Origin: an uncultured Alphaproteobacteria bacterium
Lineage (GTDB): Bacteria > Pseudomonadota > Alphaproteobacteria > RF32 > CAG-239
Direction of reading: 5' to 3'
Assembly: GCA_944389095.1 (NCBI GenBank)
Contig: CALXLC010000032.1
Coordinates: 1-60,521, forward strand
DNA: 60,521 nt
This document shows positions 1 through 60,521 of this stretch, piece after piece. The position numbers were made by a program, and so were the translations under genes. The number at the start of each line of letters is the position of its first letter. The stretch's first letter is position 1. A model generated the notes under the pieces. That model ran no database searches. It had not been told where the DNA came from and was given only the letters and a program-made list of their open reading frames with translations.

Positions 1-41
1 CTTTGTCTTAAGGCACGGGAGAGTAAGTCGTTGCCAGATCT
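1..41 (+). rRNA. rrf: 5S rRNA, 3' part (truncated by window start)
   Basis: CTTTGTCTTAAGGCACGGGAGAGTAAGTCGTTGCCAGATCT matches the 3' half of alphaproteobacterial 5S rRNA (…GGGAGAGTAGGTCG…GCCAGGTC). Confidence 0.85.
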
Positions 42-92
42 TCTAACCGCAGTCCATCCACCTTCTTATTTACTCAATCCACCTCCCATCTC

Positions 93-118
93 ACCCCAAA
101 CTCCCGGGGTTTTTTTTT
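93..118 (+). terminator. probable rrn intrinsic terminator
   Basis: ACCCC-loop-GGGGT followed by a T run, just downstream of the 5S end. Confidence 0.5.
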
Positions 119-217
119 ATCCTATACACACCTCACGCACACACGCTAAAAAGCAAGGGTACATCGGACATTACGCGGGTTAACCGTCGGCTTCCCACTT
201 AATCCACGCCCTTGTAA

Positions 218-2296
218 CTAATGAGAACGAGAGCCCAATTCTTTCAGCATTGTTGCGGCCGCTTTCAGTTTGTTGTATTCGCTTTTAGATTCGCAATCCA
301 TAAATTTATCAGAAATACCTAAAGCCATAATGGCAGATTGATAACTGACAATTTCACGTCCCAAAACAATCCCGGCACGGTGAGATAACAGATAATCTTT
401 AAGTCTAAGGGCATCATTGATATGCTCTTTCAACAAACCGTTCCTTTGCCCGTAAAGCTTCAGATAGCGGCTGATTATAATCACGGAAGAAATCAAAAAA
501 ACAGTTGCCGGAAGCGAAACAATCCCGGCCATGGCCACACCGGAGAGCAGGACCAGAATACTGCCGGTAAAGCGGCTCAAAACTTTTCCCCACCAATAAG
601 AGATTGTAAAGTTACACAAACCGACACCGACAATGATAAAAACGGTGATAATTGATAATTGCGACCAAACTTCCGTGACATTGACCTTAAGCAACGCAAT
701 AAAGGCCTCAGTTAAAAACAGCATCCCCAGACTGAAGAACAGATAACCGCTGTTCAGCCGCAGAATAAAGCGCCGCAGCTTTTGATGTAAATCTTTTTGC
801 AAAAAAGAAGCGCAACGCCGTATTTTTAACAGATTTGCCGCACAGGGATTAAAGATTGTCTCATTGTTTCCGAAAAGCTGATAAAGCGCTTTTTGCTCAA
901 GTTTATTCAAATCTGCGGTACTATCTGTACGCTTAATCAACAAGACGGTTGAATCTGCCTGCTGAATATCAATTAGATTCTTTTTATATAATTCCAGTAT
1001 AAAAGCAGCAACAGAGGTCATGTCAAATTTTCCGAAGGCCAGATATCTCAGCATAACGGCGGATTTTTTCAGAGAAAATTTAAGCTGCCCCTTATTGGCT
1101 CGCACATACTTCCAAGAGACGATAAAAGAAACCCAGATTGCCGCAAGCCCCAGCAAACTAATCAAAGTGTCGCCGTATTTGTCCAAAAGACGAAGCATCC
1201 GTTTGGTCAGTGTCGGAGGCGTAACGGCATTTTCCGGAAGAGACATGATGATGTAAAAGCCCTCGCCGGAAAACAGAGGATGTTTTGCAGCATATCCCCA
1301 GATGTTTGGCGCGTCGTGCAGCAAATTGACGGCATCTCGGTTGAGCAGCTGCGGATAACCGGTAAAAATTTCCTGCCCCAAAGGTTCTGTGCCGGGCGGC
1401 AGAGTAATGGTGGCACCGGCCTTGGCGATGACCAGATTCCAGACACTTCCGCTGACATCCCAGTAAAATTCTCTGAAGTCTTTGTAATCCCACAGAGCAT
1501 TATCAGCAACATATTGAAAATTATAAGTGTGAACTCCGGGCAACAGTTCAAAATTTTCCGTTGGCACCAGCAAAACGGTATTTTCCTTCTCGACAAGTTT
1601 ATAGTCGACGGGTTTGCCGTTAAGGGTACCCCCCATCAAAGCATAATCCAATTTTTGCCGTTCGTTCTGACGGGAATGGATATATTTGGGAAGCACCTTT
1701 GTCAATCCGCGCCGCAATTTTTTCCCATCGGCCACGGCAACAATTGTTTCATTAAATTTAAGCATCCCGTCCGGCAAAATTTCAATATTGTTCATCAGGT
1801 AAGGGATATGTTCCCGGGCCGGAACGGTAATTCGCTGCCCGTTTGGCGGCAGCAGAACGTCAATAACCGGAAAATCAGGCTGCATCCATTCCTGCTGTTG
1901 CTGGCCGGAAATGGCGGCGGAAATTTCCGTTTGCGTAGCCAAATCGCGGCGATTGTCATCTGCCGGCGAAGAAATCCGTTTCAGAGCATTTTCGTAAATT
2001 TTCTGAAAAGTGCTTTTTTGTGCTTCTTCCTGAGCCCGGCGAACTTCAATGCTTGGCTCTACAAAAATGGCGCCGGAGGTAACTTTTCCCTCGTCTTCTA
2101 TAACGGTCGACTGCAGACGCTTTTCCAAAAAATCGGCAAAATAATCCGGCGTCACCTCATAGCTGTGAGGCGCTTCGGCAGGCATATTGGTCTGCGCGGC
2201 GGGAATGTCACGGCTGTCAAGCACCTCCTGCACTCTGGCAGAGGCTTGAAACGTCAAAACGAAAGCGAAACAAAGGGCAAGAAAAAGTTTCTGCAT
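218..2296 (-). CDS. DUF2207-family predicted membrane protein
   Basis: Signal peptide MQKLFLALCFAF (start chosen at ATG 2296); I.PDG.L.FNETI…YNFQY…EFYWDVSGSVW…ITLP motifs typical of DUF2207; several C-terminal TM helices. Confidence 0.75.
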   Translation of the reverse strand: MQKLFLALCFAFVLTFQASARVQEVLDSRDIPAAQTNMPAEAPHSYEVTPDYFADFLEKRLQSTVIEDEGKVTSGAIFVEPSIEVRRAQEEAQKSTFQKIYENALKRISSPADDNRRDLATQTEISAAISGQQQQEWMQPDFPVIDVLLPPNGQRITVPAREHIPYLMNNIEILPDGMLKFNETIVAVADGKKLRRGLTKVLPKYIHSRQNERQKLDYALMGGTLNGKPVDYKLVEKENTVLLVPTENFELLPGVHTYNFQYVADNALWDYKDFREFYWDVSGSVWNLVIAKAGATITLPPGTEPLGQEIFTGYPQLLNRDAVNLLHDAPNIWGYAAKHPLFSGEGFYIIMSLPENAVTPPTLTKRMLRLLDKYGDTLISLLGLAAIWVSFIVSWKYVRANKGQLKFSLKKSAVMLRYLAFGKFDMTSVAAFILELYKKNLIDIQQADSTVLLIKRTDSTADLNKLEQKALYQLFGNNETIFNPCAANLLKIRRCASFLQKDLHQKLRRFILRLNSGYLFFSLGMLFLTEAFIALLKVNVTEVWSQLSIITVFIIVGVGLCNFTISYWWGKVLSRFTGSILVLLSGVAMAGIVSLPATVFLISSVIIISRYLKLYGQRNGLLKEHINDALRLKDYLLSHRAGIVLGREIVSYQSAIMALGISDKFMDCESKSEYNKLKAAATMLKELGSRSH

Positions 2297-2381
2297 AAAA
2301 AGACACTCTGTATTAACAAATCCGGTATATCTGTTATTATACGTCAAAGTTTGTTAATAAAGTTATAAAGGAGTTTTACGC

Positions 2382-3116
2382 ATGTCAGACAAGCAGATTG
2401 CCGCCATTGTCCTCGGAGCCGGAAAAGGAACCCGTATGAATTCGGATTTGCCGAAAGTGATGATGCCGGTTGCCGGAAAACCGATGATTCGGCATATTCT
2501 GGATGTTTTGGAAAAAGCGGGGACGGATAAAATCGTTGTTGTTATTGCCCCGGATGGAGATCTGGTCAAAAAAGAAGTTGCACCGTATCCGACCTGTGTG
2601 CAGGAAAAACAACTGGGAACCGGTCATGCGGTAATGGCCGCGCGTCCGGAGCTCTGTACATTTCACGGTGATATTCTGGTCATCTTCGGAGACCAGCCCA
2701 TGTATACCGAAGAAACCATCCGCCGTATGGTTGAAAAGCGCCGTGAGGGCTATGCCGTTGTCTGTCTGGGATTCCGCCCCAAAGATCCGGCCCGTTACGG
2801 CCGCCTGATTATGAAGGGCGATAATCTGGAGCGGATTGTGGAATACAAAGACGCTTCCGAAGAAGAACGCAAAATCAATTTCTGCAATTCCGGCATGATG
2901 TGCTTTGACGGAGAAAAAATGTTTGAAATTTTGGCTTCCGTCAGCAATGAAAATGCCGCCGGCGAGTATTATTTAACGGATGCGGTAGCCATAGCTTTGC
3001 GTATGGGGCTGAAATGCAGCGCCATTGAATGCCCCGTGGAAGAGGCCGCTGCCGCCAACACTCGTGAAGAACTGGCCGTTTTGGAGCAATATATGCAAAG
3101 GCGTTTGAAAAAATAA
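2382..3116 (+). CDS. glmU: GlmU-like N-terminal GlcNAc-1-P uridyltransferase domain only (244 aa)
   Basis: LGAGKGTRMNSDLPKV, QEKQLGTGHAV, YGRLI, IVEYKDA and NAAGEYYLTD motifs; no hexapeptide acetyltransferase domain. Confidence 0.8.
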   Translation: MSDKQIAAIVLGAGKGTRMNSDLPKVMMPVAGKPMIRHILDVLEKAGTDKIVVVIAPDGDLVKKEVAPYPTCVQEKQLGTGHAVMAARPELCTFHGDILVIFGDQPMYTEETIRRMVEKRREGYAVVCLGFRPKDPARYGRLIMKGDNLERIVEYKDASEEERKINFCNSGMMCFDGEKMFEILASVSNENAAGEYYLTDAVAIALRMGLKCSAIECPVEEAAAANTREELAVLEQYMQRRLKK

Positions 3117-3577
3117 TGCGGTTCATCAGGCAACATTGGTTTGGAATCATAACCGGAACGGTAATTTTCTGTTTTCTGGTTATGTTTATTCTGGTTTTGA
3201 TTTCGCCGCGGCAGGATGTGCGCAAACGCGGCTTCATTCCCTGTACGGAAGCCATGGCGGAACAAATGCTGTCCTGTTCCGAAAACAAGCTGGGCTGCAT
3301 GTTCAAGGCTGTTCTGAAGAACAGCTGGTGCGATTTAAACGTGATTGGCCGGGGATTTGTCCTCTGGGCCAAAGGCGATCAGGATTGGCCGTGGAGCAAC
3401 TATATTTTTATTCCGGAACTTCCGCAGGATGAGTTTTTTGATAAAGAGGCTCAGGCCGAATATTTTAAAAACAATCCCGGAACGGCCGCCGAAATGCAGC
3501 AGTTAAAAGAATTAAACGAACAATTGGAGAATGATAATGAGCAAATCCGCGTCACCCCTGAAGACCAGCCCCGATAA
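3116..3577 (+). CDS. hypothetical membrane-anchored protein
   Basis: TAATG overlap with the glmU stop; N-terminal TM helix; several Cys. Confidence 0.7.
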   Translation: MRFIRQHWFGIITGTVIFCFLVMFILVLISPRQDVRKRGFIPCTEAMAEQMLSCSENKLGCMFKAVLKNSWCDLNVIGRGFVLWAKGDQDWPWSNYIFIPELPQDEFFDKEAQAEYFKNNPGTAAEMQQLKELNEQLENDNEQIRVTPEDQPR

Positions 3578-5354
3578 TCTCCCGGGGTGGGACTTAGGCG
3601 ATTTATATAAAGGAACGGATGACCCGCAAATTGAAAAAGATTTGCAGTCTTACCGTCGTTTAAATAAAAATCTTGCGGCCAAATACAAAGGCCGGTTGTC
3701 CGACGTATCGCCGGATGATTTTTATCAGGCTTTGCAAATCGAGGAAAAAGCATCAATTCTCGGCAGCAAGCTGGGTGTTTTTGCTTATCTGAACATGGTT
3801 ACCCGCATGAAGGATCAGAAGGCGGTTGCTTTTTACCAGAACATTGATGAACGAATGACCGAATACAGCAAACCGTCGGTCTTTTTTACGCTGGAAATTA
3901 ATAAGTTGACGGATGAGCGTTTTAAACAACTGCTCAAAGACAAAAATGTCGCCCGTTACAAACCGTTTTTGGAACGCGTCCGGAGATTTAAAAAGTACGA
4001 ATTGAGCGAGGCTGTTGAAGAAACGCTGCTTGAAAAGTCGGTAACATCCGGCGGAGCCTGGCGGAGATTATATGACGAACATGCCGCGTCGTTGGTTTAT
4101 ACCGTAGACGGCAAACAATATAATGACGCGGAAATCACCAAACTGATGCAGGATAAAGACGCCGGGATTCGGGCCAAGGCCGGACGGGAGCTCAACCGCG
4201 TCAGCCGGGAAAATTCCCGCTTGTTCACCTTTATTTACAATATGATTATCAAGGACAAAGCCATCAGTGACGACAAGCGCGGATACAAAACGCCGGTGTC
4301 CGCCCGCAATCTGGATAATCAGGTCGATGACAAAGCTTTACAGGCACTGACCGATTCTGTTCGCAGTCATTATAAAGACATTTCGCATCGTTTTTATAAA
4401 TTAAAGGCCAAGTGGTTGGGCGTCAAAAAAATCCAGTATTGGGATCGCAACGCGCCGCTGCCGTTTGAGGCTGACAAACATTATGACTGGGATGAAAGCG
4501 TCAAAATTGTTTTGGAAGCTTATCAGAAATTCTCGCCCGAGCTGCGCAAACTGGCCGAACCTTTTTTCAATTCGCAGCATTCATGGATTGATGTTCCGCC
4601 GCGCGACGGCAAACGCAGCGGCGCATTTGCCATGCCGATGCCGGCTCAATACCATCCGTATCTGATGTTGAATTTTGTCGGCAAGCAGAATGATGTTCTG
4701 ACGCTGGCGCATGAACTCGGCCACGGTTGTCACATGCGGTTAAGCATCAAGCAGGGTGAGTTGAATGACGACACGCCGATATCTTTGGCAGAAGTAGCTT
4801 CCGTTTTCGGTGAAATGATTACTTTTCAGTCTTTGCTGTCGCGGTTGGATGATGACAAGGCCAAGCTGTGTCTGATAGCTTCCAAAGTAAATGATATGAT
4901 AAATACTTCGATTCGCCAGATAGCCTTTCATTTTTTTGAAACCAAAGCGCATGCCGAGCGCAAAAACGGAGAGTTGTCGGCGGAACGTCTGGAAGAAATC
5001 TGGCTGGAGGTTATGCGTGAAAGTTTGGGCGATTATGTAATCGTCGATGATGACAGCCGGGCTATTTGGCCGATTGTCAGCCACTTTTTCCATTCGCCGT
5101 TCTATGTGTATGCTTATTCGTTTGCCGATTGTCTGGTCAACTCGCTTTATCAGGTATACCAAGAAGGCGGCGTCAGTGATTTTCAGAAAAAATATCTGCG
5201 AATGCTGTCCGAAACCGGTGTCAAAAAATATGATGAGCTGTTAAAACCCTTTGGACTTGACGCCAAAAGTCCGCAGTTTTGGAACAAAGGCCTCAGTCTG
5301 ATATCTCATTATATTGATGAACTGGAGCGCCTTGATAAAAAACTCGGGCTGTAA
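3537..5354 (+). CDS. pepF: M3B oligoendopeptidase F
   Basis: WDLGDLY N-terminus, GKRSGAF, TLAHELGH zinc motif, LAEVAS, HFFHSPFYVYAYSF; GGAG upstream of ATG 3537. Confidence 0.92.
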   Translation: MSKSASPLKTSPDNLPGWDLGDLYKGTDDPQIEKDLQSYRRLNKNLAAKYKGRLSDVSPDDFYQALQIEEKASILGSKLGVFAYLNMVTRMKDQKAVAFYQNIDERMTEYSKPSVFFTLEINKLTDERFKQLLKDKNVARYKPFLERVRRFKKYELSEAVEETLLEKSVTSGGAWRRLYDEHAASLVYTVDGKQYNDAEITKLMQDKDAGIRAKAGRELNRVSRENSRLFTFIYNMIIKDKAISDDKRGYKTPVSARNLDNQVDDKALQALTDSVRSHYKDISHRFYKLKAKWLGVKKIQYWDRNAPLPFEADKHYDWDESVKIVLEAYQKFSPELRKLAEPFFNSQHSWIDVPPRDGKRSGAFAMPMPAQYHPYLMLNFVGKQNDVLTLAHELGHGCHMRLSIKQGELNDDTPISLAEVASVFGEMITFQSLLSRLDDDKAKLCLIASKVNDMINTSIRQIAFHFFETKAHAERKNGELSAERLEEIWLEVMRESLGDYVIVDDDSRAIWPIVSHFFHSPFYVYAYSFADCLVNSLYQVYQEGGVSDFQKKYLRMLSETGVKKYDELLKPFGLDAKSPQFWNKGLSLISHYIDELERLDKKLGL

Positions 5355-5368
5355 TCATTCCGAATATT

Positions 5369-5401
5369 AAAAAATCCGGCCGTCACGAGCCGGATTTTTT
5401 T
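5369..5401. terminator. bidirectional intrinsic terminator
   Basis: AAAAAATCCGGC-N8-GCCGGATTTTTT between convergent genes. Confidence 0.8.
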
Positions 5402-5489
5402 AAGGCAAGTCAAGCAACAGCCGCAAAACAGAAAAATACCCTCTGAATATTATCGGAATAATTAAAGTGTGTCGGCTGATTTTCGAAAA

Positions 5490-6299
5490 CTATTTGGCGC
5501 CGGCCGGATAATATTGTTCTCTGGCGCGTTTGGCAATTTCCAGATAGCTCAGCGGTTCTTCCGGAGTCCCGACATAAGCAATGGAATAGCGTTTGATTTT
5601 AAAACCAAACGGATTTTTTAAAATTCCGTTCTGGCGGAAGGAGTCCAGTTCATCATCCAAATTATATTCTTCATATTCCACGCGCAAATAAGCCCGCCAG
5701 ATAACCACCATTTTTTGATCCGGCTGCTGGTGTGTTGAGGTGACGGTATGAAACTGAACTTGCCATAAAGTATTCGTCAGACGCTTCATCCATTCGATTT
5801 CCACGGAGCGGATAAGGCCCTGATTGATAAGGTTGGTCATATAGTCATAGGTTGCTTTGTTGGAAAACTCCTGAAACACGCCGACGGACGACAGCCAGTA
5901 GAATTCCGATCCTCTTTCCCAGCGATAAAGCAAATCGGCCAGATTTTTCGGAATTTCATGGCGGAGTTTAATATATTTTTCAATATATTGTTCGGTAACG
6001 ACATCCATCGGGTCGACACTTTTTTCCAGCGGCTCCACTTTGTCCAAAGAAGACAGGTATGGATTCGCCGAAAGCAAATTGGCCTTGCCGCCGCGCAACG
6101 GCAGCAGCAGATACAAGGTCAGCGCCAGCATGATTGTCAGGCTGAAGCTCATGGCGCTGAAAATAACCAAAACTCTGGCCGTCCATAAATAGCGGCGCTC
6201 CGGCATGGCCGCAATATTAACTTCTTGCGGATAACGGCCAAGCTTGTCCGGGCTTTTTTTCTCCCGATAGCGAAATAATGTGGTAAACAGGCCGGACAT
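5490..6299 (-). CDS. VirB8/TrbF-family protein
   Basis: Single N-terminal TM, EQYIEKYIKLR helix, WQVQF strand and C-terminal NPFGF motif of the VirB8 fold. Confidence 0.7.
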   Translation of the reverse strand: MSGLFTTLFRYREKKSPDKLGRYPQEVNIAAMPERRYLWTARVLVIFSAMSFSLTIMLALTLYLLLPLRGGKANLLSANPYLSSLDKVEPLEKSVDPMDVVTEQYIEKYIKLRHEIPKNLADLLYRWERGSEFYWLSSVGVFQEFSNKATYDYMTNLINQGLIRSVEIEWMKRLTNTLWQVQFHTVTSTHQQPDQKMVVIWRAYLRVEYEEYNLDDELDSFRQNGILKNPFGFKIKRYSIAYVGTPEEPLSYLEIAKRAREQYYPAGAK

Positions 6300-6311
6300 C
6301 CGCTTTCTCCG

Positions 6312-7091
6312 CTAATAAGCGTAAATCTGATTGCGGGCATCTTTTGCCGTAGCCAGATAGCTTTCCGGTTCATCGGGGGTCCCGACATAAGAAAGGGAAT
6401 AGTTTAACACCAAAAATCCATAAGGATTAAAGACGCGCTGGTCTTTGTTGTTGAAGTTGATGTTGGTGAATACCACACGCATATAAGCGCGCCAGATATT
6501 GACAATCGGAACTTGTTCGCCACCGTAATAATCCATGGTGATAAACTGCGCCTGCCACAGGCCGCGGGTCATCGGTTTAACCCATTCAACCTCAACCATC
6601 CGCACCATGTCGCGCATTCTGAACTGACGGATGTTGTTCTGTACGTCGTTGGTAACAAAGTTTTGAAACACCGCCCGTGAAGACAGCCAGTATAATTCCG
6701 AACCGGGAGCCCAGCGGTACATCAATTCGTCATAATCGTTGCTGATAACGTGGCGGAGCAAAATATATTCTTCAATATATTGTTCGGCAATCAGATCTTG
6801 AACCGGAACGTTTTTTTCCTGCATTTCGGTTTGTTCAAGCTGACTGAAATAAGTATTTGTTTGCAAAAGACGAGGATAGGCGCCGCGCTGCGGCAGCAAA
6901 ACGTAAATGGCGCTGGCCAGCATCATGCTGAGGCAGATGCTCATGCAGGAAATAATCACCAGCAGGCGGGATGTCCACAAATAGCGGCGTTCCGGCATGG
7001 CATTGGTATGTACTTTTTCCGGAAAATAGCCCAGCTGGTCGGGACTTTTTTTCTCCTTATACTTAAATATCGTCTGAATAATATCTAACAT
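6312..7091 (-). CDS. VirB8/TrbF-family protein (paralog of 5490-6299)
   Basis: Same layout (KKSPD.LG…AMPERRYLWT.R; EQYIEEYILLR; NPYGF); start at MLDII. Confidence 0.72.
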   Translation of the reverse strand: MLDIIQTIFKYKEKKSPDQLGYFPEKVHTNAMPERRYLWTSRLLVIISCMSICLSMMLASAIYVLLPQRGAYPRLLQTNTYFSQLEQTEMQEKNVPVQDLIAEQYIEEYILLRHVISNDYDELMYRWAPGSELYWLSSRAVFQNFVTNDVQNNIRQFRMRDMVRMVEVEWVKPMTRGLWQAQFITMDYYGGEQVPIVNIWRAYMRVVFTNINFNNKDQRVFNPYGFLVLNYSLSYVGTPDEPESYLATAKDARNQIYAY

Positions 7092-7222
7092 CTTACCCCG
7101 TTTCAAAACTGCCTGATACACCATTTTATACATCAAAGTTGAATAAAAGCAAATAAATACTATTAATATGCAAAATATTGATATAATTTATATCCTAGAT
7201 ACTTGTTCTTAAGGATATGGAT

Positions 7223-9139
7223 ATGAAAAAAATCTTAGCGATTTGTTTTGCTGCGGGGCTGGTCGCGCTGGGCGGCTGTTCGTCGCAAAATGGCGGAGAG
7301 AGCGCCTCGTCATCCCGTACTGCGCCGGCACCGGTTTCTTATACGGACTGGGACAGAGCGATTCGTCTGGATGTGGATATGCAGACGATGTATGCGTCAA
7401 CGCCCCATAAGATAGAAAAGCCGATAGATATGTACATGGCCATGGCGCTGGCACTCAAATACAATTATACCCGTCGCGTCGTCAGCTATCAGCAAAGCCT
7501 GGTGGAAGCCGGAAAATCACCGGCTAACCGTTTGCCCGAGATTTTTTCTTCGGCCGGCTATGTCAATACGTCAAACAGCTCGGCCATGGATTCGGAGTTG
7601 AAGCTTGCCTGGAATATTTTGGATGTCGGCACGGTGTATTATCAGACGAAAGACGCCCAGTATCAAAGCAGCGTCGCCTTTGAGCAAAGCCGCAAAGTTA
7701 TCCATAACCTGCTGCAGGAAACTCGCGTTTTGTATTGGAAGACGCTGACGGCGCAGCGGCTGCTTCCGGTAATTGACGATATGATTGAATACATGACGCT
7801 GGAAGTCGATGAATTGAATTCCCGTTCCAATGAGCTGGCCGCTGCCGGACAAAACCTGTCCATGCCGGATTTGGTCAAAAAAAGAAAATATATGGAAGCC
7901 GTCAAAAAATTATCGGCTTTGAAACGGGATTTGGAGACTGCCGAAGTGCGTCTGGCTTCGTTAATGGGATTCCACCCCTCCACCGAATACCGCCTGGTCG
8001 GCAAGGAATACGGCAACTTTGAGCTGCCGGACATTCGCAGCAACCTGAGCGAGATGGAGTGGATTGCTCTGACCAACCGTCCGGAACTCAGAATGCGCGA
8101 CATGGTCACCAATGTGGAGGAAGTCCGTGCCTCTTTCCGGGTGTTCAAGGATCCCGGCGAGGCCGCTTATCGACGCGACCCCAATTACTACAACCGTACC
8201 TGGTCCAAAAAAGCCAAACAAATCGGTATGCATATATTTGAAGATGTCCGCAATCCTTCGGAGCAAGAACTCGAAACCCTGCGCCGCCAGCGGATGACGA
8301 CCTTGGTGCTAACGCAGGTTTATGTTGCTTGGGCGCGCTATATGTCCGCGCTGGAGGATTATCAGATTAATCAGGAAGTCGCCAATGTTTCGGAAGACAT
8401 TGCCGAAGACACCACGGTTCAGGACGGCAGTAAAGCCGAAAAGAGCCAGTTGGAGGCTGCCCGTGCGATTGAAGACGAAGTGACCGCCATGCTGGCGTAT
8501 GTCGATTTGCAGGATGCGCTTGGCAACTTGTATGCCACGTTGGGCATGGATGCGATTCCTTATTATATGCTTTCCGAAAAGCCTTCAAAAATTGCGGTTT
8601 ATCTCCGCGGCGTTTTGGAAAAATGGCGCAATGGCGAATTTCTGCCGGATAATCGTCCGTACCTGCTGGATGTCCCGACCAGAAGACCGCCGGTTAATCT
8701 GTCTTCGTCAAAGCTGATGCCCGATGTTGAGGTCGAAAGCGGACAAAAGATTATGATTACGATTCCCGATGCCGTTTTCAACAAAATGGACTTTAGCGGC
8801 AAAACGACGCTCAAGGCCGGGTTGAAAGATGACAGCCCGCTGCCCGACTGGCTGATTTTTGATGAAGCCACCCGCACTTTCTCGGGAACGGCCATGCCCG
8901 GCAATCTCGGCGAATATGACATTAAGGTTTATATCAGTGACGAAAACGGAACCACGGGGTACCTGACCTTCAAGATAAAAATCATTGATGTTTATGTCCC
9001 GTCGATTCGTCTTACCGGCTTGACGCCCGGCCGCAAGGCAACCGTTCTCAAGCGTTGTGTCGGACCGCAATGCACCGATGAGTATATTGAAAATATCGAA
9101 ATCGGCGAGGATGTGGTTGTCCGTCCGGAAAATAAGTAG
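7223..9139 (+). CDS. TolC-family outer-membrane lipoprotein with C-terminal putative Ig/dystroglycan-cadherin-like domain
   Basis: Lipobox LGGC; AMALALKYN, LAWNILDVG and ALTNRPELR helical TolC-like repeats; LPDWLIFDEATRTFSGT…YDIKV is the He_PIG/CADG signature. Confidence 0.7.
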   Translation: MKKILAICFAAGLVALGGCSSQNGGESASSSRTAPAPVSYTDWDRAIRLDVDMQTMYASTPHKIEKPIDMYMAMALALKYNYTRRVVSYQQSLVEAGKSPANRLPEIFSSAGYVNTSNSSAMDSELKLAWNILDVGTVYYQTKDAQYQSSVAFEQSRKVIHNLLQETRVLYWKTLTAQRLLPVIDDMIEYMTLEVDELNSRSNELAAAGQNLSMPDLVKKRKYMEAVKKLSALKRDLETAEVRLASLMGFHPSTEYRLVGKEYGNFELPDIRSNLSEMEWIALTNRPELRMRDMVTNVEEVRASFRVFKDPGEAAYRRDPNYYNRTWSKKAKQIGMHIFEDVRNPSEQELETLRRQRMTTLVLTQVYVAWARYMSALEDYQINQEVANVSEDIAEDTTVQDGSKAEKSQLEAARAIEDEVTAMLAYVDLQDALGNLYATLGMDAIPYYMLSEKPSKIAVYLRGVLEKWRNGEFLPDNRPYLLDVPTRRPPVNLSSSKLMPDVEVESGQKIMITIPDAVFNKMDFSGKTTLKAGLKDDSPLPDWLIFDEATRTFSGTAMPGNLGEYDIKVYISDENGTTGYLTFKIKIIDVYVPSIRLTGLTPGRKATVLKRCVGPQCTDEYIENIEIGEDVVVRPENK

Positions 9140-9160
9140 AGTCGCCGGCGCAAAATAAAA

Positions 9161-9198
9161 CATCAAAAGGGATTCCCTCCGGGGAATCCCTTTTGATG
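9161..9198 (+). terminator. intrinsic terminator
   Basis: Perfect 17-bp stem CATCAAAAGGGATTCCC/GGGAATCCCTTTTGATG. Confidence 0.85.
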
Positions 9199-9456
9199 TG
9201 GATAGAATGTGGATAATTTATAGCCTGAATTGCTTAAAATTAGCGTTATTTTCTGGAATCAAAAATCTTAAAGATTTTATCCACCTGGGCAAAATTTTTT
9301 TATGTTTGTTTTATAAGGAGATAGTTCTGTCAATAGCAAAAAGAGTCTTTTTTGCTATTGAGAAAGGCGTCCTGATTTCGCATTATGACATCAGAAAAAC
9401 GGGCCGTGTAACAGCCTAAAAAAACACAAAAAAATAAAAGCTGAAAATTTTTGTGC

Positions 9457-9504
9457 ATACAATATATAGCAATGTTTACATTTTTTTAATACTATATATT
9501 GTAT
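9457..9504 (+). promoter_or_regulatory. tandem NrdR boxes
   Basis: ATACAATATATAGCAA (9457-9472) and ATACTATATATTGTAT (9489-9504) fit acaCwAtATaTwGtg; they are 32 bp apart and lie upstream of nrdD. Confidence 0.8.
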
Positions 9505-9576
9505 ATCTAGTGTCAGAGATGGCCAATAACAAAAAAGTGCTAACAACCGCTAATAAATAAGGAATGCAACAGAGAA

Positions 9577-11634
9577 ATGTCAAAATCAAATTACGATATG
9601 CCCGCAATTAAAAACGAAGAAATTGCTATCGAGAGTGTCACCAAAAGAGACGGTACGCTTGCGCCGTTTGACAGCAACAAAATTTTTAATGCCATCTGCA
9701 AAGCAGGCGCTTCCACCGGCGAGTTCGGCGAGCAGGAAGGCTGGCTTCTGACGGCTCAGGTTCTGAAGGTTTTGAAACACAAATACGCCGAATCTCTTCC
9801 GAATATTGAAAATATTCAGGATGTGGTTGAACAGGTTTTAATTTCCGCCAACTATTTTGCCACGGCCAAGGCCTATATTTTGTATCGCGATCAGCGCAAC
9901 CGCATGCGTTCCGACAAAAAAGTCATGGTTGACGTTGAGAGTTCCATTAACGAATATCTTGAAAGACTTGACTGGCGCGTCAATGCCAATGCCAATCAGG
10001 GATATTCCAACGGCGGTCTGATTTTGAATGTTTCCGGCAAGGTAACGGCCAACTACTGGCTGAGCCATGTTTATCCGGCCGAAGTCGGCGAGGCACACCG
10101 CAACGGCGACATCCACATCCACGATTTGGATATGTTGGCGGCTTATTGCGCCGGCTGGTCTCTGAAAAACCTGTTGCATGAAGGCTTCAACGGTGTTCCC
10201 GGCAAGACTGAGGCCGGTCCGGCCAAACATTTGTCGGCAGCCGTCGGACAGATGGTTAACTTCATGGGCACTTTGCAAAACGAATGGGCCGGAGCTCAGG
10301 CATTTTCTTCTGTTGATACCTACCTGGCACCGTATATCCGTGCTGATCATTTGACTTATGAGCAGGTTGAGCAGTCTATTCAGGAATTGGTTTACAATCT
10401 GAATGTTCCGTCCCGCTGGGGATCTCAAACGCCGTTCACCAACTTTACGTTCGACTGGGTCTGCCCGGAAGACTTGCGTGACAAGCATCCGATAATTGCC
10501 GGAGTCGAGCAGGATTTCACCTACGGCGACCTCAAGGACGAAATGCACATGATTAACAAAGCCTACATTACGGTTATGATGAAAGGCGATATCAAAGGCC
10601 GTCCGTTTACCTTCCCGATTCCGACATATAATATGACGCCGGATTTCCCCTGGGAAGACGAAAACACCGAGCTTTTGTTTGAAATGACGGCCAAATACGG
10701 TTTGCCGTATTTCCAAAACTTCATTAACTCCAGCCTGAAACCCGGGCAGATTCGCTCCATGTGCTGCCGTTTGCAGCTTGACCTGCGCGAACTCCTTGCC
10801 CGCGGCAACGGCTTGTTCGGTTCCGCCGAACAGACCGGATCCATCGGGGTTATTACTTTTAACTGCGCCCGCCTGGGATATGTTTATAAAGGCAACGAAG
10901 CCGGTTTGTTCGCCCGTGTCGACGAATTGATGAACATTGCCCGCACGTCGTTGGAAATCAAGCGCAAAGTCATCCAGAGACTGATTGACAACGGATTGTT
11001 CCCCTACACCAAGCGTTATCTCGGCACCCTGCGCAATCACTTCTCGACCATCGGTGTCAACGGCATTAACGAAATGATTCGCAACTATACCAATGACGAG
11101 CATGACATTGCCGACGAGTGGGGACAGAATTTTGCCGTCAAATTCCTGGATTACATCCGCGATAAGCTGGTCAAAATTCAGGAAGAAACCGGCCATATGT
11201 ACAATTTGGAAGCCACTCCGGCCGAGAGCGCAACTTATCGCTTCGCCCGCGAAGACAAAAAGCGCTTTGTTGACATCATTCAGGCCGGCACCAAAGAAAA
11301 TCCATATTACACCAACTCTTCGCAATTGCCGGTTGGTTATACGGATGACCCGTTTGAGGCGTTGGATTTGCAGTCAACCCTACAGTCCAAATATACCGGC
11401 GGCACCGTGCTGCACCTCTATATGGGCCAGAGAATTTCATCAGCGAAAGTTTGCCGCGACATTATCAAACGTGTTCTGACCAACTATCGCTTACCGTACG
11501 TTACGATTACTCCGACTTTTTCCATTTGCCCCAAGCATGGATATATTTCCGGAGAACATCACTTCTGCCCCTTCTGTGATGAAGAGAAGCTGGCAGAGAA
11601 AAGGGCTGCAGCTTCCAGAAAAGAAGTTGCTTAG
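9577..11634 (+). CDS. nrdD: class III anaerobic ribonucleoside-triphosphate reductase, large part (ATP cone + catalytic barrel)
   Basis: VTKRDG ATP cone, IHIHDL, YCAGW, RSMCCRL, LEATPAES, YTGGTVLH, CPKHGY…CPFC; the glycyl-radical motif is absent from this ORF. Confidence 0.93.
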   Translation: MSKSNYDMPAIKNEEIAIESVTKRDGTLAPFDSNKIFNAICKAGASTGEFGEQEGWLLTAQVLKVLKHKYAESLPNIENIQDVVEQVLISANYFATAKAYILYRDQRNRMRSDKKVMVDVESSINEYLERLDWRVNANANQGYSNGGLILNVSGKVTANYWLSHVYPAEVGEAHRNGDIHIHDLDMLAAYCAGWSLKNLLHEGFNGVPGKTEAGPAKHLSAAVGQMVNFMGTLQNEWAGAQAFSSVDTYLAPYIRADHLTYEQVEQSIQELVYNLNVPSRWGSQTPFTNFTFDWVCPEDLRDKHPIIAGVEQDFTYGDLKDEMHMINKAYITVMMKGDIKGRPFTFPIPTYNMTPDFPWEDENTELLFEMTAKYGLPYFQNFINSSLKPGQIRSMCCRLQLDLRELLARGNGLFGSAEQTGSIGVITFNCARLGYVYKGNEAGLFARVDELMNIARTSLEIKRKVIQRLIDNGLFPYTKRYLGTLRNHFSTIGVNGINEMIRNYTNDEHDIADEWGQNFAVKFLDYIRDKLVKIQEETGHMYNLEATPAESATYRFAREDKKRFVDIIQAGTKENPYYTNSSQLPVGYTDDPFEALDLQSTLQSKYTGGTVLHLYMGQRISSAKVCRDIIKRVLTNYRLPYVTITPTFSICPKHGYISGEHHFCPFCDEEKLAEKRAAASRKEVA

Positions 11635-11664
11635 AAGATAACATATTAAATGGAGACAGAAATA

Positions 11665-11874
11665 ATGACAACGATTAACATTGAAGACATCAAATTGAAC
11701 GACGAAGAAAGACAGCCTTGTGAAGTTTGGACCCGGGTCATGGGATATTTCCGTCCGGTATCAGAATTCAACAAAGGCAAGAAGTCTGAATTCTACGCTC
11801 GCAAATGCTTCTGCGAGAGCAAAGCCATCAGTATGGATGAGGCTGCAAATGCCCTTAAGATTGCTGCCGAATAA
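11665..11874 (+). CDS. stand-alone NrdD C-terminal glycyl-radical domain
   Basis: CEVWTRVMGYFRPVSEFNKGKKSEF contains the RVxGY radical motif; GGAG at 11652-11655 (alternative start 11650). Confidence 0.85.
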   Translation: MTTINIEDIKLNDEERQPCEVWTRVMGYFRPVSEFNKGKKSEFYARKCFCESKAISMDEAANALKIAAE

Positions 11875-11895
11875 TCGCTAATTTGATTATTTGCA

Positions 11896-12594
11896 ATGAG
11901 CAAAATTTTGGTCGGCGGTGTTGAAACTTTCAGCACCGTCGATTTTCCTGAGCATCTGTCTGCTGTTGTTTTTATGCAGGGATGCCCGTGGCGGTGTCCT
12001 TTCTGTCACAATCATGATCTTCAGACAATCGGAAAACCGACCGAATTTTTATGGGAGAAATTTGTTTCTTTTTTGCAGACGCGTCGCGGAATCCTGGATG
12101 CGGTGGTATTCAGCGGCGGAGAACCTCTGGTGCAGGATAATCTGGCTGATGCGGTTGCCGAGGTAAAGGAAATGGGCTTCAAAGTCGGGCTGCACACCGG
12201 CGGTTATCGCCCCGGGCATCTCAAAAAAGTTCTGCCTCTGCTGGATTGGGTTGGATTCGACATCAAAGCACCGTTTGAAGCGGAAAGCTATCGCCGTCTG
12301 ACCGGAGCGCCGCACTTGCAACAAGCGCTTGAGAGTCTGGATATGTTGTTGGGCAGCGGCGTGGATTTTGAATGCCGCACCACCTGTGATCCGCGTTTTT
12401 TGAGTTGTGATGATCTTGCGCAAATGGGAGATGAGCTGGCATCTCGCGGCGTCAAAAAATACTTTTTGCAAAAATATCGGCCTATTGAAAGCGATACGAC
12501 AACCACGGACAGCGACTGTGAAAAATTTTTTGATGATAAGGCCCTGATTGAACATTTGCGGAATCTGTTTGAACAATTTGACATCCGCCGCTGA
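11896..12594 (+). CDS. nrdG: anaerobic RNR activating radical-SAM enzyme
   Basis: GCPWRCPFCHN (CxxxCxxC), FSGGEP; follows nrdD. Confidence 0.92.
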   Translation: MSKILVGGVETFSTVDFPEHLSAVVFMQGCPWRCPFCHNHDLQTIGKPTEFLWEKFVSFLQTRRGILDAVVFSGGEPLVQDNLADAVAEVKEMGFKVGLHTGGYRPGHLKKVLPLLDWVGFDIKAPFEAESYRRLTGAPHLQQALESLDMLLGSGVDFECRTTCDPRFLSCDDLAQMGDELASRGVKKYFLQKYRPIESDTTTTDSDCEKFFDDKALIEHLRNLFEQFDIRR

Positions 12595-12598
12595 AAAA

Positions 12599-12625
12599 AA
12601 AGCCGGAAATTTTCTTTCCGGCTTT
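12599..12625. terminator. bidirectional terminator (cassette A / nrdG)
   Basis: AAAGCCGGAAA-TTTTC-TTTCCGGCTTT. Confidence 0.75.
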
Positions 12626-12637
12626 AAATTTTTACGG

Positions 12638-12970
12638 TCAAATAATACTTTGCAGTCTTTCTTCTGAAATAAAACGCGGAAGTTGAGAAGAGGAGCCGTT
12701 TGGCCCGGGCTCAATCTCTCCCGGACGAGGTTCTATCCACGAAATATTGAGGATTTTTTCATACCGCAGCAGCAGGCAGACCAATTCGCTGAGGTGCATA
12801 TTGCTGCAAACGCGATAATTTCCCGCCTCCAGCAAAGCCAGCCGCTGCTTCGAAAACCGGGCGACCGCGAGAGCTTCTTCCGACGTTAATCCTGCGGACA
12901 ACCGAACCGCGCGAAGCTGTGCCCCGAGATTGCGATAAATTTTTTCTTTAATGTCAAAATTTGATTTCAT
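12638..12970 (-). CDS. XRE/Cro-like HTH protein (110 aa, divergent cassette cargo)
   Basis: LGAQLRAVRLSAGLTSEE…LALLEAGN; GGAG upstream of ATG 12970; shares a pattern with the 80-aa HTH of copies B-D. Confidence 0.75.
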   Translation of the reverse strand: MKSNFDIKEKIYRNLGAQLRAVRLSAGLTSEEALAVARFSKQRLALLEAGNYRVCSNMHLSELVCLLLRYEKILNISWIEPRPGEIEPGPNGSSSQLPRFISEERLQSII

Positions 12971-12996
12971 TTTGCAACTCCGTATTTGTTTTGAAT

Positions 12997-13169
12997 AAAA
13001 CAAAACCGCCTTGACTAAAAGTTAAGGCGGGGAGTTCACAACTGTTACAGTGACAGTCTGCCTTATTCGACATACGAATATGCTTATATCAGCAGCTCCC
13101 CAAATGAGGAGTTGTTATTTTACTGTAAGGAGCTGTGACACTCCGCCGTCCGCTCACCGGACGACAGAA
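12997..13169 (-). ncRNA. structured leader RNA, copy A (C4/CI-like architecture, inferred)
   Basis: 5' hairpin, GGGGAG/CTCCCC closing stem, CTGC/GCAG and ACTGT/ACAGT stems, terminal CCGCCTT/AAGGCGG stem plus U tract; compensatory changes relative to the other copies. Confidence 0.7.
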
Positions 13170-13171
13170 TT

Positions 13172-13199
13172 ATGATATAAGATGAAAATGATTTTGCAA
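13172..13199 (-). promoter_or_regulatory. sigma70-like promoter TTGCAA-N16-TATCAT (copy A)
   Basis: Both hexamers and the 16-bp spacing are kept in all four copies, even where the spacer sequence diverges (copy C). Confidence 0.7.
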
Positions 13200-13222
13200 C
13201 AAAAAAGAGCCACAGATAAATA

Positions 13223-13245
13223 AAAACCCCGGAATCCGGGGTTTT
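13223..13245 (-). terminator. intrinsic terminator of the OMP pair
   Basis: AAAACCCCGGA-A-TCCGGGGTTTT. Confidence 0.8.
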
Positions 13246-13269
13246 AAACAGATTATTGACAATCCGTGC

Positions 13270-14025
13270 TTAAAAATTATAGCGAACGCCCAAAGAAATT
13301 TCGCTCAGCTTGTCAATATAGTCGCCGTCAATCTGCGTATAACGATACATTGCGCGAAAAGCCAGTCGCTCGCTCAAAAACAACTGAGCGCCCAGTCCGT
13401 AACGGAAAGCCAGCTTATCCTCGTCAAATTTAAGCGGATTACTGGCCGTCATATTGGCCGTGTTTTCATTATAGGCGTTCAGTTTGACTTTTGCCTGAAA
13501 ATCATAATTGGCCAAACCGGCGGAAGCCAGAAGTTCCAAGCGGGACAGGACCGGAAGGTACAAAATGGCGTCGGCACCGTAAGCCTTGTATTCAAACTCA
13601 TATTCCGCCTGAGCAAAACGCGTGTCTTGCGCATAAGATTCCTGATATTTAATTTGATTGTCCGACAACGATTGCTGATAAAAGACTTCAAATCCCAAAT
13701 ACCGCAGCGGCCGCCAGCCGATGGATCCGGACAACGTATCAAGACTGTCTTCAAAATTATCCAGCGTTCCGCTGTACGGCGTTCCGCCCAATAAAGGACT
13801 GTCAATCGAAAAACTGTGATTGGCCATGGTGGCATCCGTAATGACATAATCCAGTCCGATGCTGAATTTTTTGAAATCATCTTTGCGGGAAGATGCGGAG
13901 CGCTTGGGAGCCGAATAATTATTCGGAACGTTAGACGGATAATAGGGGTTGTAGCTTTGAGCAACCGCATCCGCTGTTATTGCGGAAGCGCTGAGTAACC
14001 CGGCCATAAAAAGTAACTTTTTCAT
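13270..14025 (-). CDS. outer-membrane beta-barrel protein (OmpA-like 8-strand family)
   Basis: Signal peptide; YLGFEVFY, YGLGAQ, FRAMYRY; C-terminal LGVRYNF. Confidence 0.8.
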   Translation of the reverse strand: MKKLLFMAGLLSASAITADAVAQSYNPYYPSNVPNNYSAPKRSASSRKDDFKKFSIGLDYVITDATMANHSFSIDSPLLGGTPYSGTLDNFEDSLDTLSGSIGWRPLRYLGFEVFYQQSLSDNQIKYQESYAQDTRFAQAEYEFEYKAYGADAILYLPVLSRLELLASAGLANYDFQAKVKLNAYNENTANMTASNPLKFDEDKLAFRYGLGAQLFLSERLAFRAMYRYTQIDGDYIDKLSEISLGVRYNF

Positions 14026-14042
14026 ATTTTAAACCTTTTTTG

Positions 14043-14924
14043 TTAGAACAAGAAACGGACACCCATGGACACTTCGCTCATGTCGTCAATCACGTCACCG
14101 CCGATTTTGGCATAACGATACATAACGCGCAGCGCCACGCCGTCGGCAATGTTCAGCTGACCGCCGGCGGCAACACGCCAACCGACGTTGTCATCATTAT
14201 ATTCTTTATGAAGAACTTCTTGCAGGTTCATATTGTCAAACTGATAAATGGCAAAATTGGCCTCTGTGGTAAATTCATATTTTGCCACACCGACGGAACC
14301 GAGCAAATCAAAATAACGCGACAGCGGGATATAGCCGATTAAATCCAATCCGTAAGCTTTGTAGCTGGTAATATATTCGTTCATCAGATAATAAGCCTCG
14401 TCATCCGCATTCAGTGTATGCGGATCAACTTCGTTGGTAACGCTGTCCTCATAAGTCTGCTGATAAAAAGCCTCCAGTCCGAAATATTTGTTAATCCGGG
14501 CACCCAGCACAAAAGACAAGCTGTCCTGATCGTCAAAAACGTCTTGCGATATCGGACCGTTGGCAAAGCGCAAATCGTCAAAAGTTATCTCTCCCTTGGA
14601 TGACGGGCTGCCGATGTTGTAGTCCATACCGACGTAATATTTAAAATAATTCAGCTTGCGCACCTGATTTTTGACGGCATTTTTAATATCGCGGATATCT
14701 TCGTCAAATCCTTTTTTATAACCGGAATACAAACCGTTGCAGGGGCACATCACGGTTTTGCCGAGCACCACGGATCCGTCCGCATCAAAAGGCTCTTCCG
14801 GATTGCACGGACACCATTCGACATTGTACAAATCACCGTAGGCGGGAAGGTCGTCTTCGGCGACAACCGGGCTTGCCAACAAAGAAAGAGCCGTGGCGCC
14901 GCTCAGTAGCCAGATTTTATTCAT
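14043..14924 (-). CDS. outer-membrane beta-barrel protein, paralog with Cys-rich N-terminal extension
   Basis: Signal peptide; YFGLEAFY, YKAYGLD, LRVMYRY; C-terminal MGVRFLF. Confidence 0.8.
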   Translation of the reverse strand: MNKIWLLSGATALSLLASPVVAEDDLPAYGDLYNVEWCPCNPEEPFDADGSVVLGKTVMCPCNGLYSGYKKGFDEDIRDIKNAVKNQVRKLNYFKYYVGMDYNIGSPSSKGEITFDDLRFANGPISQDVFDDQDSLSFVLGARINKYFGLEAFYQQTYEDSVTNEVDPHTLNADDEAYYLMNEYITSYKAYGLDLIGYIPLSRYFDLLGSVGVAKYEFTTEANFAIYQFDNMNLQEVLHKEYNDDNVGWRVAAGGQLNIADGVALRVMYRYAKIGGDVIDDMSEVSMGVRFLF

Positions 14925-15129
14925 CAAATATGTTCCTTATCAGATAGTTTCGTAACCTCAGAATAGTCGCAGCCTCCCAAAAGTTCAATTATCCCCGCGG
15001 TCTTATACACAAGTTTAGAATGACGGGAATATGACGGTTTTGTTAATTTGACAAAATTAGCGTAAACATTAATTGATTTTTAGGACTCTTTGCGATATAC
15101 TTAAACCAAAAGGCGGGAGGACCAATGTT

Positions 15130-17484
15130 ATGCCGAAAATAGATGATAGTCTGCTTGAAGAACTGAAACAAGAATTTAAGGACGGAAATTTAAACCTGTC
15201 GGGCGATGAAATGCGGCAGCTTCCCGCGGAAGAAAGAGAGCGGCTCACCGAGCATCGCTACGCTTTTTTGGAGGCGGTTGCAGCCGGCAGGCTTGAGGTC
15301 GGAACCAACGATTTGAAAAAAGCGGCCGAAACCGTCAGGCTGGCTTCCCTATACGATGACAAGGTCAAAAACGAGGCACAGAACACCGGCAAATGGTGGC
15401 GTGTGGATTTTAAAAACCGGAAATCAAACGGATTGGCCGCCGTCAAACGCTGGCGTCAACGTCGCAGCCTCAAAACAATGCTGAAAAACCTCAATAAAAC
15501 GGAAGAAGCGCACTATTTGCAGGATTTGGCCAACAAAACCAAATATCTGGGGCGACTGACCGACGAAGAAAAACAAATTGCTGCCGACTTTGTCAAGGTT
15601 CACGAGCGTGCCTTCTGGCCATCCCAAAACTATAAACTGAAAAAAATCTTTCAACAGCAGAAACAAGTGCCGCCGACGGCGTTTGGCAATCTGATAAAAA
15701 TGGCGTCGGATAAAAGCTTTAATCCGGAAAGTAAATACTTTGGTCTGCAAAAAAATAAAGATGCCGGAGAACTGGAAAAACTGCTGAAAACCTGCCTCAA
15801 AAGCACTAACGTCAATGACTTGACAGGTCTGTTGAATGCACTGACAGATTTGAAAAAACAAAAATTTGCCGAAAGCGAAGCCCTTAAAAATGCTACCGCG
15901 ACCCGCAAAGAAAAAAAAGCAGCTCGTCAAAAAGCAATCTTTTTTGAACAAATTTGCAATCAGGTCGAAAAACGCCGCAATGATATGCGCCGGGAATTTA
16001 ATACAGCCAATGACGCGGCGACAAAAAAATACGAACCTAAAGAACAAGCCTTGGTGAATGGTATAGACCAAAAACTGGAGCAGATTAATCTGCAGACGGC
16101 AAAACTGGAAAAATTTACGCTCCGCGGCAGGGCCTTTGAAAAACTGAAATCCCGGGCGCCGGAATATGCCCGCAAAACCGTTGAAGACGTTGCCAACGTC
16201 CGCCTGGACATGGTGATTAATGATGAGGCCGCTTGCCGGGATTTTTTGAAGTCGCAGGGGTTTAAGGACGAAGAAATCAAAGACCTGATGCCTAAGCTGA
16301 CGGAAATGTACGCGGCTTCACCGCAAACGTCCAAAAAAGACAAAGAGTCTCAGGATTCGGCCGAAGATAAAAACAAGGAGCAGGAAGAACAACGTCAGTC
16401 GTTTGAAAAAGAACAGTTCGCTGGTGCGGAAAAAGACCGGGAGGAAAAAGAAGAACAACGGAAAAAAGAAGAGGAACAGCAGGTCGAAACCGTCGTCATT
16501 ACGGATAAAGAGGGCCGCGAAACCGAAAGCACCGTGCCGGTAAAAGAATCTTGGCTGGGCTTTTTGAACGAACAGTTCAGTCAAAACGGATATCAGGCTG
16601 AAATCGTTGAAATGCCCAAAGAAGATGCAGACCGTAAATCCACCGAAGAAACGGTTCAAAAAGAACTGAAACTCGAAAACGACGAGCGCAAATTGCAAAT
16701 CAGGGAAGAGGCGGAAAACAACCGTCTGGTTGTTAACGGCGAAAACAAAAAAGATCCGGAAGATAAAAATCCGTCAATAAGCGATTTTCAGATGATTTTA
16801 AAAAGTCTGAAGTCTAAAGGCAACGAAGAAATCCGCATCGATTCGGAAGATAAGGAATTTACGGGGCGGCTGCTTGTCGCGGCTCAAAAAGAAGGACTTA
16901 AAGTCGTAAATTTTGACCGGAATAAAGATTTGGAGGAGCTGCTTCAGGGCGTATCCAAAGAAACTCGCCAGGCCATGTTTGAGAGCGGCATTTCCGGCGT
17001 GCCGAAGGAAAATATCAGCCAGTCCAGAGAAACGGTCGATTTTATCAATCAGCTGCGGGGCGGCGTCAATCCGAAAGACAAAACGGAAGAAAACGGCGCA
17101 GATTCTTCAAAAGATAATCCCTATCGGGTAATTTCCGAAAGTATTCGTCAGCTCAATCAGGAAAAAGACGACGAAAAGGCCATCGACGCCGGCGTGCAAA
17201 AAATGGACAATCTTGACAAGCTGACCAGCATGGATGCCAAAAAATACAAATCGACAAAGGAATATCAGCAGCTCAGCAAAGATGAAAAAGTTTTGGTCGA
17301 CCGTTACCATGCCTCCCAAAAAGAAGGTAATAAAAACAAGGACCGGGAAGACGTCAAAGCTTTGGGACGACTGCTCAGCGTCTACCGCGGGACCAAAGAT
17401 CCCGCCAAAAGACGCAAAATTGTTGCCCGTACTCTTGACCGCTCATTGGCCGGAACGCGAGACAATCAACGCGGCAACGGCTGA
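15130..17484 (+). CDS. hypothetical highly charged coiled-coil protein (784 aa)
   Basis: Long ORF with GGGAGG RBS before ATG 15130; K/E-rich; no motif recognised. Confidence 0.75.
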   Translation: MPKIDDSLLEELKQEFKDGNLNLSGDEMRQLPAEERERLTEHRYAFLEAVAAGRLEVGTNDLKKAAETVRLASLYDDKVKNEAQNTGKWWRVDFKNRKSNGLAAVKRWRQRRSLKTMLKNLNKTEEAHYLQDLANKTKYLGRLTDEEKQIAADFVKVHERAFWPSQNYKLKKIFQQQKQVPPTAFGNLIKMASDKSFNPESKYFGLQKNKDAGELEKLLKTCLKSTNVNDLTGLLNALTDLKKQKFAESEALKNATATRKEKKAARQKAIFFEQICNQVEKRRNDMRREFNTANDAATKKYEPKEQALVNGIDQKLEQINLQTAKLEKFTLRGRAFEKLKSRAPEYARKTVEDVANVRLDMVINDEAACRDFLKSQGFKDEEIKDLMPKLTEMYAASPQTSKKDKESQDSAEDKNKEQEEQRQSFEKEQFAGAEKDREEKEEQRKKEEEQQVETVVITDKEGRETESTVPVKESWLGFLNEQFSQNGYQAEIVEMPKEDADRKSTEETVQKELKLENDERKLQIREEAENNRLVVNGENKKDPEDKNPSISDFQMILKSLKSKGNEEIRIDSEDKEFTGRLLVAAQKEGLKVVNFDRNKDLEELLQGVSKETRQAMFESGISGVPKENISQSRETVDFINQLRGGVNPKDKTEENGADSSKDNPYRVISESIRQLNQEKDDEKAIDAGVQKMDNLDKLTSMDAKKYKSTKEYQQLSKDEKVLVDRYHASQKEGNKNKDREDVKALGRLLSVYRGTKDPAKRRKIVARTLDRSLAGTRDNQRGNG

Positions 17485-17690
17485 TTGGTCCTTTCCCGTC
17501 AACGGCAAATTATTCAAATTCATAAACGTCGTTTGCTTTATTGGCACAACCGTTAAAAATGCCTTTTCAAATACCGTAATATCAAAAAGCAAAATTACCC
17601 GCACCACACGGGATTTTTCAATAAAAAAACATCAGGCTGCCCCGTTTGATACAAAGACAGCCTGAATCTCTTAGCATGCAAAACAACATC

Positions 17691-18527
17691 TTAAGACGAT
17701 GCTTTATCCGGATTGAAATCCTTTTTCTTGAGTTGGGGGCGTGCCGCAGCCGGGGCCTTGGGTTTAATATAAGGACGCCGCTTATCTTTTCCGTTGCCGC
17801 GGAAAGCTTTTTTTCCGAAAGGTCTCTTGGCACCGTTGCCGAAACGTCCGGCCGCGGATTGGCGTTTGGCCGCCGGTTTCCTCTTGCCTGTTTTTATATC
17901 ATGAATCGCTTCTTCCAATTTCAGCATTTCCATAAATTTGGATTTACGCGGTTTTGTTTTGTTTTCTTTGGTTTTGTCCACCGAGAAACCAAAGGCGCCT
18001 AAATCACGTCCCAGCGTATAGTAACGGCCGTGAACATATGCCAGCAGTCCTGCTTTCTCCAAGGCAAGCCTGCCGTCCTCCTCCAAATAACGGTCATCAA
18101 CGTTTACATTGACGATTTCGGCCAAAAACATGTCATGCGTCGGATAAGAGGTAATGGATTTAACTTTGCACTCCAAAGAAATCGGCGCTTTGACCAACAT
18201 GGGCGCTTTCACATGGGAGCAGGGTTCAATTTCCAGCGCCATGTCTTTAAACTTGTCTGTATTCTTTCCGGACTTAACCCCGCAGTAGTCACAGGCTCGC
18301 GCCAGCTCAAGGGTTGAAATATTGATAACGAATTCTCCGGATTCCTTAATTATGTCGTGAGAAAAACGGGACGGACGTACCGAAATATACGTCATCGGCG
18401 GTTCCGAGTTAATAATTCCGGTCCACGCCACGGTCAAAACGTTCGGTTTTTCCATAGTGCCGCATGTAACCATCACCGGCGGCACCGGGGCCAGCATTGT
18501 TCCGGGTTTCCAAGAAATTTTTGCCAT
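17691..18527 (-). CDS. flavin reductase-like FMN-binding protein with basic C-terminal tail
   Basis: PGTMLAPVPPVMVTC, NVLTVAW, ISVRPSRFSH, GEFVIN, DYCGVKSG, LECKV, THDMFLAEI. Confidence 0.85.
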   Translation of the reverse strand: MAKISWKPGTMLAPVPPVMVTCGTMEKPNVLTVAWTGIINSEPPMTYISVRPSRFSHDIIKESGEFVINISTLELARACDYCGVKSGKNTDKFKDMALEIEPCSHVKAPMLVKAPISLECKVKSITSYPTHDMFLAEIVNVNVDDRYLEEDGRLALEKAGLLAYVHGRYYTLGRDLGAFGFSVDKTKENKTKPRKSKFMEMLKLEEAIHDIKTGKRKPAAKRQSAAGRFGNGAKRPFGKKAFRGNGKDKRRPYIKPKAPAAARPQLKKKDFNPDKASS

Positions 18528-18601
18528 TTTTTTATCCTGCTCCAAATTAAATTTAAATAGAGAATAAACTCAAAAAAATTAATGTGCAAGTGCCGGAAAC
18601 A

Positions 18602-18632
18602 AAAAAATCCTCCGCAGGGCGGAGGATTTTTT
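18602..18632 (-). terminator. intrinsic terminator after secF
   Basis: AAAAAATCCTCCG-loop-CGGAGGATTTTTT. Confidence 0.8.
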
Positions 18633-18643
18633 ATAAAAACATT

Positions 18644-19582
18644 TTATCCGACATTTCCAAACGGATTAATGTCCTTTTCTTCGCTGGCGGCTCTCAGGTC
18701 AAACAGATTAAGAAAGACCCCCGAAACATAAATCGAAGAATAAGTGCCGATAATAACGCCGGCAACAATCGTAAACGCAAAGCTGCGCAGGGTATCCCCG
18801 CCCCAGATAAGCAGCGCCAGCGCCGCAAACAGAGTGGTGAAACCGGTTAAGATTGTGCGGGATAAAATATCGTTAATGCTTTTGTTCAGCAGGTCATATT
18901 GCGACATCTTTTTGAATTTGCGCAGATTCTCTCTGATACGGTCATAAGTAACAACTTTGTCATTAACCGTATAACCGGCCAGCGTCAGGATTGCCGCCAC
19001 CGTCGTCAGACTAAAGTCAAACTGCAGAAAAGACAGCAAGCCGACCGTAATGACAAGGTCATGAATCAAACCCAGCATGGCGCCGATGGCAAACTGCCAT
19101 TCAAAGCGAAACCAGATATACAGCGAAATCGCCAACACCGCAATAACCGAAGCGATAACGCCGGATTTTTTCAGCTCTCCGCCGACTTGGGGACCGACCA
19201 GTTCCGTCCTGCGATATTCGTAGCTGTCACCCAAAACTTCCTTAATCTGATTAACGGCGGCCATCTGTTCCTGCTCATTAAGCTCTTTGGCCTGAGCGCG
19301 AATCATAATTTCTTCGCCCGTTTCACCGATGCTTTGCAGGTTAACGTCTTCCAGGTCAACTTTATCCAGCTGCTTGCGCAAATCCTCCACATCAATCGGG
19401 GATTCGCTTTTGATTTCCATCAAAATACCGCCGGAAAAATCGATTCCGTAATTGAACCCCTTGACGACAATGCTGATGATTGACAAAGCAATCAACGTCG
19501 CAGAAAAGGCATAAGCTGCTTTTCTGACTTTCATAAAATCAATATTGGTATCCTTGGTTACCCAACTGAAAATTTTTAACAT
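18644..19582 (-). CDS. secF: protein translocase subunit SecF
   Basis: GIDFSGG, VGPQVGGEL, GYTVNDKVVTYDRIREN, GTYSSI. Confidence 0.95.
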   Translation of the reverse strand: MLKIFSWVTKDTNIDFMKVRKAAYAFSATLIALSIISIVVKGFNYGIDFSGGILMEIKSESPIDVEDLRKQLDKVDLEDVNLQSIGETGEEIMIRAQAKELNEQEQMAAVNQIKEVLGDSYEYRRTELVGPQVGGELKKSGVIASVIAVLAISLYIWFRFEWQFAIGAMLGLIHDLVITVGLLSFLQFDFSLTTVAAILTLAGYTVNDKVVTYDRIRENLRKFKKMSQYDLLNKSINDILSRTILTGFTTLFAALALLIWGGDTLRSFAFTIVAGVIIGTYSSIYVSGVFLNLFDLRAASEEKDINPFGNVG

Positions 19583-19600
19583 TTCAAATATCCTCAAATA

Positions 19601-21145
19601 CTAGATTGGCAGTTTTGTCGGCTTATACTTCATCAGCCAGCTTGTAATAATCAGGCGGGTGACCGTAACCGAAGTAAACATGGAGGTTGCAATACCGACA
19701 GCCAACGTGACGGCAAATCCTCTGACCGGTCCTGAACCGAAATAGAACAGAACAAAAGCAGCAACCAGTGTTGTCAGGTTGGAGTCCAAAATTGTTCCCC
19801 AGGCTTCGGTAAAACCGGCTTCAGCCGCATCTTTGGTCGAGCGTCCGTGTTTAACTTCTTCGCGCATTCTTTCAAAGATAAGCACATTGGCATCAACGGC
19901 CATGCCGATTGTCAGAATGATACCGGCAATTCCGGGCAGTGTCAGCGTTGTACCCATAAAGCTGAGAATGCCCAGCATCAAAAACAGGTTCATAAATACG
20001 GTAACCGTTGTAAACAGACCGAACAAACCGTATGCGGCAACCATAAAGACCACAACGGCCGCCAGACCGATAAGGGAAGCAACAACGCCTTCACGGATGG
20101 AATCCGCGCCCAAACCGGCGCCGACGGTTCTTTCTTCCAGCACCTCAAGCGGGGCGGGAAGTGCGCCGGAACGCAGCAACAAAGCCAAATCATTGGCGGA
20201 CTGGACTGTAAAGTTTCCGCTGATTACGCCGCTTCCGCCCAAAATGGCGCTTTGAATGACCGGGGCGGAAATAACCTCGTTATCCAAAACAATCGCCAGC
20301 CGTTCGCCGATGTTTTCTTTTGTCACCTCGCCGAACTTTTTGCCGCCGAGAGAGTTAAACTTGAAGCTGACTACCGGCTCGCCTTCCTGGAAGGCCGGTT
20401 GTGCGTCAACCAGATTTTCCCCGCTGACCACCGGTTTGCGGCTGATAACGTAATACTCTCCCTCACTGCCTTGAGCCAGCCGTGAGGAGGCCGAAAGTTT
20501 ACCCCGTTTGGCTTCTGCGGCTGTAGAACGGCTGTCCACCAAATGGAAAGACATTTTGGCCGTCTTGCCAAGCAGAGCTTTAACTTCTTCCGGATTTTGC
20601 AACCCAGGCAGCTGAACGGCTATGCGATCGGCGCCCTGACTCTGAATAACCGGTTCTTTGGTGCCCAGCTCGTCAATACGGCGGCGGACGATTTCAATTG
20701 ATTGTTCCACAACCCGCATTTTCAACTTGTTGAGTTCAACTTCGCTGTAAGCGATTTCCAAAGTACCGTCGGCATTTTCTTTAACTTCAATGCCGCTGTC
20801 GATTTTGCGAAACTGATTGGCCGCCTTGCTGCGGGAACCGGAATTTTCGATTTTGACCTTAACGGAACTGTCCCCTGCGGCCAGATTTTGATAACGGATT
20901 CTGTTTTCGCGCAAAATTTGCCGGGCGGCGTCTTCAATAGAGGCCATCCGTTCTTTGATAACATCGTCAATCTTAACCTCCAGCAGCAGATTGGAACCGC
21001 CCTGCAGGTCTAATCCCAGATTAATCGGCTGCCACCATGACGGAAGCTTGTCTTTATTGCTGACCAGATTAGGAATGGCAAAAAAGATACCCAATGCGCA
21101 AATGGCAAGAATTATAATTACTCTTGATTTGGATAATTTATACAT
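19601..21145 (-). CDS. secD: protein translocase subunit SecD
   Basis: LGLDLQGG, RRIDELG, LLRSGALPAP, GMAVDANVLIFER. Confidence 0.96.
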   Translation of the reverse strand: MYKLSKSRVIIILAICALGIFFAIPNLVSNKDKLPSWWQPINLGLDLQGGSNLLLEVKIDDVIKERMASIEDAARQILRENRIRYQNLAAGDSSVKVKIENSGSRSKAANQFRKIDSGIEVKENADGTLEIAYSEVELNKLKMRVVEQSIEIVRRRIDELGTKEPVIQSQGADRIAVQLPGLQNPEEVKALLGKTAKMSFHLVDSRSTAAEAKRGKLSASSRLAQGSEGEYYVISRKPVVSGENLVDAQPAFQEGEPVVSFKFNSLGGKKFGEVTKENIGERLAIVLDNEVISAPVIQSAILGGSGVISGNFTVQSANDLALLLRSGALPAPLEVLEERTVGAGLGADSIREGVVASLIGLAAVVVFMVAAYGLFGLFTTVTVFMNLFLMLGILSFMGTTLTLPGIAGIILTIGMAVDANVLIFERMREEVKHGRSTKDAAEAGFTEAWGTILDSNLTTLVAAFVLFYFGSGPVRGFAVTLAVGIATSMFTSVTVTRLIITSWLMKYKPTKLPI

Positions 21146-21156
21146 TTTAAGGCCTT

Positions 21157-21531
21157 TTATTTTTTTGTCTTAGATTTTGTTTTTGAAGAAGTTTTGTTGT
21201 CATTGACGGCAGCGGCCTCAGGCTGCAGCACGCCGCGAATGGACGCGCGGTCAACTTTGATTTTGACGCCCTCGGCAATTTCGACGGTCAGAAATTCCGG
21301 ATCCGCCGCATCGGCAACCGTTGCCAGAATACCGCCGCCGGTAACGATTTTATCCCCTCTTTTAATGGCGGAAATCATGGCATTATGTTGCTTTGCCCGC
21401 TTAATTTGCGGACGGATAAACAAAAAATAAAAAACGGCAAAAATCGCCAGGGCCTGAAGCAGGGTTGAAGTCAGGCTGACAGCCGGGGCCGCAGCGCCGG
21501 CAGCTTGTGCAAAAGCGGGACTGATAAACAT
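21157..21531 (-). CDS. yajC: preprotein translocase subunit YajC
   Basis: FYFLFIRPQ…GDKIVTGGGI…VEIAEGVKIKV; upstream of secD. Confidence 0.93.
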   Translation of the reverse strand: MFISPAFAQAAGAAAPAVSLTSTLLQALAIFAVFYFLFIRPQIKRAKQHNAMISAIKRGDKIVTGGGILATVADAADPEFLTVEIAEGVKIKVDRASIRGVLQPEAAAVNDNKTSSKTKSKTKK

Positions 21532-21673
21532 TTTATTCTCCAAAAAATTAATAACTGTCTGACACTATATATCACGTTCATTTGCTTATATAGGGCAAAT
21601 TTGAATAGTTCACAAGATTTTTTTGCAAAAACGGGCAGATATCGGTATTTATTTCAATTCAAAAACGAAGATT

Positions 21674-22621
21674 TTATTTGAGGTAGCTTTGCGGGTTGAC
21701 GGCCTTTTTGCCGGCGCGTATCTCAAAATGCAGCTGCGGCGTGCTGACGCCGCCGGTGGCGCCGACGGTGGCAATTTTTTCTCCGCGGCGGACTTTTTGG
21801 CCTTTTTTGACCAGCAGGCGGTCATTGTGGGCATAGGCGGTAATCCAGCCGCCGCTGTGTTTAAGCAGAATCAGATTGCCGAACCCGCGCAGTTCGTTGC
21901 CGGCATAAGCAATGGTCCCCGCATCGGCTGCTTTGACGGCGGTGCCGAGGGGGGCCTGAATATTAATACCGTCGTTGTTGCGCCCTTTGGCGATAGGTCC
22001 GAATTTGGAAATAACCCTGCCTTTAACCGGCCAGTCAAATTTGGCGTTCCGCTTTTGAACTTTCGTCGAAGAACTCTGGGCGGTTGTCTTTTTTGCGGAA
22101 GAAGTTGTTTTCTTTTTTGACGAAGACCGGCGGGAGGTCGTCTTTTGAGTCGGTTTGCTGTTGGAAACGTAATGCGTCGGCTGAACGGTGGTAACGACGG
22201 AACCGGGCAAAATAAGTTTTTGGCCGATTTTCAGAGTATATGGCGCGTCAATGTTATTGACGCGGCTGAGTGAACTCATATCTACGTTGTATCTTTTGGA
22301 AATGTTGTAGACCGTATCGCCTTTTTGCACGATATGGTATCTGGCATCGGGAAGCCGGAGCGTCCGGCCGATGGTCAGGGTATAGGGCGGCCGGAGATTG
22401 TTAGTCTCAATCATTTCCCGGATAGGCACGTTATACCGCCGCGAAATGCTGTAAAGGGTATCTCCCTTTTGAACCGTCACATAATCCGGATGCGTGCCGA
22501 AAAAGCCGCTGAGATCATAGCCGAGCAGCCGGATGCGGTCATTTGCGCAGCCGGAAAGCAGGATGACAATCGGGCAGAGCCAGATTAAAAACTTTTTCTT
22601 TAACGTCGGCAAAGCATACAC
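21674..22621 (-). CDS. LysM/M23 peptidase-family lipoprotein (NlpD-like)
   Basis: Lipobox LSGC; two LysM domains (VQKGDT.Y.IS.RY); WPVKG…NDGINI…YAHN…QLHFEIR. Confidence 0.88.
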   Translation of the reverse strand: MYALPTLKKKFLIWLCPIVILLSGCANDRIRLLGYDLSGFFGTHPDYVTVQKGDTLYSISRRYNVPIREMIETNNLRPPYTLTIGRTLRLPDARYHIVQKGDTVYNISKRYNVDMSSLSRVNNIDAPYTLKIGQKLILPGSVVTTVQPTHYVSNSKPTQKTTSRRSSSKKKTTSSAKKTTAQSSSTKVQKRNAKFDWPVKGRVISKFGPIAKGRNNDGINIQAPLGTAVKAADAGTIAYAGNELRGFGNLILLKHSGGWITAYAHNDRLLVKKGQKVRRGEKIATVGATGGVSTPQLHFEIRAGKKAVNPQSYLK

Positions 22622-22678
22622 TTCTCAAGTTTACGACTTAATATTGCTTAAGCGTAGCACGCAGTCATTAATATTTTA

Positions 22679-23725
22679 TTACTTGGAGGGGGCTGGCGGC
22701 AATACGACTGTTCCGCGGTTGTCAGAAGAAACCACGCCGTACGTCCGCTGCTTGAGAGCTGTTTTTATATGCCGCCGCAGCCGCGCCCACATTCCGTCAT
22801 AACTGTCGCTGTAGTTTTTGCGGTTGGTATAAGTAATGACCATCATCTGGGCATTGTATTCGTCAACCCGCAGTTTTTTGATTGCGGGAACCGCTTCTGC
22901 AAAAATCTTTTTGGCAATGGCTTCGGCCTTGTCACGGGAGGTGCCGTTCAGAACCATGACGATTTTGGTCTTGTCCACCCGGCCGATGTTGGCATTGGGA
23001 GTCAGGTTGGCAAAACAAACGTCGCTGACCACTTTTAAGAGCTTGTCCGCCGTTTCAAAGTCAATGCCTTTGCTGATAAAATCATAAAGATCCCGCAGTT
23101 CGACGACAATACAGGAAAATTCCTTATTATAGCGTTTTGCCAGCTGAAAGTCGTGCTCAAAACGATCAAGCAGGGCATGCTCGTTGAGCGCGTTTGTAAA
23201 AATATCGCGGTCGTTAAACTGTGACAGGTTTTCCTGCCAGGCCCGGGCTTCAGAGACGTCTTTGCACAAAAAACTGACGCCTTCGCACTCGAGAATTTCA
23301 TCCAAAATCGGTCGTTCGCGGCACAACATCAGCTGTTTTTGCCCGTTGCCTTTTTGCAGCACAATCTGGGTGTTGATGGTGGATTGATTGCGGCACATTT
23401 TGCTCAGCGCAAATTCCAAAGCGTCACGATTCGCTTTTTTGTCTTCCAGCAGAGAGCCGAGAATTGATTTGCCGATAAGTTCGTCAGGCGAATATCCCAA
23501 AATATCCGCTCCCGATTCGCTGATATAGGTAATGATAAATTCTTTATTAATCTTAAAATAGATATCGCCGTTGGTTTTTTGCGGATTGCTTTGTTGCCCG
23601 TCGTTTTCTTTGATGAGTTCTTTAAGGTTGCGGCTGGTCTGTCTGAGCTTGTTTCGCAGGATAAGGCTGTAAATCAGCAGCAAGACGACGGCAAGACTCA
23701 ACACGGCAATTACGGCAATAATCAT
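22679..23725 (-). CDS. membrane-anchored PAS + degenerate GGDEF-like protein
   Basis: N-terminal TM; PAS (ITYISES…ILGYSPDELIGK); DIFTNALN motif, then GRVDKTKI where RxGGDEF is expected. Confidence 0.7.
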   Translation of the reverse strand: MIIAVIAVLSLAVVLLLIYSLILRNKLRQTSRNLKELIKENDGQQSNPQKTNGDIYFKINKEFIITYISESGADILGYSPDELIGKSILGSLLEDKKANRDALEFALSKMCRNQSTINTQIVLQKGNGQKQLMLCRERPILDEILECEGVSFLCKDVSEARAWQENLSQFNDRDIFTNALNEHALLDRFEHDFQLAKRYNKEFSCIVVELRDLYDFISKGIDFETADKLLKVVSDVCFANLTPNANIGRVDKTKIVMVLNGTSRDKAEAIAKKIFAEAVPAIKKLRVDEYNAQMMVITYTNRKNYSDSYDGMWARLRRHIKTALKQRTYGVVSSDNRGTVVLPPAPSK

Positions 23726-23862
23726 AACGGCTCCTTATATAAAAACATTATATCAGCATAAAGGCAAAAAAGCTAAAGATTGGTTAAATAGAGGTTGCAA
23801 TTTACGCAAAAAAAACTTAATTTTGTAAACCGGAAAAGGAAAATAACGATAAGAAAGAGGCC

Positions 23863-25308
23863 ATGGCTGACAAACCACAAATCATAGACGAAAGCGGAGA
23901 TAAATATAAGTACGGATTTGTAACCGACATCAAAGCCGATACGGTGTCCCGCGGTCTTAACGAAGATATTATCCGCCTGATTTCGCAAAAAAAAGGCGAG
24001 CCGGAATGGCTGCTGGAGCGGCGTCTGAAGGCCTTTGAATTTTGGAAGACCATGACCGAACCGTCCTGGGCCAAACTGGTTTATAACAAGATTGATTACC
24101 AAAATCTGTCTTATTATTCCGCTCCCCGCCAAAAAGCGGCGCCCAAAAGCTTGGACGAGGTAAACCCCGAGCTTTTGGAAACTTACGAAAAATTAGGCAT
24201 CCCCTTAAAAGAGCAGGAGGTGCTGGCCGGTGTCGTCGCAGTTGATGCCGTGTTTGATTCCGTTTCTGTCGCCACGACATACCGTGCCAAACTGGCCGAA
24301 AAGGGTATCATTTTTTGTTCAATTTCCGAGGCTGTTAAAGAGCATCCCGAACTGGTGCAAAAATATTTGGGGTCGGTAGTGCCGTATACGGATAATTTCT
24401 TTGCCTGTCTTAATTCGGCGGTGTTTACTGACGGGTCTTTCGTTTATATCCCCAAAGGCGTCCGCTGTCCGATGGAGTTATCGACGTATTTTCGGATTAA
24501 TGCCAAAAACACCGGACAGTTTGAACGGACGCTGATTATCGCCGACGATGACAGTTATGTTTCTTATCTGGAAGGCTGTACGGCGCCGCAGCGGGATGAA
24601 AATCAACTTCATGCCGCCATTGTCGAAATAGTGGTGCTGAACAATGCCGAGGTCAAATATTCAACGGTTCAGAACTGGTATCCCGGAGATAAAGACGGTA
24701 AAGGCGGCGTATATAATTTTGTCACCAAGCGGGCCGCCTGCCGCGGTATAAATGCCAAAGTTTCCTGGACGCAGGTCGAAACCGGTTCGGCCGTCACCTG
24801 GAAATATCCTTCTTGCGTGCTGCAGGGCGATAACTCATCCGGCGAATTTTATTCGGTGGCCATTACCAACAACCGCCAGCAGGCCGATACCGGAACCAAA
24901 ATGATTCATATCGGCAGAAATACCACTTCCAAAATCATCTCCAAGGGGATTTCCGCCGGCTGCTCCAATCAAACATACCGGGGGTTGGTCAAAGTGGCGC
25001 CCGGGGCTTCCGGCGTACGCAATTATTCGCAGTGTGACAGTTTGCTGATTGGGGATTCCTGTGGATCGCACACCGTCCCGTATATCGAAAACCGCAACAA
25101 GACAGCAGTCATCGAACATGAGGCGACTACCTCAAAAATCAGCGACGAGCAGTTGTTTTACTGTCGCCAGCGGGGTATTGGCGAAGAGGAGGCTGTCAGC
25201 CTGATTGTCAACGGTTTTTGCAAAGAGGTGATGCAGCATCTGCCGATGGAATTTGCCATAGAGGCGGCCAAGTTGATTAACATAAGTTTGGAAGGGAGTG
25301 TCGGGTAA
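23863..25308 (+). CDS. sufB: Fe-S cluster assembly protein SufB
   Basis: [39 protein letters not shown]. Confidence 0.97.
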
Positions 25309-25595
25309 TGATAAATCCGGTTTTGAAGCGGGCTTTGCAAACCTGGGGCGAACAGCCGCAAATGCTGATGGTGGTTGAAGAAATGTCGGAATTGATGAAA
25401 GAAGTTCTGAAAAACATCAACCGCAAAAAAGATAATATTGATGCGATTATTGAAGAAACCGCCGATGTCGAAATCATGCTTGAGCAACTGAAAGAAAATT
25501 ACCGGATTGCCGAAAAAGTTGAAGCTTATAAAGCCCAAAAGATAAAATTGATAGAGCAGCGTTTGAACGACTGGGACAAAACCCACGCCGCATAG
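25308..25595 (+). CDS. MazG-like all-alpha NTP pyrophosphohydrolase-family protein
   Basis: EEMSEL…EETADV.IMLEQL acidic motif; TAATG coupling to sufB. Confidence 0.7.
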   Translation: MINPVLKRALQTWGEQPQMLMVVEEMSELMKEVLKNINRKKDNIDAIIEETADVEIMLEQLKENYRIAEKVEAYKAQKIKLIEQRLNDWDKTHAA

Positions 25596-25604
25596 GAGAA
25601 GAGA

Positions 25605-26366
25605 ATGAATAAGACACCGTTGTTGGAAATAGAAGATCTGCATGCCCGGGTATGTGACAAAGAAATTATCAAAGGTTTCAGCTTAACGATTAATGAAGGG
25701 GAAGTCCATGCGATAATGGGGCCGAACGGGGCGGGAAAATCAACTTTGTCTTATGTCTTGTGCGGCAAACCCGGATACGAAGTAACCGCGGGTTCAATCC
25801 GCTTCCGCGGTAAAAACCTGCTGTCCATGTCGCCGGAAGAGCGTGCGCGGGAAGGCGTTTTTTTGTGCATGCAATATCCGGTTGAAATTCCCGGCGTTCC
25901 GACGGCTACTTTCTTAAAACATGCCGTAAACGCGATTCGCCAGCATCATTGTCTGCCGGAACTGGATACCATGGAATTTTTGAAAATGGTGCGTGAAGAA
26001 GGTAAAAAGCTGGGCATAGATGCCGAGATGATTAAACGTCCGGTCAATGTCGGCTTCTCGGGCGGCGAAAAAAAACGTCTTGAAACCCTGCAGATGTCGA
26101 TTTTGAAACCGGCCCTTTCAATTTTGGACGAAGCCGATTCCGGCCTGGATATCGACGCCCTTAAAATTGTGGCCGAAGGCGTAAATGCTTTGCGCGACGG
26201 CAGGCGTTCCATGCTTGTCATTACCCACTACCAGCGACTGTTAAATTATATTATTCCGGATTTTGTGCATGTTTTTGCCGAAGGGCATATCGTAAAATCC
26301 GGAGACAAAAACTTGGCCTTGGAATTGGAAGAAAAAGGCTACGCCGAATTTGTGAGAGAAAAATAG
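25605..26366 (+). CDS. sufC: Fe-S assembly ATPase SufC
   Basis: GPNGAGKST, VNVGFSGGEKKR, LDEADSGLDIDAL, ITHYQRLL. Confidence 0.97.
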   Translation: MNKTPLLEIEDLHARVCDKEIIKGFSLTINEGEVHAIMGPNGAGKSTLSYVLCGKPGYEVTAGSIRFRGKNLLSMSPEERAREGVFLCMQYPVEIPGVPTATFLKHAVNAIRQHHCLPELDTMEFLKMVREEGKKLGIDAEMIKRPVNVGFSGGEKKRLETLQMSILKPALSILDEADSGLDIDALKIVAEGVNALRDGRRSMLVITHYQRLLNYIIPDFVHVFAEGHIVKSGDKNLALELEEKGYAEFVREK

Positions 26367-26367
26367 C

Positions 26368-27660
26368 ATGGCCGGATTAATACAAAAAACGGAATTAATG
26401 GGAGAAGAGATACCCTGGCTTTCAACACTTCGGAAACAGGGACTGGAAGCCTATCAGAAGCAGGGATTCCCCGGGGCCAAAACCGAGGCCTGGAAATATA
26501 CCAAACCCCGGGCGCTCAATGCGGACGATTATGTCGTCAATACCGGAAAAAAACAAACGGATTTCCCTTCAAAAGAAAAGATTGAGGGCAAAGCCGATGT
26601 GTTTGAACCTTTGCCGGAAGGATACGGAATTTATTTTGAAAACGGCATTTTTAATCCGGCGGCCAGCGATTTGCCGCAGGGCGTGGAGGTCTTGCCGCTG
26701 ATAGAGGCCGTTATGCTTCGCGGCGAGGTAAAAGACCGTCTGGGAAAATTAGTCGATTTGGAGCGCCATCCTTTTGCGGCGCTGAACACATACTATTTGC
26801 AGGAAGGCGTTTACATCCGCATAGAAAAAAATGTCACCCTCAAAAAACCGTTGATTATAATAAATCATACCGCGGCGGGCCGTGAAAATCTTTTTTTCAA
26901 TCTGCGCAATCTGATTGTTTTGGAGGAGGGGGCCGCAGCCGGACTGATTGAATATTACCATTACAGCAGCGAGGTCAAATCGCGTTATTTCTGTAATGTC
27001 GTCAATGAGGTTTTTTTGGAGAAAAACAGCGCCCTTCGGCATTATAAACTCCAGAACGAGGCCTTTAAGGCCGGGCACATGGCTCTGACGATTGTGGAGG
27101 AAAAATCCGGCGCGTCATATGAGGGTTTCTGTCTGCAAAAAGGGGCGGATATTGCCCGTAACGAAACCCGTGTGCTGCTGACGGAAGAACAAGCCCGGGC
27201 CGAAGTCAATGCGGCATATGTCATGAACGGCTGGGCGACGCTGGACACCACGACGGATATTGAGCATCTGGCTCCCTGTACGTTTTCGGAGCAGTTGGTC
27301 AAAGGAGTGGTCGGCGGCGATGCCAAAGGTGTTTTTCAAGGAAAAATCCGCATTGCGCCGCATGCGGTAAAAACCGAAGGCCGCCAGCTGCATAAAGCGT
27401 TGCTGCTGAGCGATACGGCGGAAATCGACGCCAAGCCCGAATTGGAAATTTTTGCGGACGACGTCAAGTGTTCGCACGGCGCTGCCAGCGGCGAACTTGA
27501 CGAGGAACAGCTGTTTTATATGCAAAGCCGCGGTATCGGCAGAGAAGAAGCCAAACATCTGTTGATAGAAGCTTATCTCAATGATGTCATCTCCAAAATA
27601 AGGGATGAAAATATCCGCCGGTGGATTACATCATATGCACATTCATCCGCAGGAGAATAA
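26368..27660 (+). CDS. sufD: Fe-S assembly protein SufD
   Basis: EAWKYT, GVFQGKI, KPELEIFADDVKCSHGA. Confidence 0.95.
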   Translation: MAGLIQKTELMGEEIPWLSTLRKQGLEAYQKQGFPGAKTEAWKYTKPRALNADDYVVNTGKKQTDFPSKEKIEGKADVFEPLPEGYGIYFENGIFNPAASDLPQGVEVLPLIEAVMLRGEVKDRLGKLVDLERHPFAALNTYYLQEGVYIRIEKNVTLKKPLIIINHTAAGRENLFFNLRNLIVLEEGAAAGLIEYYHYSSEVKSRYFCNVVNEVFLEKNSALRHYKLQNEAFKAGHMALTIVEEKSGASYEGFCLQKGADIARNETRVLLTEEQARAEVNAAYVMNGWATLDTTTDIEHLAPCTFSEQLVKGVVGGDAKGVFQGKIRIAPHAVKTEGRQLHKALLLSDTAEIDAKPELEIFADDVKCSHGAASGELDEEQLFYMQSRGIGREEAKHLLIEAYLNDVISKIRDENIRRWITSYAHSSAGE

Positions 27661-27663
27661 AAA

Positions 27664-28878
27664 ATGTACGATGTTGAAGCCGTCAGAAGAGATTTTCCGG
27701 TTTTGTCCCGGAGCATAAACGGCAAACCAAACACTTTTTTGGATTCGGGGGCATCTGCGCAAAAACCGCAGCAGGTCATAGACCGCATCATGGAAATTTA
27801 CACCCGCGAATATTCCAATGTTCATCGCGGATCATATCTGCTGAGTGAGGAGATAACATCGGAGTATGAGGCCGCACGGAAAAAAGTGCAGAAATTTTTG
27901 AATGCCGAAAGCGAACGCGAAATCATCTTCACCCGCAATGCCACGGAGTCGATTAATCTGGTGGCATCAACCTGGGGACGCAAGTTTCTGACCAGAATTG
28001 ACGAAGTGCTGATTTCGGAAGCTGAGCATCATGCCAATCTGGTCCCCTGGCAAATGCTGCGTGATGAAATCGGATTCGAACTGAAAATTTTTAAGATAAA
28101 CGACGACGGCAGTTTCAATTGGGATGAATACCGACGCGGCCTCGGCGGCAAAACCAAATTGGTTGCCGTTACCGGCATGTCAAATGTGTTGGGAACGATT
28201 TTTCCTCTGAAAGAAATGATACGGGCCGCGCATGATGTCGGTGCCAAGGTTTTGGTGGATGCCTGTCAATACGTTGTGCATCAGAAAACCGACGTGCAGG
28301 ATTTGAATTGTGATTTTCTGGCTTTTTCGGGGCATAAGACCTACGGCCCGACCGGTATTGGCGTTTTATACGGCAAAGCCGGAATTTTAGAGGCCATGCC
28401 GCCCTATCAGTTTGGCGGAGATATGGTTGATGTTGTCACCTATCAGACGACGACGTTTGACGAACCGCCGGCAAGGTTTGAAGCCGGAACGCCGGCAATC
28501 GTTCAGGCCATCGGCTTGGGCACGGCATTGGATTATATGCAAAATCTCGGTATGGAAAACATTACCGCTCATGAAAACGAATTGGTTGATTACATGCATT
28601 CCCGCCTCTCTGAGGTCAAAGGGGTGCATGAAATCGGCACGGCGCCGGGCAAGGGCGGCGTGTTTTCAATAGCCGTCGACGGAATACATCCGCAGGATTT
28701 GGCTTTTATTCTGGATAAGGAGGGCGTTGCCGTTCGTGTCGGGCATCACTGTGCCGCGCCGTTGGTTCGCCGTATGGGGTACGAGTCGCTGACCCGGGCC
28801 AGTTTCGGCCTGTACACCAATCATGCGGATATCGACCGTTTTATTGAAGCTCTGCACAAGGCCCAAACCTTTTTCTGA
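27664..28878 (+). CDS. sufS: cysteine desulfurase SufS
   Basis: LDSGASAQKP, EHHAN, FSGHKTYGPTGIG, VRVGHHCA. Confidence 0.96.
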   Translation: MYDVEAVRRDFPVLSRSINGKPNTFLDSGASAQKPQQVIDRIMEIYTREYSNVHRGSYLLSEEITSEYEAARKKVQKFLNAESEREIIFTRNATESINLVASTWGRKFLTRIDEVLISEAEHHANLVPWQMLRDEIGFELKIFKINDDGSFNWDEYRRGLGGKTKLVAVTGMSNVLGTIFPLKEMIRAAHDVGAKVLVDACQYVVHQKTDVQDLNCDFLAFSGHKTYGPTGIGVLYGKAGILEAMPPYQFGGDMVDVVTYQTTTFDEPPARFEAGTPAIVQAIGLGTALDYMQNLGMENITAHENELVDYMHSRLSEVKGVHEIGTAPGKGGVFSIAVDGIHPQDLAFILDKEGVAVRVGHHCAAPLVRRMGYESLTRASFGLYTNHADIDRFIEALHKAQTFF

Positions 28879-28944
28879 GGCGCATTGACAAGCCCCCGAA
28901 ATGGTTTATAACAGCACCAAATTTATGTAGAGGAGTAGTGTTTC

Positions 28945-29832
28945 GTGTCGCAATACTGGTGGGTGGCGGCGCTGGGCTGCAGCGTGCTGACGTCGTTGTA
29001 TATATACGTCAATCAGATTTTCAGGCTTCCCGGCGCAATGATGATGGTTTACCGCGGATTCGGACAGGTTGTCATGCTGCTGCCGTTTGCTTTTTTGTTT
29101 GAGCCGATAGACAACTGGCAGTTTTATGCGTTGTGTACGCTGCAGGGGTTTTTGATAGCCTTTGACGATAACCGTCTGCTGCGTTCGTCCAAAGCGTTCG
29201 GCGCAGAGATAACCGGCGCCGTTCAACCGTTGTCCCTTGGCCTGATTTTTGCCCTGTGGCTGGTCATCCGTCCCCAGCAGTTTTTTGAACTAACGGCGGA
29301 CATCAGGCGTTTTTTGCTGGTTGTCGCCTGTCTGGCCGGGATAGCTTTTTCGATTATGGGGCTCAATAAAATCAAAGCCAGCCGCAAAGCTTTTCAATAT
29401 TTGCTGCCGGTGCTGTTTGCGCTCTCTCTTAATGACGTTGTCAACAAAGAAAGCATGCATTTCGGCGCGGCAAATTTGCCGTCGGCGATTTTTTATTATA
29501 TTTTAATAACCGCGGCGGTATCCGGAAGTGCAAACTTTTACGCTTTTTTGCGCCGACACCGGCCGAAAGATCTTGTAAACGGAAAAAATCTGCGGTGCGG
29601 AACAGTGTTTGTCGTTCTGGGTGCTTTGTTGATTGTGGTCAAAAATTTGGCTATGTATCTGACGCCCAATCCGGCATATGCTTCGGCATTGATTTTCTTG
29701 TATCCGCTATGGATAATCTTTGCCAATGCCTTGTATTTAAGGTGGAAAGGGTGTAAAGATTATCCCGGAGTCAATTTCAAAATAGTTGCTGTTTTGCTGA
29801 CTTCCGTTATCGGATTGGTTTTGGTGCATTAG
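28945..29832 (+). CDS. DMT/EamA-like multi-TM membrane protein
   Basis: About ten hydrophobic segments; GAGGAG RBS before the GTG start. Confidence 0.6.
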   Translation: MSQYWWVAALGCSVLTSLYIYVNQIFRLPGAMMMVYRGFGQVVMLLPFAFLFEPIDNWQFYALCTLQGFLIAFDDNRLLRSSKAFGAEITGAVQPLSLGLIFALWLVIRPQQFFELTADIRRFLLVVACLAGIAFSIMGLNKIKASRKAFQYLLPVLFALSLNDVVNKESMHFGAANLPSAIFYYILITAAVSGSANFYAFLRRHRPKDLVNGKNLRCGTVFVVLGALLIVVKNLAMYLTPNPAYASALIFLYPLWIIFANALYLRWKGCKDYPGVNFKIVAVLLTSVIGLVLVH

Positions 29833-29840
29833 AGACAGAC

Positions 29841-30272
29841 ATGAGTGAAGACGAGATTATAAATGCCAACGAAGCGCAGCTTTTGGGCGCGCTGGGACTG
29901 GCGGACGGACAGCCGTTGCAGGATTACGTTGCCTATGCCGGAAAAAGTTTGCCGGAGGGAAAGACGGACTTTGCCTCGCGTGAAGAAATTATCGCCGCCC
30001 TTAAAACCGTTTCTGACCCCGAAATTATGATAAATATTTGGGATTTGGGGCTGGTTTATAAAATCGAAACCAAAAGCAACGGCGATGTTTATATTGAAAT
30101 GACTGTCACCACGCCGACCTGCCCGGTTGCCGGCGTTTTGCCGCAGCAGGCCGCCGATGCGGTTGCTGCTCTGGACGGTGTCGGCGTGGTTGAAGTCAAA
30201 ATCGTCTGGGAACCGGCCTGGAGCTTCGAAAACATGAGCGATGAGGCCAAAGCCATGTTTGAATTGTTCTGA
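29841..30272 (+). CDS. DUF59/SufT-type Fe-S maturation protein
   Basis: ALKTVSDPEI.INIWDLGLVY…MTVTTPTCPVA…VWEPAW. Confidence 0.9.
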   Translation: MSEDEIINANEAQLLGALGLADGQPLQDYVAYAGKSLPEGKTDFASREEIIAALKTVSDPEIMINIWDLGLVYKIETKSNGDVYIEMTVTTPTCPVAGVLPQQAADAVAALDGVGVVEVKIVWEPAWSFENMSDEAKAMFELF

Positions 30273-30339
30273 AACAAAATTTTTGTTGCTTTCCGTTCTA
30301 AAACGTGTATCTTCATCTCCGATACTAAATTATTGAGAT

Positions 30340-31194
30340 ATGGATACACTGTTTTTGCGCCAAATGGCCTACCCTCACGAAAAAGTTCCTTTGTGGGGAA
30401 TTACTGCGGCGGAGGTTGAACAGTCTTTTTTCAAAGGCAATGTTCCCCGTATTTTGCTTCCTGACTTTGACTATACCGGCAAACCTTTGATAGCCATTGT
30501 CCTTGCGCAGGATTTGCATCCGGACCGCAGTAAGGAAGATTACACGGTCTTTCCCGATTATGTGGATGCCCTTGTTGCGGCAGGCGGCGCTCCGGTGTTT
30601 ATTGTTTATGACTATGTTTATGAGCAGCTTCGGCTGACGCGTCCGGACGGAATACTTCTGATCGGCGGCAATTTTCGCCTGATAAAGAAGCATCCCAACG
30701 CGCCGTATGAACGTCGTCCCCGTACTTATGTAAGCATGATAAAATACGCCATGCAGAACAATCTGCCCACTTTTTCCATTTGCGGCGGAATGCAGATGCT
30801 GGGTGTATATAAGGGGGCGGGAGTGAATACCGGGTTGAATGACAAACTGGACGAGGCATGCAGCCACCGCCAAAAACCATATATTCTGTCCCATGATGTC
30901 TGTCTGGCGCCAAACAGCCTGATACGCAAAATTGCCGGACAGGATAAAATAGCGGTAAACAGCTGCCATAACACGGCATTGACGGATGGTTTCCGGAATG
31001 ACGTTAGAGTCACCGGAAGAGCCCCCGACGGAACAATTGAGGTCATAGAGTTTGAACATCCCTGGAGCGACTTTGTCTTGTCGGTTCAATGGCATCCCGA
31101 ACGTCTGGTAAAGATTGGTGATGAGAATGCCAAAAAATTGTTTGCCGCATTTATAGATGCCGCAAACAAGTATCATCAAAAAACTGTCGGCTGA
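30340..31194 (+). CDS. peptidase C26 / gamma-glutamyl-GABA hydrolase-family glutamine amidotransferase
   Basis: DGILLIGG, SICGGMQ (catalytic Cys), VQWHPE. Confidence 0.85.
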   Translation: MDTLFLRQMAYPHEKVPLWGITAAEVEQSFFKGNVPRILLPDFDYTGKPLIAIVLAQDLHPDRSKEDYTVFPDYVDALVAAGGAPVFIVYDYVYEQLRLTRPDGILLIGGNFRLIKKHPNAPYERRPRTYVSMIKYAMQNNLPTFSICGGMQMLGVYKGAGVNTGLNDKLDEACSHRQKPYILSHDVCLAPNSLIRKIAGQDKIAVNSCHNTALTDGFRNDVRVTGRAPDGTIEVIEFEHPWSDFVLSVQWHPERLVKIGDENAKKLFAAFIDAANKYHQKTVG

Positions 31195-31217
31195 TTTTAT
31201 TCAGCCGGCATTTTTTT
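31185..31217 (+). terminator. intrinsic terminator
   Basis: TGTCGGCTGA-loop-TCAGCCGGCA followed by TTTTTTT. Confidence 0.7.
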
Positions 31218-31277
31218 ATGGACACTGAACGCTTTCGGTGTTACATCATAAAAACAGGTTTCAGACGGATAAAGCCC

Positions 31278-31679
31278 ATGAATATTGAAGAGTTAATTGA
31301 AAATTTTGAATTTTTGGACGGTTGGGAAGATAAATACCGCTACATTATTGATTTGGGAGAAAAACTTCCGCCGCTGGATGCCAAATTTCATACGGACGAA
31401 TGGAAGGTCCGCGGCTGTCAGTCGCAGGTGTGGCTGGTTCCGTCCAAGCGCCCGGACGGCACGCTTCATTTTGAAGGGGACAGCGATGCGATGATTGTCA
31501 AAGGGCTGATAGCAATTGTCCTGATGATATACTCGGATAAATCCCCGGCAGAAATTAAAGCGGTTGCGGTAGACGATATTTTTGCAAAACTGGGATTAAG
31601 CGAACACTTGAGCCCCAGCCGGCGCAACGGGCTGATTGCCATGACCGAAAAAATCCGCGCTTATGCCGGCATCCTCTGA
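31278..31679 (+). CDS. sufE: SufE-family sulfur acceptor
   Basis: WEDKYRYIIDLG, VRGCQSQVW, DSDAMIVKGL, LSPSRRNGL. Confidence 0.93.
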   Translation: MNIEELIENFEFLDGWEDKYRYIIDLGEKLPPLDAKFHTDEWKVRGCQSQVWLVPSKRPDGTLHFEGDSDAMIVKGLIAIVLMIYSDKSPAEIKAVAVDDIFAKLGLSEHLSPSRRNGLIAMTEKIRAYAGIL

Positions 31680-31696
31680 ACAAAGGAATTCTTTGC

Positions 31697-32899
31697 ATGA
31701 ACATCCACGAATATCAGGCAAAAAAAATTCTCAGCCGCTACGGCATTAAAATTCCCAAAGGCGGTGTGGCATATACGCCGCACGAGGCCAAAAGGGTCGC
31801 TTTCCGCAGCACGCTTCGCGGCCCGTGGATGCTCAAGGCGCAAATCCAGTCCGGTGCCCGCAACAAGGGGTATTTTCTGGAGAAAAAAGCCGGCAAAGGC
31901 GGCGGTATCCGTCTGATTAAAAGCCGGCGTGACATCGTAACGGAAGCGGAAAAAATGCTCGGTTCGACGTTGGTAACCGTTCAAACCGGTCCCAAAGGCA
32001 AACAGGTTGGGCGTTTGTATGTCGAAGCGTTTACAAAAGTCAACGGCATTTTTTATGCGGGACTGGCCATTGACCGCCTCAACGCGGCATTAACGCTGCT
32101 GGTGGCCGAGGTTGTCAATTATGATATTTCGGAGCTTGCGGTCCGGCATCCGGAACGGATTCTCAAGATACCGCTTGACCTTGAGGGAGAAACCACGCCC
32201 GAGCAGGTACGCCGGGTTATGGATTTTTTGAAACTTCCGCCGCGTTGTGCCAAAAATCTCGAAGTTTTTATCAACGGGCTGCACCGGGCGTTTATAGACA
32301 ATGATGCGGTTATGATTGAAATTAACCCGGCCGGCGTTACCCAAGGCGGGGAAATTGTCGCGCTGGACGCCAAAATTTCATTTGATGACAACGCGCTTTA
32401 CCGGCATCAGGAAATCCTGCGGCTTAAGGACGATTACGAGGCTTCCGAGCGAGAGCTTCAAGCCGCCAAATATCGTTTTAATTATAGTGAATTTGACGGT
32501 TCCGTCGGCCTTATCGTCAACGGCGACGGAATAGCTTTGGCCGCAATGGATTTGCTGCGCGGCAAGGGCATAGGCACCGCTTGTTTTTTGAATGTTAAAG
32601 GCGGCGTTGACAAAGACAAAATCGCTTCGGGAATAAAAATCATTATGACCAATCCGCGGGTAGAAGGAATTTTAATTAATATTCTGGGCGGTTTTTTGCG
32701 TTGCAATCTGATTGCCGACGGCATTATTTCGGCGGCATCGGAAGTCGGTTTGAATGTACCTCTGATTGTGCGTTTTGAAGGGACAAACAAAGACGAGGCC
32801 CGGGAAATTCTTGAAAAATCCAGGTTGCCGATTATTATGGCCGAAACCATGGAAGACGCGGTCAACAAACTTTCTGACGCGGTTGAGGAGAACGAGTGA
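31697..32899 (+). CDS. sucC: succinyl-CoA synthetase beta subunit-like (divergent motifs)
   Basis: MNIHEYQAK, LVTVQTGPKG, EINP, LDAKISFDDNALYRH, VRFEGTN; several conserved motifs are altered. Confidence 0.85.
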   Translation: MNIHEYQAKKILSRYGIKIPKGGVAYTPHEAKRVAFRSTLRGPWMLKAQIQSGARNKGYFLEKKAGKGGGIRLIKSRRDIVTEAEKMLGSTLVTVQTGPKGKQVGRLYVEAFTKVNGIFYAGLAIDRLNAALTLLVAEVVNYDISELAVRHPERILKIPLDLEGETTPEQVRRVMDFLKLPPRCAKNLEVFINGLHRAFIDNDAVMIEINPAGVTQGGEIVALDAKISFDDNALYRHQEILRLKDDYEASERELQAAKYRFNYSEFDGSVGLIVNGDGIALAAMDLLRGKGIGTACFLNVKGGVDKDKIASGIKIIMTNPRVEGILINILGGFLRCNLIADGIISAASEVGLNVPLIVRFEGTNKDEAREILEKSRLPIIMAETMEDAVNKLSDAVEENE

Positions 32900-33777
32900 T
32901 GTCGATTTTAGTCAACAAAGACACCAGAGTCGTCTGCCAGGGAATTACCGGAACACAGGCCACGTTTCACATTCGCCGGTCGTTGGATTACGGAACCAGG
33001 GTCGTCAGCGGCGTCACGCCGGGTAAAGGCGGCGAAATACATTTGGGGCTTCCGGTTTTTAATACGGTCAGGGAAGCAAAAGCCGAAACCGGTGCCAATG
33101 CCAGCGTGATGTATGTGCCGGCGCCGTATGTCAAATCTGCAGTACGGGAGGCCGTGGAGGCCGAATTGGATTTGTCGGTCTGTATCGCGGATGGGGTTCC
33201 GGTTAAAGATATGTTGGAGATAAAGGCGATGCTTAAAGGCGCCAAAACCAGGTTTATCGGCCCGAACACCCCGGGAATTATCACGCCGGGACAGGCGCGT
33301 CTGGGCATTTTTCCCGAAAACATTCACACGCCCGGAAAAGTCGGTATTATTTCCCGTTCGTCCACGTTGACCTATGAGGCGGTTCTTGAAACCACCCGTG
33401 CCGGAGAAGGACAGTCGACCGTCATCGGTTTGGGCGATGATATGTTGATAGGAATCGATTTTGTGGAGGCGGTGCGGCAGTTTCAGGAGGATGACGAAAC
33501 CCGGGCCGTTGTCATGATCGGCCAGGCCGGCGGCACGTTTGAAGAAGAGGCCGCCCGCTACTATCAGCGGCTGGAACACAAAAAGCCGTTAATCGGATTC
33601 GTTGCCGGCAATGCGGTTCCGTTCGGGCATAAAATGGGCTATGCCGGAGATATCATGACCAACGGACATGTTTCCGCACAGGATAAAAAAGATGCCATGG
33701 CCGCGGCGGGTATTACCGTTGTTGAAAAAATCAACGATATCCACAAAGAACTTTCCAAAATTTTTGCGTCGGCCTGA
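32899..33777 (+). CDS. sucD: succinyl-CoA synthetase alpha subunit-like (catalytic His replaced by Tyr)
   Basis: QGITG, GVTPGKGG, IGPNTPG, SRSSTLTYE; MGYAG where MGHAG is expected. Confidence 0.85.
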   Translation: MSILVNKDTRVVCQGITGTQATFHIRRSLDYGTRVVSGVTPGKGGEIHLGLPVFNTVREAKAETGANASVMYVPAPYVKSAVREAVEAELDLSVCIADGVPVKDMLEIKAMLKGAKTRFIGPNTPGIITPGQARLGIFPENIHTPGKVGIISRSSTLTYEAVLETTRAGEGQSTVIGLGDDMLIGIDFVEAVRQFQEDDETRAVVMIGQAGGTFEEEAARYYQRLEHKKPLIGFVAGNAVPFGHKMGYAGDIMTNGHVSAQDKKDAMAAAGITVVEKINDIHKELSKIFASA

Positions 33778-34496
33778 TGTCTGGGATATGGAAACAACTG
33801 CTGAACGTTTTTTTGCCGCCGCGTTGCTTGAAATGCGGACGGATTGTTGAAAGCGGCGCGGCTTTGTGTCCGGACTGCTTTAATGAGATGCATTTTATCT
33901 CGGCGCCTTATTGTCAATGTTGCGGCCGGCCGTTTGAAAATGCAGAAAACAATACAGCCCTGCTGTGCGGAGAGTGTTTGCAAAAACGCCGAAAATTGCT
34001 GCGTATGAGCCGGGCGGCTTTTGTGTATAATGATGTCTCCAAACCGTTGGTGATTAATCTGAAGTTTCATGACAAAACCGAAAACGCCGGTGCTTTGGCG
34101 CAAATGATGTATGCTGCCGGACATGATATTTGGCAGGCTTCTGCGGATTTGATAATTCCGGTGCCGCTGCATTACCTGCGGTTGATAAAACGCCGTTATA
34201 ATCAGGCGGGGCTTTTGGCCGGATATGTCAGCCGTTACAGCGGCATTCCCGTCAATTACGATGTTTTGTGCCGTTGCCGTCACACCCGGCCGCAGGTTGA
34301 ATTTTCCGGTCATGCCCGGATAAAAAATGTCAAGAACGCCTTTGCCGTCAGACACCCCGAAAAAGTCAAAGGAAAAAGAATTGTGCTGGTGGATGACGTT
34401 ATGACAACCGGTTCCACGTTGCGGGAATGTGCCGTGGTTTTAAAAAAAGCCGGAGCCAAATCGGTTGACACCCTGACCGCCGCTCGCGTAATCTGA
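33777..34496 (+). CDS. comF: ComF-family double zinc-ribbon/PRTase protein
   Basis: Four CxxC pairs, PVPLH…RRYNQ, LVDDVMTTGST. Confidence 0.9.
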   Translation: MSGIWKQLLNVFLPPRCLKCGRIVESGAALCPDCFNEMHFISAPYCQCCGRPFENAENNTALLCGECLQKRRKLLRMSRAAFVYNDVSKPLVINLKFHDKTENAGALAQMMYAAGHDIWQASADLIIPVPLHYLRLIKRRYNQAGLLAGYVSRYSGIPVNYDVLCRCRHTRPQVEFSGHARIKNVKNAFAVRHPEKVKGKRIVLVDDVMTTGSTLRECAVVLKKAGAKSVDTLTAARVI

Positions 34497-34592
34497 AAAA
34501 GAACCGCAGTCGGATACGGAAATAATTTGCCTTCCGTTCAGCTTCTGCAGGTGACTTTTTTGTTGCAAAATCATTTTCATCTTATATCATAA

Positions 34593-34767
34593 TTCTGTCG
34601 TCCGGAGAGCGGACGGCGGAGTGTAGCAGCTCCAAATGACAAAAAGAACAACTCCTTAAATGGGGAGCCGGGGGAATAAGCATGTCTGCATGACGAAGAA
34701 CCCGGACTGTTCTGTCATACAGTTGCTAACTCCCCGCTTCGTTGTTGTAACGAAGCGGTTTTGTTTT
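34593..34767 (+). ncRNA. structured leader RNA, copy B
   Basis: Hairpin 34593-34621; TAGCA(34624)/TGCTA(34724) and ATGACA(34636)/TGTCAT(34713) pairs; terminator CCGCTTCGTT/AACGAAGCGG plus TTTTGTTTT. Confidence 0.7.
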
Positions 34768-34794
34768 AATCGAAACAAATTAAGGAGTTACAAA

Positions 34795-35037
34795 ATGTCA
34801 AACAACAAAGAAATGAAGGACTTGTCCCGCGGCGGCCGCCGGTTGGGACAGCAGCTTCACGACCTGAGAATATTCAATCGGTTAAGTATTGAGGAAGTCC
34901 ACGTCAAAACCGGCATACCCACCTGGTGGATAGACGCGATAGAGCTCGGCAACCGCGAACTGAGGCTTGAACATCTTTATGTTCTGGCCAAGTTGTATAA
35001 CCGGAAGGTGGTTATTTCTTTGGAAGACCGAGAATAA
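34795..35037 (+). CDS. XRE/Cro-like HTH protein (80 aa)
   Basis: AAGGAG RBS; LGQQLHDLRIFNRLSIEEVHVKTGIPTWWIDAIELGN; near-identical to 45524-45766 and 58263-58505. Confidence 0.85.
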   Translation: MSNNKEMKDLSRGGRRLGQQLHDLRIFNRLSIEEVHVKTGIPTWWIDAIELGNRELRLEHLYVLAKLYNRKVVISLEDRE

Positions 35038-35041
35038 ATAC

Positions 35042-35069
35042 AAAGGCCGGGAAAATTCCCGGCCTTTTT
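35042..35069. terminator. bidirectional terminator (cassette B / tkt)
   Basis: AAAGGCCGGGAA-AA-TTCCCGGCCTTTTT. Confidence 0.8.
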
Positions 35070-35083
35070 CAGAAAGCGGCGGA

Positions 35084-37048
35084 TTATTTCAGACAATTTT
35101 TAACAGCGTCAACCACTTCATCGATCGTAATGCCGAAGTATTTGTACAATTCTTCGGCCGGTCCCGAAGCGCCGAAACCGTCCATGCCGATAATATCGCC
35201 GTTTAAGCCGACATATTTTTCCCAGCCGAATTTGGAAGCGGCTTCCACCGCCACCCGGGGACAATTGCCCAAAACCTGCTCCTGATAATCGGGTGTCTGT
35301 GCATCAAAAAGTTCGGTGCAGGGCATGGAAACAACAGCGGTTTCAATACCTTCTTCTTTCAGTTTTTTCATGGCGTCAACAGCCAGAGAAACTTCCGAAC
35401 CGGTAGCGATAATCGTCGCCTGGCGCTTATCCGCGTTTCCGGCGATAACATAACCGCCTTTGGCCGTCAGATTTTCTTTGGCGGACGTCCTCAGCAGCGG
35501 CAGTCCCTGACGGGTTAAGGCCAGCAGGCTGGGTTTGTTGTCGGTTTCAAGAGCCGTTTGCCAGGCCTCGGCGGTCTCCACAACGTCGCAGGGACGGAAG
35601 GTCAGAATATTCGGCATGCAACGGTATGAGGCCAGATGTTCAATGGGCTGATGCGTCGGACCGTCTTCTCCGACACCGATGGAATCATGCGTCAGCACAT
35701 AAATAACGCGGATTCCCATAAGCGCGGCCAAACGCATCGACGGGCGCATATAGTCCGAAAAAACAAAAAACGTGCCGCCGAACGGAATAATACCGCCGTG
35801 CAGGGCCATGCCGTTCATAATGGCGCCCATCGCATGCTCGCGAATGCCGTACATAATGTTGTTGCCGCTATAATCGTCCTTGGTGACGGTTTTGGAAACC
35901 TTGGTCAGGGTCAGGTTAGAGGCCGCCAAATCCGCCGACCCGCCGACAATTTGCGGAATATGCGGAACAATGGCTTCCAGACACATCTGCGAGGCTTTGC
36001 GAGTGGCAACTTTGGTCTTTTCGGCAATTGCCGTTTCTTTAAGAGCATTTAATTCTTTATCCCAGCCGGCGGGAAGGCGACCTTCGATAATGTCACAAAA
36101 ATCTGAACCTTTGCTTTGAGCGCGTTTTTCCCATTCCGAATAGGCCTGTTCGCTGCGGGCCCCCGCCATCCGCCAGGCATTCAGCACTTCTGTCGGAATT
36201 TCAAACGGCGGATAATTCCAGTCCAAAGCCTGTCTCATGGCCGCCAGTTCTTCCGCGCCCAACGGAGAACCGTGACATTTCGACGTGCCGCATTTGGTCG
36301 GAGCGCCGTACCCGATTTTGGTTTTGCAGGCAATCAGGACCGGGCGGTCGGAAGCTCGTGCCGTTTGAATAGCCTGACGGATGGCGTCGTAATCATGGCC
36401 GTCAATCTCCAGCGTATTCCAGCCCACGGCCTGAAAACGCTTAATCTGATCGGTTGAATTGGCATCGGTAACATGACCGTCAATGGTGATATTGTTGTTG
36501 TCCCAAAAAACAACCAGTTTGTTTAATTTCCAATGACCGGCCAGCGAAATCGCTTCTTCCGAAATTCCTTCCATCAGACAGCCGTCCCCGGCAATTACAT
36601 AGGTATAATGGTTGCAGACATCCTCGCCGTATTTGGCGGCCAAAATCCTTTCGGCCAAAGCCATGCCGACGGCGGAACTGATACCCTGTCCCAGCGGTCC
36701 GGTTGTCATGTCAATACCGACCAGATGCCCGTATTCCGGGTGGCCGGCGGTTTTGGCGCCGAGCTGCCGGAAATTTTTAATGTCTTCAAGCGTAATGTCT
36801 TCATAACCCATGAGGTACAGCAGCGAATAAAGCAGCATGGAACCGTGTCCGGCCGACAGAACAAAACGGTCGCGGTCGAACCAGCGCGGATGTTGGGGAC
36901 TGAGCTTGATGAATTCAGAAAAAAGAACCGTGGCGACATCGGCCATTCCCAGCGGCATGCCGGGATGTCCCGATTTGGATTTTTCGATTGCATCCGCAGA
37001 CAAAAAGCGGATAGCGTTAGCCATTTTGGATTCTGAATTTATGTTCAT
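35084..37048 (-). CDS. tkt: transketolase
   Basis: SGHPGMPLG, RDRFVLSAGHGSML, GDGCLMEG, THDSIGVGEDGPTHQP. Confidence 0.97.
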   Translation of the reverse strand: MNINSESKMANAIRFLSADAIEKSKSGHPGMPLGMADVATVLFSEFIKLSPQHPRWFDRDRFVLSAGHGSMLLYSLLYLMGYEDITLEDIKNFRQLGAKTAGHPEYGHLVGIDMTTGPLGQGISSAVGMALAERILAAKYGEDVCNHYTYVIAGDGCLMEGISEEAISLAGHWKLNKLVVFWDNNNITIDGHVTDANSTDQIKRFQAVGWNTLEIDGHDYDAIRQAIQTARASDRPVLIACKTKIGYGAPTKCGTSKCHGSPLGAEELAAMRQALDWNYPPFEIPTEVLNAWRMAGARSEQAYSEWEKRAQSKGSDFCDIIEGRLPAGWDKELNALKETAIAEKTKVATRKASQMCLEAIVPHIPQIVGGSADLAASNLTLTKVSKTVTKDDYSGNNIMYGIREHAMGAIMNGMALHGGIIPFGGTFFVFSDYMRPSMRLAALMGIRVIYVLTHDSIGVGEDGPTHQPIEHLASYRCMPNILTFRPCDVVETAEAWQTALETDNKPSLLALTRQGLPLLRTSAKENLTAKGGYVIAGNADKRQATIIATGSEVSLAVDAMKKLKEEGIETAVVSMPCTELFDAQTPDYQEQVLGNCPRVAVEAASKFGWEKYVGLNGDIIGMDGFGASGPAEELYKYFGITIDEVVDAVKNCLK

Positions 37049-37073
37049 AAAACTTCTCCTGTTATTTTTTTAG

Positions 37074-37721
37074 CTAAAGGCTGCATGAACTGCAGGAAGA
37101 TTTTTTCGGCCGCTGTTCGATAATAATCGGCTGATTGTATCCTTCCTCAATATAAACCGTTCTTTCTATAATTTCCGGTTCGTCCTTTCCGGTCTCATCC
37201 GGCAGGGAAGAAGGCTCAAAATCAAAAGCTCGCTGATTATAATTATACTCCGCGCGGGTCAGGTCAATGCCCAGATAAATCGTAAAATCCTCATACCCTT
37301 CATACGGTACCCGGACTTTGACCGGAGCGCCGCTGAATTGCTTGTCAGCCTCATTTTCGGCAATCTCAACCGAGGCGCTGTAGCTTTTTTTGCCCAAAAA
37401 AGCCGGAGGTCCTTCCACCGGGTCGGTATAAAAGCTAAAGTCAACTCTGGTAACGTCCGAAGGGTGCAGGCGTTTAATTCTGAAATGCGGCGTAACTACC
37501 GCTACCCGGCGGCGGATATGGCTGACATTATAACAAAAGACGTCATATCCGGTAAGCTCGATGGCAAATTCATCGCGGTAATTAACCAGCTGAACCTGCC
37601 TGCTTCGGTCCTTGACAATGGAAACCGGCGGACATCCACCGGTTTCCCCGTTGTACAAACCGGAGGAAGAACAGGCTCCGCAAAGCAAAATCAAAAATAA
37701 ATACCAATATTTTTTATGCAT
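37074..37721 (-). CDS. hypothetical lipoprotein
   Basis: Lipobox-like CGAC; CPPVSIV motif; C-terminal CSSC. Confidence 0.7.
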   Translation of the reverse strand: MHKKYWYLFLILLCGACSSSGLYNGETGGCPPVSIVKDRSRQVQLVNYRDEFAIELTGYDVFCYNVSHIRRRVAVVTPHFRIKRLHPSDVTRVDFSFYTDPVEGPPAFLGKKSYSASVEIAENEADKQFSGAPVKVRVPYEGYEDFTIYLGIDLTRAEYNYNQRAFDFEPSSLPDETGKDEPEIIERTVYIEEGYNQPIIIEQRPKKSSCSSCSL

Positions 37722-37753
37722 TCGACATCCTCTGCCCGTTACTATAACAGACT

Positions 37754-38890
37754 CTAAGCATTTGTAAATACGGCAGCCAGTTCGCTGTGATTAGAATAAA
37801 CAAACTGGTCGACCATGGTTGCCTCCTCCAGCCGGTATCCTCCTGAAATAAGGATTCCCGCATCCCGGATAAAACTTTGCGGATTGCAGGAAATCGCAAT
37901 AATTTTGCGAGGGCGTTTCAGCCTGTCTGCAGCGGCCAGTTCAAGGCACTGGGCAGCGGCGCCGGCGCGCGGAGGATCAAACAGAACAACGTCAAAAGCC
38001 TCAAGTTCCCCGGCGGTAAAAGGCGATTTGAACAGGTTTTTTTCTACGACCGAAATATTGGGAATCATATTGCGGCGGATGGTCTCGTTAAACCCTTTCA
38101 GCAAAGTCGGGGAAGAATCCGCGGCAGTGATTTTATTTGCTTTGTCGGCGGCCAAAACATAAGAAAAAGTTCCCACCCCGCAAAACAAGTCGGCAATCCG
38201 TCCGCGGTCATTGCCCAGATAATGCAGAACCAGAGAGGTCAGGGCCGCTTCGCCCTCCCGTGACGGCTGCAAAAACGTTCCCGCGGGAATATAAACCTCA
38301 AAGCCCCCGATTCGGATATAAGGTTTGCTTTTTTCCATCAGCGGTTCGGCAAAACCGTCAGGCCTTTTTCGATGAGAGAGGCGGATGATGTCCGGCATCT
38401 GCACCGCGGTTTCAAACAGCGCCATTCTGTGTCCCAGTTCAAATTCGGCGTCAATTTCCAAGACAACGTCAATACCGCCGTCAGTTTCGCAAATCCAGAC
38501 ATCGCCGGATGATAAAAACGATGTTGTCACTTTTTTACCTTTGCGAAGATGCAGAGGTTCGGCACAAAGAACTTCAAGCAGCCGGCGGATATCACCCAAT
38601 GCCGCGTTAAGCCGCGGGGTCAGCAGGGGGCAGGTGTCAATATCGACAAGTTCCGCGCTGTGAAAACGGTTAAATCCGAGTGTCAGGCGGCCTTTTGCGT
38701 AACGAAAAGCCAAACTGGCACGGCGCCGGGTGCCGTCATCCGCAAAAATCGGGGTGCCGAGGCGAAAATCTGCCTGCGGAATTTGCCGCATAAGCGTTTT
38801 AAATGCTTCGTCTTTCCGTTTGCGGTAATCCGAAAGCTCCAGATGGCGCAAGGCGCAGCCGCCGCAGATTCCGGTCAAACGGCAGACCAT
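37754..38890 (-). CDS. RlmD/TrmA-family RNA m5U methyltransferase
   Basis: CGGC 4Fe-4S motif, FLQ, DLFCGVGTF, DPPRAGA, SCNP, VDQF…HSE. Confidence 0.9.
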   Translation of the reverse strand: MVCRLTGICGGCALRHLELSDYRKRKDEAFKTLMRQIPQADFRLGTPIFADDGTRRRASLAFRYAKGRLTLGFNRFHSAELVDIDTCPLLTPRLNAALGDIRRLLEVLCAEPLHLRKGKKVTTSFLSSGDVWICETDGGIDVVLEIDAEFELGHRMALFETAVQMPDIIRLSHRKRPDGFAEPLMEKSKPYIRIGGFEVYIPAGTFLQPSREGEAALTSLVLHYLGNDRGRIADLFCGVGTFSYVLAADKANKITAADSSPTLLKGFNETIRRNMIPNISVVEKNLFKSPFTAGELEAFDVVLFDPPRAGAAAQCLELAAADRLKRPRKIIAISCNPQSFIRDAGILISGGYRLEEATMVDQFVYSNHSELAAVFTNA

Positions 38891-38892
38891 GG

Positions 38893-40614
38893 CTATTCTC
38901 CTTTTTCGCCGGTGGGGCGGGGAGGTTCGATAAAGGTCTGCTCATCGCTTATCCGGCTGGTTTCGATTCCGTCCAGCAACGAGATTTCGGCATTATTTTC
39001 TTTGTCAAAAACCGGATGATGATTTTGGCTTTCGTCCCGGCGGTCGTTTAATCCCTGCTGCTCAAATTCCTGCAGGTCTTTGCGGGTAAAAACTTCGACG
39101 CGGTTGCGGCCGTTTTGCTTTGCCCGGTAAAGGGCTTCGTCCGCCGTTTTGATTAAGGTGTCGATATTGTCGGAAATATCGGAGGACGAAACGCCGACGG
39201 AAACCGTAAATTTCACGGGCTGCCCTTCATCTGAGTAGACCACGGCCTGACTGATGCTTTCGCGCAGGCGGTCGGCCACCCGTTCGGCTTGTTCCGCGGC
39301 AATTGCCGGCAAAAAGATGACAAACTCCTCACCGCCGTAACGGGCGACGATGTCCTTGTCGCGCAAGGCCCGTTCCGCCGTATTGCCGAGTTCGATTAAA
39401 ACTTTGTCCCCCACCTTGTGACCGTATGTGTCGTTGACTTTTTTGAACAAGTCGGCATCCAGCATCAAAACGCTGTACGGCACGTTGTCGCCTTTGGCTT
39501 TCAGAATGAGACGGCTGACCTCGTCTTCAAAATATCGACGGTTATACAGGGAGGTCAGCGGATCGCGGGTCGCCTGATTTTTGAGCAGAGCCTCGCGGTT
39601 TTTGCGGGAGGTAATATCCTGAAAAGCGGTGTAAAGCGCCAGGTTATAATTATAATCAATGATGTTGGCGGAGGCCAGAAGCCAGAACGGAGTTTCTGAA
39701 ATCGGCGTTTTGACCAGAACTTCAAAATCATGGACTTCGCGTTCCTGCTCCAGTCGTTCGTTCAGTAACCGGCGGTTATCCGTATCGGCAAAAAAATCTT
39801 TCAAATGATAACGTTCCAACTCTCCGGGATTAATACCGAAAAGCTTAACCGCATTATTGTTGGCCAAAATGATTTTATCGTCGCCCAGCTGCGAAATGAT
39901 AATCGGAAACGGCGAGGATTTGATAATGTCTTCCACCCGTTGGTTATAGGCTTCCACCTGTTTTTCGGTTTCTTTCAGTTTCCGAACCACAAAATCGCTG
40001 CGGATGATGATAAAGGCCATTGACATCAGCACGTAGTACAATGACGGAATCAAAATAAAACCGAAATGGAAGTCAAATAATTTGACCGCCCACAACAGTG
40101 CGATAACGCTGTTCAGCGCGGCCGCAAGCATATAGCCGCCGTTATTCGGTTCTGACAGTTTTGACCAAAAACCGATGGCAACATAAACAAATCCTGCCAG
40201 CGGAAAGATTAAACGCATGTTGTTGACCATGGCGCCGTCCGGAATAATAAAAACAAAAGCGCCGATAGCCACCAGGCCGAGCAGGCTGATGGTCAGCACC
40301 ACCGGCATCGGCGAGAAGTTGCGGAGCAACAGGTTACTGGCCGCCAGCGCCATAAAAATCATTCCGACCAAAAGCAGCAGGAGTTCCATAAAGATATAAA
40401 AAGTCACTTCGTTTCCGGCGGCATAGGCCTCGGCGGCTTTAACGGCCACGCCTTCGGCGCAGAATTCAAGCGTCAGGCCGATAAACAGCAGCCATGCCGT
40501 TCCGAAGAATTTTTTCACGCTTCCCGCATAAAAGCAGGAAACCAGCAGCAAACCCAGAGAAACCAGCGTCACCAGAAACATGTAATTGTTTGTAAAAACT
40601 TCGGGATTTCCCAT
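38893..40614 (-). CDS. multi-TM PAS/GGDEF diguanylate cyclase
   Basis: About seven TM helices, PAS-like region, DPLTSLYNRR, DADLFKKVNDTYGH, intact RYGGEEF. Confidence 0.92.
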   Translation of the reverse strand: MGNPEVFTNNYMFLVTLVSLGLLLVSCFYAGSVKKFFGTAWLLFIGLTLEFCAEGVAVKAAEAYAAGNEVTFYIFMELLLLLVGMIFMALAASNLLLRNFSPMPVVLTISLLGLVAIGAFVFIIPDGAMVNNMRLIFPLAGFVYVAIGFWSKLSEPNNGGYMLAAALNSVIALLWAVKLFDFHFGFILIPSLYYVLMSMAFIIIRSDFVVRKLKETEKQVEAYNQRVEDIIKSSPFPIIISQLGDDKIILANNNAVKLFGINPGELERYHLKDFFADTDNRRLLNERLEQEREVHDFEVLVKTPISETPFWLLASANIIDYNYNLALYTAFQDITSRKNREALLKNQATRDPLTSLYNRRYFEDEVSRLILKAKGDNVPYSVLMLDADLFKKVNDTYGHKVGDKVLIELGNTAERALRDKDIVARYGGEEFVIFLPAIAAEQAERVADRLRESISQAVVYSDEGQPVKFTVSVGVSSSDISDNIDTLIKTADEALYRAKQNGRNRVEVFTRKDLQEFEQQGLNDRRDESQNHHPVFDKENNAEISLLDGIETSRISDEQTFIEPPRPTGEKGE

Positions 40615-40767
40615 GATAACTCCTTGCAAAAAGCCAAATCTGCCATAACTTTAACGGAAGATTATTAAAATAAACTAAAATTAATTTACATTTTGAAAAA
40701 AATAGATGATTATTTAACTGTTATAAGATAGCCTGTTGCCACAGACGGAATATTCAGGGGAAAAGAC

Positions 40768-41949
40768 ATGGATTACGGGACGCCGGAACATTTTAGCTAT
40801 AAATTGGAGCTCAGGCTGGACAAGCTGCCGGCCAGAGTCTCGGATCGCACAAACTGGAGCTTCCTGCTGCCGGGAATTGTTTTCGGAATTTTACTGTTTT
40901 TGCTTGGCGGTTACGAACTGTTTAACGGGTTCAGGGATTTGGAGAGCGGCCTGAACGAACTGGCGGTTTCCGGGGCGGCCGAATATAAACCGTTGGTGTC
41001 TCCGGTCTTTTTTGATGTTGTCTTTATGGTTGTCGGTCTCGGAATGATAGCGGCCAGCATAGCCTCGTATATCCGTTATAAAAAAATCATTTTTGACGGC
41101 AAAACCGTTTTTATCGGCTGGCGTAAAGTCAGCGGCAAAAAAGTGATTATCCGCGAAAATATCAAAAATTATACCGGCGTGCGGTTCCGGATAGAGTTTT
41201 ATCAACTCGGCTTTTTGAGCAAAAACAGGTATATCATAGAGCTTTATCATAAAGATTCCCAAAAGATTATCCCTCTCTATATTTCCACATCGCCAAAAAA
41301 CATCCGCAAAATCTGGGAATATTATGCCCGGCAACTCGGTCTTCCGGCGTTGGTCAATACCGATGAAGGGCTGATTTCGCGCGAAGTCAAAAATCTGGAT
41401 AAGTCGCTCAAAGAGATGGCTGAGCTCGGGTATGTCATTGACAATTTTGATGCGCATGAAAAGCTGCCGTCCACGGTGGCCTATGTGCGCAAAAAAGACA
41501 AGATTGTTTTGAAAGCCCGCAAAATTGTGTGGGATGCTTACAATATCATTGCCTGGGCGGCAATCATCTCCGCCGGTGCGCTGATTATCCTTGCGGCGCT
41601 TAATCCGCAAATTTTCCTGAGCAATCTTGCTCCGGCGGTTTTTTACGGCGGCTGCGGCGGAATGTTGCTGATTATTGTTTGCGCGGTGTTTGTGCTGTTT
41701 CGCAAGGAAAAGCTGGTGCTGAAAAAACACAAAATCGTCAACACCCACAAATACATGTTGTTTTCTACCAAACACGACGAGATGCCCAAACAGGAAATAG
41801 AAGCGATTGACGTTACCGAAAACCCGCAGACGGGACGTTACTTCGTCTCCATAATTTCCGACAGCAAAACCATCGAATTCGGAGCCAAACTGCCGATAGA
41901 AGATTTGCGCTGGGTTAAACGCTTTTTAATCCACGAGGTAATTAAATAA
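40768..41949 (+). CDS. hypothetical membrane protein (two TM-pair + PH-like halves)
   Basis: Long ORF with GGGGA RBS; two pairs of TM helices, each followed by a beta-rich segment. Confidence 0.7.
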   Translation: MDYGTPEHFSYKLELRLDKLPARVSDRTNWSFLLPGIVFGILLFLLGGYELFNGFRDLESGLNELAVSGAAEYKPLVSPVFFDVVFMVVGLGMIAASIASYIRYKKIIFDGKTVFIGWRKVSGKKVIIRENIKNYTGVRFRIEFYQLGFLSKNRYIIELYHKDSQKIIPLYISTSPKNIRKIWEYYARQLGLPALVNTDEGLISREVKNLDKSLKEMAELGYVIDNFDAHEKLPSTVAYVRKKDKIVLKARKIVWDAYNIIAWAAIISAGALIILAALNPQIFLSNLAPAVFYGGCGGMLLIIVCAVFVLFRKEKLVLKKHKIVNTHKYMLFSTKHDEMPKQEIEAIDVTENPQTGRYFVSIISDSKTIEFGAKLPIEDLRWVKRFLIHEVIK

Positions 41950-42029
41950 TCTTAAATTTAAAATTTTCTTTGCTATATTGTCAGATATAAATTATATATA
42001 GCTTATGTTTATCGGGCGAGGAGATATTG

Positions 42030-42722
42030 ATGAAAAAAGCCGCAAAAAATGAAGAAGACATCAAAAACGACGTGTTTTTGAAAGAAATTGAAGCCGATGT
42101 CAAAAATGACCAGATAAAAAGTCTGTGGGATAAATACGGTCTGGTGATTATTTTGGCGGTCGCCGTGATTCTGACCGCCGCTGTCAGCTTTGAGACTTTC
42201 AAATCGTGGAATGCCAAACGTAATCAGGAACTCTCCAACGCATATGCCGTTGCGGTGTCTTTGCAGTCGCAGGGCCGGACGGCGGAAAGCTTGGATATTT
42301 TGCAGAATTTGGCCAAAAGCAGTCATGGTGTTTATGGCGATGTCGCCAAGCTTCAGATTGCCAACATTTATTTTGAACAGGGCAAAAACACCGAAGCGGC
42401 CGACATTCTGGAACAGATGATTCACAGCCGCCGCGCTAACCAGCAGATGAAGGAGATTGCCACAATCAAATTGGCCTCGTACATGCTGGACAGCGATACG
42501 CCGTCAGATGAAATTACGGCTCTTTTGCAGCCTTTGACTGCCGAAAACGGCAATTGGGCCAATATCGCGCACGAAATGCTGGCCATGCTGGCCATTCGCG
42601 ACGGCGATATGGACAAGGCCAAAAAAGAATATGAGGCTATTCTGAATTCCGATAAAGTCCAGGACAGTCTCAAATCCCGGGCTCAGGATATGGTAACCAT
42701 CATCAGCGACCAAGGTAAATAA
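42030..42722 (+). CDS. YfgM/DUF2659-like TPR membrane protein
   Basis: FLKEIEADVKNDQIKSLWDKYG plus TM and TPR-like helices; conserved position before bamB-der. Confidence 0.8.
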   Translation: MKKAAKNEEDIKNDVFLKEIEADVKNDQIKSLWDKYGLVIILAVAVILTAAVSFETFKSWNAKRNQELSNAYAVAVSLQSQGRTAESLDILQNLAKSSHGVYGDVAKLQIANIYFEQGKNTEAADILEQMIHSRRANQQMKEIATIKLASYMLDSDTPSDEITALLQPLTAENGNWANIAHEMLAMLAIRDGDMDKAKKEYEAILNSDKVQDSLKSRAQDMVTIISDQGK

Positions 42723-42733
42723 CGGAGATTTTT

Positions 42734-44065
42734 ATGGCAGGAAAGTTCTACAAACCGGCAGTCATGCTGAGTGCTTTGGCAATCTTGTCCGGTTGCGGTT
42801 TTTGGGGAAAAGACCGGCTGCAGATAGACGGAGAAAGAATTGACGTCATCAAAGAAAGCAGCTCTCTGGCGTCGGATTATGAACCTGGTGAAGTCAAGAT
42901 TAAGCTTCCCGCACCGTATGTCAATCCCCGCTGGTCTCAAAGCGGCGGAAATTCTCTGCACTTAATGGGACACCTGAAAACGGATGAAAAACTGCGCGAA
43001 GTTTGGTCTTCCGGATTCGGTTCCGGTAGTTCCAAGCGCGATTTCTTAATTGCCACGCCGGTCATTGCCAATCATGTTGTCTTCACGATAGATGCCGATG
43101 CCGTCGTAAGCGCCTTCCGGCTTGATGACGGCGGCCGCATTTGGTCAAAACGCCTCAAACCGGCAGTCAAAGGCGACAAGAGCTCATCCATGAAAGGTGC
43201 CGGCCTAGCCGTCGCCAACAAAAAAATTTATGCCACGACCGGATTCGGCGGTATTTTCTGTCTGGACATGGTTACCGGGGAAGAACTTTGGCGCAAAGAC
43301 TATGAAATGCCGTTTCGCATAGCACCGACCGTCAACGGCAACAAATTGTTTGCCCAGACTTTTGATAATATGCTGATAGCCCTGAATGCCGATGACGGCG
43401 ATGAATTATGGAAGGGACGGACAGAGCTGGAGGCGACAACGCTTGTCGGCGGCGCCAGTCCGGCGTATAATCCGGATATGGATGTGGTGATTGCCGCATT
43501 TTCAAACGGCGAATTACGCGCCTTTAAAGCCAGTACCGGAACGCCCCTTTGGGCAGATTTGCTTGTTTCCCGCCAGCGAATGAATTCTCTGGCCAATATT
43601 ACCGCCATCAGAGCCAATCCGATTATAGACGGCGATAAAGTTTTTGCGGTGGGGTATAACAGCATGTTGACGGCCATAGATTTGCGTACCGGAGCCCGGA
43701 TTTGGGAGCGCGAACTCGGCAGCAGCAATCAGCCGTGGGTCGCCGGAGATTATCTCTATGTGCTGACCAACGATTTTGACTTGCTGGCACTCAATAAAAA
43801 CAACGGAAAAATCATCTGGAATACAACAATTCCCCAGGGCGAGGAAGGCGAAAGCAAAACCGGTGTTTTCGGAAGCGGCCCTGTCCTGACCGGAGACCGG
43901 TTGATTGTTGCAACGTCCAACGGATATGTTTTTGCGGTTTCGCCGTATAACGGAAAAATTCTCAGCTACATCACGACGCCTGACGGTGTGGAAACCGCGC
44001 CGGTGATTGCTCAGGGAATGACCGTGTTCAGTACGGCTGACGCCGAACTTCTGGCCTATAAATAA
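42734..44065 (+). CDS. BamB-like PQQ beta-propeller lipoprotein
   Basis: Lipobox LSGC, WSQSGG, repeated A.D…TG…W motifs; between the YfgM-like gene and der. Confidence 0.85.
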   Translation: MAGKFYKPAVMLSALAILSGCGFWGKDRLQIDGERIDVIKESSSLASDYEPGEVKIKLPAPYVNPRWSQSGGNSLHLMGHLKTDEKLREVWSSGFGSGSSKRDFLIATPVIANHVVFTIDADAVVSAFRLDDGGRIWSKRLKPAVKGDKSSSMKGAGLAVANKKIYATTGFGGIFCLDMVTGEELWRKDYEMPFRIAPTVNGNKLFAQTFDNMLIALNADDGDELWKGRTELEATTLVGGASPAYNPDMDVVIAAFSNGELRAFKASTGTPLWADLLVSRQRMNSLANITAIRANPIIDGDKVFAVGYNSMLTAIDLRTGARIWERELGSSNQPWVAGDYLYVLTNDFDLLALNKNNGKIIWNTTIPQGEEGESKTGVFGSGPVLTGDRLIVATSNGYVFAVSPYNGKILSYITTPDGVETAPVIAQGMTVFSTADAELLAYK

Positions 44066-44077
44066 CAAAGGTGCAAA

Positions 44078-45469
44078 ATGAAATTGAAAGTTGCCATTGT
44101 CGGACGCCCGAATGTCGGAAAATCAACGCTGTTTAACCGCCTGGTCGGACGCAAAGTGGCGATTGTGCACGACAAGCCGGGTGTCACCCGCGACCGGCGC
44201 GAAGCTGAGGCCGGACTGCAGAATTTGAGATTTGATGTTGTTGATACCGCCGGGTATGAATATTCCACGGAAGACAATCTTGAAAAACGAATGTGGGAGC
44301 AGACCAAGCGCGCAATCAGTGAGGCCGACGTCAGTTTGTTTTTGTTTGACGCACGTGCGGGGATTCAGCCGTATGACGAGCATTTTGCGGATTTATTGCG
44401 TCAGAGCGGAAAACCGGTGATTCTTCTGGCCAACAAATGTGAAGGCAAACTTCAGGAAGACAGTATTTTTGAGGCCTACAAATTCGGCCTGGGAACACCG
44501 ATTCCTTTTTCGGCGGAACACGGGCAGGGGCTGGCCGATTTATACGACGCGCTCAAACCCTTCGCAGATAAAAAAAATGAAAATTTGCAAAAGCAGGAAA
44601 CACCTGTTGCCCCGTCGGAAGAAGAGACGGATGATTATAAAAAACGGCCGATTCAACTGGCCATAGTCGGGCGTCCCAATGTCGGAAAATCCACGTTGGT
44701 TAATGCGCTGCTCAATGACGAACGAATGCTGACCGGTCCCGAAGCCGGCGTGACACGCGACGCCATCAGCACCGAATGGAGCTATCAGGGACGGAAAATC
44801 AATCTGGTCGATACGGCCGGACTGCGGCGGGCTTCCAGGGTTGACGATTCGCTGGAGAAAATGTCCGCGGCCAGCACCAAACATGCCGCCTTTATGGCTC
44901 AAGTGGTCGTTTTGGTCCTGGATGCCGATGCCGTGCTTGATAAACAGGATTTGACAATCGCCCGTCAGGTTCTTGACGAGGGCCGGGCGTTGGTCATTGC
45001 CGTCAACAAATGGGATATTGCCAAACGCAGTGAGGCCCTGCAAAAATTAAATGATAAGCTTCAAACTTCTCTCGCTCAGGCGGAAGGAGTGCCGACCGTA
45101 ACGATTTCGGCGCTAAAAAAAGAAAATTTGGATAAACTGATGCGGGCCGTCTTCAAAGTTTATGACCGCTGGAATGTCCGGATTCCCACGGCGCCGCTCA
45201 ATCAGTGGTTTGCCGATATGATAGATAAATATCCGCCGCCGCTTGGCAAAAATAAGCGTCGGATTAAGCTGCGATATATTACGCAGGCCAAAACCCGTCC
45301 GCCGTCATTTTATATTTTTTCAAGCAACCCGGAAGGGTTACCGGATGCTTATCTGCGCTATCTGGTCAATCAGCTGCGGGAGAGTTTTGACTTGCGGGGG
45401 ATTCCGCTGAGAATTACCGTTCGCAAAACCGAAAACCCCTACGCGGATAAAAAAGATAAGAAAAAATAG
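44078..45469 (+). CDS. der: ribosome biogenesis GTPase Der
   Basis: Two GRPNVGKSTL…DTAG…NK domains. Confidence 0.97.
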   Translation: MKLKVAIVGRPNVGKSTLFNRLVGRKVAIVHDKPGVTRDRREAEAGLQNLRFDVVDTAGYEYSTEDNLEKRMWEQTKRAISEADVSLFLFDARAGIQPYDEHFADLLRQSGKPVILLANKCEGKLQEDSIFEAYKFGLGTPIPFSAEHGQGLADLYDALKPFADKKNENLQKQETPVAPSEEETDDYKKRPIQLAIVGRPNVGKSTLVNALLNDERMLTGPEAGVTRDAISTEWSYQGRKINLVDTAGLRRASRVDDSLEKMSAASTKHAAFMAQVVVLVLDADAVLDKQDLTIARQVLDEGRALVIAVNKWDIAKRSEALQKLNDKLQTSLAQAEGVPTVTISALKKENLDKLMRAVFKVYDRWNVRIPTAPLNQWFADMIDKYPPPLGKNKRRIKLRYITQAKTRPPSFYIFSSNPEGLPDAYLRYLVNQLRESFDLRGIPLRITVRKTENPYADKKDKKK

Positions 45470-45487
45470 TGCAGAAAGTGAGTATTT

Positions 45488-45521
45488 AAAAAGGCCGGAA
45501 ATTTTTTCTTCCGGCCTTTTT
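45488..45521. terminator. bidirectional terminator (der / cassette C)
   Basis: AAAAAGGCCGGAA-N8-TTCCGGCCTTTTT. Confidence 0.8.
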
Positions 45522-45523
45522 AT

Positions 45524-45766
45524 TTATTCTCTGTCTTCCAAAGAAATAACCACCTTTCGGTTATATAACTTGGCCAGAACATAAAGATGTTCAAGCCTCA
45601 GTTCGCGGTTGCCGAGTTCTATCGCGTCTATCCACCAGGTGGGTATGCCGGTTTTGACGTGAACTTCCTCAATGCTTAAGCGATTGAATATTCTCAGGTC
45701 GTGAAGCTGTTGTCCCAACCGGCGGCCGCCGCGGGACAAGTCCTTCATTGCTTTGTTGTTTGACAT
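45524..45766 (-). CDS. XRE/Cro-like HTH protein (80 aa)
   Basis: Protein identical to that of 58263-58505; GGAG RBS. Confidence 0.85.
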   Translation of the reverse strand: MSNNKAMKDLSRGGRRLGQQLHDLRIFNRLSIEEVHVKTGIPTWWIDAIELGNRELRLEHLYVLAKLYNRKVVISLEDRE

Positions 45767-45791
45767 TTGTAACTCCATATTTGTTTTAGGT

Positions 45792-45963
45792 AAAACAAAA
45801 CCGCCTTAAGCAACGTCAAGGCGGGGAGTTAAGAACTGTTACAGTGACAGTCTGCCTTATTCGACATACGAATATGCTTATATCGACAGCTCCCCGAAAG
45901 AGGAGTTGTTTTTTACTGTAAAGGAGTTCTTACACTCCGCCGTCCGCTCACCGGACGACGGAA
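45792..45963 (-). ncRNA. structured leader RNA, copy C
   Basis: TAAGA/TCTTA and TTACAGT/ACTGTAA pairs; same stems as the other copies. Confidence 0.7.
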
Positions 45964-46065
45964 TCATGATAATAAATCAAAGCGATTTTGCAACAAAAAA
46001 ATAAAGGCCCAAACCGAAAACGGTTTGAACCTACTATTTTACTCTCAACCTATACCATAGCAGTA

Positions 46066-46247
46066 AAAAAGTGGAATATTTTCCACCGCCGCTTAAGTTA
46101 CGCCCGTGGCGCTGCCACCAGAAAAGTGGAAGCCTCTCCACATCCGCTTAGATATTGCCAGTGGCGCTGCCACCGCGCGCCCACCTAAAGATTATTTAGG
46201 CAGCCAGTCTTCGCTCACGCCGTGCGTGCCAGTGGCGCTGCCACCGC
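46066..46247. repeat. REP-like palindromic repeat cluster
   Basis: GTGGC-GCT-GCCACC at 46106, 46161 and 46232; AAAAGTGGA…TCCAC..CCGCTTA occurs twice with a 55-bp period. Confidence 0.65.
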
Positions 46248-46261
46248 TCCCACCGTGTGGG

Positions 46262-47074
46262 CTAACGCTCTTCATTTTCTGCCAAAATGCCTTTTACGAG
46301 AATAAAAGTCGGAACCCGTCCGCCGAAAGACTGATATTTTTTGGAAATCTCGACCGCCTCCTGATCCACAATAGAAACCTGTGGTTTGGGTGCTGCTGTT
46401 TTTTTCGGTGCTTTTTCCGGCTTGATTTTTCCGGATACGGTCGCCTGGGCATTCAGTTCTGCCTCTTGCTCCTTGTTTTTATCGACTTTGATTTCGGCGG
46501 GAGCGTTTAAAATTTTCTCAAGAATTTCCTGAGTCTCTTTCGAACGCCGGTTTGTAAAAACGATATTCTGTTTTTCGCTGGGCAGCAGGGCAAGAATTTT
46601 TTCCAGATTAGCCAGTTGCTTGTTCTTTTTTATCAGATTGATGTCATCCACCACCAAAATATTGGTCTGTGACAAATCAATTTTTCCGTTTTCGGCAATT
46701 TCAACCAGCAAATCCGGCGATCCGATAATAACATTGGCCTCGTTGTCAATGTCTTCCTCCCCGTCTTTGATGGCGGCTCCGTTGATTTCGTGGTATTTGT
46801 TAAAAATAGCCAGCCGGTCCGACGTCATAACCGAGCTTTCCGAGTTCGGGGTAATAATCAGAATGTTTTGAGCGCCGCGGTTGCTGATGATGTCTACCAG
46901 CGGAAAAACATAAGACATGGTTTTGCCGCAGCCTTGCGGGGCAATGGTAAACACATCTTTACCTTCCAAAATGGACGGAATAACGTCTGATTGAACGGTT
47001 GTCGGTTCGGCAATGCCGAATTCTTCTATAGCGCGGATTGTTTGCTGGCTCAGGCCCAAATCTGAAAATTTCAT
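46262..47074 (-). CDS. truncated, degenerate DEAD-box helicase-like protein (N-terminal RecA domain only)
   Basis: MKFSDLGLS…PTTVQ Q motif, APQGCGKT; VVDDIN replaces DEAD; no second RecA domain. Confidence 0.75.
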   Translation of the reverse strand: MKFSDLGLSQQTIRAIEEFGIAEPTTVQSDVIPSILEGKDVFTIAPQGCGKTMSYVFPLVDIISNRGAQNILIITPNSESSVMTSDRLAIFNKYHEINGAAIKDGEEDIDNEANVIIGSPDLLVEIAENGKIDLSQTNILVVDDINLIKKNKQLANLEKILALLPSEKQNIVFTNRRSKETQEILEKILNAPAEIKVDKNKEQEAELNAQATVSGKIKPEKAPKKTAAPKPQVSIVDQEAVEISKKYQSFGGRVPTFILVKGILAENEER

Positions 47075-47171
47075 GGTATTTCTTCTGATTTCAATGGTTA
47101 ATTTTATTTTTTTTAGATATTATTTATTTTATCAGGCTTAGTCAACCATATAAATAAAAAGGAAAACCGAA

Positions 47172-47720
47172 ATGTTAATGAAACGCGATGATTCTCTGCT
47201 TTTGATAATCGATGTCCAGGAGCGTCTGGCGCCGGCCATGGACAGTCCGCGCGAAGTAATCACCGGTTGCGCCAAGCTGATCGGCGTGGCCCGTCGACTG
47301 GGGGTTCCGTTTATCATAACCGAGCAATATCCCAAAGGGCTCGGGCCGACAATGGCCGATTTGCGTCAGGCTGCCGGAGATGACGCCGGATATTTATCTA
47401 AAACGGAGTTTTCCTGCGCCCGCAATAAAGAGATTATGAACAACATCAAAAAAAGCGGCAAAAAACAAATAATCATAGCCGGGATAGAAAGCCACATCTG
47501 CGTGCTCCAGACCGCTCTGGATTTAAAGGAGCTGGGATACGAGGTTTTTGTGGTGTCAAACGCCTGTTCCTCCCGTCGTCCGTTGCAGGGGATTATAGCT
47601 TTTCAGCGGCTGTTGCGCCACGAGGTGGATGTGGTCTCGATAGAAATGGTCATTTTTGAATGGCTGGAAAAATCGGATCATCCGCAGTTTAAAGAAATTT
47701 CCGGACAGTATGTTGTCTGA
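47172..47720 (+). CDS. isochorismatase-family (YcaC-related) hydrolase
   Basis: LLIIDVQERL, TEQYPKGLG, KTEFSC, GIESHICVLQTALDL. Confidence 0.9.
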   Translation: MLMKRDDSLLLIIDVQERLAPAMDSPREVITGCAKLIGVARRLGVPFIITEQYPKGLGPTMADLRQAAGDDAGYLSKTEFSCARNKEIMNNIKKSGKKQIIIAGIESHICVLQTALDLKELGYEVFVVSNACSSRRPLQGIIAFQRLLRHEVDVVSIEMVIFEWLEKSDHPQFKEISGQYVV

Positions 47721-47726
47721 CAAAAT

Positions 47727-47758
47727 AAAAAACTCTCTGCTTCGACAGAGAGTTTTTT
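47727..47758. terminator. bidirectional terminator
   Basis: AAAAAACTCTCTG-CTTCGA-CAGAGAGTTTTTT. Confidence 0.85.
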
Positions 47759-47775
47759 GGTGAAGACGAAAAAAT

Positions 47776-48138
47776 CTAGACGCGCCCGTAAACGTCCTCA
47801 TAACGGATAATGTCGCTTTCGTCCAGATTATCGCCGCACTGCACTTCGATAAACTCCATGTTCCGGGGCGTATCATTTTGAATCCGGTGTTTGACGGTTA
47901 CCGGAATATAGATGTTCTCACCGGCCTTTTTGACGATTTTCTGATCGCCGAGCGTTACCACAGCCTCGCCGGCCGCAATAATCCAGTGCTCCGAACGGTG
48001 ATTGTGCGATTGCAGCGAAAGTTTGTTGCCGGGCGTCACAAGGATTCTCTTAACACAGAAACCGTCGCCGCAGTCCAAAACCTCCCAGGTGCCCCACGGG
48101 CGGTTATCCTTATCGCCTTTTTTGTAATTATTTGCCAT
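47776..48138 (-). CDS. type II mannose-6-phosphate isomerase-like cupin (stand-alone)
   Basis: RPWG, LSLQSHNHRSEHW, HRIQN, IEVQ…EsDIIRYEDVYGR. Confidence 0.88.
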   Translation of the reverse strand: MANNYKKGDKDNRPWGTWEVLDCGDGFCVKRILVTPGNKLSLQSHNHRSEHWIIAAGEAVVTLGDQKIVKKAGENIYIPVTVKHRIQNDTPRNMEFIEVQCGDNLDESDIIRYEDVYGRV

Positions 48139-48236
48139 AAATTTAGTCCTTTGTTAAATAAGTTTTTACTTGATGTAAGCCAATATAGAGAATATAAGAT
48201 AAAGCGCAAGGTCAAAAACACAACGGGTGGAAAAAT

Positions 48237-50501
48237 ATGAAATCGCCGGCCATCAATCAGGCAATGAACATTTTGCGTCTGCTCCGTGAAATTTCGGAAG
48301 GGGCGGATACGCTTCCGGTCAAGCTGGATAAGATAATCACCATGATTGTCCGGGAAATGAAAGCCGACGCCGGCACTTGTTATCTGGTGGTGGATGACAA
48401 TTATCTTGAACTGTTCGCTTCCTGCGGGTTTAATCCCGGCATTGCCCACAAAATTTCGCTCCGCGTCGGGGAAGGGCTGGTTGGTGACGTGGCGGAGCAC
48501 AACCGTTCGCTGGCGGTGGCAGATGTTTGGAAACATCCCAAATTTTCATACAAACCCGATATGGGGGAGGATGCCTACAAATCTTTTATCGGCGTTCCGC
48601 TGAGCCGGTGGCGCCGGGCTATCGGCGTTCTGACGCTGCAAAAAAAAGAAATTTACGAATACACCCGGCTGGAAATGGAAATTTTGGAAACCGTTGCCAT
48701 GGTTTTAAGCGAACTGGTGGCTTCGGAAGAAATGTCCGAATACAAAAACAGCCTGATTCGGGCCCGCGGACAATCAGAAAAAGAAAAATACAAAGGCCTC
48801 AGCCTCAGCAAAGGCTATGGTCTGGGCAATGCCGTCGTACACCGCCGCCGTCAGGTCGTAACTAAAATTTTTGCCGAAGACAAAGAAAAAGAACTTAAAA
48901 AGCTGGAAGCCGCCCATACCCGGATGAATGCCGACTTGGATGAAAAATTTGATGCCGCCAAACTGGGCATCGGCGAACATGTCGATATTTTGGACGCTTA
49001 CCGGATGTTTGCCAAAGACAAAGGCTGGTATAAAAAAATTGCCGACAACGTTCAAAGCGGACTGACGGCGGAAGCCGCCGTTGAACGGGCGTATGAAGAC
49101 ATGTGGAACCGCCTCTCCGGCACAACGGACAGTTATCTGAAAGAACGTCTGCACGATTTGCGTGATGTTGCCGACAGGCTGCTGGGATACCTGAGCGGGG
49201 ACAATGCCGCGTTATCGCCGGTAAACAGCGATAACCTCATTATTGTGGCTCAAACGATGGGGCCGGCGGATTTGATGGATTATGACTACACCAAAATCCG
49301 CGGTCTGATTATAGAAGACGGCACGCCGACCATGCATGTGGCTATTGTCGCCAAGGCGTTGAACATCCCGGTTGTCGCCAAAATAAAAGGGATTTTCAGC
49401 GAAATAAAAACCGGAGAAATGCTGGCGGTCGACGGCAACGAAGGATATGTTTACATCCGTCCGGGCATCCCCGTGCAGGAAAAAATCAAGGCCAAAATTG
49501 CCGAAAAGGAAAAACTGCAGGCCCGTCTGGCCGAGTTGAAAGATTTGCCGGGAAAAACCAAAGACGGCGTCAAAATCAACATGTACATTAATGTCGGTCT
49601 GGCTTTTGATTTGGATTACATAGAGAGCACCAATTGCGATGGCGTCGGACTGTACCGGACCGAAATTCCGTTTATGGCTTCTGATGTCATGCCGGATGTT
49701 GAAAAACAGGTGGGATATTATAAAGAGCTGATGGACCGTGCCGATGGACGAAAAGTCATTTTCCGCAGTCTGGACGTGGGATCGGACAAGCTGCTTCCCT
49801 ATTGGGGAAACGTCGGGGAAGATAATCCGGCCATCGGCTGGCGCTCCATCCGCATCACACTGGACCGTCGGGCAATTTTGCGCAAACAGATGAGAGCCTT
49901 TCTGCGGGCGGCTGCCGGGCGGGAATTGAATGTCATGTTCCCGATGATTTCGAACCTGAGCGAGTTTGAAGACGCCAAAGAAACTCTGATGATTGAATTG
50001 GAAAAAGAAAAACGCCGTCACGGCGAAGTTCCGTCCAAAGTCAACGTCGGATTGATGATAGAGGTGCCGTCGGTTGTTTTTCAGTTGGACGCGATTTTAA
50101 AACAGGCGGATTTTATATCCATCGGCACCAACGATTTGGCGCAGTTTATTTTTGCCTGTGATCGGGGAAATCCGCGCCTGAGTGAACGATATGACGTGTT
50201 GTCGGCGCCGTTTTTGAAAATGATGGGCGAAATTGTTTCCAAAGCCGATGAGGCCGGCGTCTATTGTTCCGTCTGCGGCGAGATGGCCAGCAATCCGATA
50301 GAGGCTTTGGCGTTGATAGGGTTGGGATACCGCAATCTGTCCATGTCCGGCTCATCGTTCGGCCGGGTCAAAAGTATGGTGCGGAGCGTTAATACGATTG
50401 ATATTGAGGATTATATAAAGACTTTGTTGAAATCCAACAAGAGGACGCTGCGTCCGCAATTAATATCCTATGCCTATGATCATGGTATTGAAATTTATTA
50501 A
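48237..50501 (+). CDS. ptsP: PEP-protein phosphotransferase EI-Ntr (GAF + EI)
   Basis: N-terminal GAF (GEGLVG), TMHVAI phospho-His, GLYRTE, SIGTNDL, VCGEMA. Confidence 0.95.
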   Translation: MKSPAINQAMNILRLLREISEGADTLPVKLDKIITMIVREMKADAGTCYLVVDDNYLELFASCGFNPGIAHKISLRVGEGLVGDVAEHNRSLAVADVWKHPKFSYKPDMGEDAYKSFIGVPLSRWRRAIGVLTLQKKEIYEYTRLEMEILETVAMVLSELVASEEMSEYKNSLIRARGQSEKEKYKGLSLSKGYGLGNAVVHRRRQVVTKIFAEDKEKELKKLEAAHTRMNADLDEKFDAAKLGIGEHVDILDAYRMFAKDKGWYKKIADNVQSGLTAEAAVERAYEDMWNRLSGTTDSYLKERLHDLRDVADRLLGYLSGDNAALSPVNSDNLIIVAQTMGPADLMDYDYTKIRGLIIEDGTPTMHVAIVAKALNIPVVAKIKGIFSEIKTGEMLAVDGNEGYVYIRPGIPVQEKIKAKIAEKEKLQARLAELKDLPGKTKDGVKINMYINVGLAFDLDYIESTNCDGVGLYRTEIPFMASDVMPDVEKQVGYYKELMDRADGRKVIFRSLDVGSDKLLPYWGNVGEDNPAIGWRSIRITLDRRAILRKQMRAFLRAAAGRELNVMFPMISNLSEFEDAKETLMIELEKEKRRHGEVPSKVNVGLMIEVPSVVFQLDAILKQADFISIGTNDLAQFIFACDRGNPRLSERYDVLSAPFLKMMGEIVSKADEAGVYCSVCGEMASNPIEALALIGLGYRNLSMSGSSFGRVKSMVRSVNTIDIEDYIKTLLKSNKRTLRPQLISYAYDHGIEIY

Positions 50502-50506
50502 AAAGT

Positions 50507-51571
50507 ATGCAACAATCACCACAATTTCAGAAAAACAAAGGATTAAACACCGTGAAAAAAGAAAAGACAAATTCCGAAAAAGCCGTTGAAACAGAGGCGG
50601 AAGCGGCCGAAAAAACTTCTGAGGCGGCTAAGGCTGCGGAACCGGCAGTGACTAAAGTCGGCCACCTGCTTAAAGAAATGCGGCTGCAAAAAGGGCAGAA
50701 ACTCCCGGATATTGCAAAAAAACTCTGTATTCGCAAATTTTACCTGGAGGCTATTGAAGAAAGTCGGTACGAAGATTTGCCGCCGTTCCCCTATGGGGTC
50801 GGTTTTATTCGTTCTTATGCCGACTACCTGGGCCTCAACAGCAGCAACATCGTTGAACTGTATAAAGAGGAAACCAACACCAGCCCCGATAAAAACATTT
50901 TTGTTCTGGAGCCGCAGGCCGAGGCGACCGTTCCCGGCAAAAAATATCTGATAATCAGCCTGCTGGGGATTATCGCCGTTTATGCCGTCTGGTCTTTTTA
51001 TAACAGCCGAGAGATAGAAGACAACGCAAATAATGTGCCGGAGTCTGTTTATCAGGAGGTTGCGGATGATGTAAATCCGGAACAATTGCCTTTGGTCGTA
51101 GAGGATTTTTCCGCCGGGTCGGCAACCAGTGAAGAACCGTCCGTGGAAGAAAATCTTCCCGTAATTGAAGTTGCACCCGAGATTTCGGAAGCAAATAGTC
51201 AAATAACCGTAACCGACGATTCTTTTGATGAACCGGAAGCCGCCGTTGAAGAAGTAGTGGAGCCGCAAACCCGGTCTGAGGAAAAAACACGTTCGGATGA
51301 AAATAAAAATATTGATATGTCAAAAGGCATCTTTGTCCGAGTTCTTAAAGAAACCTGGATTGAAGTCAAGGATAATGATACACTTTATATCAGTAAAGTT
51401 CTTCAGCCCGGAGACATTTATAAAGTTCCCGAAGGTCCCGGCATGATTTTTTCGGCCGGCAAACCGGACGGCGTGGAGGTATTGATTAACGGTGTGGTCA
51501 CGCCGGTCGTCACTGCCGCCAAAAAGACGAATATACCGCTGGATAAATTTATAAATTCCGGCAATCTTTAG
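50507..51571 (+). CDS. rodZ: RodZ-family HTH membrane protein
   Basis: GHLLKEMR…YLEAIEE…GFIRSYADYLGL, single TM, C-terminal WIEVKD (DUF4115-like). Confidence 0.85.
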   Translation: MQQSPQFQKNKGLNTVKKEKTNSEKAVETEAEAAEKTSEAAKAAEPAVTKVGHLLKEMRLQKGQKLPDIAKKLCIRKFYLEAIEESRYEDLPPFPYGVGFIRSYADYLGLNSSNIVELYKEETNTSPDKNIFVLEPQAEATVPGKKYLIISLLGIIAVYAVWSFYNSREIEDNANNVPESVYQEVADDVNPEQLPLVVEDFSAGSATSEEPSVEENLPVIEVAPEISEANSQITVTDDSFDEPEAAVEEVVEPQTRSEEKTRSDENKNIDMSKGIFVRVLKETWIEVKDNDTLYISKVLQPGDIYKVPEGPGMIFSAGKPDGVEVLINGVVTPVVTAAKKTNIPLDKFINSGNL

Positions 51572-51660
51572 CTTACAAGTTTCATGAAAGGAAAATAGTA
51601 GGTTTCGGCCTGCTATTTTCTTTGTTTAATATAGGGACGAAAAATAAATAAGGAAGAAGG

Positions 51661-52734
51661 ATGAATTTTGTAGAAAAACTGGCCAATGTCGCCAATCGTT
51701 ATGATGAATTGCAGGCGCTGGTTTCCGAGCCCGGCGTCAGTTCGGATGATTTGGTTCGGATGAACAAAGAACTGGCGGCGCTGGCTCCGGTGGTTGAGGC
51801 TATTCACCGGTATAATAAAATGGAACAGAATATGAATGATGCCAAGACCATGATGGATGACGCATCACTGGATAAGGAAATGCGGGAGCTGGCTGAGGCC
51901 GAATATTATGATTTGAAAGAGAAGCTGCCGCAATTGGAACAAGAAATCAAAATTTTGCTCCTGCCTAAAGATGAAGAAGACGAAAAAAATGCCATTTTGG
52001 AAGTCCGTGCCGGCACCGGCGGAGATGAAGCCGCTTTGTTTGCCGCGGTTTTGTTCGAGATGTATCAGCGTTATTCCCAAAATATGGGATGGAAATTTGA
52101 AGTCAACGATGTGACGGAAAATGAACTCGGCGGTTACAAGGAGGCAACGGCCAAAATCACCGGAAAAGATGTTTTTGCCAAACTCAAGTTTGAATCCGGC
52201 GCTCACCGCGTGCAGCGCGTCCCGGTAACGGAATCTCAGGGACGCGTTCATACGTCGGCAGCTACGGTGGCCGTCTTGCCGGAGATTGAAGAAGTTGATA
52301 TGTATATTAATCCCGCGGATTTAAAAATTGACGTTTACCGGGCATCGGGCGCCGGCGGACAACATGTCAACCGGACAGAATCAGCCGTGCGCATCACCCA
52401 TATTCCGACCGGGGTCGTCGTGCAGTGTCAGGATGACCGTTCGCAGTACAAAAACAAGGAAAAAGCCATGAATCATCTGCGGGCCAAGCTCTATGACATG
52501 CAAAAGTCTTCCATCGATTCGGCCTATTCCGAAAAACGCAAGCTTCAGGTCGGCAGCGGCGACAGATCCGAACGCATCCGTACTTACAACTATCCGCAGG
52601 GGCGGGTGACCGATCACCGGATTAATCTGACGTTGTATAAGCTGGACGAGGTTGTTTCCGGCGATGCTCTGGGCGAGATTATTGACGCGTTGGTGGCCGA
52701 AGATCAGGCGCAAAAACTGGCAGAACTGGACTGA
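51661..52734 (+). CDS. prfA: peptide chain release factor 1
   Basis: [21 protein letters not shown] (PxT), GAGGQHVN. Confidence 0.97.
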
Positions 52735-52880
52735 TGTTTTAAGAGCGCCCGCCGAAAAGGCAAACCTGGTTTGGTCCAGACAAAAATGTAGTGACAAAAC
52801 TGTCATCAAATATATTTTTTAGCTTGAGAATCTCAGGCTATCTTTTATAATCAGCCTCAAAGAATATCAGAGGAAAGTTT

Positions 52881-55800
52881 ATGTCTGCGCCGCAATTTGT
52901 TCATCTTCGCGTCCATACCGCCTATTCCTTGTCGGAAGGGGCGATGCTCGTGCCGAAATTAATGCATAAGCTTCATGATTTAGGTATTCCGGCCATTGCG
53001 GTAACCGATACGGCCAACATGTTTGGCGGCAAAGCGTTTTCAAAATATGCGTCGGATGAAGGAATTAAACCAATTCTCGGCTGCCAGTTTTATTTGCGCA
53101 ATCCTGATGCCGATGATGTTCTGAAGGCCCGCGGCCGGACAATCGAGCCGGATAAAATTGTTTTGCTGGTAATGAATGCCGAGGGGTATGCCAACATTAT
53201 GAAGCTGATGAAGCGCTCGTATCTTGACAACCCGCAGTTTAATGAAAAACCTCAGCTCAAAATGTCTGATTTGGAAGAGCTGAACGGCGGACTGATTGCG
53301 CTGACTGCCGGCGTGGAGGGGCAGCCGGGGCGTCTTTTGCTGGAAAACCGCACGGCGGAAGCCGAGCAGGCCGTTGTCAAACTCCGGGAAGTATTCGGCA
53401 ATCGCTTATATATGGAAATCTCCCGCATCGGGCTGGAAGAGGAGCGAAAAACAGAAGAAACGTTCATTGACTGGGCTTATAAATACAATATCCCGCTGGT
53501 GGCAACCAACGAGGCTTTTTTCTTTGATGCGGATATGTATGAAGCACACGATGCGCTGATTTGCATCGCTGCGGGAGAATATGTGGCCAATGACAATCGC
53601 AAAAAATATTCGCCCAACAACCGCCTGCGCAGCCCGCAGGAAATGATTGAACTTTTTAAGGATTTGCCCGAGGCGGTTCAAAACACGATTAATATTGCAA
53701 CCCGCTGCAATTTTCTGTCCGAAAAAGTCCAGCCGCTGCTGCCGATTTTTGAATGTCCGGACGGCAAAACCCAGGATGAGTTCATTACGGAGGAGGCATA
53801 CAAAGGGTTGGCCGAGCGCATGCGTGACCATGTTTATTTCGAGGGCATGACCGCGGCGCAAAAGGACGAGCTTGACCGCAAGTATTACGCCCGTCTGGAT
53901 TACGAACTGAGCGTTATCAAAAAAATGGGCTTTCCGGGTTACTTCCTTATCGTTTCGGACTTCATCCGCTGGTCCAAAACGCATGGCGTACCGGTTGGTC
54001 CGGGACGTGGTTCCGGCGCCGGCTCAATAGTCGCCTGGTCGTTGAAGGTTACCGATTTGGATCCGATTAAGCTTGATTTGCTGTTTGAGCGTTTTTTAAA
54101 TCCCGAACGCGTCAACATGCCGGATTTCGATGTCGACTTTTGTCAGGAAAACCGTTACAAAACCATAGAATATGTGCAGAATAAATATGGTTTTGACCAT
54201 GTGGCGCAGATTATTACCTACGGCAAACTTCAGGCCAAAAACGTGATTCGCGACGTGGCCCGTGTCCTGCAGATGCCATATTCTCAGGCTGACCGCATTT
54301 CCAAAATGATACCGCCCGGCGTTCAGGGGAAAAACCCGACATTGCAGGAATCTCTGGATCAGGTTCCCGAACTGGAGGAAATGCGCCAAACGGATCCGCA
54401 GATTAACAAACTTTTTGATATCGCCATGAAGCTGGAAGGATTGTACCGCCAGTCCGGCATGCACGCGGCCGGCGTGGTTATCGGCGACCGTCCGCTGGAA
54501 GAACTGGTGCCGTTGTACAAAGATCCCAAGGCCGACATGCCGGTAACTCAGTACGATATGAAGTTTGTGGAAGAAACCGGACTGATTAAATTTGACTTTC
54601 TGGGGTTAAAAACACTGACCGTCATCAAACGCGCCGTCGATTGGGTCAAAAAGGTTCACAATATTGATCTGGATATTGAAAAAGTTCCTCTGGACGACAA
54701 ACAGACTTATGAGATGCTTCAGCGCGGCGACACAACGGCCGTCTTCCAGTTTGAATCTCCGGGAATGAAAGATGTGCACAAACAAATCAAACCGGACCGT
54801 TTTGAGGATTTGATTGCTATTGTTTCGCTTTACCGCCCGGGGCCGATGGACAATATTCCGACCTATATCAAGCGCAAGCACGGCGAAGAAGAAATCACCT
54901 ATCTGCATCCCGATTTGGCGCCGATATTGGATGAAACTTACGGCATCATGGTCTATCAGGAACAGGTTATGAAAATTGCCCAGGCGCTGGGCGGATATAC
55001 CATGGGCGGTGCGGACAAGCTGCGCAAGGTTATGGGTAAAAAAATGCGCGATGAAATTCCCAAACAGCGCAAGATGTTTACCGAAGGCGCCGTTGCCAAG
55101 GGGATAGACGAGGGGACGGCCACCAAAATTTTTGACCAGATGGAAAAATTTGCGTCTTACGGATTTAACAAGTCTCATGCGGCGGCATATTCGCTGGTTT
55201 CGTACCAAACGGCATACCTCAAGGCGCATTATCCGGTTGAGTTTATGTGTGCGGTTATGTCTTTGGATATGACCAATGTTGACAAACTGATGCTCTATAA
55301 AGAAGAGTGCAAAAAAATCGGCTTTAAGGTGTTGCCGCCCGACATCAATCATTCCGGAGCCGACTTCTGCGTCGAAAACGGCAATATCCGTTATGCTTTG
55401 GGAGCCATCAAGAGCGTCGGCGCCGCCAATATGGAAGCAATAGAAAAAGAGCGTCTGGCTCATGGTCCGTATAAGGATATTTCCGATTTTATTCACCGGG
55501 TAGACGCCAAGCAGATAAACCGCCGTCAGCTTGAACAGCTGATTAAGGCCGGAGCTTTTGACTGCCTGGATAAAAACCGCGGCAAATTGTTTGCCAATAT
55601 AGAAACAATCATGCAGCATATTGCTTCGGCAACCGAATTGAAAACCAGTTCGCAGTCTTCGCTGTTCGGCACAGAGGAGTTGCAGGCAAAAGTCAAACTG
55701 GCGGAAAAACCGGACTGGCCGGAACTGGAAAAACTTAAGCTGGAGGCTGAGGCCATCGGCTTTTATCTGTCGGCACATCCGTTGGACAGCTATTCCCGGG

Positions 55801-56351
55801 GCATTGAGCGTCTGGGCGTCAAAAAGTGCAGCGAAGTCTTTCACGGCATCCGCGTCGGAGATACGATTCGCGCCAAACTGGCCGGCTGCGTCAATTCTTT
55901 CCAGAAGCGGATTTCCAAAAACGGCAATAAATATGCGTTTCTTGAAATTTCTGACGGCACCAGCAATTTTGAAGGACTGCTGTTTTCGGAAGGACTTGTC
56001 CGGTTTGAAGAAACCATCAATTCGGGACTGCCGCTGCTGGTCAGCGTGACGATAGACAAACAGACGGAAGAAGGCAACCCCAAGGTAATGATTAACAATG
56101 TCGAAACTCTGGACAAAGCTATTGCCGATGTTGCCAACGGACTGGAAATCAGTCTTAATGACGTTTCCGTCGTCCCGAAACTGCACGAGATTCTTAAAAA
56201 AGATAGAAATGGCAAAAATAAAATATATATCAAACCGGATAACGACAATTGGGACATTCGGATAGAGCTGGCGGGCGGCTTTGCTCTTTTTGGCGATGTG
56301 CTGGGACAGATACGCGGCCTTCCGGGTGTGACGACAGTAAAGGAAATTTAA
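52881..56351 (+). CDS. dnaE: DNA polymerase III alpha subunit
   Basis: HLRVHTAYS PHP domain, GPGRGSGAGS, MPDFDVDF, KFDFLGL, YGFNKSHA. Confidence 0.97.
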   Translation: MSAPQFVHLRVHTAYSLSEGAMLVPKLMHKLHDLGIPAIAVTDTANMFGGKAFSKYASDEGIKPILGCQFYLRNPDADDVLKARGRTIEPDKIVLLVMNAEGYANIMKLMKRSYLDNPQFNEKPQLKMSDLEELNGGLIALTAGVEGQPGRLLLENRTAEAEQAVVKLREVFGNRLYMEISRIGLEEERKTEETFIDWAYKYNIPLVATNEAFFFDADMYEAHDALICIAAGEYVANDNRKKYSPNNRLRSPQEMIELFKDLPEAVQNTINIATRCNFLSEKVQPLLPIFECPDGKTQDEFITEEAYKGLAERMRDHVYFEGMTAAQKDELDRKYYARLDYELSVIKKMGFPGYFLIVSDFIRWSKTHGVPVGPGRGSGAGSIVAWSLKVTDLDPIKLDLLFERFLNPERVNMPDFDVDFCQENRYKTIEYVQNKYGFDHVAQIITYGKLQAKNVIRDVARVLQMPYSQADRISKMIPPGVQGKNPTLQESLDQVPELEEMRQTDPQINKLFDIAMKLEGLYRQSGMHAAGVVIGDRPLEELVPLYKDPKADMPVTQYDMKFVEETGLIKFDFLGLKTLTVIKRAVDWVKKVHNIDLDIEKVPLDDKQTYEMLQRGDTTAVFQFESPGMKDVHKQIKPDRFEDLIAIVSLYRPGPMDNIPTYIKRKHGEEEITYLHPDLAPILDETYGIMVYQEQVMKIAQALGGYTMGGADKLRKVMGKKMRDEIPKQRKMFTEGAVAKGIDEGTATKIFDQMEKFASYGFNKSHAAAYSLVSYQTAYLKAHYPVEFMCAVMSLDMTNVDKLMLYKEECKKIGFKVLPPDINHSGADFCVENGNIRYALGAIKSVGAANMEAIEKERLAHGPYKDISDFIHRVDAKQINRRQLEQLIKAGAFDCLDKNRGKLFANIETIMQHIASATELKTSSQSSLFGTEELQAKVKLAEKPDWPELEKLKLEAEAIGFYLSAHPLDSYSRGIERLGVKKCSEVFHGIRVGDTIRAKLAGCVNSFQKRISKNGNKYAFLEISDGTSNFEGLLFSEGLVRFEETINSGLPLLVSVTIDKQTEEGNPKVMINNVETLDKAIADVANGLEISLNDVSVVPKLHEILKKDRNGKNKIYIKPDNDNWDIRIELAGGFALFGDVLGQIRGLPGVTTVKEI

Positions 56352-56352
56352 A

Positions 56353-57159
56353 ATGCGGCAGGAAAACAAATCAGAAGACAAATCCCGTCAAATGTCCTGG
56401 TCAGGAATTTTACTGGGACCGTATATGCTGTTTATTGATAACACCAGAACCTTTTTCCGTCTGGGCGGATTTTATGCGCTGCTCCTGACAGCCGTTTCCA
56501 TGCTGTTCAATGTCGGATATGCCTGCCGTTTTTCGGAAGCCGGCTGTGCCTATCAGACGTCACAGCTGCTGATATCTCTGGCGGTCAGCGGTTTTATAAT
56601 ATTGATGTTTATGCGCCGTTGGTTAAAAATGACGATTGATAAGTCTGCCTGGAGCTGGCGTTTTGTTTTGCTTCCGGAATTGCCCGAGCTGAAATTGACG
56701 GGAATTTCTCTCGCTTTTATCCTGTTGAATGCGGTGGCGCTGGTTTCGATGTATTTGCTGGTGATAAGGGAGCCCAATCCTGACTGGCGTATAGAGATTG
56801 TATATTTTGCCGTTGTTTCGGTCGGGTTCTTGGTCCCGTTTGCACTGCTGCGTTTTTATGCTTTGTTTGCGGATGTTTCGTTGGAAGAAAAAATTCCGTC
56901 CCTGCGGCATTTGTGGCAGAGCGGCCGGGATAAAACGCTCAAAATCATGATGAGCCTGCTGTTTATCTGTCTGGTCGGCATTTTTTCCCAGTCGGCACTG
57001 AACGGAGAATTGCTGAATATTGAGAATAAAAGCGTTTTTTATATTCGTTTTTTTGCTGAATATGTTTATAATCTGCTTGTCCTGCTGATAACGTCGTTTT
57101 TTGCAAATCATTGCTATCTGCAGAAAGTTTATAGAGAGGGGTTACAACAAAATGACTGA
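56353..57159 (+). CDS. hypothetical multi-TM membrane protein
   Basis: About six hydrophobic helices; directly follows dnaE. Confidence 0.7.
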   Translation: MRQENKSEDKSRQMSWSGILLGPYMLFIDNTRTFFRLGGFYALLLTAVSMLFNVGYACRFSEAGCAYQTSQLLISLAVSGFIILMFMRRWLKMTIDKSAWSWRFVLLPELPELKLTGISLAFILLNAVALVSMYLLVIREPNPDWRIEIVYFAVVSVGFLVPFALLRFYALFADVSLEEKIPSLRHLWQSGRDKTLKIMMSLLFICLVGIFSQSALNGELLNIENKSVFYIRFFAEYVYNLLVLLITSFFANHCYLQKVYREGLQQND

Positions 57160-57958
57160 AAAACAACCTGTACAATTAAACCTCCCGTTTTGGGAAACCG
57201 TGAAACGCAGTTTCATGTTTGTCTTAAAAAACATGAAAACATATCTTAAAATTTCGGCGCCGGCATTTGCCATCGTCGTATATGAAATGCTTTGCGGCTT
57301 TCCGATACTCTGCAACATTAATCCGGAAAGCTGTACGCCCGGCATGGCGCAGCGCGGTTCGCTGGCACTGCTGTGGATTGTCTCTTTTGCGGTGACCATT
57401 GCTTTTTGCCGGGTTGTCGTGCTGAAAACGCCGGCGGATTATTTTTCCTTGGCTTTTCTGAAACGCGAATGCAAATATATTTTGTATAATCTGCTGCTTG
57501 TTGCGGCAATTATGCTTCCGGCTTTTCTGTTGATTGCGATTGTGGCGTTTATAGGCAGCTTCTTGGGAATGACGCAAAATTCTTTGGTGACGATAGGCAT
57601 GTTCATTCCGTTGTTGCTGACGATTTATGCCGCGCGGCTGTTCCTGGTCTTTCCCGGAATTGCGGTGGATGATGCCGGCCTGACGATTCAGGAGTCCTTT
57701 CGGATGACCAAAGGCAATGCCAACAAAATTTTCTGGGCACAGATTATTATGATGCTGCCCTGCGGCTTTTTGCTGGTTTCTCTTAGCAGTGCATATATTC
57801 TGCTCAAGACGGACAATTACTTTGTCAATCTGATTTTTGTTCTGCTTTATATGGCTTTGTCGTTTTTGGATTCTTGCTTTAAGGCGTCGTTCTACGGTCA
57901 TATTTATCAGTACTTCACATTTTACAAAACCCACGATGTTCCGTCAGAAGACAAATAG
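57152..57958 (+). CDS. hypothetical multi-TM membrane protein
   Basis: About six TM helices; RLFLVFPGIAVD…ESFRMTKGN motif; overlaps the preceding stop. Confidence 0.72.
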   Translation: MTEKQPVQLNLPFWETVKRSFMFVLKNMKTYLKISAPAFAIVVYEMLCGFPILCNINPESCTPGMAQRGSLALLWIVSFAVTIAFCRVVVLKTPADYFSLAFLKRECKYILYNLLLVAAIMLPAFLLIAIVAFIGSFLGMTQNSLVTIGMFIPLLLTIYAARLFLVFPGIAVDDAGLTIQESFRMTKGNANKIFWAQIIMMLPCGFLLVSLSSAYILLKTDNYFVNLIFVLLYMALSFLDSCFKASFYGHIYQYFTFYKTHDVPSEDK

Positions 57959-57968
57959 TCTGCATGAC

Positions 57969-58005
57969 AACAAAAACTCCCGGCATTGTTCCGGGAGTTT
58001 TTGTT
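57969..58005 (+). terminator. intrinsic terminator
   Basis: AACAAAAACTCCCGG-N7-CCGGGAGTTTTTGTT. Confidence 0.85.
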
Positions 58006-58066
58006 TGGATTGAGCGGGGCGAAAAAGTTTTTTCTGTTGCAAAATCATTTTCATCTTATATCATAA

Positions 58067-58236
58067 TTCCGTCGTCCGGTGAGCGGACGATGGAGTGTCA
58101 CAGCTCCTTCACGAAACGAACAACTCCTTAGATGGGGAGCCGGGGGAATAAGCATGCCTGCATGACGAAGAACCCGGACTGTTCGTGAACAGTTGTGAAC
58201 TCCCCGCCTTAACGTTGTTTAAGGCGGTTTTGTTTT
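58067..58236 (+). ncRNA. structured leader RNA, copy D
   Basis: TCACA(58098)/TGTGA(58194) and TTCACGAA(58108)/TTCGTGAA(58182) pairs; terminator CCGCCTTAA/TTAAGGCGG plus TTTTGTTTT. Confidence 0.7.
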
Positions 58237-58262
58237 AATCGAAACAAATATGGAGTTACAAA

Positions 58263-58505
58263 ATGTCAAACAACAAAGCAATGAAGGACTTATCTCGCGG
58301 CGGCCGCCGGTTGGGACAGCAGCTTCACGACCTGAGAATATTCAATCGCTTAAGTATTGAGGAAGTCCACGTCAAAACCGGCATACCCACCTGGTGGATA
58401 GACGCGATAGAACTCGGCAACCGCGAGCTGAGACTGGAACATCTTTATGTTCTGGCCAAGTTGTATAACCGGAAGGTGGTTATTTCTTTGGAAGACCGAG
58501 AATAA
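58263..58505 (+). CDS. XRE/Cro-like HTH protein (80 aa)
   Basis: GGAG RBS; same protein as copy C and one residue different from copy B. Confidence 0.85.
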   Translation: MSNNKAMKDLSRGGRRLGQQLHDLRIFNRLSIEEVHVKTGIPTWWIDAIELGNRELRLEHLYVLAKLYNRKVVISLEDRE

Positions 58506-58559
58506 ATACAAAGGCCGGAAGAAAAACTTCCGGCCTCGCTAATTTGAAATTTCAGCAGG

Positions 58560-59858
58560 TTAGCCCTCTGAATCGTCTTTAATCCGCTCAATTTGAGCGC
58601 CGACGCCGCGAAGTTTTTCTTCCAGCTTTTCATAACCGCGGTCAAGATGATAAACACGATTGACGATAGTTTCGCCTTCGGCCACCAGGCCGGCCAGAAT
58701 TAATGCAAACGAAGCGCGCAAATCCGTAGCCATAACCGGCGCCCCTGAAAGCTTTTTAACCCCGCGGACAATTGCCGAAGCATGACCGTGAACATTAATA
58801 TTTGCCCCCATGCGCAACAGTTCAGGAACATGCATAAAGCGGTTTTCAAAAATTGTTTCCGTAATCATTGAAGCGCCTTCCGCCGTCAGCATCAGCGCCA
58901 AAAACTGTGCCTGCAAATCTGTCGGAAAACCGGGAAAAGGCTCGGTCATAATATCTTTGCCGACCAGAGTGCAGCCCTTGGCATCCACCAAAATGCTGTT
59001 TTCGTTTTCGGTCACGCGCACGCCCATATCGCGCAAAACCTGCATCGGACGTTTCAGGGTAGAGGGCAGGGCGTTGACCAACTCAATTTTGCCGCGGGTA
59101 ATTGCCGCCGCCACGGCATAGGAACCGGCCTCAATACGGTCCGGAATAACCTTGTGTTTGGCACCGTGAAGCTTGTCTACGCCGTCAATCGTTAAAACAG
59201 CTGTTCCGATACCTTCGATTTTGGCGCCCATGGCATTCAGCAAATTTGCCAGATCGCCGATTTCCGGCTCTTTGGCGGCGTTTTCCAAAACCGTACGCCC
59301 TTCGGCCAGTGTGGCAGCCATCAAAACATTGCAGGTCGCGCCGACCGATACCATCGGAAAAATGATATGCGCCCCTTTAAGGCGTTTATCGACTTTGGCA
59401 TGAATATAACCGTTTTTGATTTCAATGGATGCGCCCATTTGTTCAAGCGACGAAAGGTGAATATCCATCGGCCGGGCACCGATGGCGCAGCCGCCGGGAA
59501 GCGAAAGCTCGCATTTTCCGTAGCGTGCCAGCAGCGGGCCTAAAACATAATAAGAAGCGCGCATTTTGCGAACATAATCATAAGGCGCCGTCAGGCTGGT
59601 TGCCTCCTTGGTCCGATAAGAATAAGTCTTGGACGGATGATTGTCTGCAAAATCGTCAAACTCGTCGATTTTGGTTCCGAGTTGCTCCAGCAGGGCATTC
59701 ATGGCTTTAATATCCGAAAGCATCGGCATATTGGTAAGCGTTACCGTTTCGTCAGTCAGCAGACTGGCGCAAATGAGGGGTAAGGCGGCGTTTTTGGCTC
59801 CGCTGATATAGATTTTGCCTTCCAGACATTTTCCTCCGGTAATTTTGATTTTATCCAT
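58560..59858 (-). CDS. murA: UDP-GlcNAc 1-carboxyvinyltransferase
   Basis: [47 protein letters not shown]. Confidence 0.97.
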
Positions 59859-59873
59859 GATAGCCTCCTTTGG

Positions 59874-60020
59874 TTAGTTCTGACGGGAATTTGACTTTTG
59901 CCGTTTGGCCTCCTCGCGTTTTTTTTGCTGTTGTTTTCTTTTTTCGAGGTTTTTCTGCAGAGCCTTGGCCTCGCGCTCAAAACGGGCATCTTTGCGGGAA
60001 TTGTTTTTTCTTTCTGTCAT
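59874..60020 (-). CDS. small basic protein (48 aa) upstream of murA, not in the ORF track
   Basis: ATG 60020 with AGGA upstream; MTERKNNSRKDARFEREAKALQKNLEKRKQQQKKREEAKRQKSNSRQN; ends just before the murA RBS. Confidence 0.65.
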   Translation of the reverse strand: MTERKNNSRKDARFEREAKALQKNLEKRKQQQKKREEAKRQKSNSRQN

Positions 60021-60162
60021 TTTAGATCCTGATAAAGTGAGAATACACGGCTTATTTTACTTTTATCCCCATAAGATTAAAAAAATCATAAAAAAGCCAA
60101 AAAATACCTTGATTTTTATAAAATGATTTTGTATGTTACCACTCGAATGACAAGCAAGTCAT

Positions 60163-60237
60163 GCCGCTGTAGCTCAGTGGTAGAGCACGTCATTGGTAAT
60201 GACGGGGTCGCAAGTCCGATTCTTGCCAGCGGCACCA
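60163..60237 (+). tRNA. tRNA-Thr(GGT)
   Basis: Full cloverleaf: GCCGCTG/CAGCGGC acceptor stem, CGTCA-TTGGTAA-TGACG anticodon arm, encoded CCA. Confidence 0.95.
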
Positions 60238-60521
60238 TTTGTCAATTTCAGGCGTTTTTAGCAGTTTGTCGAATGGTTTAATTATTGAAAAACAAAGATT
60301 TTTTCCTTCAGTTTTGCAGTCCGATAATATTAATTTCAAAATGTCTCTTTTTTCAGAAATAATCGGACTTTTTAAGAATTTTCCTACATTTGCAGCTATT
60401 TCCGCGATATTTGCTAGTATTTCATCAGTTTCAGCATCAATCTCAAGGTATCTATCCATATCTTTTTGTAGTTTTTCTTTTTCCATTTCAATTTCAGTTT
60501 TTAATTCATTATACATTTTTT
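60190..60521 (-). mobile_element. C-terminus of a probable large serine recombinase; edge of an island integrated at tRNA-Thr
   Basis: The ORF appears to enter from beyond the window. A coiled coil is followed by EKRDILKLILSD…GKNL…KPF, resembling large serine recombinase C-termini. The sequence becomes abruptly AT-rich after the tRNA CCA, and the ORF reads through the antisense tRNA. Confidence 0.55.

Follow-up and report, generated by a model that had tools for sequence, protein, structure and literature searches.

The window, a stretch of 60,521 nucleotides of alphaproteobacterial DNA, carries four copies of one unit (Table 1). Each consists of a T-run, a sigma-70-like promoter, a leader, a terminator-like hairpin, an RBS, a small XRE-like HTH gene and a GCCGG/CCGGC hairpin, and the four can be aligned from the T-run to the last hairpin. 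This layout was contained in the original prediction, and all four copies lie at the coordinates and on the strands it gave; the unit start had to be moved a few bases upstream, to the T-run at about 34556 in copy 2. The HTH gene is the sole ORF of the unit. As had also been claimed, the unit contains neither transposase nor integrase, and the copies show no inverted ends in common. Copies 2, 3 and 4 encode near-identical 80-aa proteins, and copy 1 encodes a 110-aa relative. The inverted repeat at the 3' end of copy 2 is perfect (12 nt). The promoter is kept in all 14 copies of the genome; transcription start, termination and read-through are spoken of below as predictions from the sequence.

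Table 1. Features of the four units and of an adjoining repeat (positions in the window)
Feature	Position	Strand	Evidence
Copy 2, whole unit	34556-35069	+	sequence layout
Copy 2, T-run and sigma-70-like promoter (TTGCAA 34563-34568, 16-nt spacer, TATCAT 34585-34590)	34556-34590	+	consensus scan, 9/12 matches
Copy 2, putative structured leader RNA	34596-34771	+	model R1, 179.4 bits; single-sequence fold, z -6.5; covariation; terminator scan
Copy 2, terminator-like hairpin, then TTTTGTTTT	34734-34758	+	terminator scan
Copy 2, RBS GGAGTT	34784-34789	+	inverted-repeat search; complementary to AACTCC 34728-34733 (P1 3' end) and AACTCC 34650-34655 (P2)
Copy 2, HTH ORF, 80 aa, XRE-type, type A	34795-35037	+	profile, AlphaFold2, Foldseek
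Copy 2, GCCGG/CCGGC hairpin with A-run and T-run at its sides; terminator readable on both strands	35042-35067		terminator and inverted-repeat scans
Copy 4, whole unit: promoter from 58037, leader 58070-58240, 80-aa ORF 58263-58505, 3' hairpin to 58536	58030-58536	+	R1, 180.9 bits
Copy 3, whole unit: promoter from 45993 downwards, leader 45960-45788, 80-aa ORF 45766-45524, 3' hairpin to 45488	45488-46000	-	R1, 170.2 bits
Copy 1, whole unit with longer cargo: promoter from 13199 downwards, leader 13166-12993, 110-aa HTH ORF 12970-12638 (type B), 3' hairpin to about 12590	12590-13207	-	R1, 176.8 bits
Tandem repeat of REP-like type (about 55 nt) with a small hairpin, adjoining copy 3 on its upstream side	46001-46262	-	found on more than 25 contigs, in many cases at a contig end

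Results

The leader of copy 2 can be drawn with a hairpin, P0, at its 5' end; P1, a long helix in which a G is bulged out and whose extension is hypervariable; and a three-way junction, closed by P1, with P2 and P3. An intrinsic terminator follows directly after P1. The 49 pairs drawn by hand are 97.1% paired over 28 sequences, against 36.7-44.4% when the partners are slid; changes on both sides occur in 21 of the 49, and none of 500 shuffles of this alignment attains the observed pairing values. A further alignment, of 44 sequences and fitted to the model, takes in families elsewhere in the class; in it pairing is 95.5%, with double changes at 45 of the 49 pairs. Folded alone, 13 of the 14 genome copies take up the common architecture; the C19 copy has a chimeric look and is predicted to be locked in the blocked state (see below). 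The P1 signature differs in each of the 14 copies, and in 13 of them the variable halves of P1 pair best with their own partner (-24.1 vs -14.2 kcal/mol). The most conserved single-stranded parts are bases of the junction and of the internal loop. Judging from this pairing and covariation, the leader of about 175 nt is a real structured RNA.

The original prediction expected a large genome-wide family, to be sought with BLASTn and a leader model in this genome and its relatives, and copies are indeed present well beyond the window. In the 1.55-Mb genome blastn finds 14 full-length copies and a 63-nt remnant (74-100% identity), spread over at least nine contigs; the leader model gives 16 matches, and besides the 14 complete copies and the remnant there are one divergent pair of RNA and HTH gene and one leader that precedes a non-HTH gene. 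The model finds the leader in 43 of 56 genomes of the genus. Of 151 genomes sampled from the order, 131 have it, with 1 to 69 matches each, and weak matches come from 13 further families of the class. Rfam 15, c-di-GMP classes included, gives no match to the leader; by these searches it is a member of a large RNA family, so far uncatalogued, whose hosts are uncultured proteobacteria of gut type. The members of the host order are uncultured proteobacteria, and their genomes are small. The copies have multiplied and recombine among themselves, and their sequences are mosaics of one another. Tandem RNA copies occur at locus L020 and in genome G083. A separate family of REP-like repeats, far commoner than the units, often lies beside them, and eight full copies and the remnant have both this repeat and an extra conserved upstream hairpin.

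The two HTH proteins of the window itself score below the Pfam cut-offs, though a profile built from 33 relatives matches XRE-family structures at E 1e-10, which bears out the XRE-like assignment made earlier. The HTH proteins have 73-120 aa and a conserved, strand-like C-terminal tail (Y-x-K-K-hydrophobic). The AlphaFold2 model of the 80-aa type A protein has a mean pLDDT of 88.8, and its best Foldseek matches are C.BclI and C.AhdI (TM 0.68-0.73, rmsd about 1 A); the HTH is thus predicted to be a functional protein. With 147 synonymous vs 18 non-synonymous codon differences, the type A ORFs are, on this count, under purifying selection. The 118-aa proteins of type B have 88 synonymous vs 108 non-synonymous differences, and therefore not all cargo is tightly conserved.

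The original prediction treated RNA and HTH gene as one self-contained cassette, but the two are not inseparable. In relatives the leader also precedes pilin-like paralogues, BspA-type LRR proteins, GT2 glycosyltransferases, outer-membrane barrels and lipoprotein-like proteins, and in genomes G108 and G127, where the RNA has 14 and 69 matches, the HTH profile picks up nothing beyond weak hits of a generic XRE kind. We therefore regard the leader as a general cis-acting element for which the XRE-type HTH is one cargo: HTH genes are a lineage-amplified cargo, and the leader heads genes of surface and secreted proteins as well. An ORF call lies close behind the leader in 87 of 102 matches, 11 (e.g., L004) have no ORF call and four are at contig ends; this survey is biased, as it took the best-scoring matches per genome and called ORFs by a crude rule.

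The RBS reads GGAGUU in all 14 copies, and TT follows GGAG in just 26 of 394 other genes of the genome. Its complementarity to the 3' strand of P1 (pairs 138-143 with 195-200) is kept in 14 of 14, and in relatives the two change together (AGCUCC/GGAGCU, AACCUCC/GGAGGUU, AACUUCC/GGAAGUU). Of 44 loci, 30 have complementarity of at least 6 nt and 14 have less; among non-cognate pairs the share with at least 6 nt is 14.8%. Since any Shine-Dalgarno pairing needs GGAG and CUCC, this core by itself is uninformative; it is the extension beyond it, together with the variants in distant relatives, that suggests a switch. In the local alternative hairpin, pairing amounts to 89.3% and 12 cells show double changes. 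Forcing the blocked state is predicted to cost 0 to 3.5 kcal/mol (mean 2.5), the energy difference being a nearest-neighbour estimate. The terminator stem hardly overlaps P1, and a search of the leader for an antiterminator gave no clear candidate.

Discussion

We think it probable that the unit is a promoter with a cis-acting leader which controls a small XRE-type regulator by terminator attenuation and by strand exchange at the RBS, the leader coming from a wider RNA family and the HTH gene being one lineage-amplified cargo. Each unit would be an autonomous small transcription unit: the sigma-70-like promoter would drive the leader of about 175 nt, and about 25 nt past it would come the RBS and the regulator gene, closed by a terminator readable on both strands. 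Most transcripts would stop at the leader terminator and leave a short stable RNA, and only read-through would carry the regulator gene; we infer this attenuation step from the sequence and from the Bartonella precedent discussed below. In read-through RNA, AACUCC of the P1 3' strand could pair with the 5' GGAGU, leaving the RBS free, or with GGAGUU of the RBS, blocking it, in which case GGAGU would fold back locally, on GCUCC. By prediction, little energy separates the two states (about 2.5 kcal/mol). The balance would be set by whatever binds or stabilises the junction, be it a ligand, a protein or temperature.

It is tempting to see in the unit a minimal element, selfish or mobilised, in the manner of a gene-carrying MITE, that would serve no host function of its own and would spread through recombination or through transposition in trans. 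The 14 copies have sharp common boundaries and a mosaic composition, eight of them and the remnant adjoin the abundant REP-like repeat, and a single Y1 transposase gene, truncated by the end of its contig, is present in the genome. Both flanks can be seen for 11 copies, and 10 of these follow a gene of the same direction and are followed by a convergent one, the place where an insertion would do least harm. Positions are also lineage-specific: when orthologues of two flanking genes were compared, 30 loci per site, just two loci at each site had the unit beside them, those of this genome (G000) and of G070, a close relative. However, this comparison (two sites, 30 loci each) gave no clean empty site, the neighbouring gene differing too in other species, and between G000 and G070 the sites are stable at 92-96% DNA identity. 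Neither inverted ends nor a clear target duplication is common to the copies, the flank repeats at copy 2 being specific to it, and the unit has no transposase or integrase of its own. With purifying selection on the type A ORFs, an RNA structure kept by compensatory changes across the order and ordinary host genes behind the leader in relatives, we hold the selfish reading to be quite unlikely; the other alternative of the original prediction, a network of RNA-controlled regulators, fits better.

The type III toxin-antitoxin modules deserve mention, as ToxIN loci have the order promoter, RNA, terminator, ORF, and the parts here are ordered similarly. The RNA, however, is one complex fold and not a series of short tandem repeats, the protein is a small XRE HTH and not an endoribonuclease, and the leader also precedes pilins, LRR proteins and glycosyltransferases, so that such a module is barely conceivable. 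A closed autoregulatory loop, in which the HTH binds its own leader RNA or promoter and hypervariable P1 is the specificity code separating 14 loops, would agree with the 14 different P1 signatures and with the nearest folds, those of the C proteins that control restriction-modification systems and are autoregulators. We nevertheless find it very improbable: the fold is that of a DNA-binding XRE domain, the variable P1 segments are paired together and unexposed, identical type A proteins stand behind different P1 signatures, and RNA-rich genomes exist without this HTH family. By our own reading, the promoter variants are also independent of protein type (type A with variants I and II, the 110-aa type B with variant I).

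The RNA may instead be chiefly a trans-acting small RNA with its own terminator, the HTH gene being merely downstream or a minor read-through product; we consider this rather unlikely. The strong terminator would end such an RNA and the 5' hairpin could stabilise it, and the matches without an ORF call and the tandem RNA copies point the same way. Brt1 has been proposed to act partly as a trans-acting small RNA; Tu et al. 2016 (PMC5387305) and a review (PMC8070961) place it among the most abundant transcripts of Bartonella henselae, with proposed base-pairing targets. Against this, the RBS lies within about 25 nt of the RNA, which leaves no room for an HTH promoter, and it covaries with the P1 3' strand; most matches have an ORF call close behind, and the conserved unpaired bases lie in the junction and internal loop and form no obvious seed. 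Besides, roles in cis and in trans are compatible.

Comparison with known systems

The HTH cargo resembles C proteins and small XRE/Cro-C1 repressors in its fold (C.BclI, C.AhdI) and its profile match. It differs in the Y-x-K-K-hydrophobic tail and in the structured RNA ahead of it, and the units have no adjoining restriction-modification, toxin or phage gene.

Second-messenger riboswitches, for instance those of the c-di-GMP classes, occur in many copies per genome with terminator or RBS expression platforms, and their targets include pilins, adhesins, glycosyltransferases and regulators. Copy number, predicted platforms and target genes are similar here, and G000 has four GGDEF-domain genes; the fold, however, is different and Rfam gives no match. 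The leader reaches 69 matches in 1.5 Mb, and we know of no riboswitch class as dense per genome.

The claim that the system is not a described one holds only in part, since Brt1-9/Trp1-9 of B. henselae (PMC5387305, PMC8070961) has the same architecture. According to these papers, Brt RNAs form multicopy sets of 0 to 34 in a genome, with strong variation among species, and are highly similar, structured and 194-203 nt long; their stable 3' stem-loop is a transcriptional attenuator, its deletion in Brt1 raises trp1 transcription (PMC8070961), and a small XRE-family HTH gene without its own promoter lies about 15 nt downstream. The hosts are alphaproteobacterial in both cases: G000 has a GcrA homologue, and among the bacterial control genomes GcrA was matched only in Caulobacter. 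As for differences, the papers give 108-152 aa for Trp proteins (73-120 aa here) and a 277-kb region in which Brt loci are clustered (at least nine contigs here), and the leader here also heads non-HTH genes. Brt has been called genus-specific, on BLAST (PMC5387305); on plasmid pBGR3, the one Bartonella record searched, which is said there to carry one Brt copy, our leader model has no significant match (best 11.8 bits, E 0.044). The likeness, compared by description and on this one plasmid, appears to be one of architecture, and by that measure Brt/Trp is the closest known system: a structured, terminator-ended leader before a small regulator gene is an arrangement known before only from Bartonella.

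Results

The original prediction attributed a common layout to four copies of a unit in the window and presumed that they belong to a large genome-wide family; both statements hold. Each read on its own strand, all four copies consist of a T-run, TTGCAA, 16 nt, TATCAT, the leader, a hairpin, GGAGTT, the ORF and a GCCGG...CCGGC hairpin, in this order. The leader begins with the hairpin GTCGTCCGG...CGGACGGC and ends with a G+C-rich hairpin followed by TTTTGTTTT. A MAFFT alignment of the four copies runs from the T-run through the last hairpin, and a consensus scan of copy 2 lists the promoter-like site, the leader terminator and the 3' hairpin. Copies 2, 3 and 4 encode a near-identical protein of 80 aa (the short type A); the protein of copy 1 is a 110-aa relative (the longer type B).

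The genome of the window, G000, has 1,554,758 bases in 60 contigs with 47% G+C. A blastn search of it gives 14 copies of full length, spread over 9 contigs and 74-100% identical, and a remnant of 63 nt on contig C15. The short protein is encoded in seven copies (80 aa in six, 79 aa in one) and the long protein in the other seven (110 aa in one, 118 aa in four, cut by contig ends in two). The covariance model of the leader, R1, has 16 matches in G000: the 14 copies, a divergent leader on contig C39 with an HTH homologue downstream, and a leader on contig C35 before a degraded-looking non-HTH gene. The remnant on C15 has the same convergent-gene surroundings as the full copies. The genome also contains a homologue of GcrA, for which Caulobacter is the only match among the bacterial control genomes; this agrees with an alphaproteobacterial host.

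Positions of the units and of the features discussed with them in the window, in other contigs of its genome (G000) and in comparison sequences
Feature	Sequence	Positions	Strand	Remark
Unit, copy 1	window	12590-13207	-	
Unit, copy 2	window	34556-35069	+	
Unit, copy 3	window	45488-46000	-	
Unit, copy 4	window	58030-58536	+	
REP-like repeat, often tandem	window	46001-46262	-	two short hairpins (GGTGGCAGCGCCAC and GTGGA...TCCAC) around TAAGCGG; T-run at the end
GGDEF protein gene	window	38893-40629	-	578 aa; strong GGDEF domain, 165.5 bits
Unit remnant (L038)	C15 of G000	11566-11690		promoter and first 60-120 leader nt, then unrelated sequence
Chimeric-looking unit (L028)	C19 of G000	6600-7107		
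Y1 (IS200/RAYT-type) transposase gene (L223)	C51 of G000	2-226		truncated at the contig end; PF01797, 86 bits
Tandem leaders	G083, C2	66957-67621		
Tandem leaders	G182, C24	36417-36851		
Tandem leaders	L020			
Segment upstream of the HTH gene (L073)	Bartonella plasmid pBGR3	26620-26700		predicted pairing of UUUAACUCCC with GGGGGGAAUUAAA, the latter at the start codon

Covariation supports the leader, which measures about 175 nt up to the T-run, as a structured RNA. The fold of a single copy has a z of -6.5 against shuffles, and independent folding gives the same architecture in 13 of the 14 G000 copies. A 5' hairpin, P0, comes first. The long helix P1 (GGAGU-(G)-UnnnAGCU paired with AGUUnnnA-ACUCC, with a hypervariable extension) closes a three-way junction; the junction carries the helices P2 (CUCCUU...GGGGAG) and P3, the latter with a conserved internal loop (AAUAAG against CGAAnAA). 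Among the 14 copies the nnn triplet of P1 takes five complementary forms, and the extension is different in nearly every copy. If the 5' halves of P1 are matched with the 3' halves of all copies, 13 of 14 pair best with their own partner; the mean pairing energy is -24.1 kcal/mol for cognate versus -14.2 kcal/mol for non-cognate halves. The exception is the unit on contig C19, which looks like a recombinant of two copies: its 5' half has the signature of one copy and its 3' half that of another, so that P1 cannot close, and its RBS is predicted to be permanently blocked.

For the covariation itself, 28 sequences from G000 and its genus were compared against a hand-drawn structure of 49 pairs. 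The pairs are formed in 97.1% of cases, versus 36.7-44.4% with the partners slid by 1-3 columns; double-sided changes occur at 21 pairs, and the observed measures were reached by none of 500 shuffles. In a set of 44 sequences that also covers further families from the class, pairing amounts to 95.5% and double changes occur at 45 of the 49 pairs, figures that favour the structure since this alignment was fitted to the model. The leader has what a riboswitch-like leader should have, namely a conserved sensor fold, variable covarying helices, and conserved bases in the junction and loops.

A comparison with Rfam, proposed along with the original prediction, gave no family match for the leader. 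Rfam 15 reports tRNA only in the window and tRNAs only at nine distant leader loci; the leader itself, searched at E up to 10, scores no higher than 18.9 bits, the cut-off being 50. R1 has matches in 43 of the 56 genomes of the genus sample and in 131 of the 151 genomes of the order sample (19 of 20 genera). In the class sample 15 of 151 genomes match, 13 of these being outside the order with E from 3e-14 to 2e-3, the weakest of which are doubtful; in the phylum sample there are two of 151, namely G000 and another member of its class. The leader matches listed number more than 900. The number per genome is 14 in G108, 17 in G121, 22 in both G147 and G102, 25 in G118, 26 in G132 and 34 in G087. 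The genome G127 (about 1.5 Mb; loci L135-L161) has 69, several of them preceding signal-peptide proteins with BspA-type LRR, a pattern that suggests a leader-controlled surface-protein family. Leaders also occur in tandem, two or three at about 250 nt from each other, some without an ORF between them.

The genes behind the leader were surveyed at 97 loci in 14 genomes of the order (102 nhmmer matches, four of which are repeats in overlapping loci). By a simple ORF rule, a close downstream ORF is present in 87 of the 102 and absent in 11; the other 4 matches lie at contig ends. According to jackhmmer seeded with the two proteins of the window, 58 of the 87 ORFs (55 of 84 without duplicates) belong to the HTH family, a share biased towards the seed type because the loci were the best-scoring matches per genome. 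The other cargo varies with genus. In G108 it comprises seven to eight paralogues with an N-terminus that we take to be prepilin-like, and one GT2 glycosyltransferase; the one pilin-like paralogue compared with Pfam had no match. In G127 the ORFs encode proteins with a signal peptide, and three of these match LRR_5, a family of BspA type; in G087 there are two secreted proteins rich in cysteine. Other families of the class contribute two to three HTH genes, a glycosyltransferase, and several outer-membrane-barrel-like and lipoprotein-like proteins. Overall, the cargo genes encode regulators and surface or secreted proteins. A separate observation concerns G132, where five leaders (L106, L109, L118, L124 and L127) precede paralogous mini-proteins of 49-54 aa with KFKWENI...LQQLAAAYK; Pfam gave no match for the one tested.

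The profile of the HTH family has 18 strong matches in G000 and 30 in G147; in G108 and G127 there are weak generic XRE matches only (at most 35 bits). The latter two genomes have the RNA, so the RNA does not need the HTH family. The leader is a general one, and the HTH gene is one cargo among others.

The HTH cargo protein belongs with the XRE/Cro-C1 HTH proteins. The two proteins of the window are under the Pfam cut-offs; HTH_31 is matched by 20 of 33 relatives (E up to 0.01), and the family profile reaches the XRE structures DdrO, C.BclI, ClgR, SinR and HipB in the PDB, with E down to 1e-10. AlphaFold2 with the family alignment predicts four helices (mean pLDDT 88.8), for which the top Foldseek matches, none with E of 0.001 or less, are the restriction-modification controllers C.BclI and C.AhdI (TM 0.68-0.73, rmsd about 1 A). 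In 15 pairs of type A the codon differences are 147 synonymous versus 18 non-synonymous, and this excess indicates that the protein is under selection; its ORFs are 95% identical, versus 83% for promoter plus leader. For the 118-aa type the corresponding counts are 88 versus 108. An operator logic was considered and dropped, as the promoter variants, in our reading of the copies, do not track the protein type.

Discussion

The original prediction left the choice between a minimal selfish element and a domesticated regulator network. The network is closest to the evidence, and we consider the selfish reading weak. A mobile element should vary in presence between relatives, and the unit does: of the loci that hold the orthologue of one of two flanking genes, 2 of 30 at each of the two sites have the unit, namely those of G000 and of G070, a genome with 92-96% DNA identity to G000. 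The unit itself has no transposase or integrase, its only ORF being the HTH gene, and no terminal inverted repeats are common to the copies, as had been stated; no target-site duplication was seen by eye in their flanks. Two inverted repeats flanking copy 2, I3 and I4, were rejected as element ends, being copy-specific and overlapping the ends of neighbouring genes. The proposed search for empty sites, made at the two sites in the other 28 loci, revealed no clean one, because the neighbour on the other side differs there too. Both flanks are visible in 11 copies; by crude ORF calls, 10 of these have a co-directional gene before and a convergent gene after them. We also considered a type III toxin-antitoxin system; it is very unlikely, since the RNA has no tandem repeats and the protein is not an endoribonuclease.

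As regards the spread of the units, copies 1, 3 and 4 have their sites conserved in G070; about 150 nt are missing there at the ORF end of copy 4, and about 1.5 kb of different content is found at the site of copy 3. The copies are mosaics in which variants of promoter, P1, P3, terminator and ORF combine freely. The unit family expands and reshuffles on the species time scale. Its spread probably relies on recombination among copies and repeats and takes place without any mobility gene belonging to the family. A conserved hairpin and a separate REP-like repeat of about 55 nt are found upstream of eight full copies and of the remnant. The REP-like repeat is abundant, occurring on more than 25 contigs of G000, in many cases at their ends; it is responsible for many breaks in the assembly and is often found immediately 5' of the units. 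A single Y1 transposase gene was noticed in G000, and it could encode the enzyme behind these repeats.

Concerning regulation, a hairpin with a T-run directly follows P1 in all 14 copies; judged by its sequence, it is an intrinsic terminator and a putative attenuator. The T-run is able to pair with a downstream A-rich stretch. The RBS lies about 25 nt after the T-run, which leaves no room for a separate HTH promoter, and we infer that there is none. A search for sequencing runs listed none of RNA for the window. The RBS is GGAGUU in 14 of 14 copies, while TT follows GGAG in 26 of 394 other G000 genes. Its complement, AACUCC, is found at the 3' end of P1 and, in some copies, in P2 as well. In distant relatives both strands change together (AGCUCC with GGAGCU, AACCUCC with GGAGGUU, AACUUCC with GGAAGUU), and at least six complementary bases are found in 30 of 44 loci versus 14.8% of non-cognate pairs.

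RNAalifold for the 14 copies pairs the 3' strand of P1 with the RBS; single-sequence folding gives a closed P1 and a free RBS. According to the folding model, the blocked state can be imposed at a price of 0 to 3.5 kcal/mol, 2.5 on average. In this state the freed GGAGU folds on a local GCUCC, and the resulting hairpin, with 89.3% pairing in the 44 sequences and 12 double-change cells, has modest support. No antiterminator was found. An expression platform, i.e., a terminator and/or RBS sequestration with mutually exclusive pairings, is thereby predicted. We infer a device with two levels. Termination would limit the transcripts that reach the gene, and a near-isoenergetic strand exchange would set whether the read-through transcripts are translated. 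Sensing probably falls to the junction domain; the sensor domain spans about 115 nt.

We believe that several points are new: the size and reach of the RNA family and the lack of an Rfam entry for it, its occurrence in front of diverse surface-protein genes, and the predicted strand-exchange switch with its four elements GGAGU, GCUCC, AACUCC and GGAGUU. If our reading holds, a large proportion of regulated genes throughout an order of uncultured proteobacteria with small genomes is preceded by one and the same uncatalogued structured RNA (1-69 R1 matches per genome of about 1.5 Mb). This RNA would constitute an orphan class of regulatory RNA with unusually rich comparative data, which makes structure probing and ligand screening feasible.

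It is tempting to go further and propose a new riboswitch class that obeys one global signal, either a second messenger (e.g., c-di-GMP) or a host cue (e.g., heme), switches both surface proteins and XRE regulators, and has Brt of Bartonella as a distant member; we regard this proposal as rather unlikely. If true, a riboswitch class present dozens of times per genome, at most 69 times in 1.5 Mb, would act on a surface programme of pilins, BspA-type LRR proteins, outer-membrane proteins and glycosyltransferases in uncultured gut alphaproteobacteria. The GGDEF protein gene in the window is one of four GGDEF genes in G000, and no DAC (diadenylate cyclase) gene was found in this genome; such counts are only circumstantial for the second-messenger idea.

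Comparison with known systems

Brt/Trp of Bartonella is the only described system found with such an architecture, and by analogy we file the units as working like it. One report (PMC5387305) describes nine structured Brt RNAs of 194-203 nt in B. henselae, each immediately followed by a small, poorly transcribed XRE HTH gene. It gives 0 to 34 copies among species, calls Brt genus-specific on the basis of BLAST, and mentions one copy on the plasmid pBGR3. According to a later review (PMC8070961), deletion of the 3' stem-loop of brt1 leads to more trp1 transcription, and heme is named as a possible cue.

The likeness covers several traits. The intergenic RNA is structured, multicopy, mutually similar and close to 200 nt long in both systems (about 175 nt and 14 copies here), and a small XRE HTH gene follows directly, promoterless as judged here by the spacing. 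The 3' stem-loop attenuator of Brt would have its counterpart in the hairpin and T-run of our copies, for which attenuation is predicted. At the sequence level, R1 with filters off gave no significant match, reaching at best 11.8 bits (E 0.044), on pBGR3, the one named Bartonella record compared; Rfam matched no family on this plasmid, and BLASTP gave no alignment between the type B protein of the window and the HTH protein of pBGR3. The comparison genome G039 has a single leader copy, and blocks seemingly common to this distant R1 match and to the region upstream of the HTH gene of pBGR3 were dropped: their score was equalled in 31 of 500 shuffles and exceeded in other stretches of pBGR3. In that plasmid region, as in the leader family, a strand of the AACUCC type would mask the RBS; otherwise the region has no significant similarity to it.

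The original prediction did not recognise the units as a described system. Its statement does not stand for the architecture, since Brt/Trp provides a precedent; it does stand for the RNA family, which is absent from Rfam and of which the literature searched gives no account, Brt/Trp being the sole analogue. By this analogy, the design may extend more widely among alphaproteobacteria, with Brt/Trp as one example of it.

Follow-up and report, generated by a model that had tools for sequence, protein, structure and literature searches.

The window, which is the whole 60,521-nt stretch of DNA analysed, contains at positions 34563–35067 one complete small module made up of a promoter, a leader of about 170 nt, a terminator, a ribosome-binding site (RBS), an ORF and a second terminator (Table 1). 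The 5′ part of the leader carries two hairpins, P1 and P2, and two short segments, a and b. The core that follows is composed, in order, of the 5′ strand of P3 (GGGGAG/CUCCCC), the P4–P5 hairpin with a conserved internal loop AAUAAG/CGAAGAA, hairpin P6 (ACUGU/ACAGU), segment a′ and the 3′ strand of P3. The terminator adjoins the core, and its first two C residues are common to the 3′ strand of P3, an overlap of only 2 nt. Between b and the core lies the element AACUCC (C2), which is complementary both to the 5′ strand of P3 and to the RBS sequence GGAGUU. The arrangement of promoter, structured leader and terminator with a U-tract directly before the RBS is kept in all full copies of the module, and the stretch from the terminator to the start codon is nearly invariant among them. 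Read by eye and without a tally, most of the ORF contexts of 26 relatives also show GGAGTT as RBS; in relative L040, by a similar reading, C2 and the RBS differ together.

Table 1. Features of the module at 34563–35067 and of its paralogs in the window
Feature	Position	Strand	Basis
Predicted sigma-70-like promoter, TTGCAA-16-TATCAT	34563..34590	+	Scan; conserved upstream block in all copies
Palindrome AAAATCATTTT	Between promoter hexamers of 34563..34590	+	Sequence
Helix P1, 8-bp 5′ hairpin, probably the transcript start	34597..34617	+	Alignment covariation
Helix P2, GGAG/CUCC hairpin, 8-nt loop with segment a	34618..34633	+	Alignment; a1 position of phage P1 c4-a1b1
Segment a, TAGCA, inside P2 loop	34624-34628	+	Alignment
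Segment b, ATGACA, single-stranded directly 3′ of P2	34636..34641	+	Alignment, pairing counts
A-rich (AAN)4 run and conserved AACUCC element (C2)	34642..34657	+	Read from sequence; MFE folds
C4/sRNA-Xcc1-like core, 74 nt	34662..34735	+	Alignment; RF02221 sub-threshold matches on 8 paralogous cores; architecture comparison
b′, TGTCAT, in P6 loop	34713-34718	+	
a′, TGCTA, before P3 3′ strand	34724-34728	+	
Predicted intrinsic terminator, 11-bp stem and TTTTGTTTT tail	34734..34767	+	Terminator scan, folding
RBS GGAGTT and 80-aa XRE-like helix-turn-helix ORF	34784..35037; ATG 34795, stop ends 35037	+	
A-tract/hairpin/T-tract terminator closing the module, conserved among copies	35042..35067		Scan
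Leader copies in window	13172-12985(-), 34590-34779(+), 45966-45780(-), 58064-58248(+)		Alignment
Paralogous module: RNA 13172-12985, code TCACA + TTACAGT, 110-aa HTH ORF 12970-12638	12638..13172	-	
Paralogous module: RNA 45966-45780, code TAAGA + TTACAGT, 80-aa HTH ORF 45766-45524	45524..45966	-	
Paralogous module: RNA 58064-58248, code TCACA + TTCACGAA, 80-aa HTH ORF 58263-58505	58064..58505	+	

A 19-base leader probe occurs four times in the window, against 0.02 occurrences expected. The original prediction had read from these four copies two variable 5′ segments matched by exact complements downstream, and the alignments agree with it in every segment: TCACA/TGTGA with TTACAGT/ACTGTAA, TAGCA/TGCTA with ATGACA/TGTCAT, TAAGA/TCTTA with TTACAGT/ACTGTAA, and TCACA/TGTGA with TTCACGAA/TTCGTGAA. 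Of 16 places found by an nhmmer profile in the 1.55-Mb, 60-contig genome, 15 are full copies, 14 of them near-identical and one (C39) divergent; the remaining place, C15, is a truncated 5′ fragment. All full copies but one (14 of 15) keep both pairings: C19 is a mosaic with a 5′ half like one paralog and a 3′ half like another. A mobile-element reading was considered, but by eye the module ends have no terminal inverted repeats or target duplications. In a sister genome, G043, the counterpart of the 45-kb site measures 1.7 kb instead of 0.6 kb.

The family extends well beyond this genome. A covariance model (R1) built from the 15 full copies was run on 101 related genomes and matched in 49 of them; within the genus, 40 of 55 species have a match, and a single genome can have as many as 25 scored matches. 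Matches numbered at least 350; 150 of these were listed, and 101 copies from seven genomes were aligned: 15 of 17 places in the window genome (G000), 13 of 15 in G043, 17 of 21 in G039, 18 of 25 scored in G031, 18 of 25 in G053, 16 of 25 in G024 and 4 of 19 in G028. These genomes were picked for their many listed matches and are not a random sample.

Segments a and a′ pair over at least 5 bp in 97 of the 101 copies, b and b′ in 98, and both pairs form in 96, as compared with 4.0% (a) and 16.7% (b) for non-cognate partners. A breakdown of complementarity in a larger set of copies had been named beforehand as the refuting test; both helices hold in the 96 copies, and the self-complementary two-part code is confirmed as real and far beyond chance. 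The codes are largely orthogonal, and they are varied: a′ exists in 19 versions and the b′ loop in 40, and 74 combinations of the two occur. All five copies that fail double pairing resemble recombinants or single mismatches. Pairing at the five a:a′ positions of alignment A5 reaches 98.8%; four of the five change on both sides, and one shows all four Watson–Crick types; the whole-structure covariation of this alignment was reached by none of 500 shuffles.

The remaining helices fall into two groups. Free variation is seen in helix P1 (7/8 pairs changing on both sides in the 98 distinct rows of the alignment), in P4 and P5, in a:a′ and b:b′ and in the terminator, and P2, P3 and P6 are nearly invariant; the helices of alignments A3 and A5 are 97–99% paired. 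Since P2, P3 and P6 almost never vary in the family, the cloverleaf helices are compatible with the alignments, without covariation support. The placement of b′ in the loop of an ACTGT...ACAGT hairpin, itself near-invariant, and of a′ directly before CTCCCC had been predicted correctly, as had the co-variation of other stems (CTGC/GCAG versus CCGGG/CCCGG, and the 5′ hairpin), where 4/5 and 4/8 pairs change on both sides. Sequence identity is 64% for a/a′, 43–45% for b/b′, 52% for P5, 66% for the terminator and 70% for P4, and the internal loop between P4 and P5 is 90% identical within genomes. P5 is absent in some relatives (L037, L039).

The four codes of the window are all distinct combinations, as originally listed, but this distinctness does not exceed chance: four pairs of copies with identical combinations occur within genomes against 6.4 expected under random a–b pairing (P = 0.21), a count from which the collapse of identical repeats in assembly could hide duplicates. 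These figures do not show that paralogous cassettes are under independent control through their codes, as had been suggested: the codes are largely orthogonal, but distinct combinations are not enriched, and selection for independent addressing is therefore not demonstrated.

Code turnover can be followed at nine sites that were compared with the sister genome G043 and have flanks 92–99% identical. Four sites carry the same code in both genomes and five a different one; at the site of the window copy 34590–34779, TAGCA + ATGACA in the window genome corresponds to TGACA + ACATAAG in G043. The new codes at the five changed sites are mostly known from other sites, and one code is found at different sites in the two sister genomes. 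The comparison points to a copy-to-copy exchange of codes and not to slow compensatory drift, with the occasional chimeras as its by-products.

The partner gene encodes a small XRE-like helix-turn-helix (HTH) protein of 80 or 110–118 aa. Pfam HTH_31 scores 19.3 and 26.2 bits on it (cut-off 27), and NCBIfam, PHROGs and PADLOC give weak, sub-threshold matches only. RNA and HTH gene are linked 1:1 in the genome: every full-length copy of the gene lies directly behind a copy of the RNA, the exceptions being pieces at contig ends and a single remnant of 35 residues. Of 32 matches from other species of the genus and family, 26 are followed by an HTH ORF, very divergent and 72–161 aa long, and in other families of the class the same type of leader precedes lipoprotein, membrane-protein and other genes. 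The modules, which amount to about 1% of the genes in the window genome, are intergenic and dispersed among convergent chromosomal genes; all 15 are located downstream of a same-strand gene, and the next gene is convergent in all 11 cases where it is on the contig.

At gathering score, Rfam 15 finds only a tRNA in the whole window, and a permissive Rfam scan of window positions 34400–34900 gives chance-level matches only, with no family at E ≤ 10 on the leader RNA. The C4, c4-2 and c4-a1b1 models, proposed as a check of the C4 likeness, are among those without a match at E ≤ 10 on these positions; phage P1, the positive control, gives 68.8 and 51.0 bits with the C4/c4-a1b1 models. Across all copies in the genome, every Rfam family stays below its gathering score, and R1, run with filters off on the immI region of phage P1, finds nothing meaningful. 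The single whole-genome match of RF01695 (15.4 bits) is unrelated to the modules. The sRNA-Xcc1 model, RF02221, finds nine places at E ≤ 10 on the 1.55-Mb genome, and eight of them are cores of module copies, even though less than 0.1% of the searched sequence is core. These eight, among which the window copy 34590–34779 is not found, score 16.2–19.7 bits against a cut-off of 53. The top place (C27:524–591) is treated as spurious, as it appears to lie in coding sequence beside an HTH-gene remnant. Twelve further loci matched by R1 are spread over five other families within the class or order; at the same places RF02221 scores 27.9–41.6 bits in 8 of the 12 and the C4 model 28.4 bits in one. The conserved internal loop of the window RNA family is shared by the sRNA-Xcc1 consensus (AAUA.../GAAUAA).

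For comparison, 25 sRNA-Xcc1 loci scoring 52.6–76.5 bits, 24 of them above the 53-bit cut-off, were taken from 151 sampled genomes of the phylum, 24 of which have an RF02221 match over the cut-off. Upstream of the core, 22 of the 25 loci have a site a1 (6–11 nt, near −95) and, 9–17 nt later, a site b1 (5–8 nt), complementary to the junction and to the loop of hairpin B respectively; the longest match averages 8.96 nt for cognate and 6.17 nt for non-cognate pairs. Sites a2 and b2 flank the Shine–Dalgarno sequence (SD) of the next ORF at about 16 of the 25 loci, counted by eye. Five of the ORFs behind a2–SD–b2 were scanned, and four match Bro-N (one just under the cut-off) or Phage_pRha. The sRNA-Xcc1 loci thus behave like C4 loci. 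In the window RNA family, a copy's own a followed by its own b within 45 nt is found between the terminator and +160 in none of the 96 matched copies, so that a2/b2 are absent at the RBS, and single-site rates downstream of the core equal the non-cognate background in these copies. The same 96 copies have no second target within about 160 nt downstream of each core of the kind that a short bipartite guide, also suggested originally, might address.

As no Rfam model reaches its gathering score and R1 finds nothing in phage P1, the homology rests on architecture and on clustered weak matches. On this basis the window RNA family is placed as a divergent branch of the C4/sRNA-Xcc1 kind, its core being a distant relative of sRNA-Xcc1. 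The likeness to C4 and CI RNAs claimed at the outset therefore stands in architecture, the order of parts being that of phage P1 c4-a1b1 plus C4, with kinship to sRNA-Xcc1, and falls in formal membership, with no Rfam threshold reached and a2/b2 in 0/96 copies.

The minimum free energy (MFE) structure given by ViennaRNA is a rod in 96–100 of the 101 copies, with the 5′ arm paired to the 3′ arm of the core. The rod contains a:a′ in 96 copies and b:b′ in 100 (both extended), GGAG paired with CUCC of the P3 3′ strand in 97 and P3 itself in none; AACUCC (C2) pairs with GGGGAG, and the full-length terminator forms. In 13 of the 15 G000 copies the rod lies 15.9–27.2 kcal/mol below the nested cloverleaf, a comparison that excludes loop–loop contacts and pseudoknot terms; the gap is 7.9 kcal/mol in the mismatched copy C19 and 45.3 kcal/mol in the divergent copy C39, which fits the cloverleaf columns poorly. 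No antiterminator complementary to the 5′ strand of the terminator and covarying with it was seen by eye. One candidate, GGCGG:CCGCC, was rejected, as it does not covary with the CCACC terminator variants.

The leader can adopt two mutually exclusive folds, since GGAG, a and b of its 5′ arm have their complements (b′, a′, CUCC) in the 3′ arm of the core. The invariance of P2, P3 and P6, at the same time as the other stems covary, is as expected if each strand has two partners, and a two-state leader is proposed. The preferred reading, to which a probability of roughly 0.55 is assigned, is that each module is a self-contained transcription unit and that its leader is a divergent, terminator-coupled RNA of the C4/sRNA-Xcc1 type with a two-state fold. 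Counting against it are the absence of P3 from every MFE structure, the near-invariance that deprives P2, P3 and P6 of covariation support, the small overlap between P3 and the terminator, the failure to find a covarying antiterminator, and the unrelated genes behind the leader in other families.

We infer a switch between these folds, its direction, processing of the core and action in trans. The rod state would comprise, in the window copy, 24 bp in four helices, with a:a′ and b:b′ embedded in the constant helices GGAGU:ACUCC and GAACA:UGUUC. It would be self-sequestered, with C2 paired with GGGGAG, both anti-SD-like elements occupied and a full terminator of 10–11 bp. In the cloverleaf state (P2, P3, P6), a′ and b′ would be exposed and AACUCC would be free to pair with the RBS GGAGUU; the terminator would lack its two basal G–C pairs and have a GG spacer before the U-tract. 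The balance between rod and cloverleaf might then set the read-through into the small HTH gene and its translation. By analogy with P4 CI RNA on seqA, termination might also release a core that binds nascent transcripts of its own code at their 5′ arm, and the result would be feedback specific to the code. With variation confined to a and b, the codes would keep the near-identical paralogous leaders from cross-pairing.

A purely cis-acting structured leader or attenuator, for which the rod is the only fold, a and b are ordinary stem parts subject to drift and gene conversion, and cloverleaf, processing and trans action do not occur, is a possible but less probable account. In the MFE structure of 96–100 of the 101 copies a:a′ and b:b′ form one nested long helix, which this account explains equally well. 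The variability of a/a′ and b/b′ lies within the range of the other free stems (P5, the terminator, P4), the combinations assort as under random pairing, and the varied genes behind the leader in other families are in keeping with it; a position before lipoprotein and membrane-protein genes is more to be expected of a general cis-acting leader than of an immunity RNA. What it leaves unexplained is that the strands of P2, P3 and P6 are invariant and yet complementary in a second register, that the sRNA-Xcc1 model, with its cloverleaf consensus, scores on the core, and that the conserved internal loop is common to sRNA-Xcc1.

A bolder form of the two-state reading is doubtful. It holds that the genus keeps a library of dozens of mutually orthogonal, self-addressed RNA switches, in which a processed core acts in trans only on nascent leaders of its own code, as a code-specific immunity; 15 to 25 or more near-identical HTH genes would be switched independently, and recombination would mint new addresses.

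A ligand- or protein-sensing, riboswitch-like attenuator, with the P4/P5 internal loop as sensor and a:a′ and b:b′ as scaffold, is improbable. The high conservation of the loop, its presence in sRNA-Xcc1 and the expression platform formed by terminator and RBS are what a riboswitch would have; against it, there is no link to metabolic genes, the loop is also found in relatives carried by phages and islands, where Bro-N and Rha genes are controlled, and P5 is missing in the members mentioned above. The least probable account is that of a trans-acting small RNA whose a′/b′ or a/b recognise unlinked mRNAs and whose self-complementarity only masks the seed: such a role was proposed for sRNA-Xcc1, seen as an RNA of about 88 nt on Northern blots and credited with many predicted targets in PMC2996969, and the genome encodes hfq and an (AAN)4 run follows b, but the a′/b′ partners of sRNA-Xcc1 lie in the same transcript (a1/b1 and a2/b2 in the proportions given above), the only matching partner found here, in each copy's leader and about 160 nt downstream, is the copy's own 5′ arm, and codes change at orthologous sites between sister species, a change that unlinked targets would be unable to track.

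RNAs of this kind are known already, being represented by C4 with a1/b1, sRNA-Xcc1, P4 CI and IsrK. The combination found here, i.e. a terminator-coupled form without a2/b2, a 1:1 tie to an HTH gene, 15 to 25 or more dispersed copies in genomes of 1.4–1.7 Mb and dozens of shuffled codes, is not in Rfam 15, and no description of it was found in the main texts compared. According to PMC8040213, 15 candidate structured RNAs lie upstream of HTH_XRE genes in human microbiomes, and the window RNA family may be among them. Likewise, no statement on C4-type a1/b1 and a2/b2 sites at sRNA-Xcc1 loci was found in the literature compared, from which the original 2011 description and the supplements were left out. 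If the preferred reading is true, the modules are an unannotated, very abundant element of small-genome, gut-type proteobacteria linked to the phage and island RNAs of the C4/sRNA-Xcc1 kind, and sRNA-Xcc1 loci would be shown computationally to carry C4-type a1/b1 and a2/b2 sites. The approximately 19 a′ and 40 b′ natural variants on a constant scaffold would also make the specificity rules of short bipartite RNA–RNA recognition directly testable and would be a ready source of orthogonal RNA regulators.

Among the known systems, the closest in organisation is the C4 RNA of phages P1 and P7 with its a1/b1 sites (RF01695, RF03163; clan CL00128), where the order of parts is the same element by element. 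In the annotated record of phage P1 the promoter is followed by two adjacent 5′ hairpins; the second has a 4-bp stem and an 8-nt loop, and a1 lies in this loop, as segment a does in the window RNA. Site b1 begins 7 nt beyond a1, and the C4 RNA comes next. In the Rfam C4 consensus the closing stem is followed by a UUCG hairpin, then by a second hairpin whose loop holds b′, and then, before the closing strand, by 7 unpaired nt with a′. The C4 precursor is processed by RNase P to an RNA of about 77 nt; the core of the window RNA has 74 nt, compared with the 77 nt of the annotated C4 RNA. Two short segments set the specificity of C4, and a and b may, by analogy, do so here. Unlike C4, the window RNA has no a2/b2 around the RBS and has an intrinsic terminator fused to the core; its gene encodes a small XRE-like HTH protein and not an antirepressor of the icd/ant type in a prophage immunity region, and its modules sit on the chromosome, at least 15 of them in 1.55 Mb.

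The RNA sRNA-Xcc1 (RF02221) is found in Xanthomonas integron cassettes, plasmids, Xylella islands and APSE phages. It has the same core fold, internal loop and upstream a1/b1 as the window RNA and, as in the window genome, is present in several copies per genome in some hosts; PMC12189769 gives seven copies in Xylella, five of them clustered. Genuine sRNA-Xcc1 loci mostly have a2–SD–b2 directly before the ORF (~16/25), an arrangement absent in the window RNA, whereas the terminator that separates core and ORF in the window RNA was seen in none of the sRNA-Xcc1 loci inspected by eye. The partner genes differ as well, Bro-N and Rha (and symE, according to bioRxiv 10.1101/2025.06.18.660453) standing against the small HTH gene of the window modules.

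In phage P4, seqB of CI RNA pairs with seqA and seqC of the nascent transcript, which leads to premature transcription termination, as stated in PMC4825925. Like the window RNA, CI RNA is, by that account, made from the leader of the operon it controls and is complementary to an upstream site in the same transcript; P4, likened here by description and not by sequence, also uses the downstream site seqC, and no such site was found within about 160 nt downstream of the cores of the window RNA family. The IsrK RNA of Gifsy-1 (RF01394) ends at a Rho-independent terminator and has short and read-through isoforms, with a complementary processed RNA downstream (PMC4825925). It is an a1/b1-type 5′ RNA that ends at a terminator, like the window leader, and the isrK model matches the a1/b1 region of phage P1. 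The terminator of IsrK lies between the a1/b1 part and the C4-like part, whereas that of the window RNA follows the core.

The module consists of a promoter, a leader RNA of about 170 nt, a terminator and a small XRE-like HTH gene. In the promoter, the spacer separating the −35 and −10 hexamers contains a AAAATCATTTT palindrome; this palindrome occurs at the corresponding position in all module copies and is a possible operator for the module's HTH protein. A second repeat family, which looks REP-like, is composed of tandem units of about 55 nt around a palindromic core, GGTGGCAGCGCCAC. These repeats are dispersed across dozens of contigs of the window's own genome (G000) and are frequently located immediately 5′ of module promoters.

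Coordinates of module-associated and other features (C, contig; L, locus; G043, sister genome)
Feature	Location	Remark
AAAATCATTTT palindrome, module promoter	window 34563-34590	
GGTGGCAGCGCCAC-core tandem repeats	window 46040-46260	
GGTGGCAGCGCCAC-core tandem repeats	G000 C33:20688-20947, C13:9098-9281, C48:4532-4645, C37:21392-21665	
Leader remnant (5′ fragment)	G000 C15:11600-11701	L011
HTH-gene remnant	G000 C27:331-435	35 residues, no leader
Counterpart of 45-kb module site	G043:C74:14162-15870	L168, L169
Tandem leader RNAs	L018:1444-1909	95 nt apart
Tandem leader RNAs	L029:1501-1898	34 nt apart
tRNA gene	window 60163-60234	Rfam match, 70.9 bits

One remnant of the leader and one of the HTH gene are present in G000. 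The leader remnant retains the promoter, the first 5′ hairpin (P1) and segments a and b, followed by unrelated sequence; its a/b code is identical to that of the paralogous module near 45 kb of the window. At the site of that module, the same flanking genes are separated by about 0.6 kb in the window versus about 1.7 kb in G043. Tandem leader RNAs were observed in two other species (L018 and L029), in both cases with no HTH ORF in between; in L018, each leader is followed by an additional conserved stretch of about 90 nt.

The leader type is shared with other families of the class. At eight such loci (L131, L132, L134, L135, L136, L137, L138 and L141), the 5′ arm, sRNA-Xcc1-like core, terminator and RBS precede a gene encoding not an HTH protein but a predicted lipoprotein, membrane, prepilin-like or beta-barrel-like protein.

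Across the whole window, the tRNA is the sole Rfam match reaching the gathering score. According to the Rfam clan tables, sRNA-Xcc1 (RF02221) has no entry in the C4 clan. C4-style sites are present at genuine Rfam sRNA-Xcc1 loci drawn from the phylum sample (L143-L167): upstream a1/b1 sites were found in 22 of 25, and in about 16 of the 25, a2 and b2 lie on either side of the Shine-Dalgarno sequence belonging to the ORF that follows (Bro-N, Rha and others).

Follow-up and report, generated by a model that had tools for sequence, protein, structure and literature searches.

A conserved, highly structured RNA is positioned between a promoter and a small XRE-type HTH gene in an uncultured alphaproteobacterium, and its conserved alternative pairings suggest that the RNA decides whether the regulator is made. 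The structured RNA as such is real. The sequence-only reading, by which this locus was first noticed as an attenuator-like switch, is supported in part. Taken as a whole, a cis-acting switch RNA that controls the HTH regulator provides the best explanation of the data, and we consider this model probable.

Architecture of the transcription unit

The following features, all on the + strand, were assigned in the window, that is, the whole stretch of 60,521 nt that was analyzed.

58037..58064, +, sigma70-like promoter (TTGCAA, 16 nt, TATCAT), with a T run just 5′ of it
58069..58237, +, switch RNA, spanning 5′ hairpin through U tract (match to covariance model R1, 189.3 bits)
58071..58091, +, P0, the 5′ hairpin (8 bp, loop GTGAG), with double changes in 8/8 pairs across homologues
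58092..58105, +, 5′ strand of the closing stem P1 (GGAGT, bulged G, T-CAC-AGCT)
58110..58115, +, 5′ strand of P1c (CACGAA), hypervariable; partner TTCGTG at 58182-58187, seen by eye in the copies
58124..58139, +, P2 hairpin (CTCCTT/GGGGAG); its 3′ strand X′ (58134-58139) is the candidate antiterminator strand
58140..58177, +, P3 hairpin (CCGGG/CCCGG) with conserved internal loop AATAAG/CGAAGAA and inner hairpin CATG-cctg-CATG
58178..58193, +, P4, alternative hairpin (ACTGT ... ACAGT) that excludes P1c and inner P1
58191..58203, +, P1 3′ strand (AGTT-GTG-A followed by ACTCC), with AACTCC as anti-RBS tail
58200..58205, +, CTCCCC, partner of X′ in the alternative helix; reaches 2 nt into the terminator stem
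58204..58236, +, intrinsic terminator (9-bp stem, 6-nt loop, then TTTTGTTTT)
58228..58248, +, U tract/AAACAAA hairpin of the read-through RNA (AAACAAA at 58242-58248), with compensated variants
58252..58257, +, RBS GGAGTT, complementary to the AACTCC tail
58263..58505, +, XRE-family HTH gene (80 aa; profile matches and AlphaFold model)
58511..58537, +, hairpin 3′ of the HTH gene (AAGGCCGGAAG...CTTCCGGCCT), the end of the repeated unit; palindromic, with the stem reported on the − strand

The promoter occupies the same position, with the same motif, upstream of most homologues, where a promoter regular expression fits 59 of 88 distinct upstream stretches and the promoter-to-RNA distance is fixed. 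The extent of 58092..58265 originally given to the switch begins too late, as it omits both this promoter and the conserved 5′ hairpin. The terminator stem (CCGCCTTAA/TTAAGGCGG, 58204-58227) comprises nine pairs, five of them G-C, around a loop of six, contributes −13.4 kcal/mol, and runs into UUUUGUUUU. The last base of the U tract (58228-58236) lies 26 nt before the ATG at 58263, in agreement with the earlier description of a GC stem and a U tract some 25-30 nt before the start codon. With a hairpin and U tract between promoter and gene, the sequence has the layout expected of an intrinsic-terminator attenuator. The ∼26 nt between U tract and start codon leave no room for a separate promoter. 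A leader peptide was rejected: the sole ATG within the leader (58090) is absent from other copies.

Three GGAG segments, at 58092 (GGAGT), 58134-58139 (GGGGAG), and 58252-58257 (GGAGTT, the RBS itself), and three CTCC segments, at 58103-58107 (GCTCC), 58120-58127 (ACAACTCC), and 58198-58205 (AACTCCCC), were found where the sequence-only reading had placed them. The overlap that it had reported between the left arm of the terminator stem and CTCCCC also holds, as the string extends from the P1 3′ arm (ACTCC, 58199-58203) two bases into the terminator stem. Within the P1 5′ strand, GGAGT mimics the RBS and the CAC triplet is hypervariable. The longest helix that P1c forms with its own partner has a median of 8 bp, versus 5 bp for noncognate pairs. 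P3 displays double changes in 5/5 and 4/4 pairs of the homologue alignment, and its inner hairpin is dispensable in some members.

The downstream gene belongs, as far as profile comparison can tell, to the XRE/Cro-C1 HTH type. A profile built from 42 ORFs matches XRE proteins in the PDB (7t5u, E 2.3e-10; also DdrOC, C.BclI, and HipB), and Pfam assigns HTH_25 to 28/42, HTH_31 to 27/42, and HTH_3 to 21/42 of these ORFs at E values up to 0.01. Scanned alone, the window's 80-aa protein reaches 19.3 bits, under the Pfam cutoff of 27; its AlphaFold model consists of four helices with a pLDDT of 90.7. The RNA precedes many unrelated-looking HTH sequences, all of one XRE-like family.

Copies and distribution

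The window holds four copies of the unit, at 58029-58520 (+), 34556-35050 (+), 46001-45509 (−), and 13206-12968 (−). The three besides the copy described above are composed as follows.

34595..35037, +, second copy (RNA 34595-34768; 80-aa HTH 34795-35037)
45524..45961, −, third copy (RNA 45791-45961; 80-aa HTH 45524-45766)
12638..13167, −, fourth copy (RNA 12996-13167, then a different, 110-aa HTH gene at 12638-12970)

At least 14 RNA copies are present in the 1.55-Mb genome. As had been claimed of all copies, the four in the window and the 14 full copies in the genome retain the terminator, AAACAAA, and the GGAG/CTCC elements. Beyond this genome, the RNA was retrieved from 37 of 55 further congeneric genomes and from 11 of the 12 genera that were sampled within the order, with 0-33 matches per genome, and diverged relatives were found in other alphaproteobacterial families, the distant ones preceding genes for lipoprotein-, OMP-, and pilin-like proteins in place of an HTH gene. 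The U tract is retained in nearly all of 94 hits and lies 20-32 nt from the start codon in most copies. Tandem RNA copies with no HTH gene between them occur at six loci (L061, L005, L042, L063, L064, and L068), and some copies are followed by unrelated DNA.

The terminating fold

In the predicted default structure (fold A), the RNA forms P0, the long closing stem P1, hairpins P2 and P3, and the intrinsic terminator. The minimum free energy of the 171-nt RNA, −71.3 kcal/mol (z = −5.2), was matched by 0 of 200 shuffles. Within the genome, 98.9% of 629 alignment cells are paired as fold A requires, and 14 of 45 pairs are changed on both sides. Across homologues, in an alignment of 95 rows (93 distinct) that was itself fitted to fold A, the corresponding values are 96.6% of 4028 cells and 41 of 45 pairs, compared with 36-46% pairing in slid controls; 0 of 500 shuffles reach the observed level in either set. 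The terminator stem shows compensatory changes in all nine pairs of the homologue alignment, which bears out the terminator of the sequence-only reading. The covariation thus supports fold A at the level of sequence, and the G-U pairs in its helices fix the strand of the RNA as +.

The alternative fold

A second structure (fold B), which excludes fold A, is built on a helix between the 3′ strand of P2 (GGGGAG) and the CUCC tail of P1 together with the first 2-5 nucleotides of the terminator, while the local hairpin P4 takes the place of inner P1. The P2 3′ strand and the tail covary in eight sequence classes, and the tail matches every class. These include GGGGAG/CUCCCC (36/36), AGGGAG/CUCCCU (6/6), GCGGAG/CUCCGC (2/2), and UGGGAG/CUCCCA (2/2), as well as GAGGAG/CUCCUC, UGGAAG/CUUCCA, and AGGAAG/CUUCCU. 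Among the 57 distinct P2 3′ strand/tail combinations, 53 contain a Watson-Crick run of 6-9 bp, compared with a mean of 3.8 bp for noncognate classes. P4 likewise occurs in two kinds of compensated variant, ACUAU/AUAGU (four rows) and ACAGU/ACUGU (three rows). The covariation is evidence for fold B, a putative antiterminator, as a structure that cannot coexist with fold A, and the conserved alternative helix involves part of the terminator 5′ arm, with an overlap of 2-5 nt.

The candidate antiterminator GGGGAG:CUCCCC takes only 2-5 of the nine terminator pairs, and in most copies only 2 nt, so a 7-bp terminator hairpin could still form. The CUCC of P2, freed in fold B, could moreover itself capture the RBS, and the "translation on" state is therefore not defined. 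Another antiterminator candidate, pairing GGCGG at the P0/P1 junction with CCGCC in the terminator, was rejected by eye because GCGG is unchanged where the terminator reads CCACC. Coexistence of P4 and P1c as a pseudoknot was rejected on geometric grounds, as no linker bases lie between P1c and the P4 3′ strand.

Fold B is predicted to be the costlier structure, with a mean penalty of 10.9 kcal/mol for the full RNA and of 7.5 kcal/mol for its nascent form (n = 79 RNAs); in most RNAs, fold A is favored over it by 5-20 kcal/mol. Given a terminating fold that is ∼8-11 kcal/mol more stable, the short terminated RNA is the likely default product in these models, as the sequence-only reading had proposed.

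Predicted sequestration of the ribosome-binding site

The anti-RBS tail also tracks the RBS. The first flanking position is complementary in 44 of 46 distinct pairs (A-U 34, G-C 8, G-U 2), and CUUCC tails accompany GGAAG-type RBSs in distant relatives; much of this covariation reflects a few ancient subfamily splits, not many independent events. The proposed competition between CUCC and GGAG segments is thereby upheld by sequence comparison, in that the inner GGGGAG follows the tail plus first terminator bases and the tail follows the RBS. For 69 distinct leaders, the mean predicted probability that the RBS is unpaired is 0.20, versus 0.55 without the upstream RNA, and falls below 0.2 in 47/69 leaders versus 8/69 in the control. 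A probability of at least 0.5 for the pairing of RBS and tail in particular was predicted in only 37/69 leaders.

Pairing of the U tract with the downstream AAACAAA was noted earlier as an alternative fate of the U tract. The pairing itself covaries, with compensated variants, and the hairpin has a mean of −3.9 kcal/mol compared with −1.1 kcal/mol in shuffles, at most 5 of 100 shuffles being as stable in 46/69 leaders. It does not qualify as an alternative to termination, since AAACAAA is transcribed after the decision point. Instead, the hairpin is predicted to help close the RBS-sequestering junction in read-through RNA.

Proposed mechanism and alternative explanations

The elements would constitute a self-contained transcription unit (promoter, ∼170-nt switch RNA, small XRE-type HTH gene, and terminator) present in many diverged copies. 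By default, RNA polymerase would stop at the U tract upon formation of fold A and release a stable small RNA. In transcripts that leak through, the tail would capture the RBS, aided by the U-tract/A-tract hairpin. A trigger, be it a ligand, protein, or second RNA or else the kinetics of folding, would favor fold B, thereby weakening the terminator and occupying the anti-RBS tail such that HTH mRNA is made and translatable. The tandem RNA copies that lack an HTH gene suggest that the terminated RNA has a function of its own as well.

A special case of this model, which names the kind of trigger, is a riboswitch-like leader that senses a ligand or protein, with the P3 internal loop and the A-rich junction serving as a pocket that chooses between folds A and B. 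Its appeal lies in the high conservation of the single-stranded elements AUAAG/CGAAUAA in P3 and AAAAAGAACAA while neighboring stems vary freely, and in the distant relatives before lipoprotein-, OMP-, and pilin-like genes, as expected of a general sensor. However, the gene context points to no ligand, since genes for regulators and surface proteins are hardly indicative of a metabolite; a metabolite riboswitch would not usually be expected in 14-33 copies per genome; and some members do without the inner P3 hairpin. The RNA matched no Rfam aptamer family. We view this version as possible but tentative. Comparably speculative is the broader reading that the RNA represents a novel sensor class, either an orphan riboswitch or a switch responding to a protein or RNA, distributed over several host-associated alphaproteobacterial families. 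If it were true, each genome would have a bank of 10-30 paralogous XRE regulators gated by the sensor RNA, which in distant relatives would gate lipoprotein, outer-membrane protein, and pilin-like protein genes. The stem segments that are hypervariable yet always complementary (the 3-bp NNN and P1c, 6-8 bp) would then serve as identity tags of the individual copies or as toeholds for folding, allowing each copy to switch independently of the others.

The RNA could instead be an independent, abundant, trans-acting small RNA gene, with the HTH protein expressed by constant low read-through; the complementarities would be folding intermediates or C-rich anti-RBS seeds for other mRNAs, and there would be no cis switch. 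Such a gene would account for an RNA with its own promoter and strong terminator, for a fold A far more stable than fold B, and for unrelated DNA behind some copies. The tandem RNA copies with no HTH gene between them would also fit, and a trans-acting role has also been put forward for Bartonella Brt1 in the available parts of two sources (PMC5387305, PMC8070961). What such a role leaves unexplained is that the tail/RBS and U-tract/A-tract complementarities covary and use bases outside the terminated RNA; the 20-32-nt spacing to the RBS, fixed in most copies, likewise argues for cis coupling. We consider this explanation unlikely.

An ordinary structured 5′ UTR, in which the "terminator" is a stabilizing hairpin and the HTH gene is constitutively transcribed and translated, appears very improbable. 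Public sequencing runs containing part of the stretch number five, all of them assembled contigs, which carry no 3′ ends, strand, or level. The single 251-nt contig from the RNA-labeled run X1 stems from a related copy (∼93% identical over 58141-58380) and crosses the hairpin, as such a UTR would, with DNA carry-over being possible. Against this, the hairpin and U tract are formed like the gene-end terminators adjoining the unit (57975-58005 and 58511-58537) and are retained even in tandem arrays with no following gene, and RBS sequestration is predicted. Equally hard to sustain is a purely DNA-level role of the inverted repeats, either as an operator (TTTTGTTTT..AAACAAA) at which an HTH dimer blocks read-through or as part of a mobile cassette: XRE-family dimers bind palindromes, and the units, scattered between housekeeping genes, are sharply bounded by the T run that precedes the −35 hexamer and the terminator that follows the ORF, yet the G-U pairs of many helices work only as + strand RNA, neither terminal repeats nor a transposase was seen with the unit, and the palindrome sequence does not follow the very different HTH types (promoter-spacer palindromes in the copies, compared by eye, showed no correlation with HTH type).

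Comparison with known systems

Classical terminator/antiterminator attenuators and riboswitch expression platforms can also mask an RBS. The cis switch proposed here shares with them the order of mutually exclusive helices, namely anti-antiterminator (P2), antiterminator (P2 3′ strand plus the 5′ side of the terminator), and terminator, and the use of one anti-RBS strand in alternative helices. It differs in having no conserved leader peptide and no known aptamer, in an antiterminator that overlaps only 2-5 terminator nucleotides from ∼60 nt away, and in a terminated product that itself looks like a stable RNA. The "cuckoo" or CcsR-type RNAs are alphaproteobacterial, multicopy, often tandem RNAs with CUCC-type anti-RBS motifs, which they carry in the hairpin loops of short RNAs; in the switch RNA, the CUCC motifs are located in the stems of a 170-nt multihelix RNA.

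No Rfam family, the alphaproteobacterial ones included, matches the switch RNA. A search of the whole window with Rfam 15 at gathering thresholds returned a tRNA as the sole match, and at E values up to 10 the best family overlapping the RNA within 57950-58550 was sRNA-Xcc1 (18.5 bits versus a threshold of 53). A description of the RNA was not found in the literature on Brt/trp1, on noncoding RNAs of gut Alphaproteobacteria, on XRE-adjacent sRNAs and attenuators, or on structured RNAs of microbiomes. Possible traces may be limited to unnamed entries in one catalogue (Fremin and Bhatt 2021, PMC8040213). Its candidate HMP2_3310 (82 bp, 118 instances) comes almost entirely from "Azospirillum sp. 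51" and lies directly upstream of HTH_31 genes, and HMP2_7263 (40 bp) comes from CAG:495 and CAG:239, with HTH_XRE among the commonest neighboring domains (PMC8040213, Tables S1 and S4). Compared by catalogue description alone, both may be fragments of the switch RNA. They cover only 40-82 bp with two covarying bases, the accessible portion of the source gives them no name, structural discussion, or mechanism, and neither appears in its table of expressed candidates (PMC8040213).

The closest known system is that of the Bartonella Brt1-9 RNAs and the downstream XRE regulators Trp1-9, as described in the available parts of the primary report (Tu et al. 2016, PMC5387305) and a review (PMC8070961). 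In both systems, a highly structured RNA of ∼170-200 nt with its own promoter and a 3′ stem-loop is followed after a few to ∼25 nt by a small XRE-type HTH gene without a promoter of its own, in many diverged copies whose number varies widely by species (0-34 in Bartonella, 0-33 matches here), and both hosts are Alphaproteobacteria. The Brt hallmark, a multicopy structured RNA of ∼200 nt that immediately precedes an XRE-type HTH gene, is thus found here as well. Deletion of the Brt1 3′ stem-loop raises trp1 transcription, according to the review (PMC8070961); the attenuation of an HTH gene that this deletion indicates in Bartonella is proposed here from structure.

The two RNAs nevertheless appear unrelated in sequence. 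The Brt family is defined by BLAST similarity within Bartonella. Model R1, run with filters off against five Bartonella plasmid loci with a Brt-like element beside an HTH gene (assumed to be the paper's plasmid "Brt" copies, and distinct from the chromosomal Brt1-9), gave on pBGR3 a best E value of 0.02 at an unrelated place and ∼1 in the region upstream of the HTH gene, and E values above 0.6 at all four other loci. When consensus folds were compared, the plasmid elements fold otherwise and are without a U-tract terminator, and the HTH proteins show no BLASTP similarity to their Bartonella counterparts. As judged from these five loci, the switch RNA has no detectable homology to Brt in sequence or structure. 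The host also differs, here an uncultured gut commensal lineage whose MAGs are filed as "Azospirillum sp. CAG:239" or "Ca. Scatocola".

The RNA is well enough defined to be proposed for Rfam and, as a candidate orphan switch, makes the search for its trigger worthwhile. If the model holds, a large family of small transcription factors in a little-known lineage of gut Alphaproteobacteria is governed by a single reusable RNA switch in which terminator, antiterminator, and RBS lock are combined, and this switch would represent a second, apparently independent instance of the Brt/Trp design, previously described as Bartonella-specific. Its covariation record is far richer than that of Brt, rendering the mechanism directly testable with compensatory mutants.

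Locus, promoter and predicted fold

The putative switch RNA (58069-58237, + strand) is located between a promoter and an 80-aa HTH gene, in a gap with the following features.

Intergenic gap, 305 nt: from the end of a membrane-protein gene (57958) to the 80-aa ORF (58263-58505)
~57975-58005: the upstream membrane-protein gene's own terminator
58037-58064, + strand: sigma70-like promoter (TTGCAA, 16 nt, TATCAT; consensus scan)
58204-58227, + strand: terminator-like hairpin T, followed by TTTTGTTTTA (consensus scan)

The RNA at 58070-58240 folds at -71.3 kcal/mol (z = -5.2), and none of 200 dinucleotide shuffles folded as well. The predicted structure (fold A) comprises a 5′ hairpin (P0), a long closing helix (P1), two inner hairpins (P2 and P3), and T, which abuts P1 directly. 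P1 pairs GGAGU, a bulged G, and UCACAGCU with AGUUGUGA and ACUCC, while P2 is formed by CUCCUU/GGGGAG. A sequence-only reading had described an attenuator-like switch, with terminator and anti-RBS elements ahead of the HTH gene, and each element it listed is present in the window sequence where it had been placed.

A promoter of like form precedes the RNA at equal distance in most copies. The promoter spacers (58043-58053 here, and the equivalent place elsewhere) hold short palindromes, AAAATCATTTT or AAATCGCTTTGATTT, for which no correlation with the downstream HTH type was apparent by eye. A tRNA-Thr (GGU) gene is located at 60163-60237, close to the window end.

Copies and distribution

Four copies were found in the window by blastn, and the source assembly (1.55 Mb, 47% G+C, 60 contigs, with the window as contig C32) holds 14 full copies, one fragment, and one diverged copy. 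Behind these copies, the ORF encodes an 80-aa HTH protein in six cases and its 79-aa relative in a seventh; four copies carry a 118-aa HTH ORF, as do two more that are cut by contig ends, and one carries a 110-aa HTH ORF. Between copies, the leader is conserved equally to or better than the ORF. The copy at 12638-13206 (- strand) carries a leader ~83% identical to that of the 58029 copy, yet a quite different 110-aa HTH gene stands behind it; leaders and ORFs have therefore recombined.

In three copies (58029-58537, 34556-35050, and 45509-46001), similarity sets in abruptly at the T run preceding the -35 hexamer and stops in the terminator behind the ORF, and neither terminal repeats nor a transposase were seen at these units. 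The ~490-bp repeats stand among housekeeping genes such as dnaE (52881-56351) and murA (58560-59858, - strand). Two further source-genome loci are probably decayed copies: a member of a second subfamily (GGUGU / AGCUCC / RBS GGAGCU; G000:C39:5859-6021, L024) with only a 16-codon ORF behind it, and a lone 84-nt fragment consisting of promoter and 5′ hairpin (G000:C15:11565-11648).

When a covariance model built from the genome's 14 copies (R1) was run on 55 other genomes of the genus, 37 contained matches, and one genome of 1.4 Mb had as many as 33. In an order-level sample, 27 of 40 other genomes contained matches, among them members of a second family and of 11 out of 12 genera. Among 150 other genomes drawn from the class as a whole, nine gave weaker matches; by alignment, seven of these nine look real and two do not. 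A pattern scan using one genome per species retrieved at least 111 loci. Among the matches listed (80), all hosts are metagenome-assembled genomes, labeled uncultured Alphaproteobacteria, 'Azospirillum sp.', Proteobacteria, or 'Candidatus Scatocola faecipullorum', from the gut of human, mouse, deer, and chicken.

Covariation of fold A

Within the genome, standard pairs fill 98.9% of 629 pair cells, and both sides have changed in 14 of 45 pairs. None of 500 shuffles paired as well, and sliding the partner strand reduced pairing to 35-43%. Across homologues (95 R1 matches, 93 distinct, one weak antisense match being left out of the script counts), 96.6% of 4028 cells pair in an alignment that was fitted to the R1 structure and hence favors fold A. 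Compensatory changes affect 41 of 45 pairs, including 9/9 in the terminator; again, 0/500 shuffles were as good, and slid partners gave 36-46%. Frequent G-U pairs identify the + strand as the one transcribed.

Two P1 segments are hypervariable yet complementary in all copies. The first is a triplet (58099-58101 with 58195-58197) found as CAC/GUG, AGC/GCU, CGA/UCG, AAG/CUU, or GAC/GUC. The second, P1c, comprises 6-8 bp (58110-58115 with 58182-58187) in which the linker that follows GCUCC pairs with the segment that follows GACUGUUC; the longest cognate helix in this region has a median of 8 bp over 87 distinct RNAs, versus 5 bp for 1710 non-cognate combinations. The same few triplets (CAC, CGA, AGC/AGU, GAC, AAG, CAU, and others) recur across different genomes, and modules are shuffled mosaic-like between copies.

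A mutually exclusive second fold

X′, the P2 3′ strand (GGGGAG, 58134-58139), can pair with CUCCCC at 58200-58205, which consists of the last four bases of P1 and the first two of T. Among 57 distinct combinations of X′ and tail (the P1 3′ end, AACUCC), a Watson-Crick run of 6 bp occurs in 28, of 7 in 16, of 8 in six, and of 9 in three; the remainder show a run of 4 (one) or 0 (three, where extraction was off by one base). Every X′ variant has its matching tail, including AGGGAG/CUCCCU (6/6), GCGGAG/CUCCGC (2/2), and UGGAAG/CUUCCA, while the average for non-cognate classes is 3.8 bp. The most diverged subfamily, to which the source-genome paralogue C35:22012-22212 belongs, has an X′:tail helix of 9 bp that extends 3-4 nt into the terminator arm.

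A local hairpin, P4 (ACUGU...ACAGU, 58178-58193), has undergone two kinds of compensated change, ACUAU/AUAGU (four rows) and ACAGU/ACUGU (three rows). P4 shares bases with P1 and P1c and there is no linker for a pseudoknot, so it belongs to a different conformer. In the fitted alignment, X′:tail pairs at 97.2% and P4 at 87.4%. Across the compared sequences, fold A (P1, P2, T) and fold B (X′:tail, P4) both covary and, as pairing schemes, are mutually exclusive.

Predicted masking of the ribosome-binding site

The tail is also complementary to the RBS (GGAGUU). When the RBS was included, RNAalifold and single-sequence folding paired the tail with the RBS in place of GGAGU of P1, and the predicted tail:RBS helix closes a junction holding T and a hairpin formed by the U tract and AAACAAA. 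Over 69 distinct leaders, the predicted probability of an unpaired RBS averaged 0.20, versus 0.55 without the RNA upstream of T; it was below 0.2 in 47 leaders versus 8 of the 69 controls, and a probability of 0.5 or higher for RBS:tail pairing was predicted in 37. The flanking bases just 5′ of CUCC and just 3′ of GGAG match each other in 44 of 46 distinct tail/RBS pairs (A-U 34, G-C 8, G-U 2), and relatives with a CUUCC tail mostly have a GGAAG-type RBS.

Compensated variants of the U-tract/A-tract hairpin are numerous (UUUCUUUUU with AAGAAA and UUUCAUU paired with AAAUGAAA are examples), and in 46 of 69 leaders the hairpin's stability exceeds that of shuffles. The wording of the sequence-only reading suggested an antiterminator role for this pairing, which is precluded by its position downstream of the termination point.

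Genes behind the RNA

Most of 94 R1 hits are followed by an RBS (GGAG(U/C)U) and a 72-120-aa ORF starting 20-32 nt past the U tract. The 64 distinct complete ORFs form one family, yet mean column identity is only 24%. A profile of 42 ORFs matched known XRE-type structures (7t5u, E 2.3e-10; DdrOC; controller protein C.BclI; HipB), and Pfam matches comprised HTH_25 (28/42), HTH_31 (27/42), and HTH_3 (21/42). The window's 80-aa protein fell below cut-off in a Pfam scan alone and was modelled as four helices (pLDDT 90.7). As judged by profile comparison, the downstream ORFs are XRE-type HTH proteins.

Tandem RNA arrays without intervening HTH genes occur at six loci (L061, L005, L042, L063, L064, L068) as two or three head-to-tail copies spaced ~220-280 nt apart, each with a promoter. 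The clearest, L061 (G083:C2:66956-67618), has three RNAs and an HTH gene behind the last copy only. Unrelated DNA follows a few copies.

Diverged RNAs precede non-HTH genes in other families of the class (L096, L098, L099, L100), in the order's second family (L078, L079, L082), and in the source genome (G000:C35:22012-22212, - strand, before a 57-aa ORF). The genes concerned encode signal-peptide or lipoprotein-signal proteins, an OMP-like protein, and a prepilin-like protein. These RNAs keep the tail/RBS and antiterminator complementarity with changed sequences (CUUCC/GGAAG, GACUGGAAG/CUUCCAGUC).

Energetics and proposed mechanism

T contributes -13.4 kcal/mol. Across 79 RNAs (range 0-20 kcal/mol), the mean penalty for forcing X′:tail is +10.9 kcal/mol in the released RNA and +7.5 kcal/mol in nascent RNA, before the T 3′ arm is made. 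The predicted first stable structure during transcription is a local hairpin, GGAGU...GCUCC, later displaced by P1. These fold energies point to termination as the default expectation; fold B would need a factor or folding kinetics.

Comparative analysis demonstrates the architecture, the covariation of both folds, and the tail-RBS complementarity. In the proposed mechanism, fold A would terminate transcription to yield a stable small RNA, and leak-through transcripts would be translationally masked. Some trigger would favor fold B, leaving T with 4-7 of its 9 bp and occupying the anti-RBS tail; with T shortened and the tail occupied, the HTH regulator would be made. We consider this model fairly probable. 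Several points count against it: antiterminator and T overlap only slightly, the computed energies of the two folds lie far apart, and P2's freed CUCC could also mask the RBS in the 'on' state. The main rival is an autonomous small RNA with the HTH gene expressed via passive read-through, which appears unlikely. One public RNA run yielded a single assembled contig as match, which proves nothing on the switch. Strong comparative evidence backs part of the switch predicted by the sequence-only reading.

Comparison with known systems

No Rfam 15 family matches the switch RNA, and full-text literature searches found no other description of it. In a microbiome RNA catalogue, HTH_XRE is given as the commonest domain directly downstream of candidates (PMC8040213). 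Its unnamed 40-82-bp candidates HMP2_3310 and HMP2_7263 ('Azospirillum sp.' and CAG:495, near HTH genes; PMC8040213) may, as compared by catalogue entries alone, be fragments of the switch RNA.

The closest described system, of the same design, is Brt1-9/Trp1-9 of Bartonella, in which RNAs of 194-203 nt with a 3′ stem-loop stand 10-18 nt before XRE genes that lack a promoter; genomes carry 0-34 copies, and the RNAs are reported as genus-specific (PMC5387305). According to a later review (PMC8070961), deletion of the brt1 3′ stem-loop raises trp1 transcription, and a reporter 3′ of brt1 responded to heme. A ~250-nt conserved element also lies directly 5′ of an HTH regulator gene (L104 26440-26700; L216-L219) on five plasmids, from B. 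grahamii, B. kosoyi, B. harrusi, B. krasnovii, and Bartonella sp. TT0105. For this element, CCGGGAG/CUCCCGG is the predicted closing helix, and there is no U-tract terminator. R1 matched none of these five loci, whose fold differs from that of the switch RNA and lacks the U tract, and BLASTP detected no similarity between the switch-RNA HTH proteins and Bartonella HTH proteins. Deep homology to Brt is possible, the comparison covering plasmid loci. The switch RNA constitutes a new and well-defined family whose proposed mode of action resembles those of Brt/Trp and classical attenuators.
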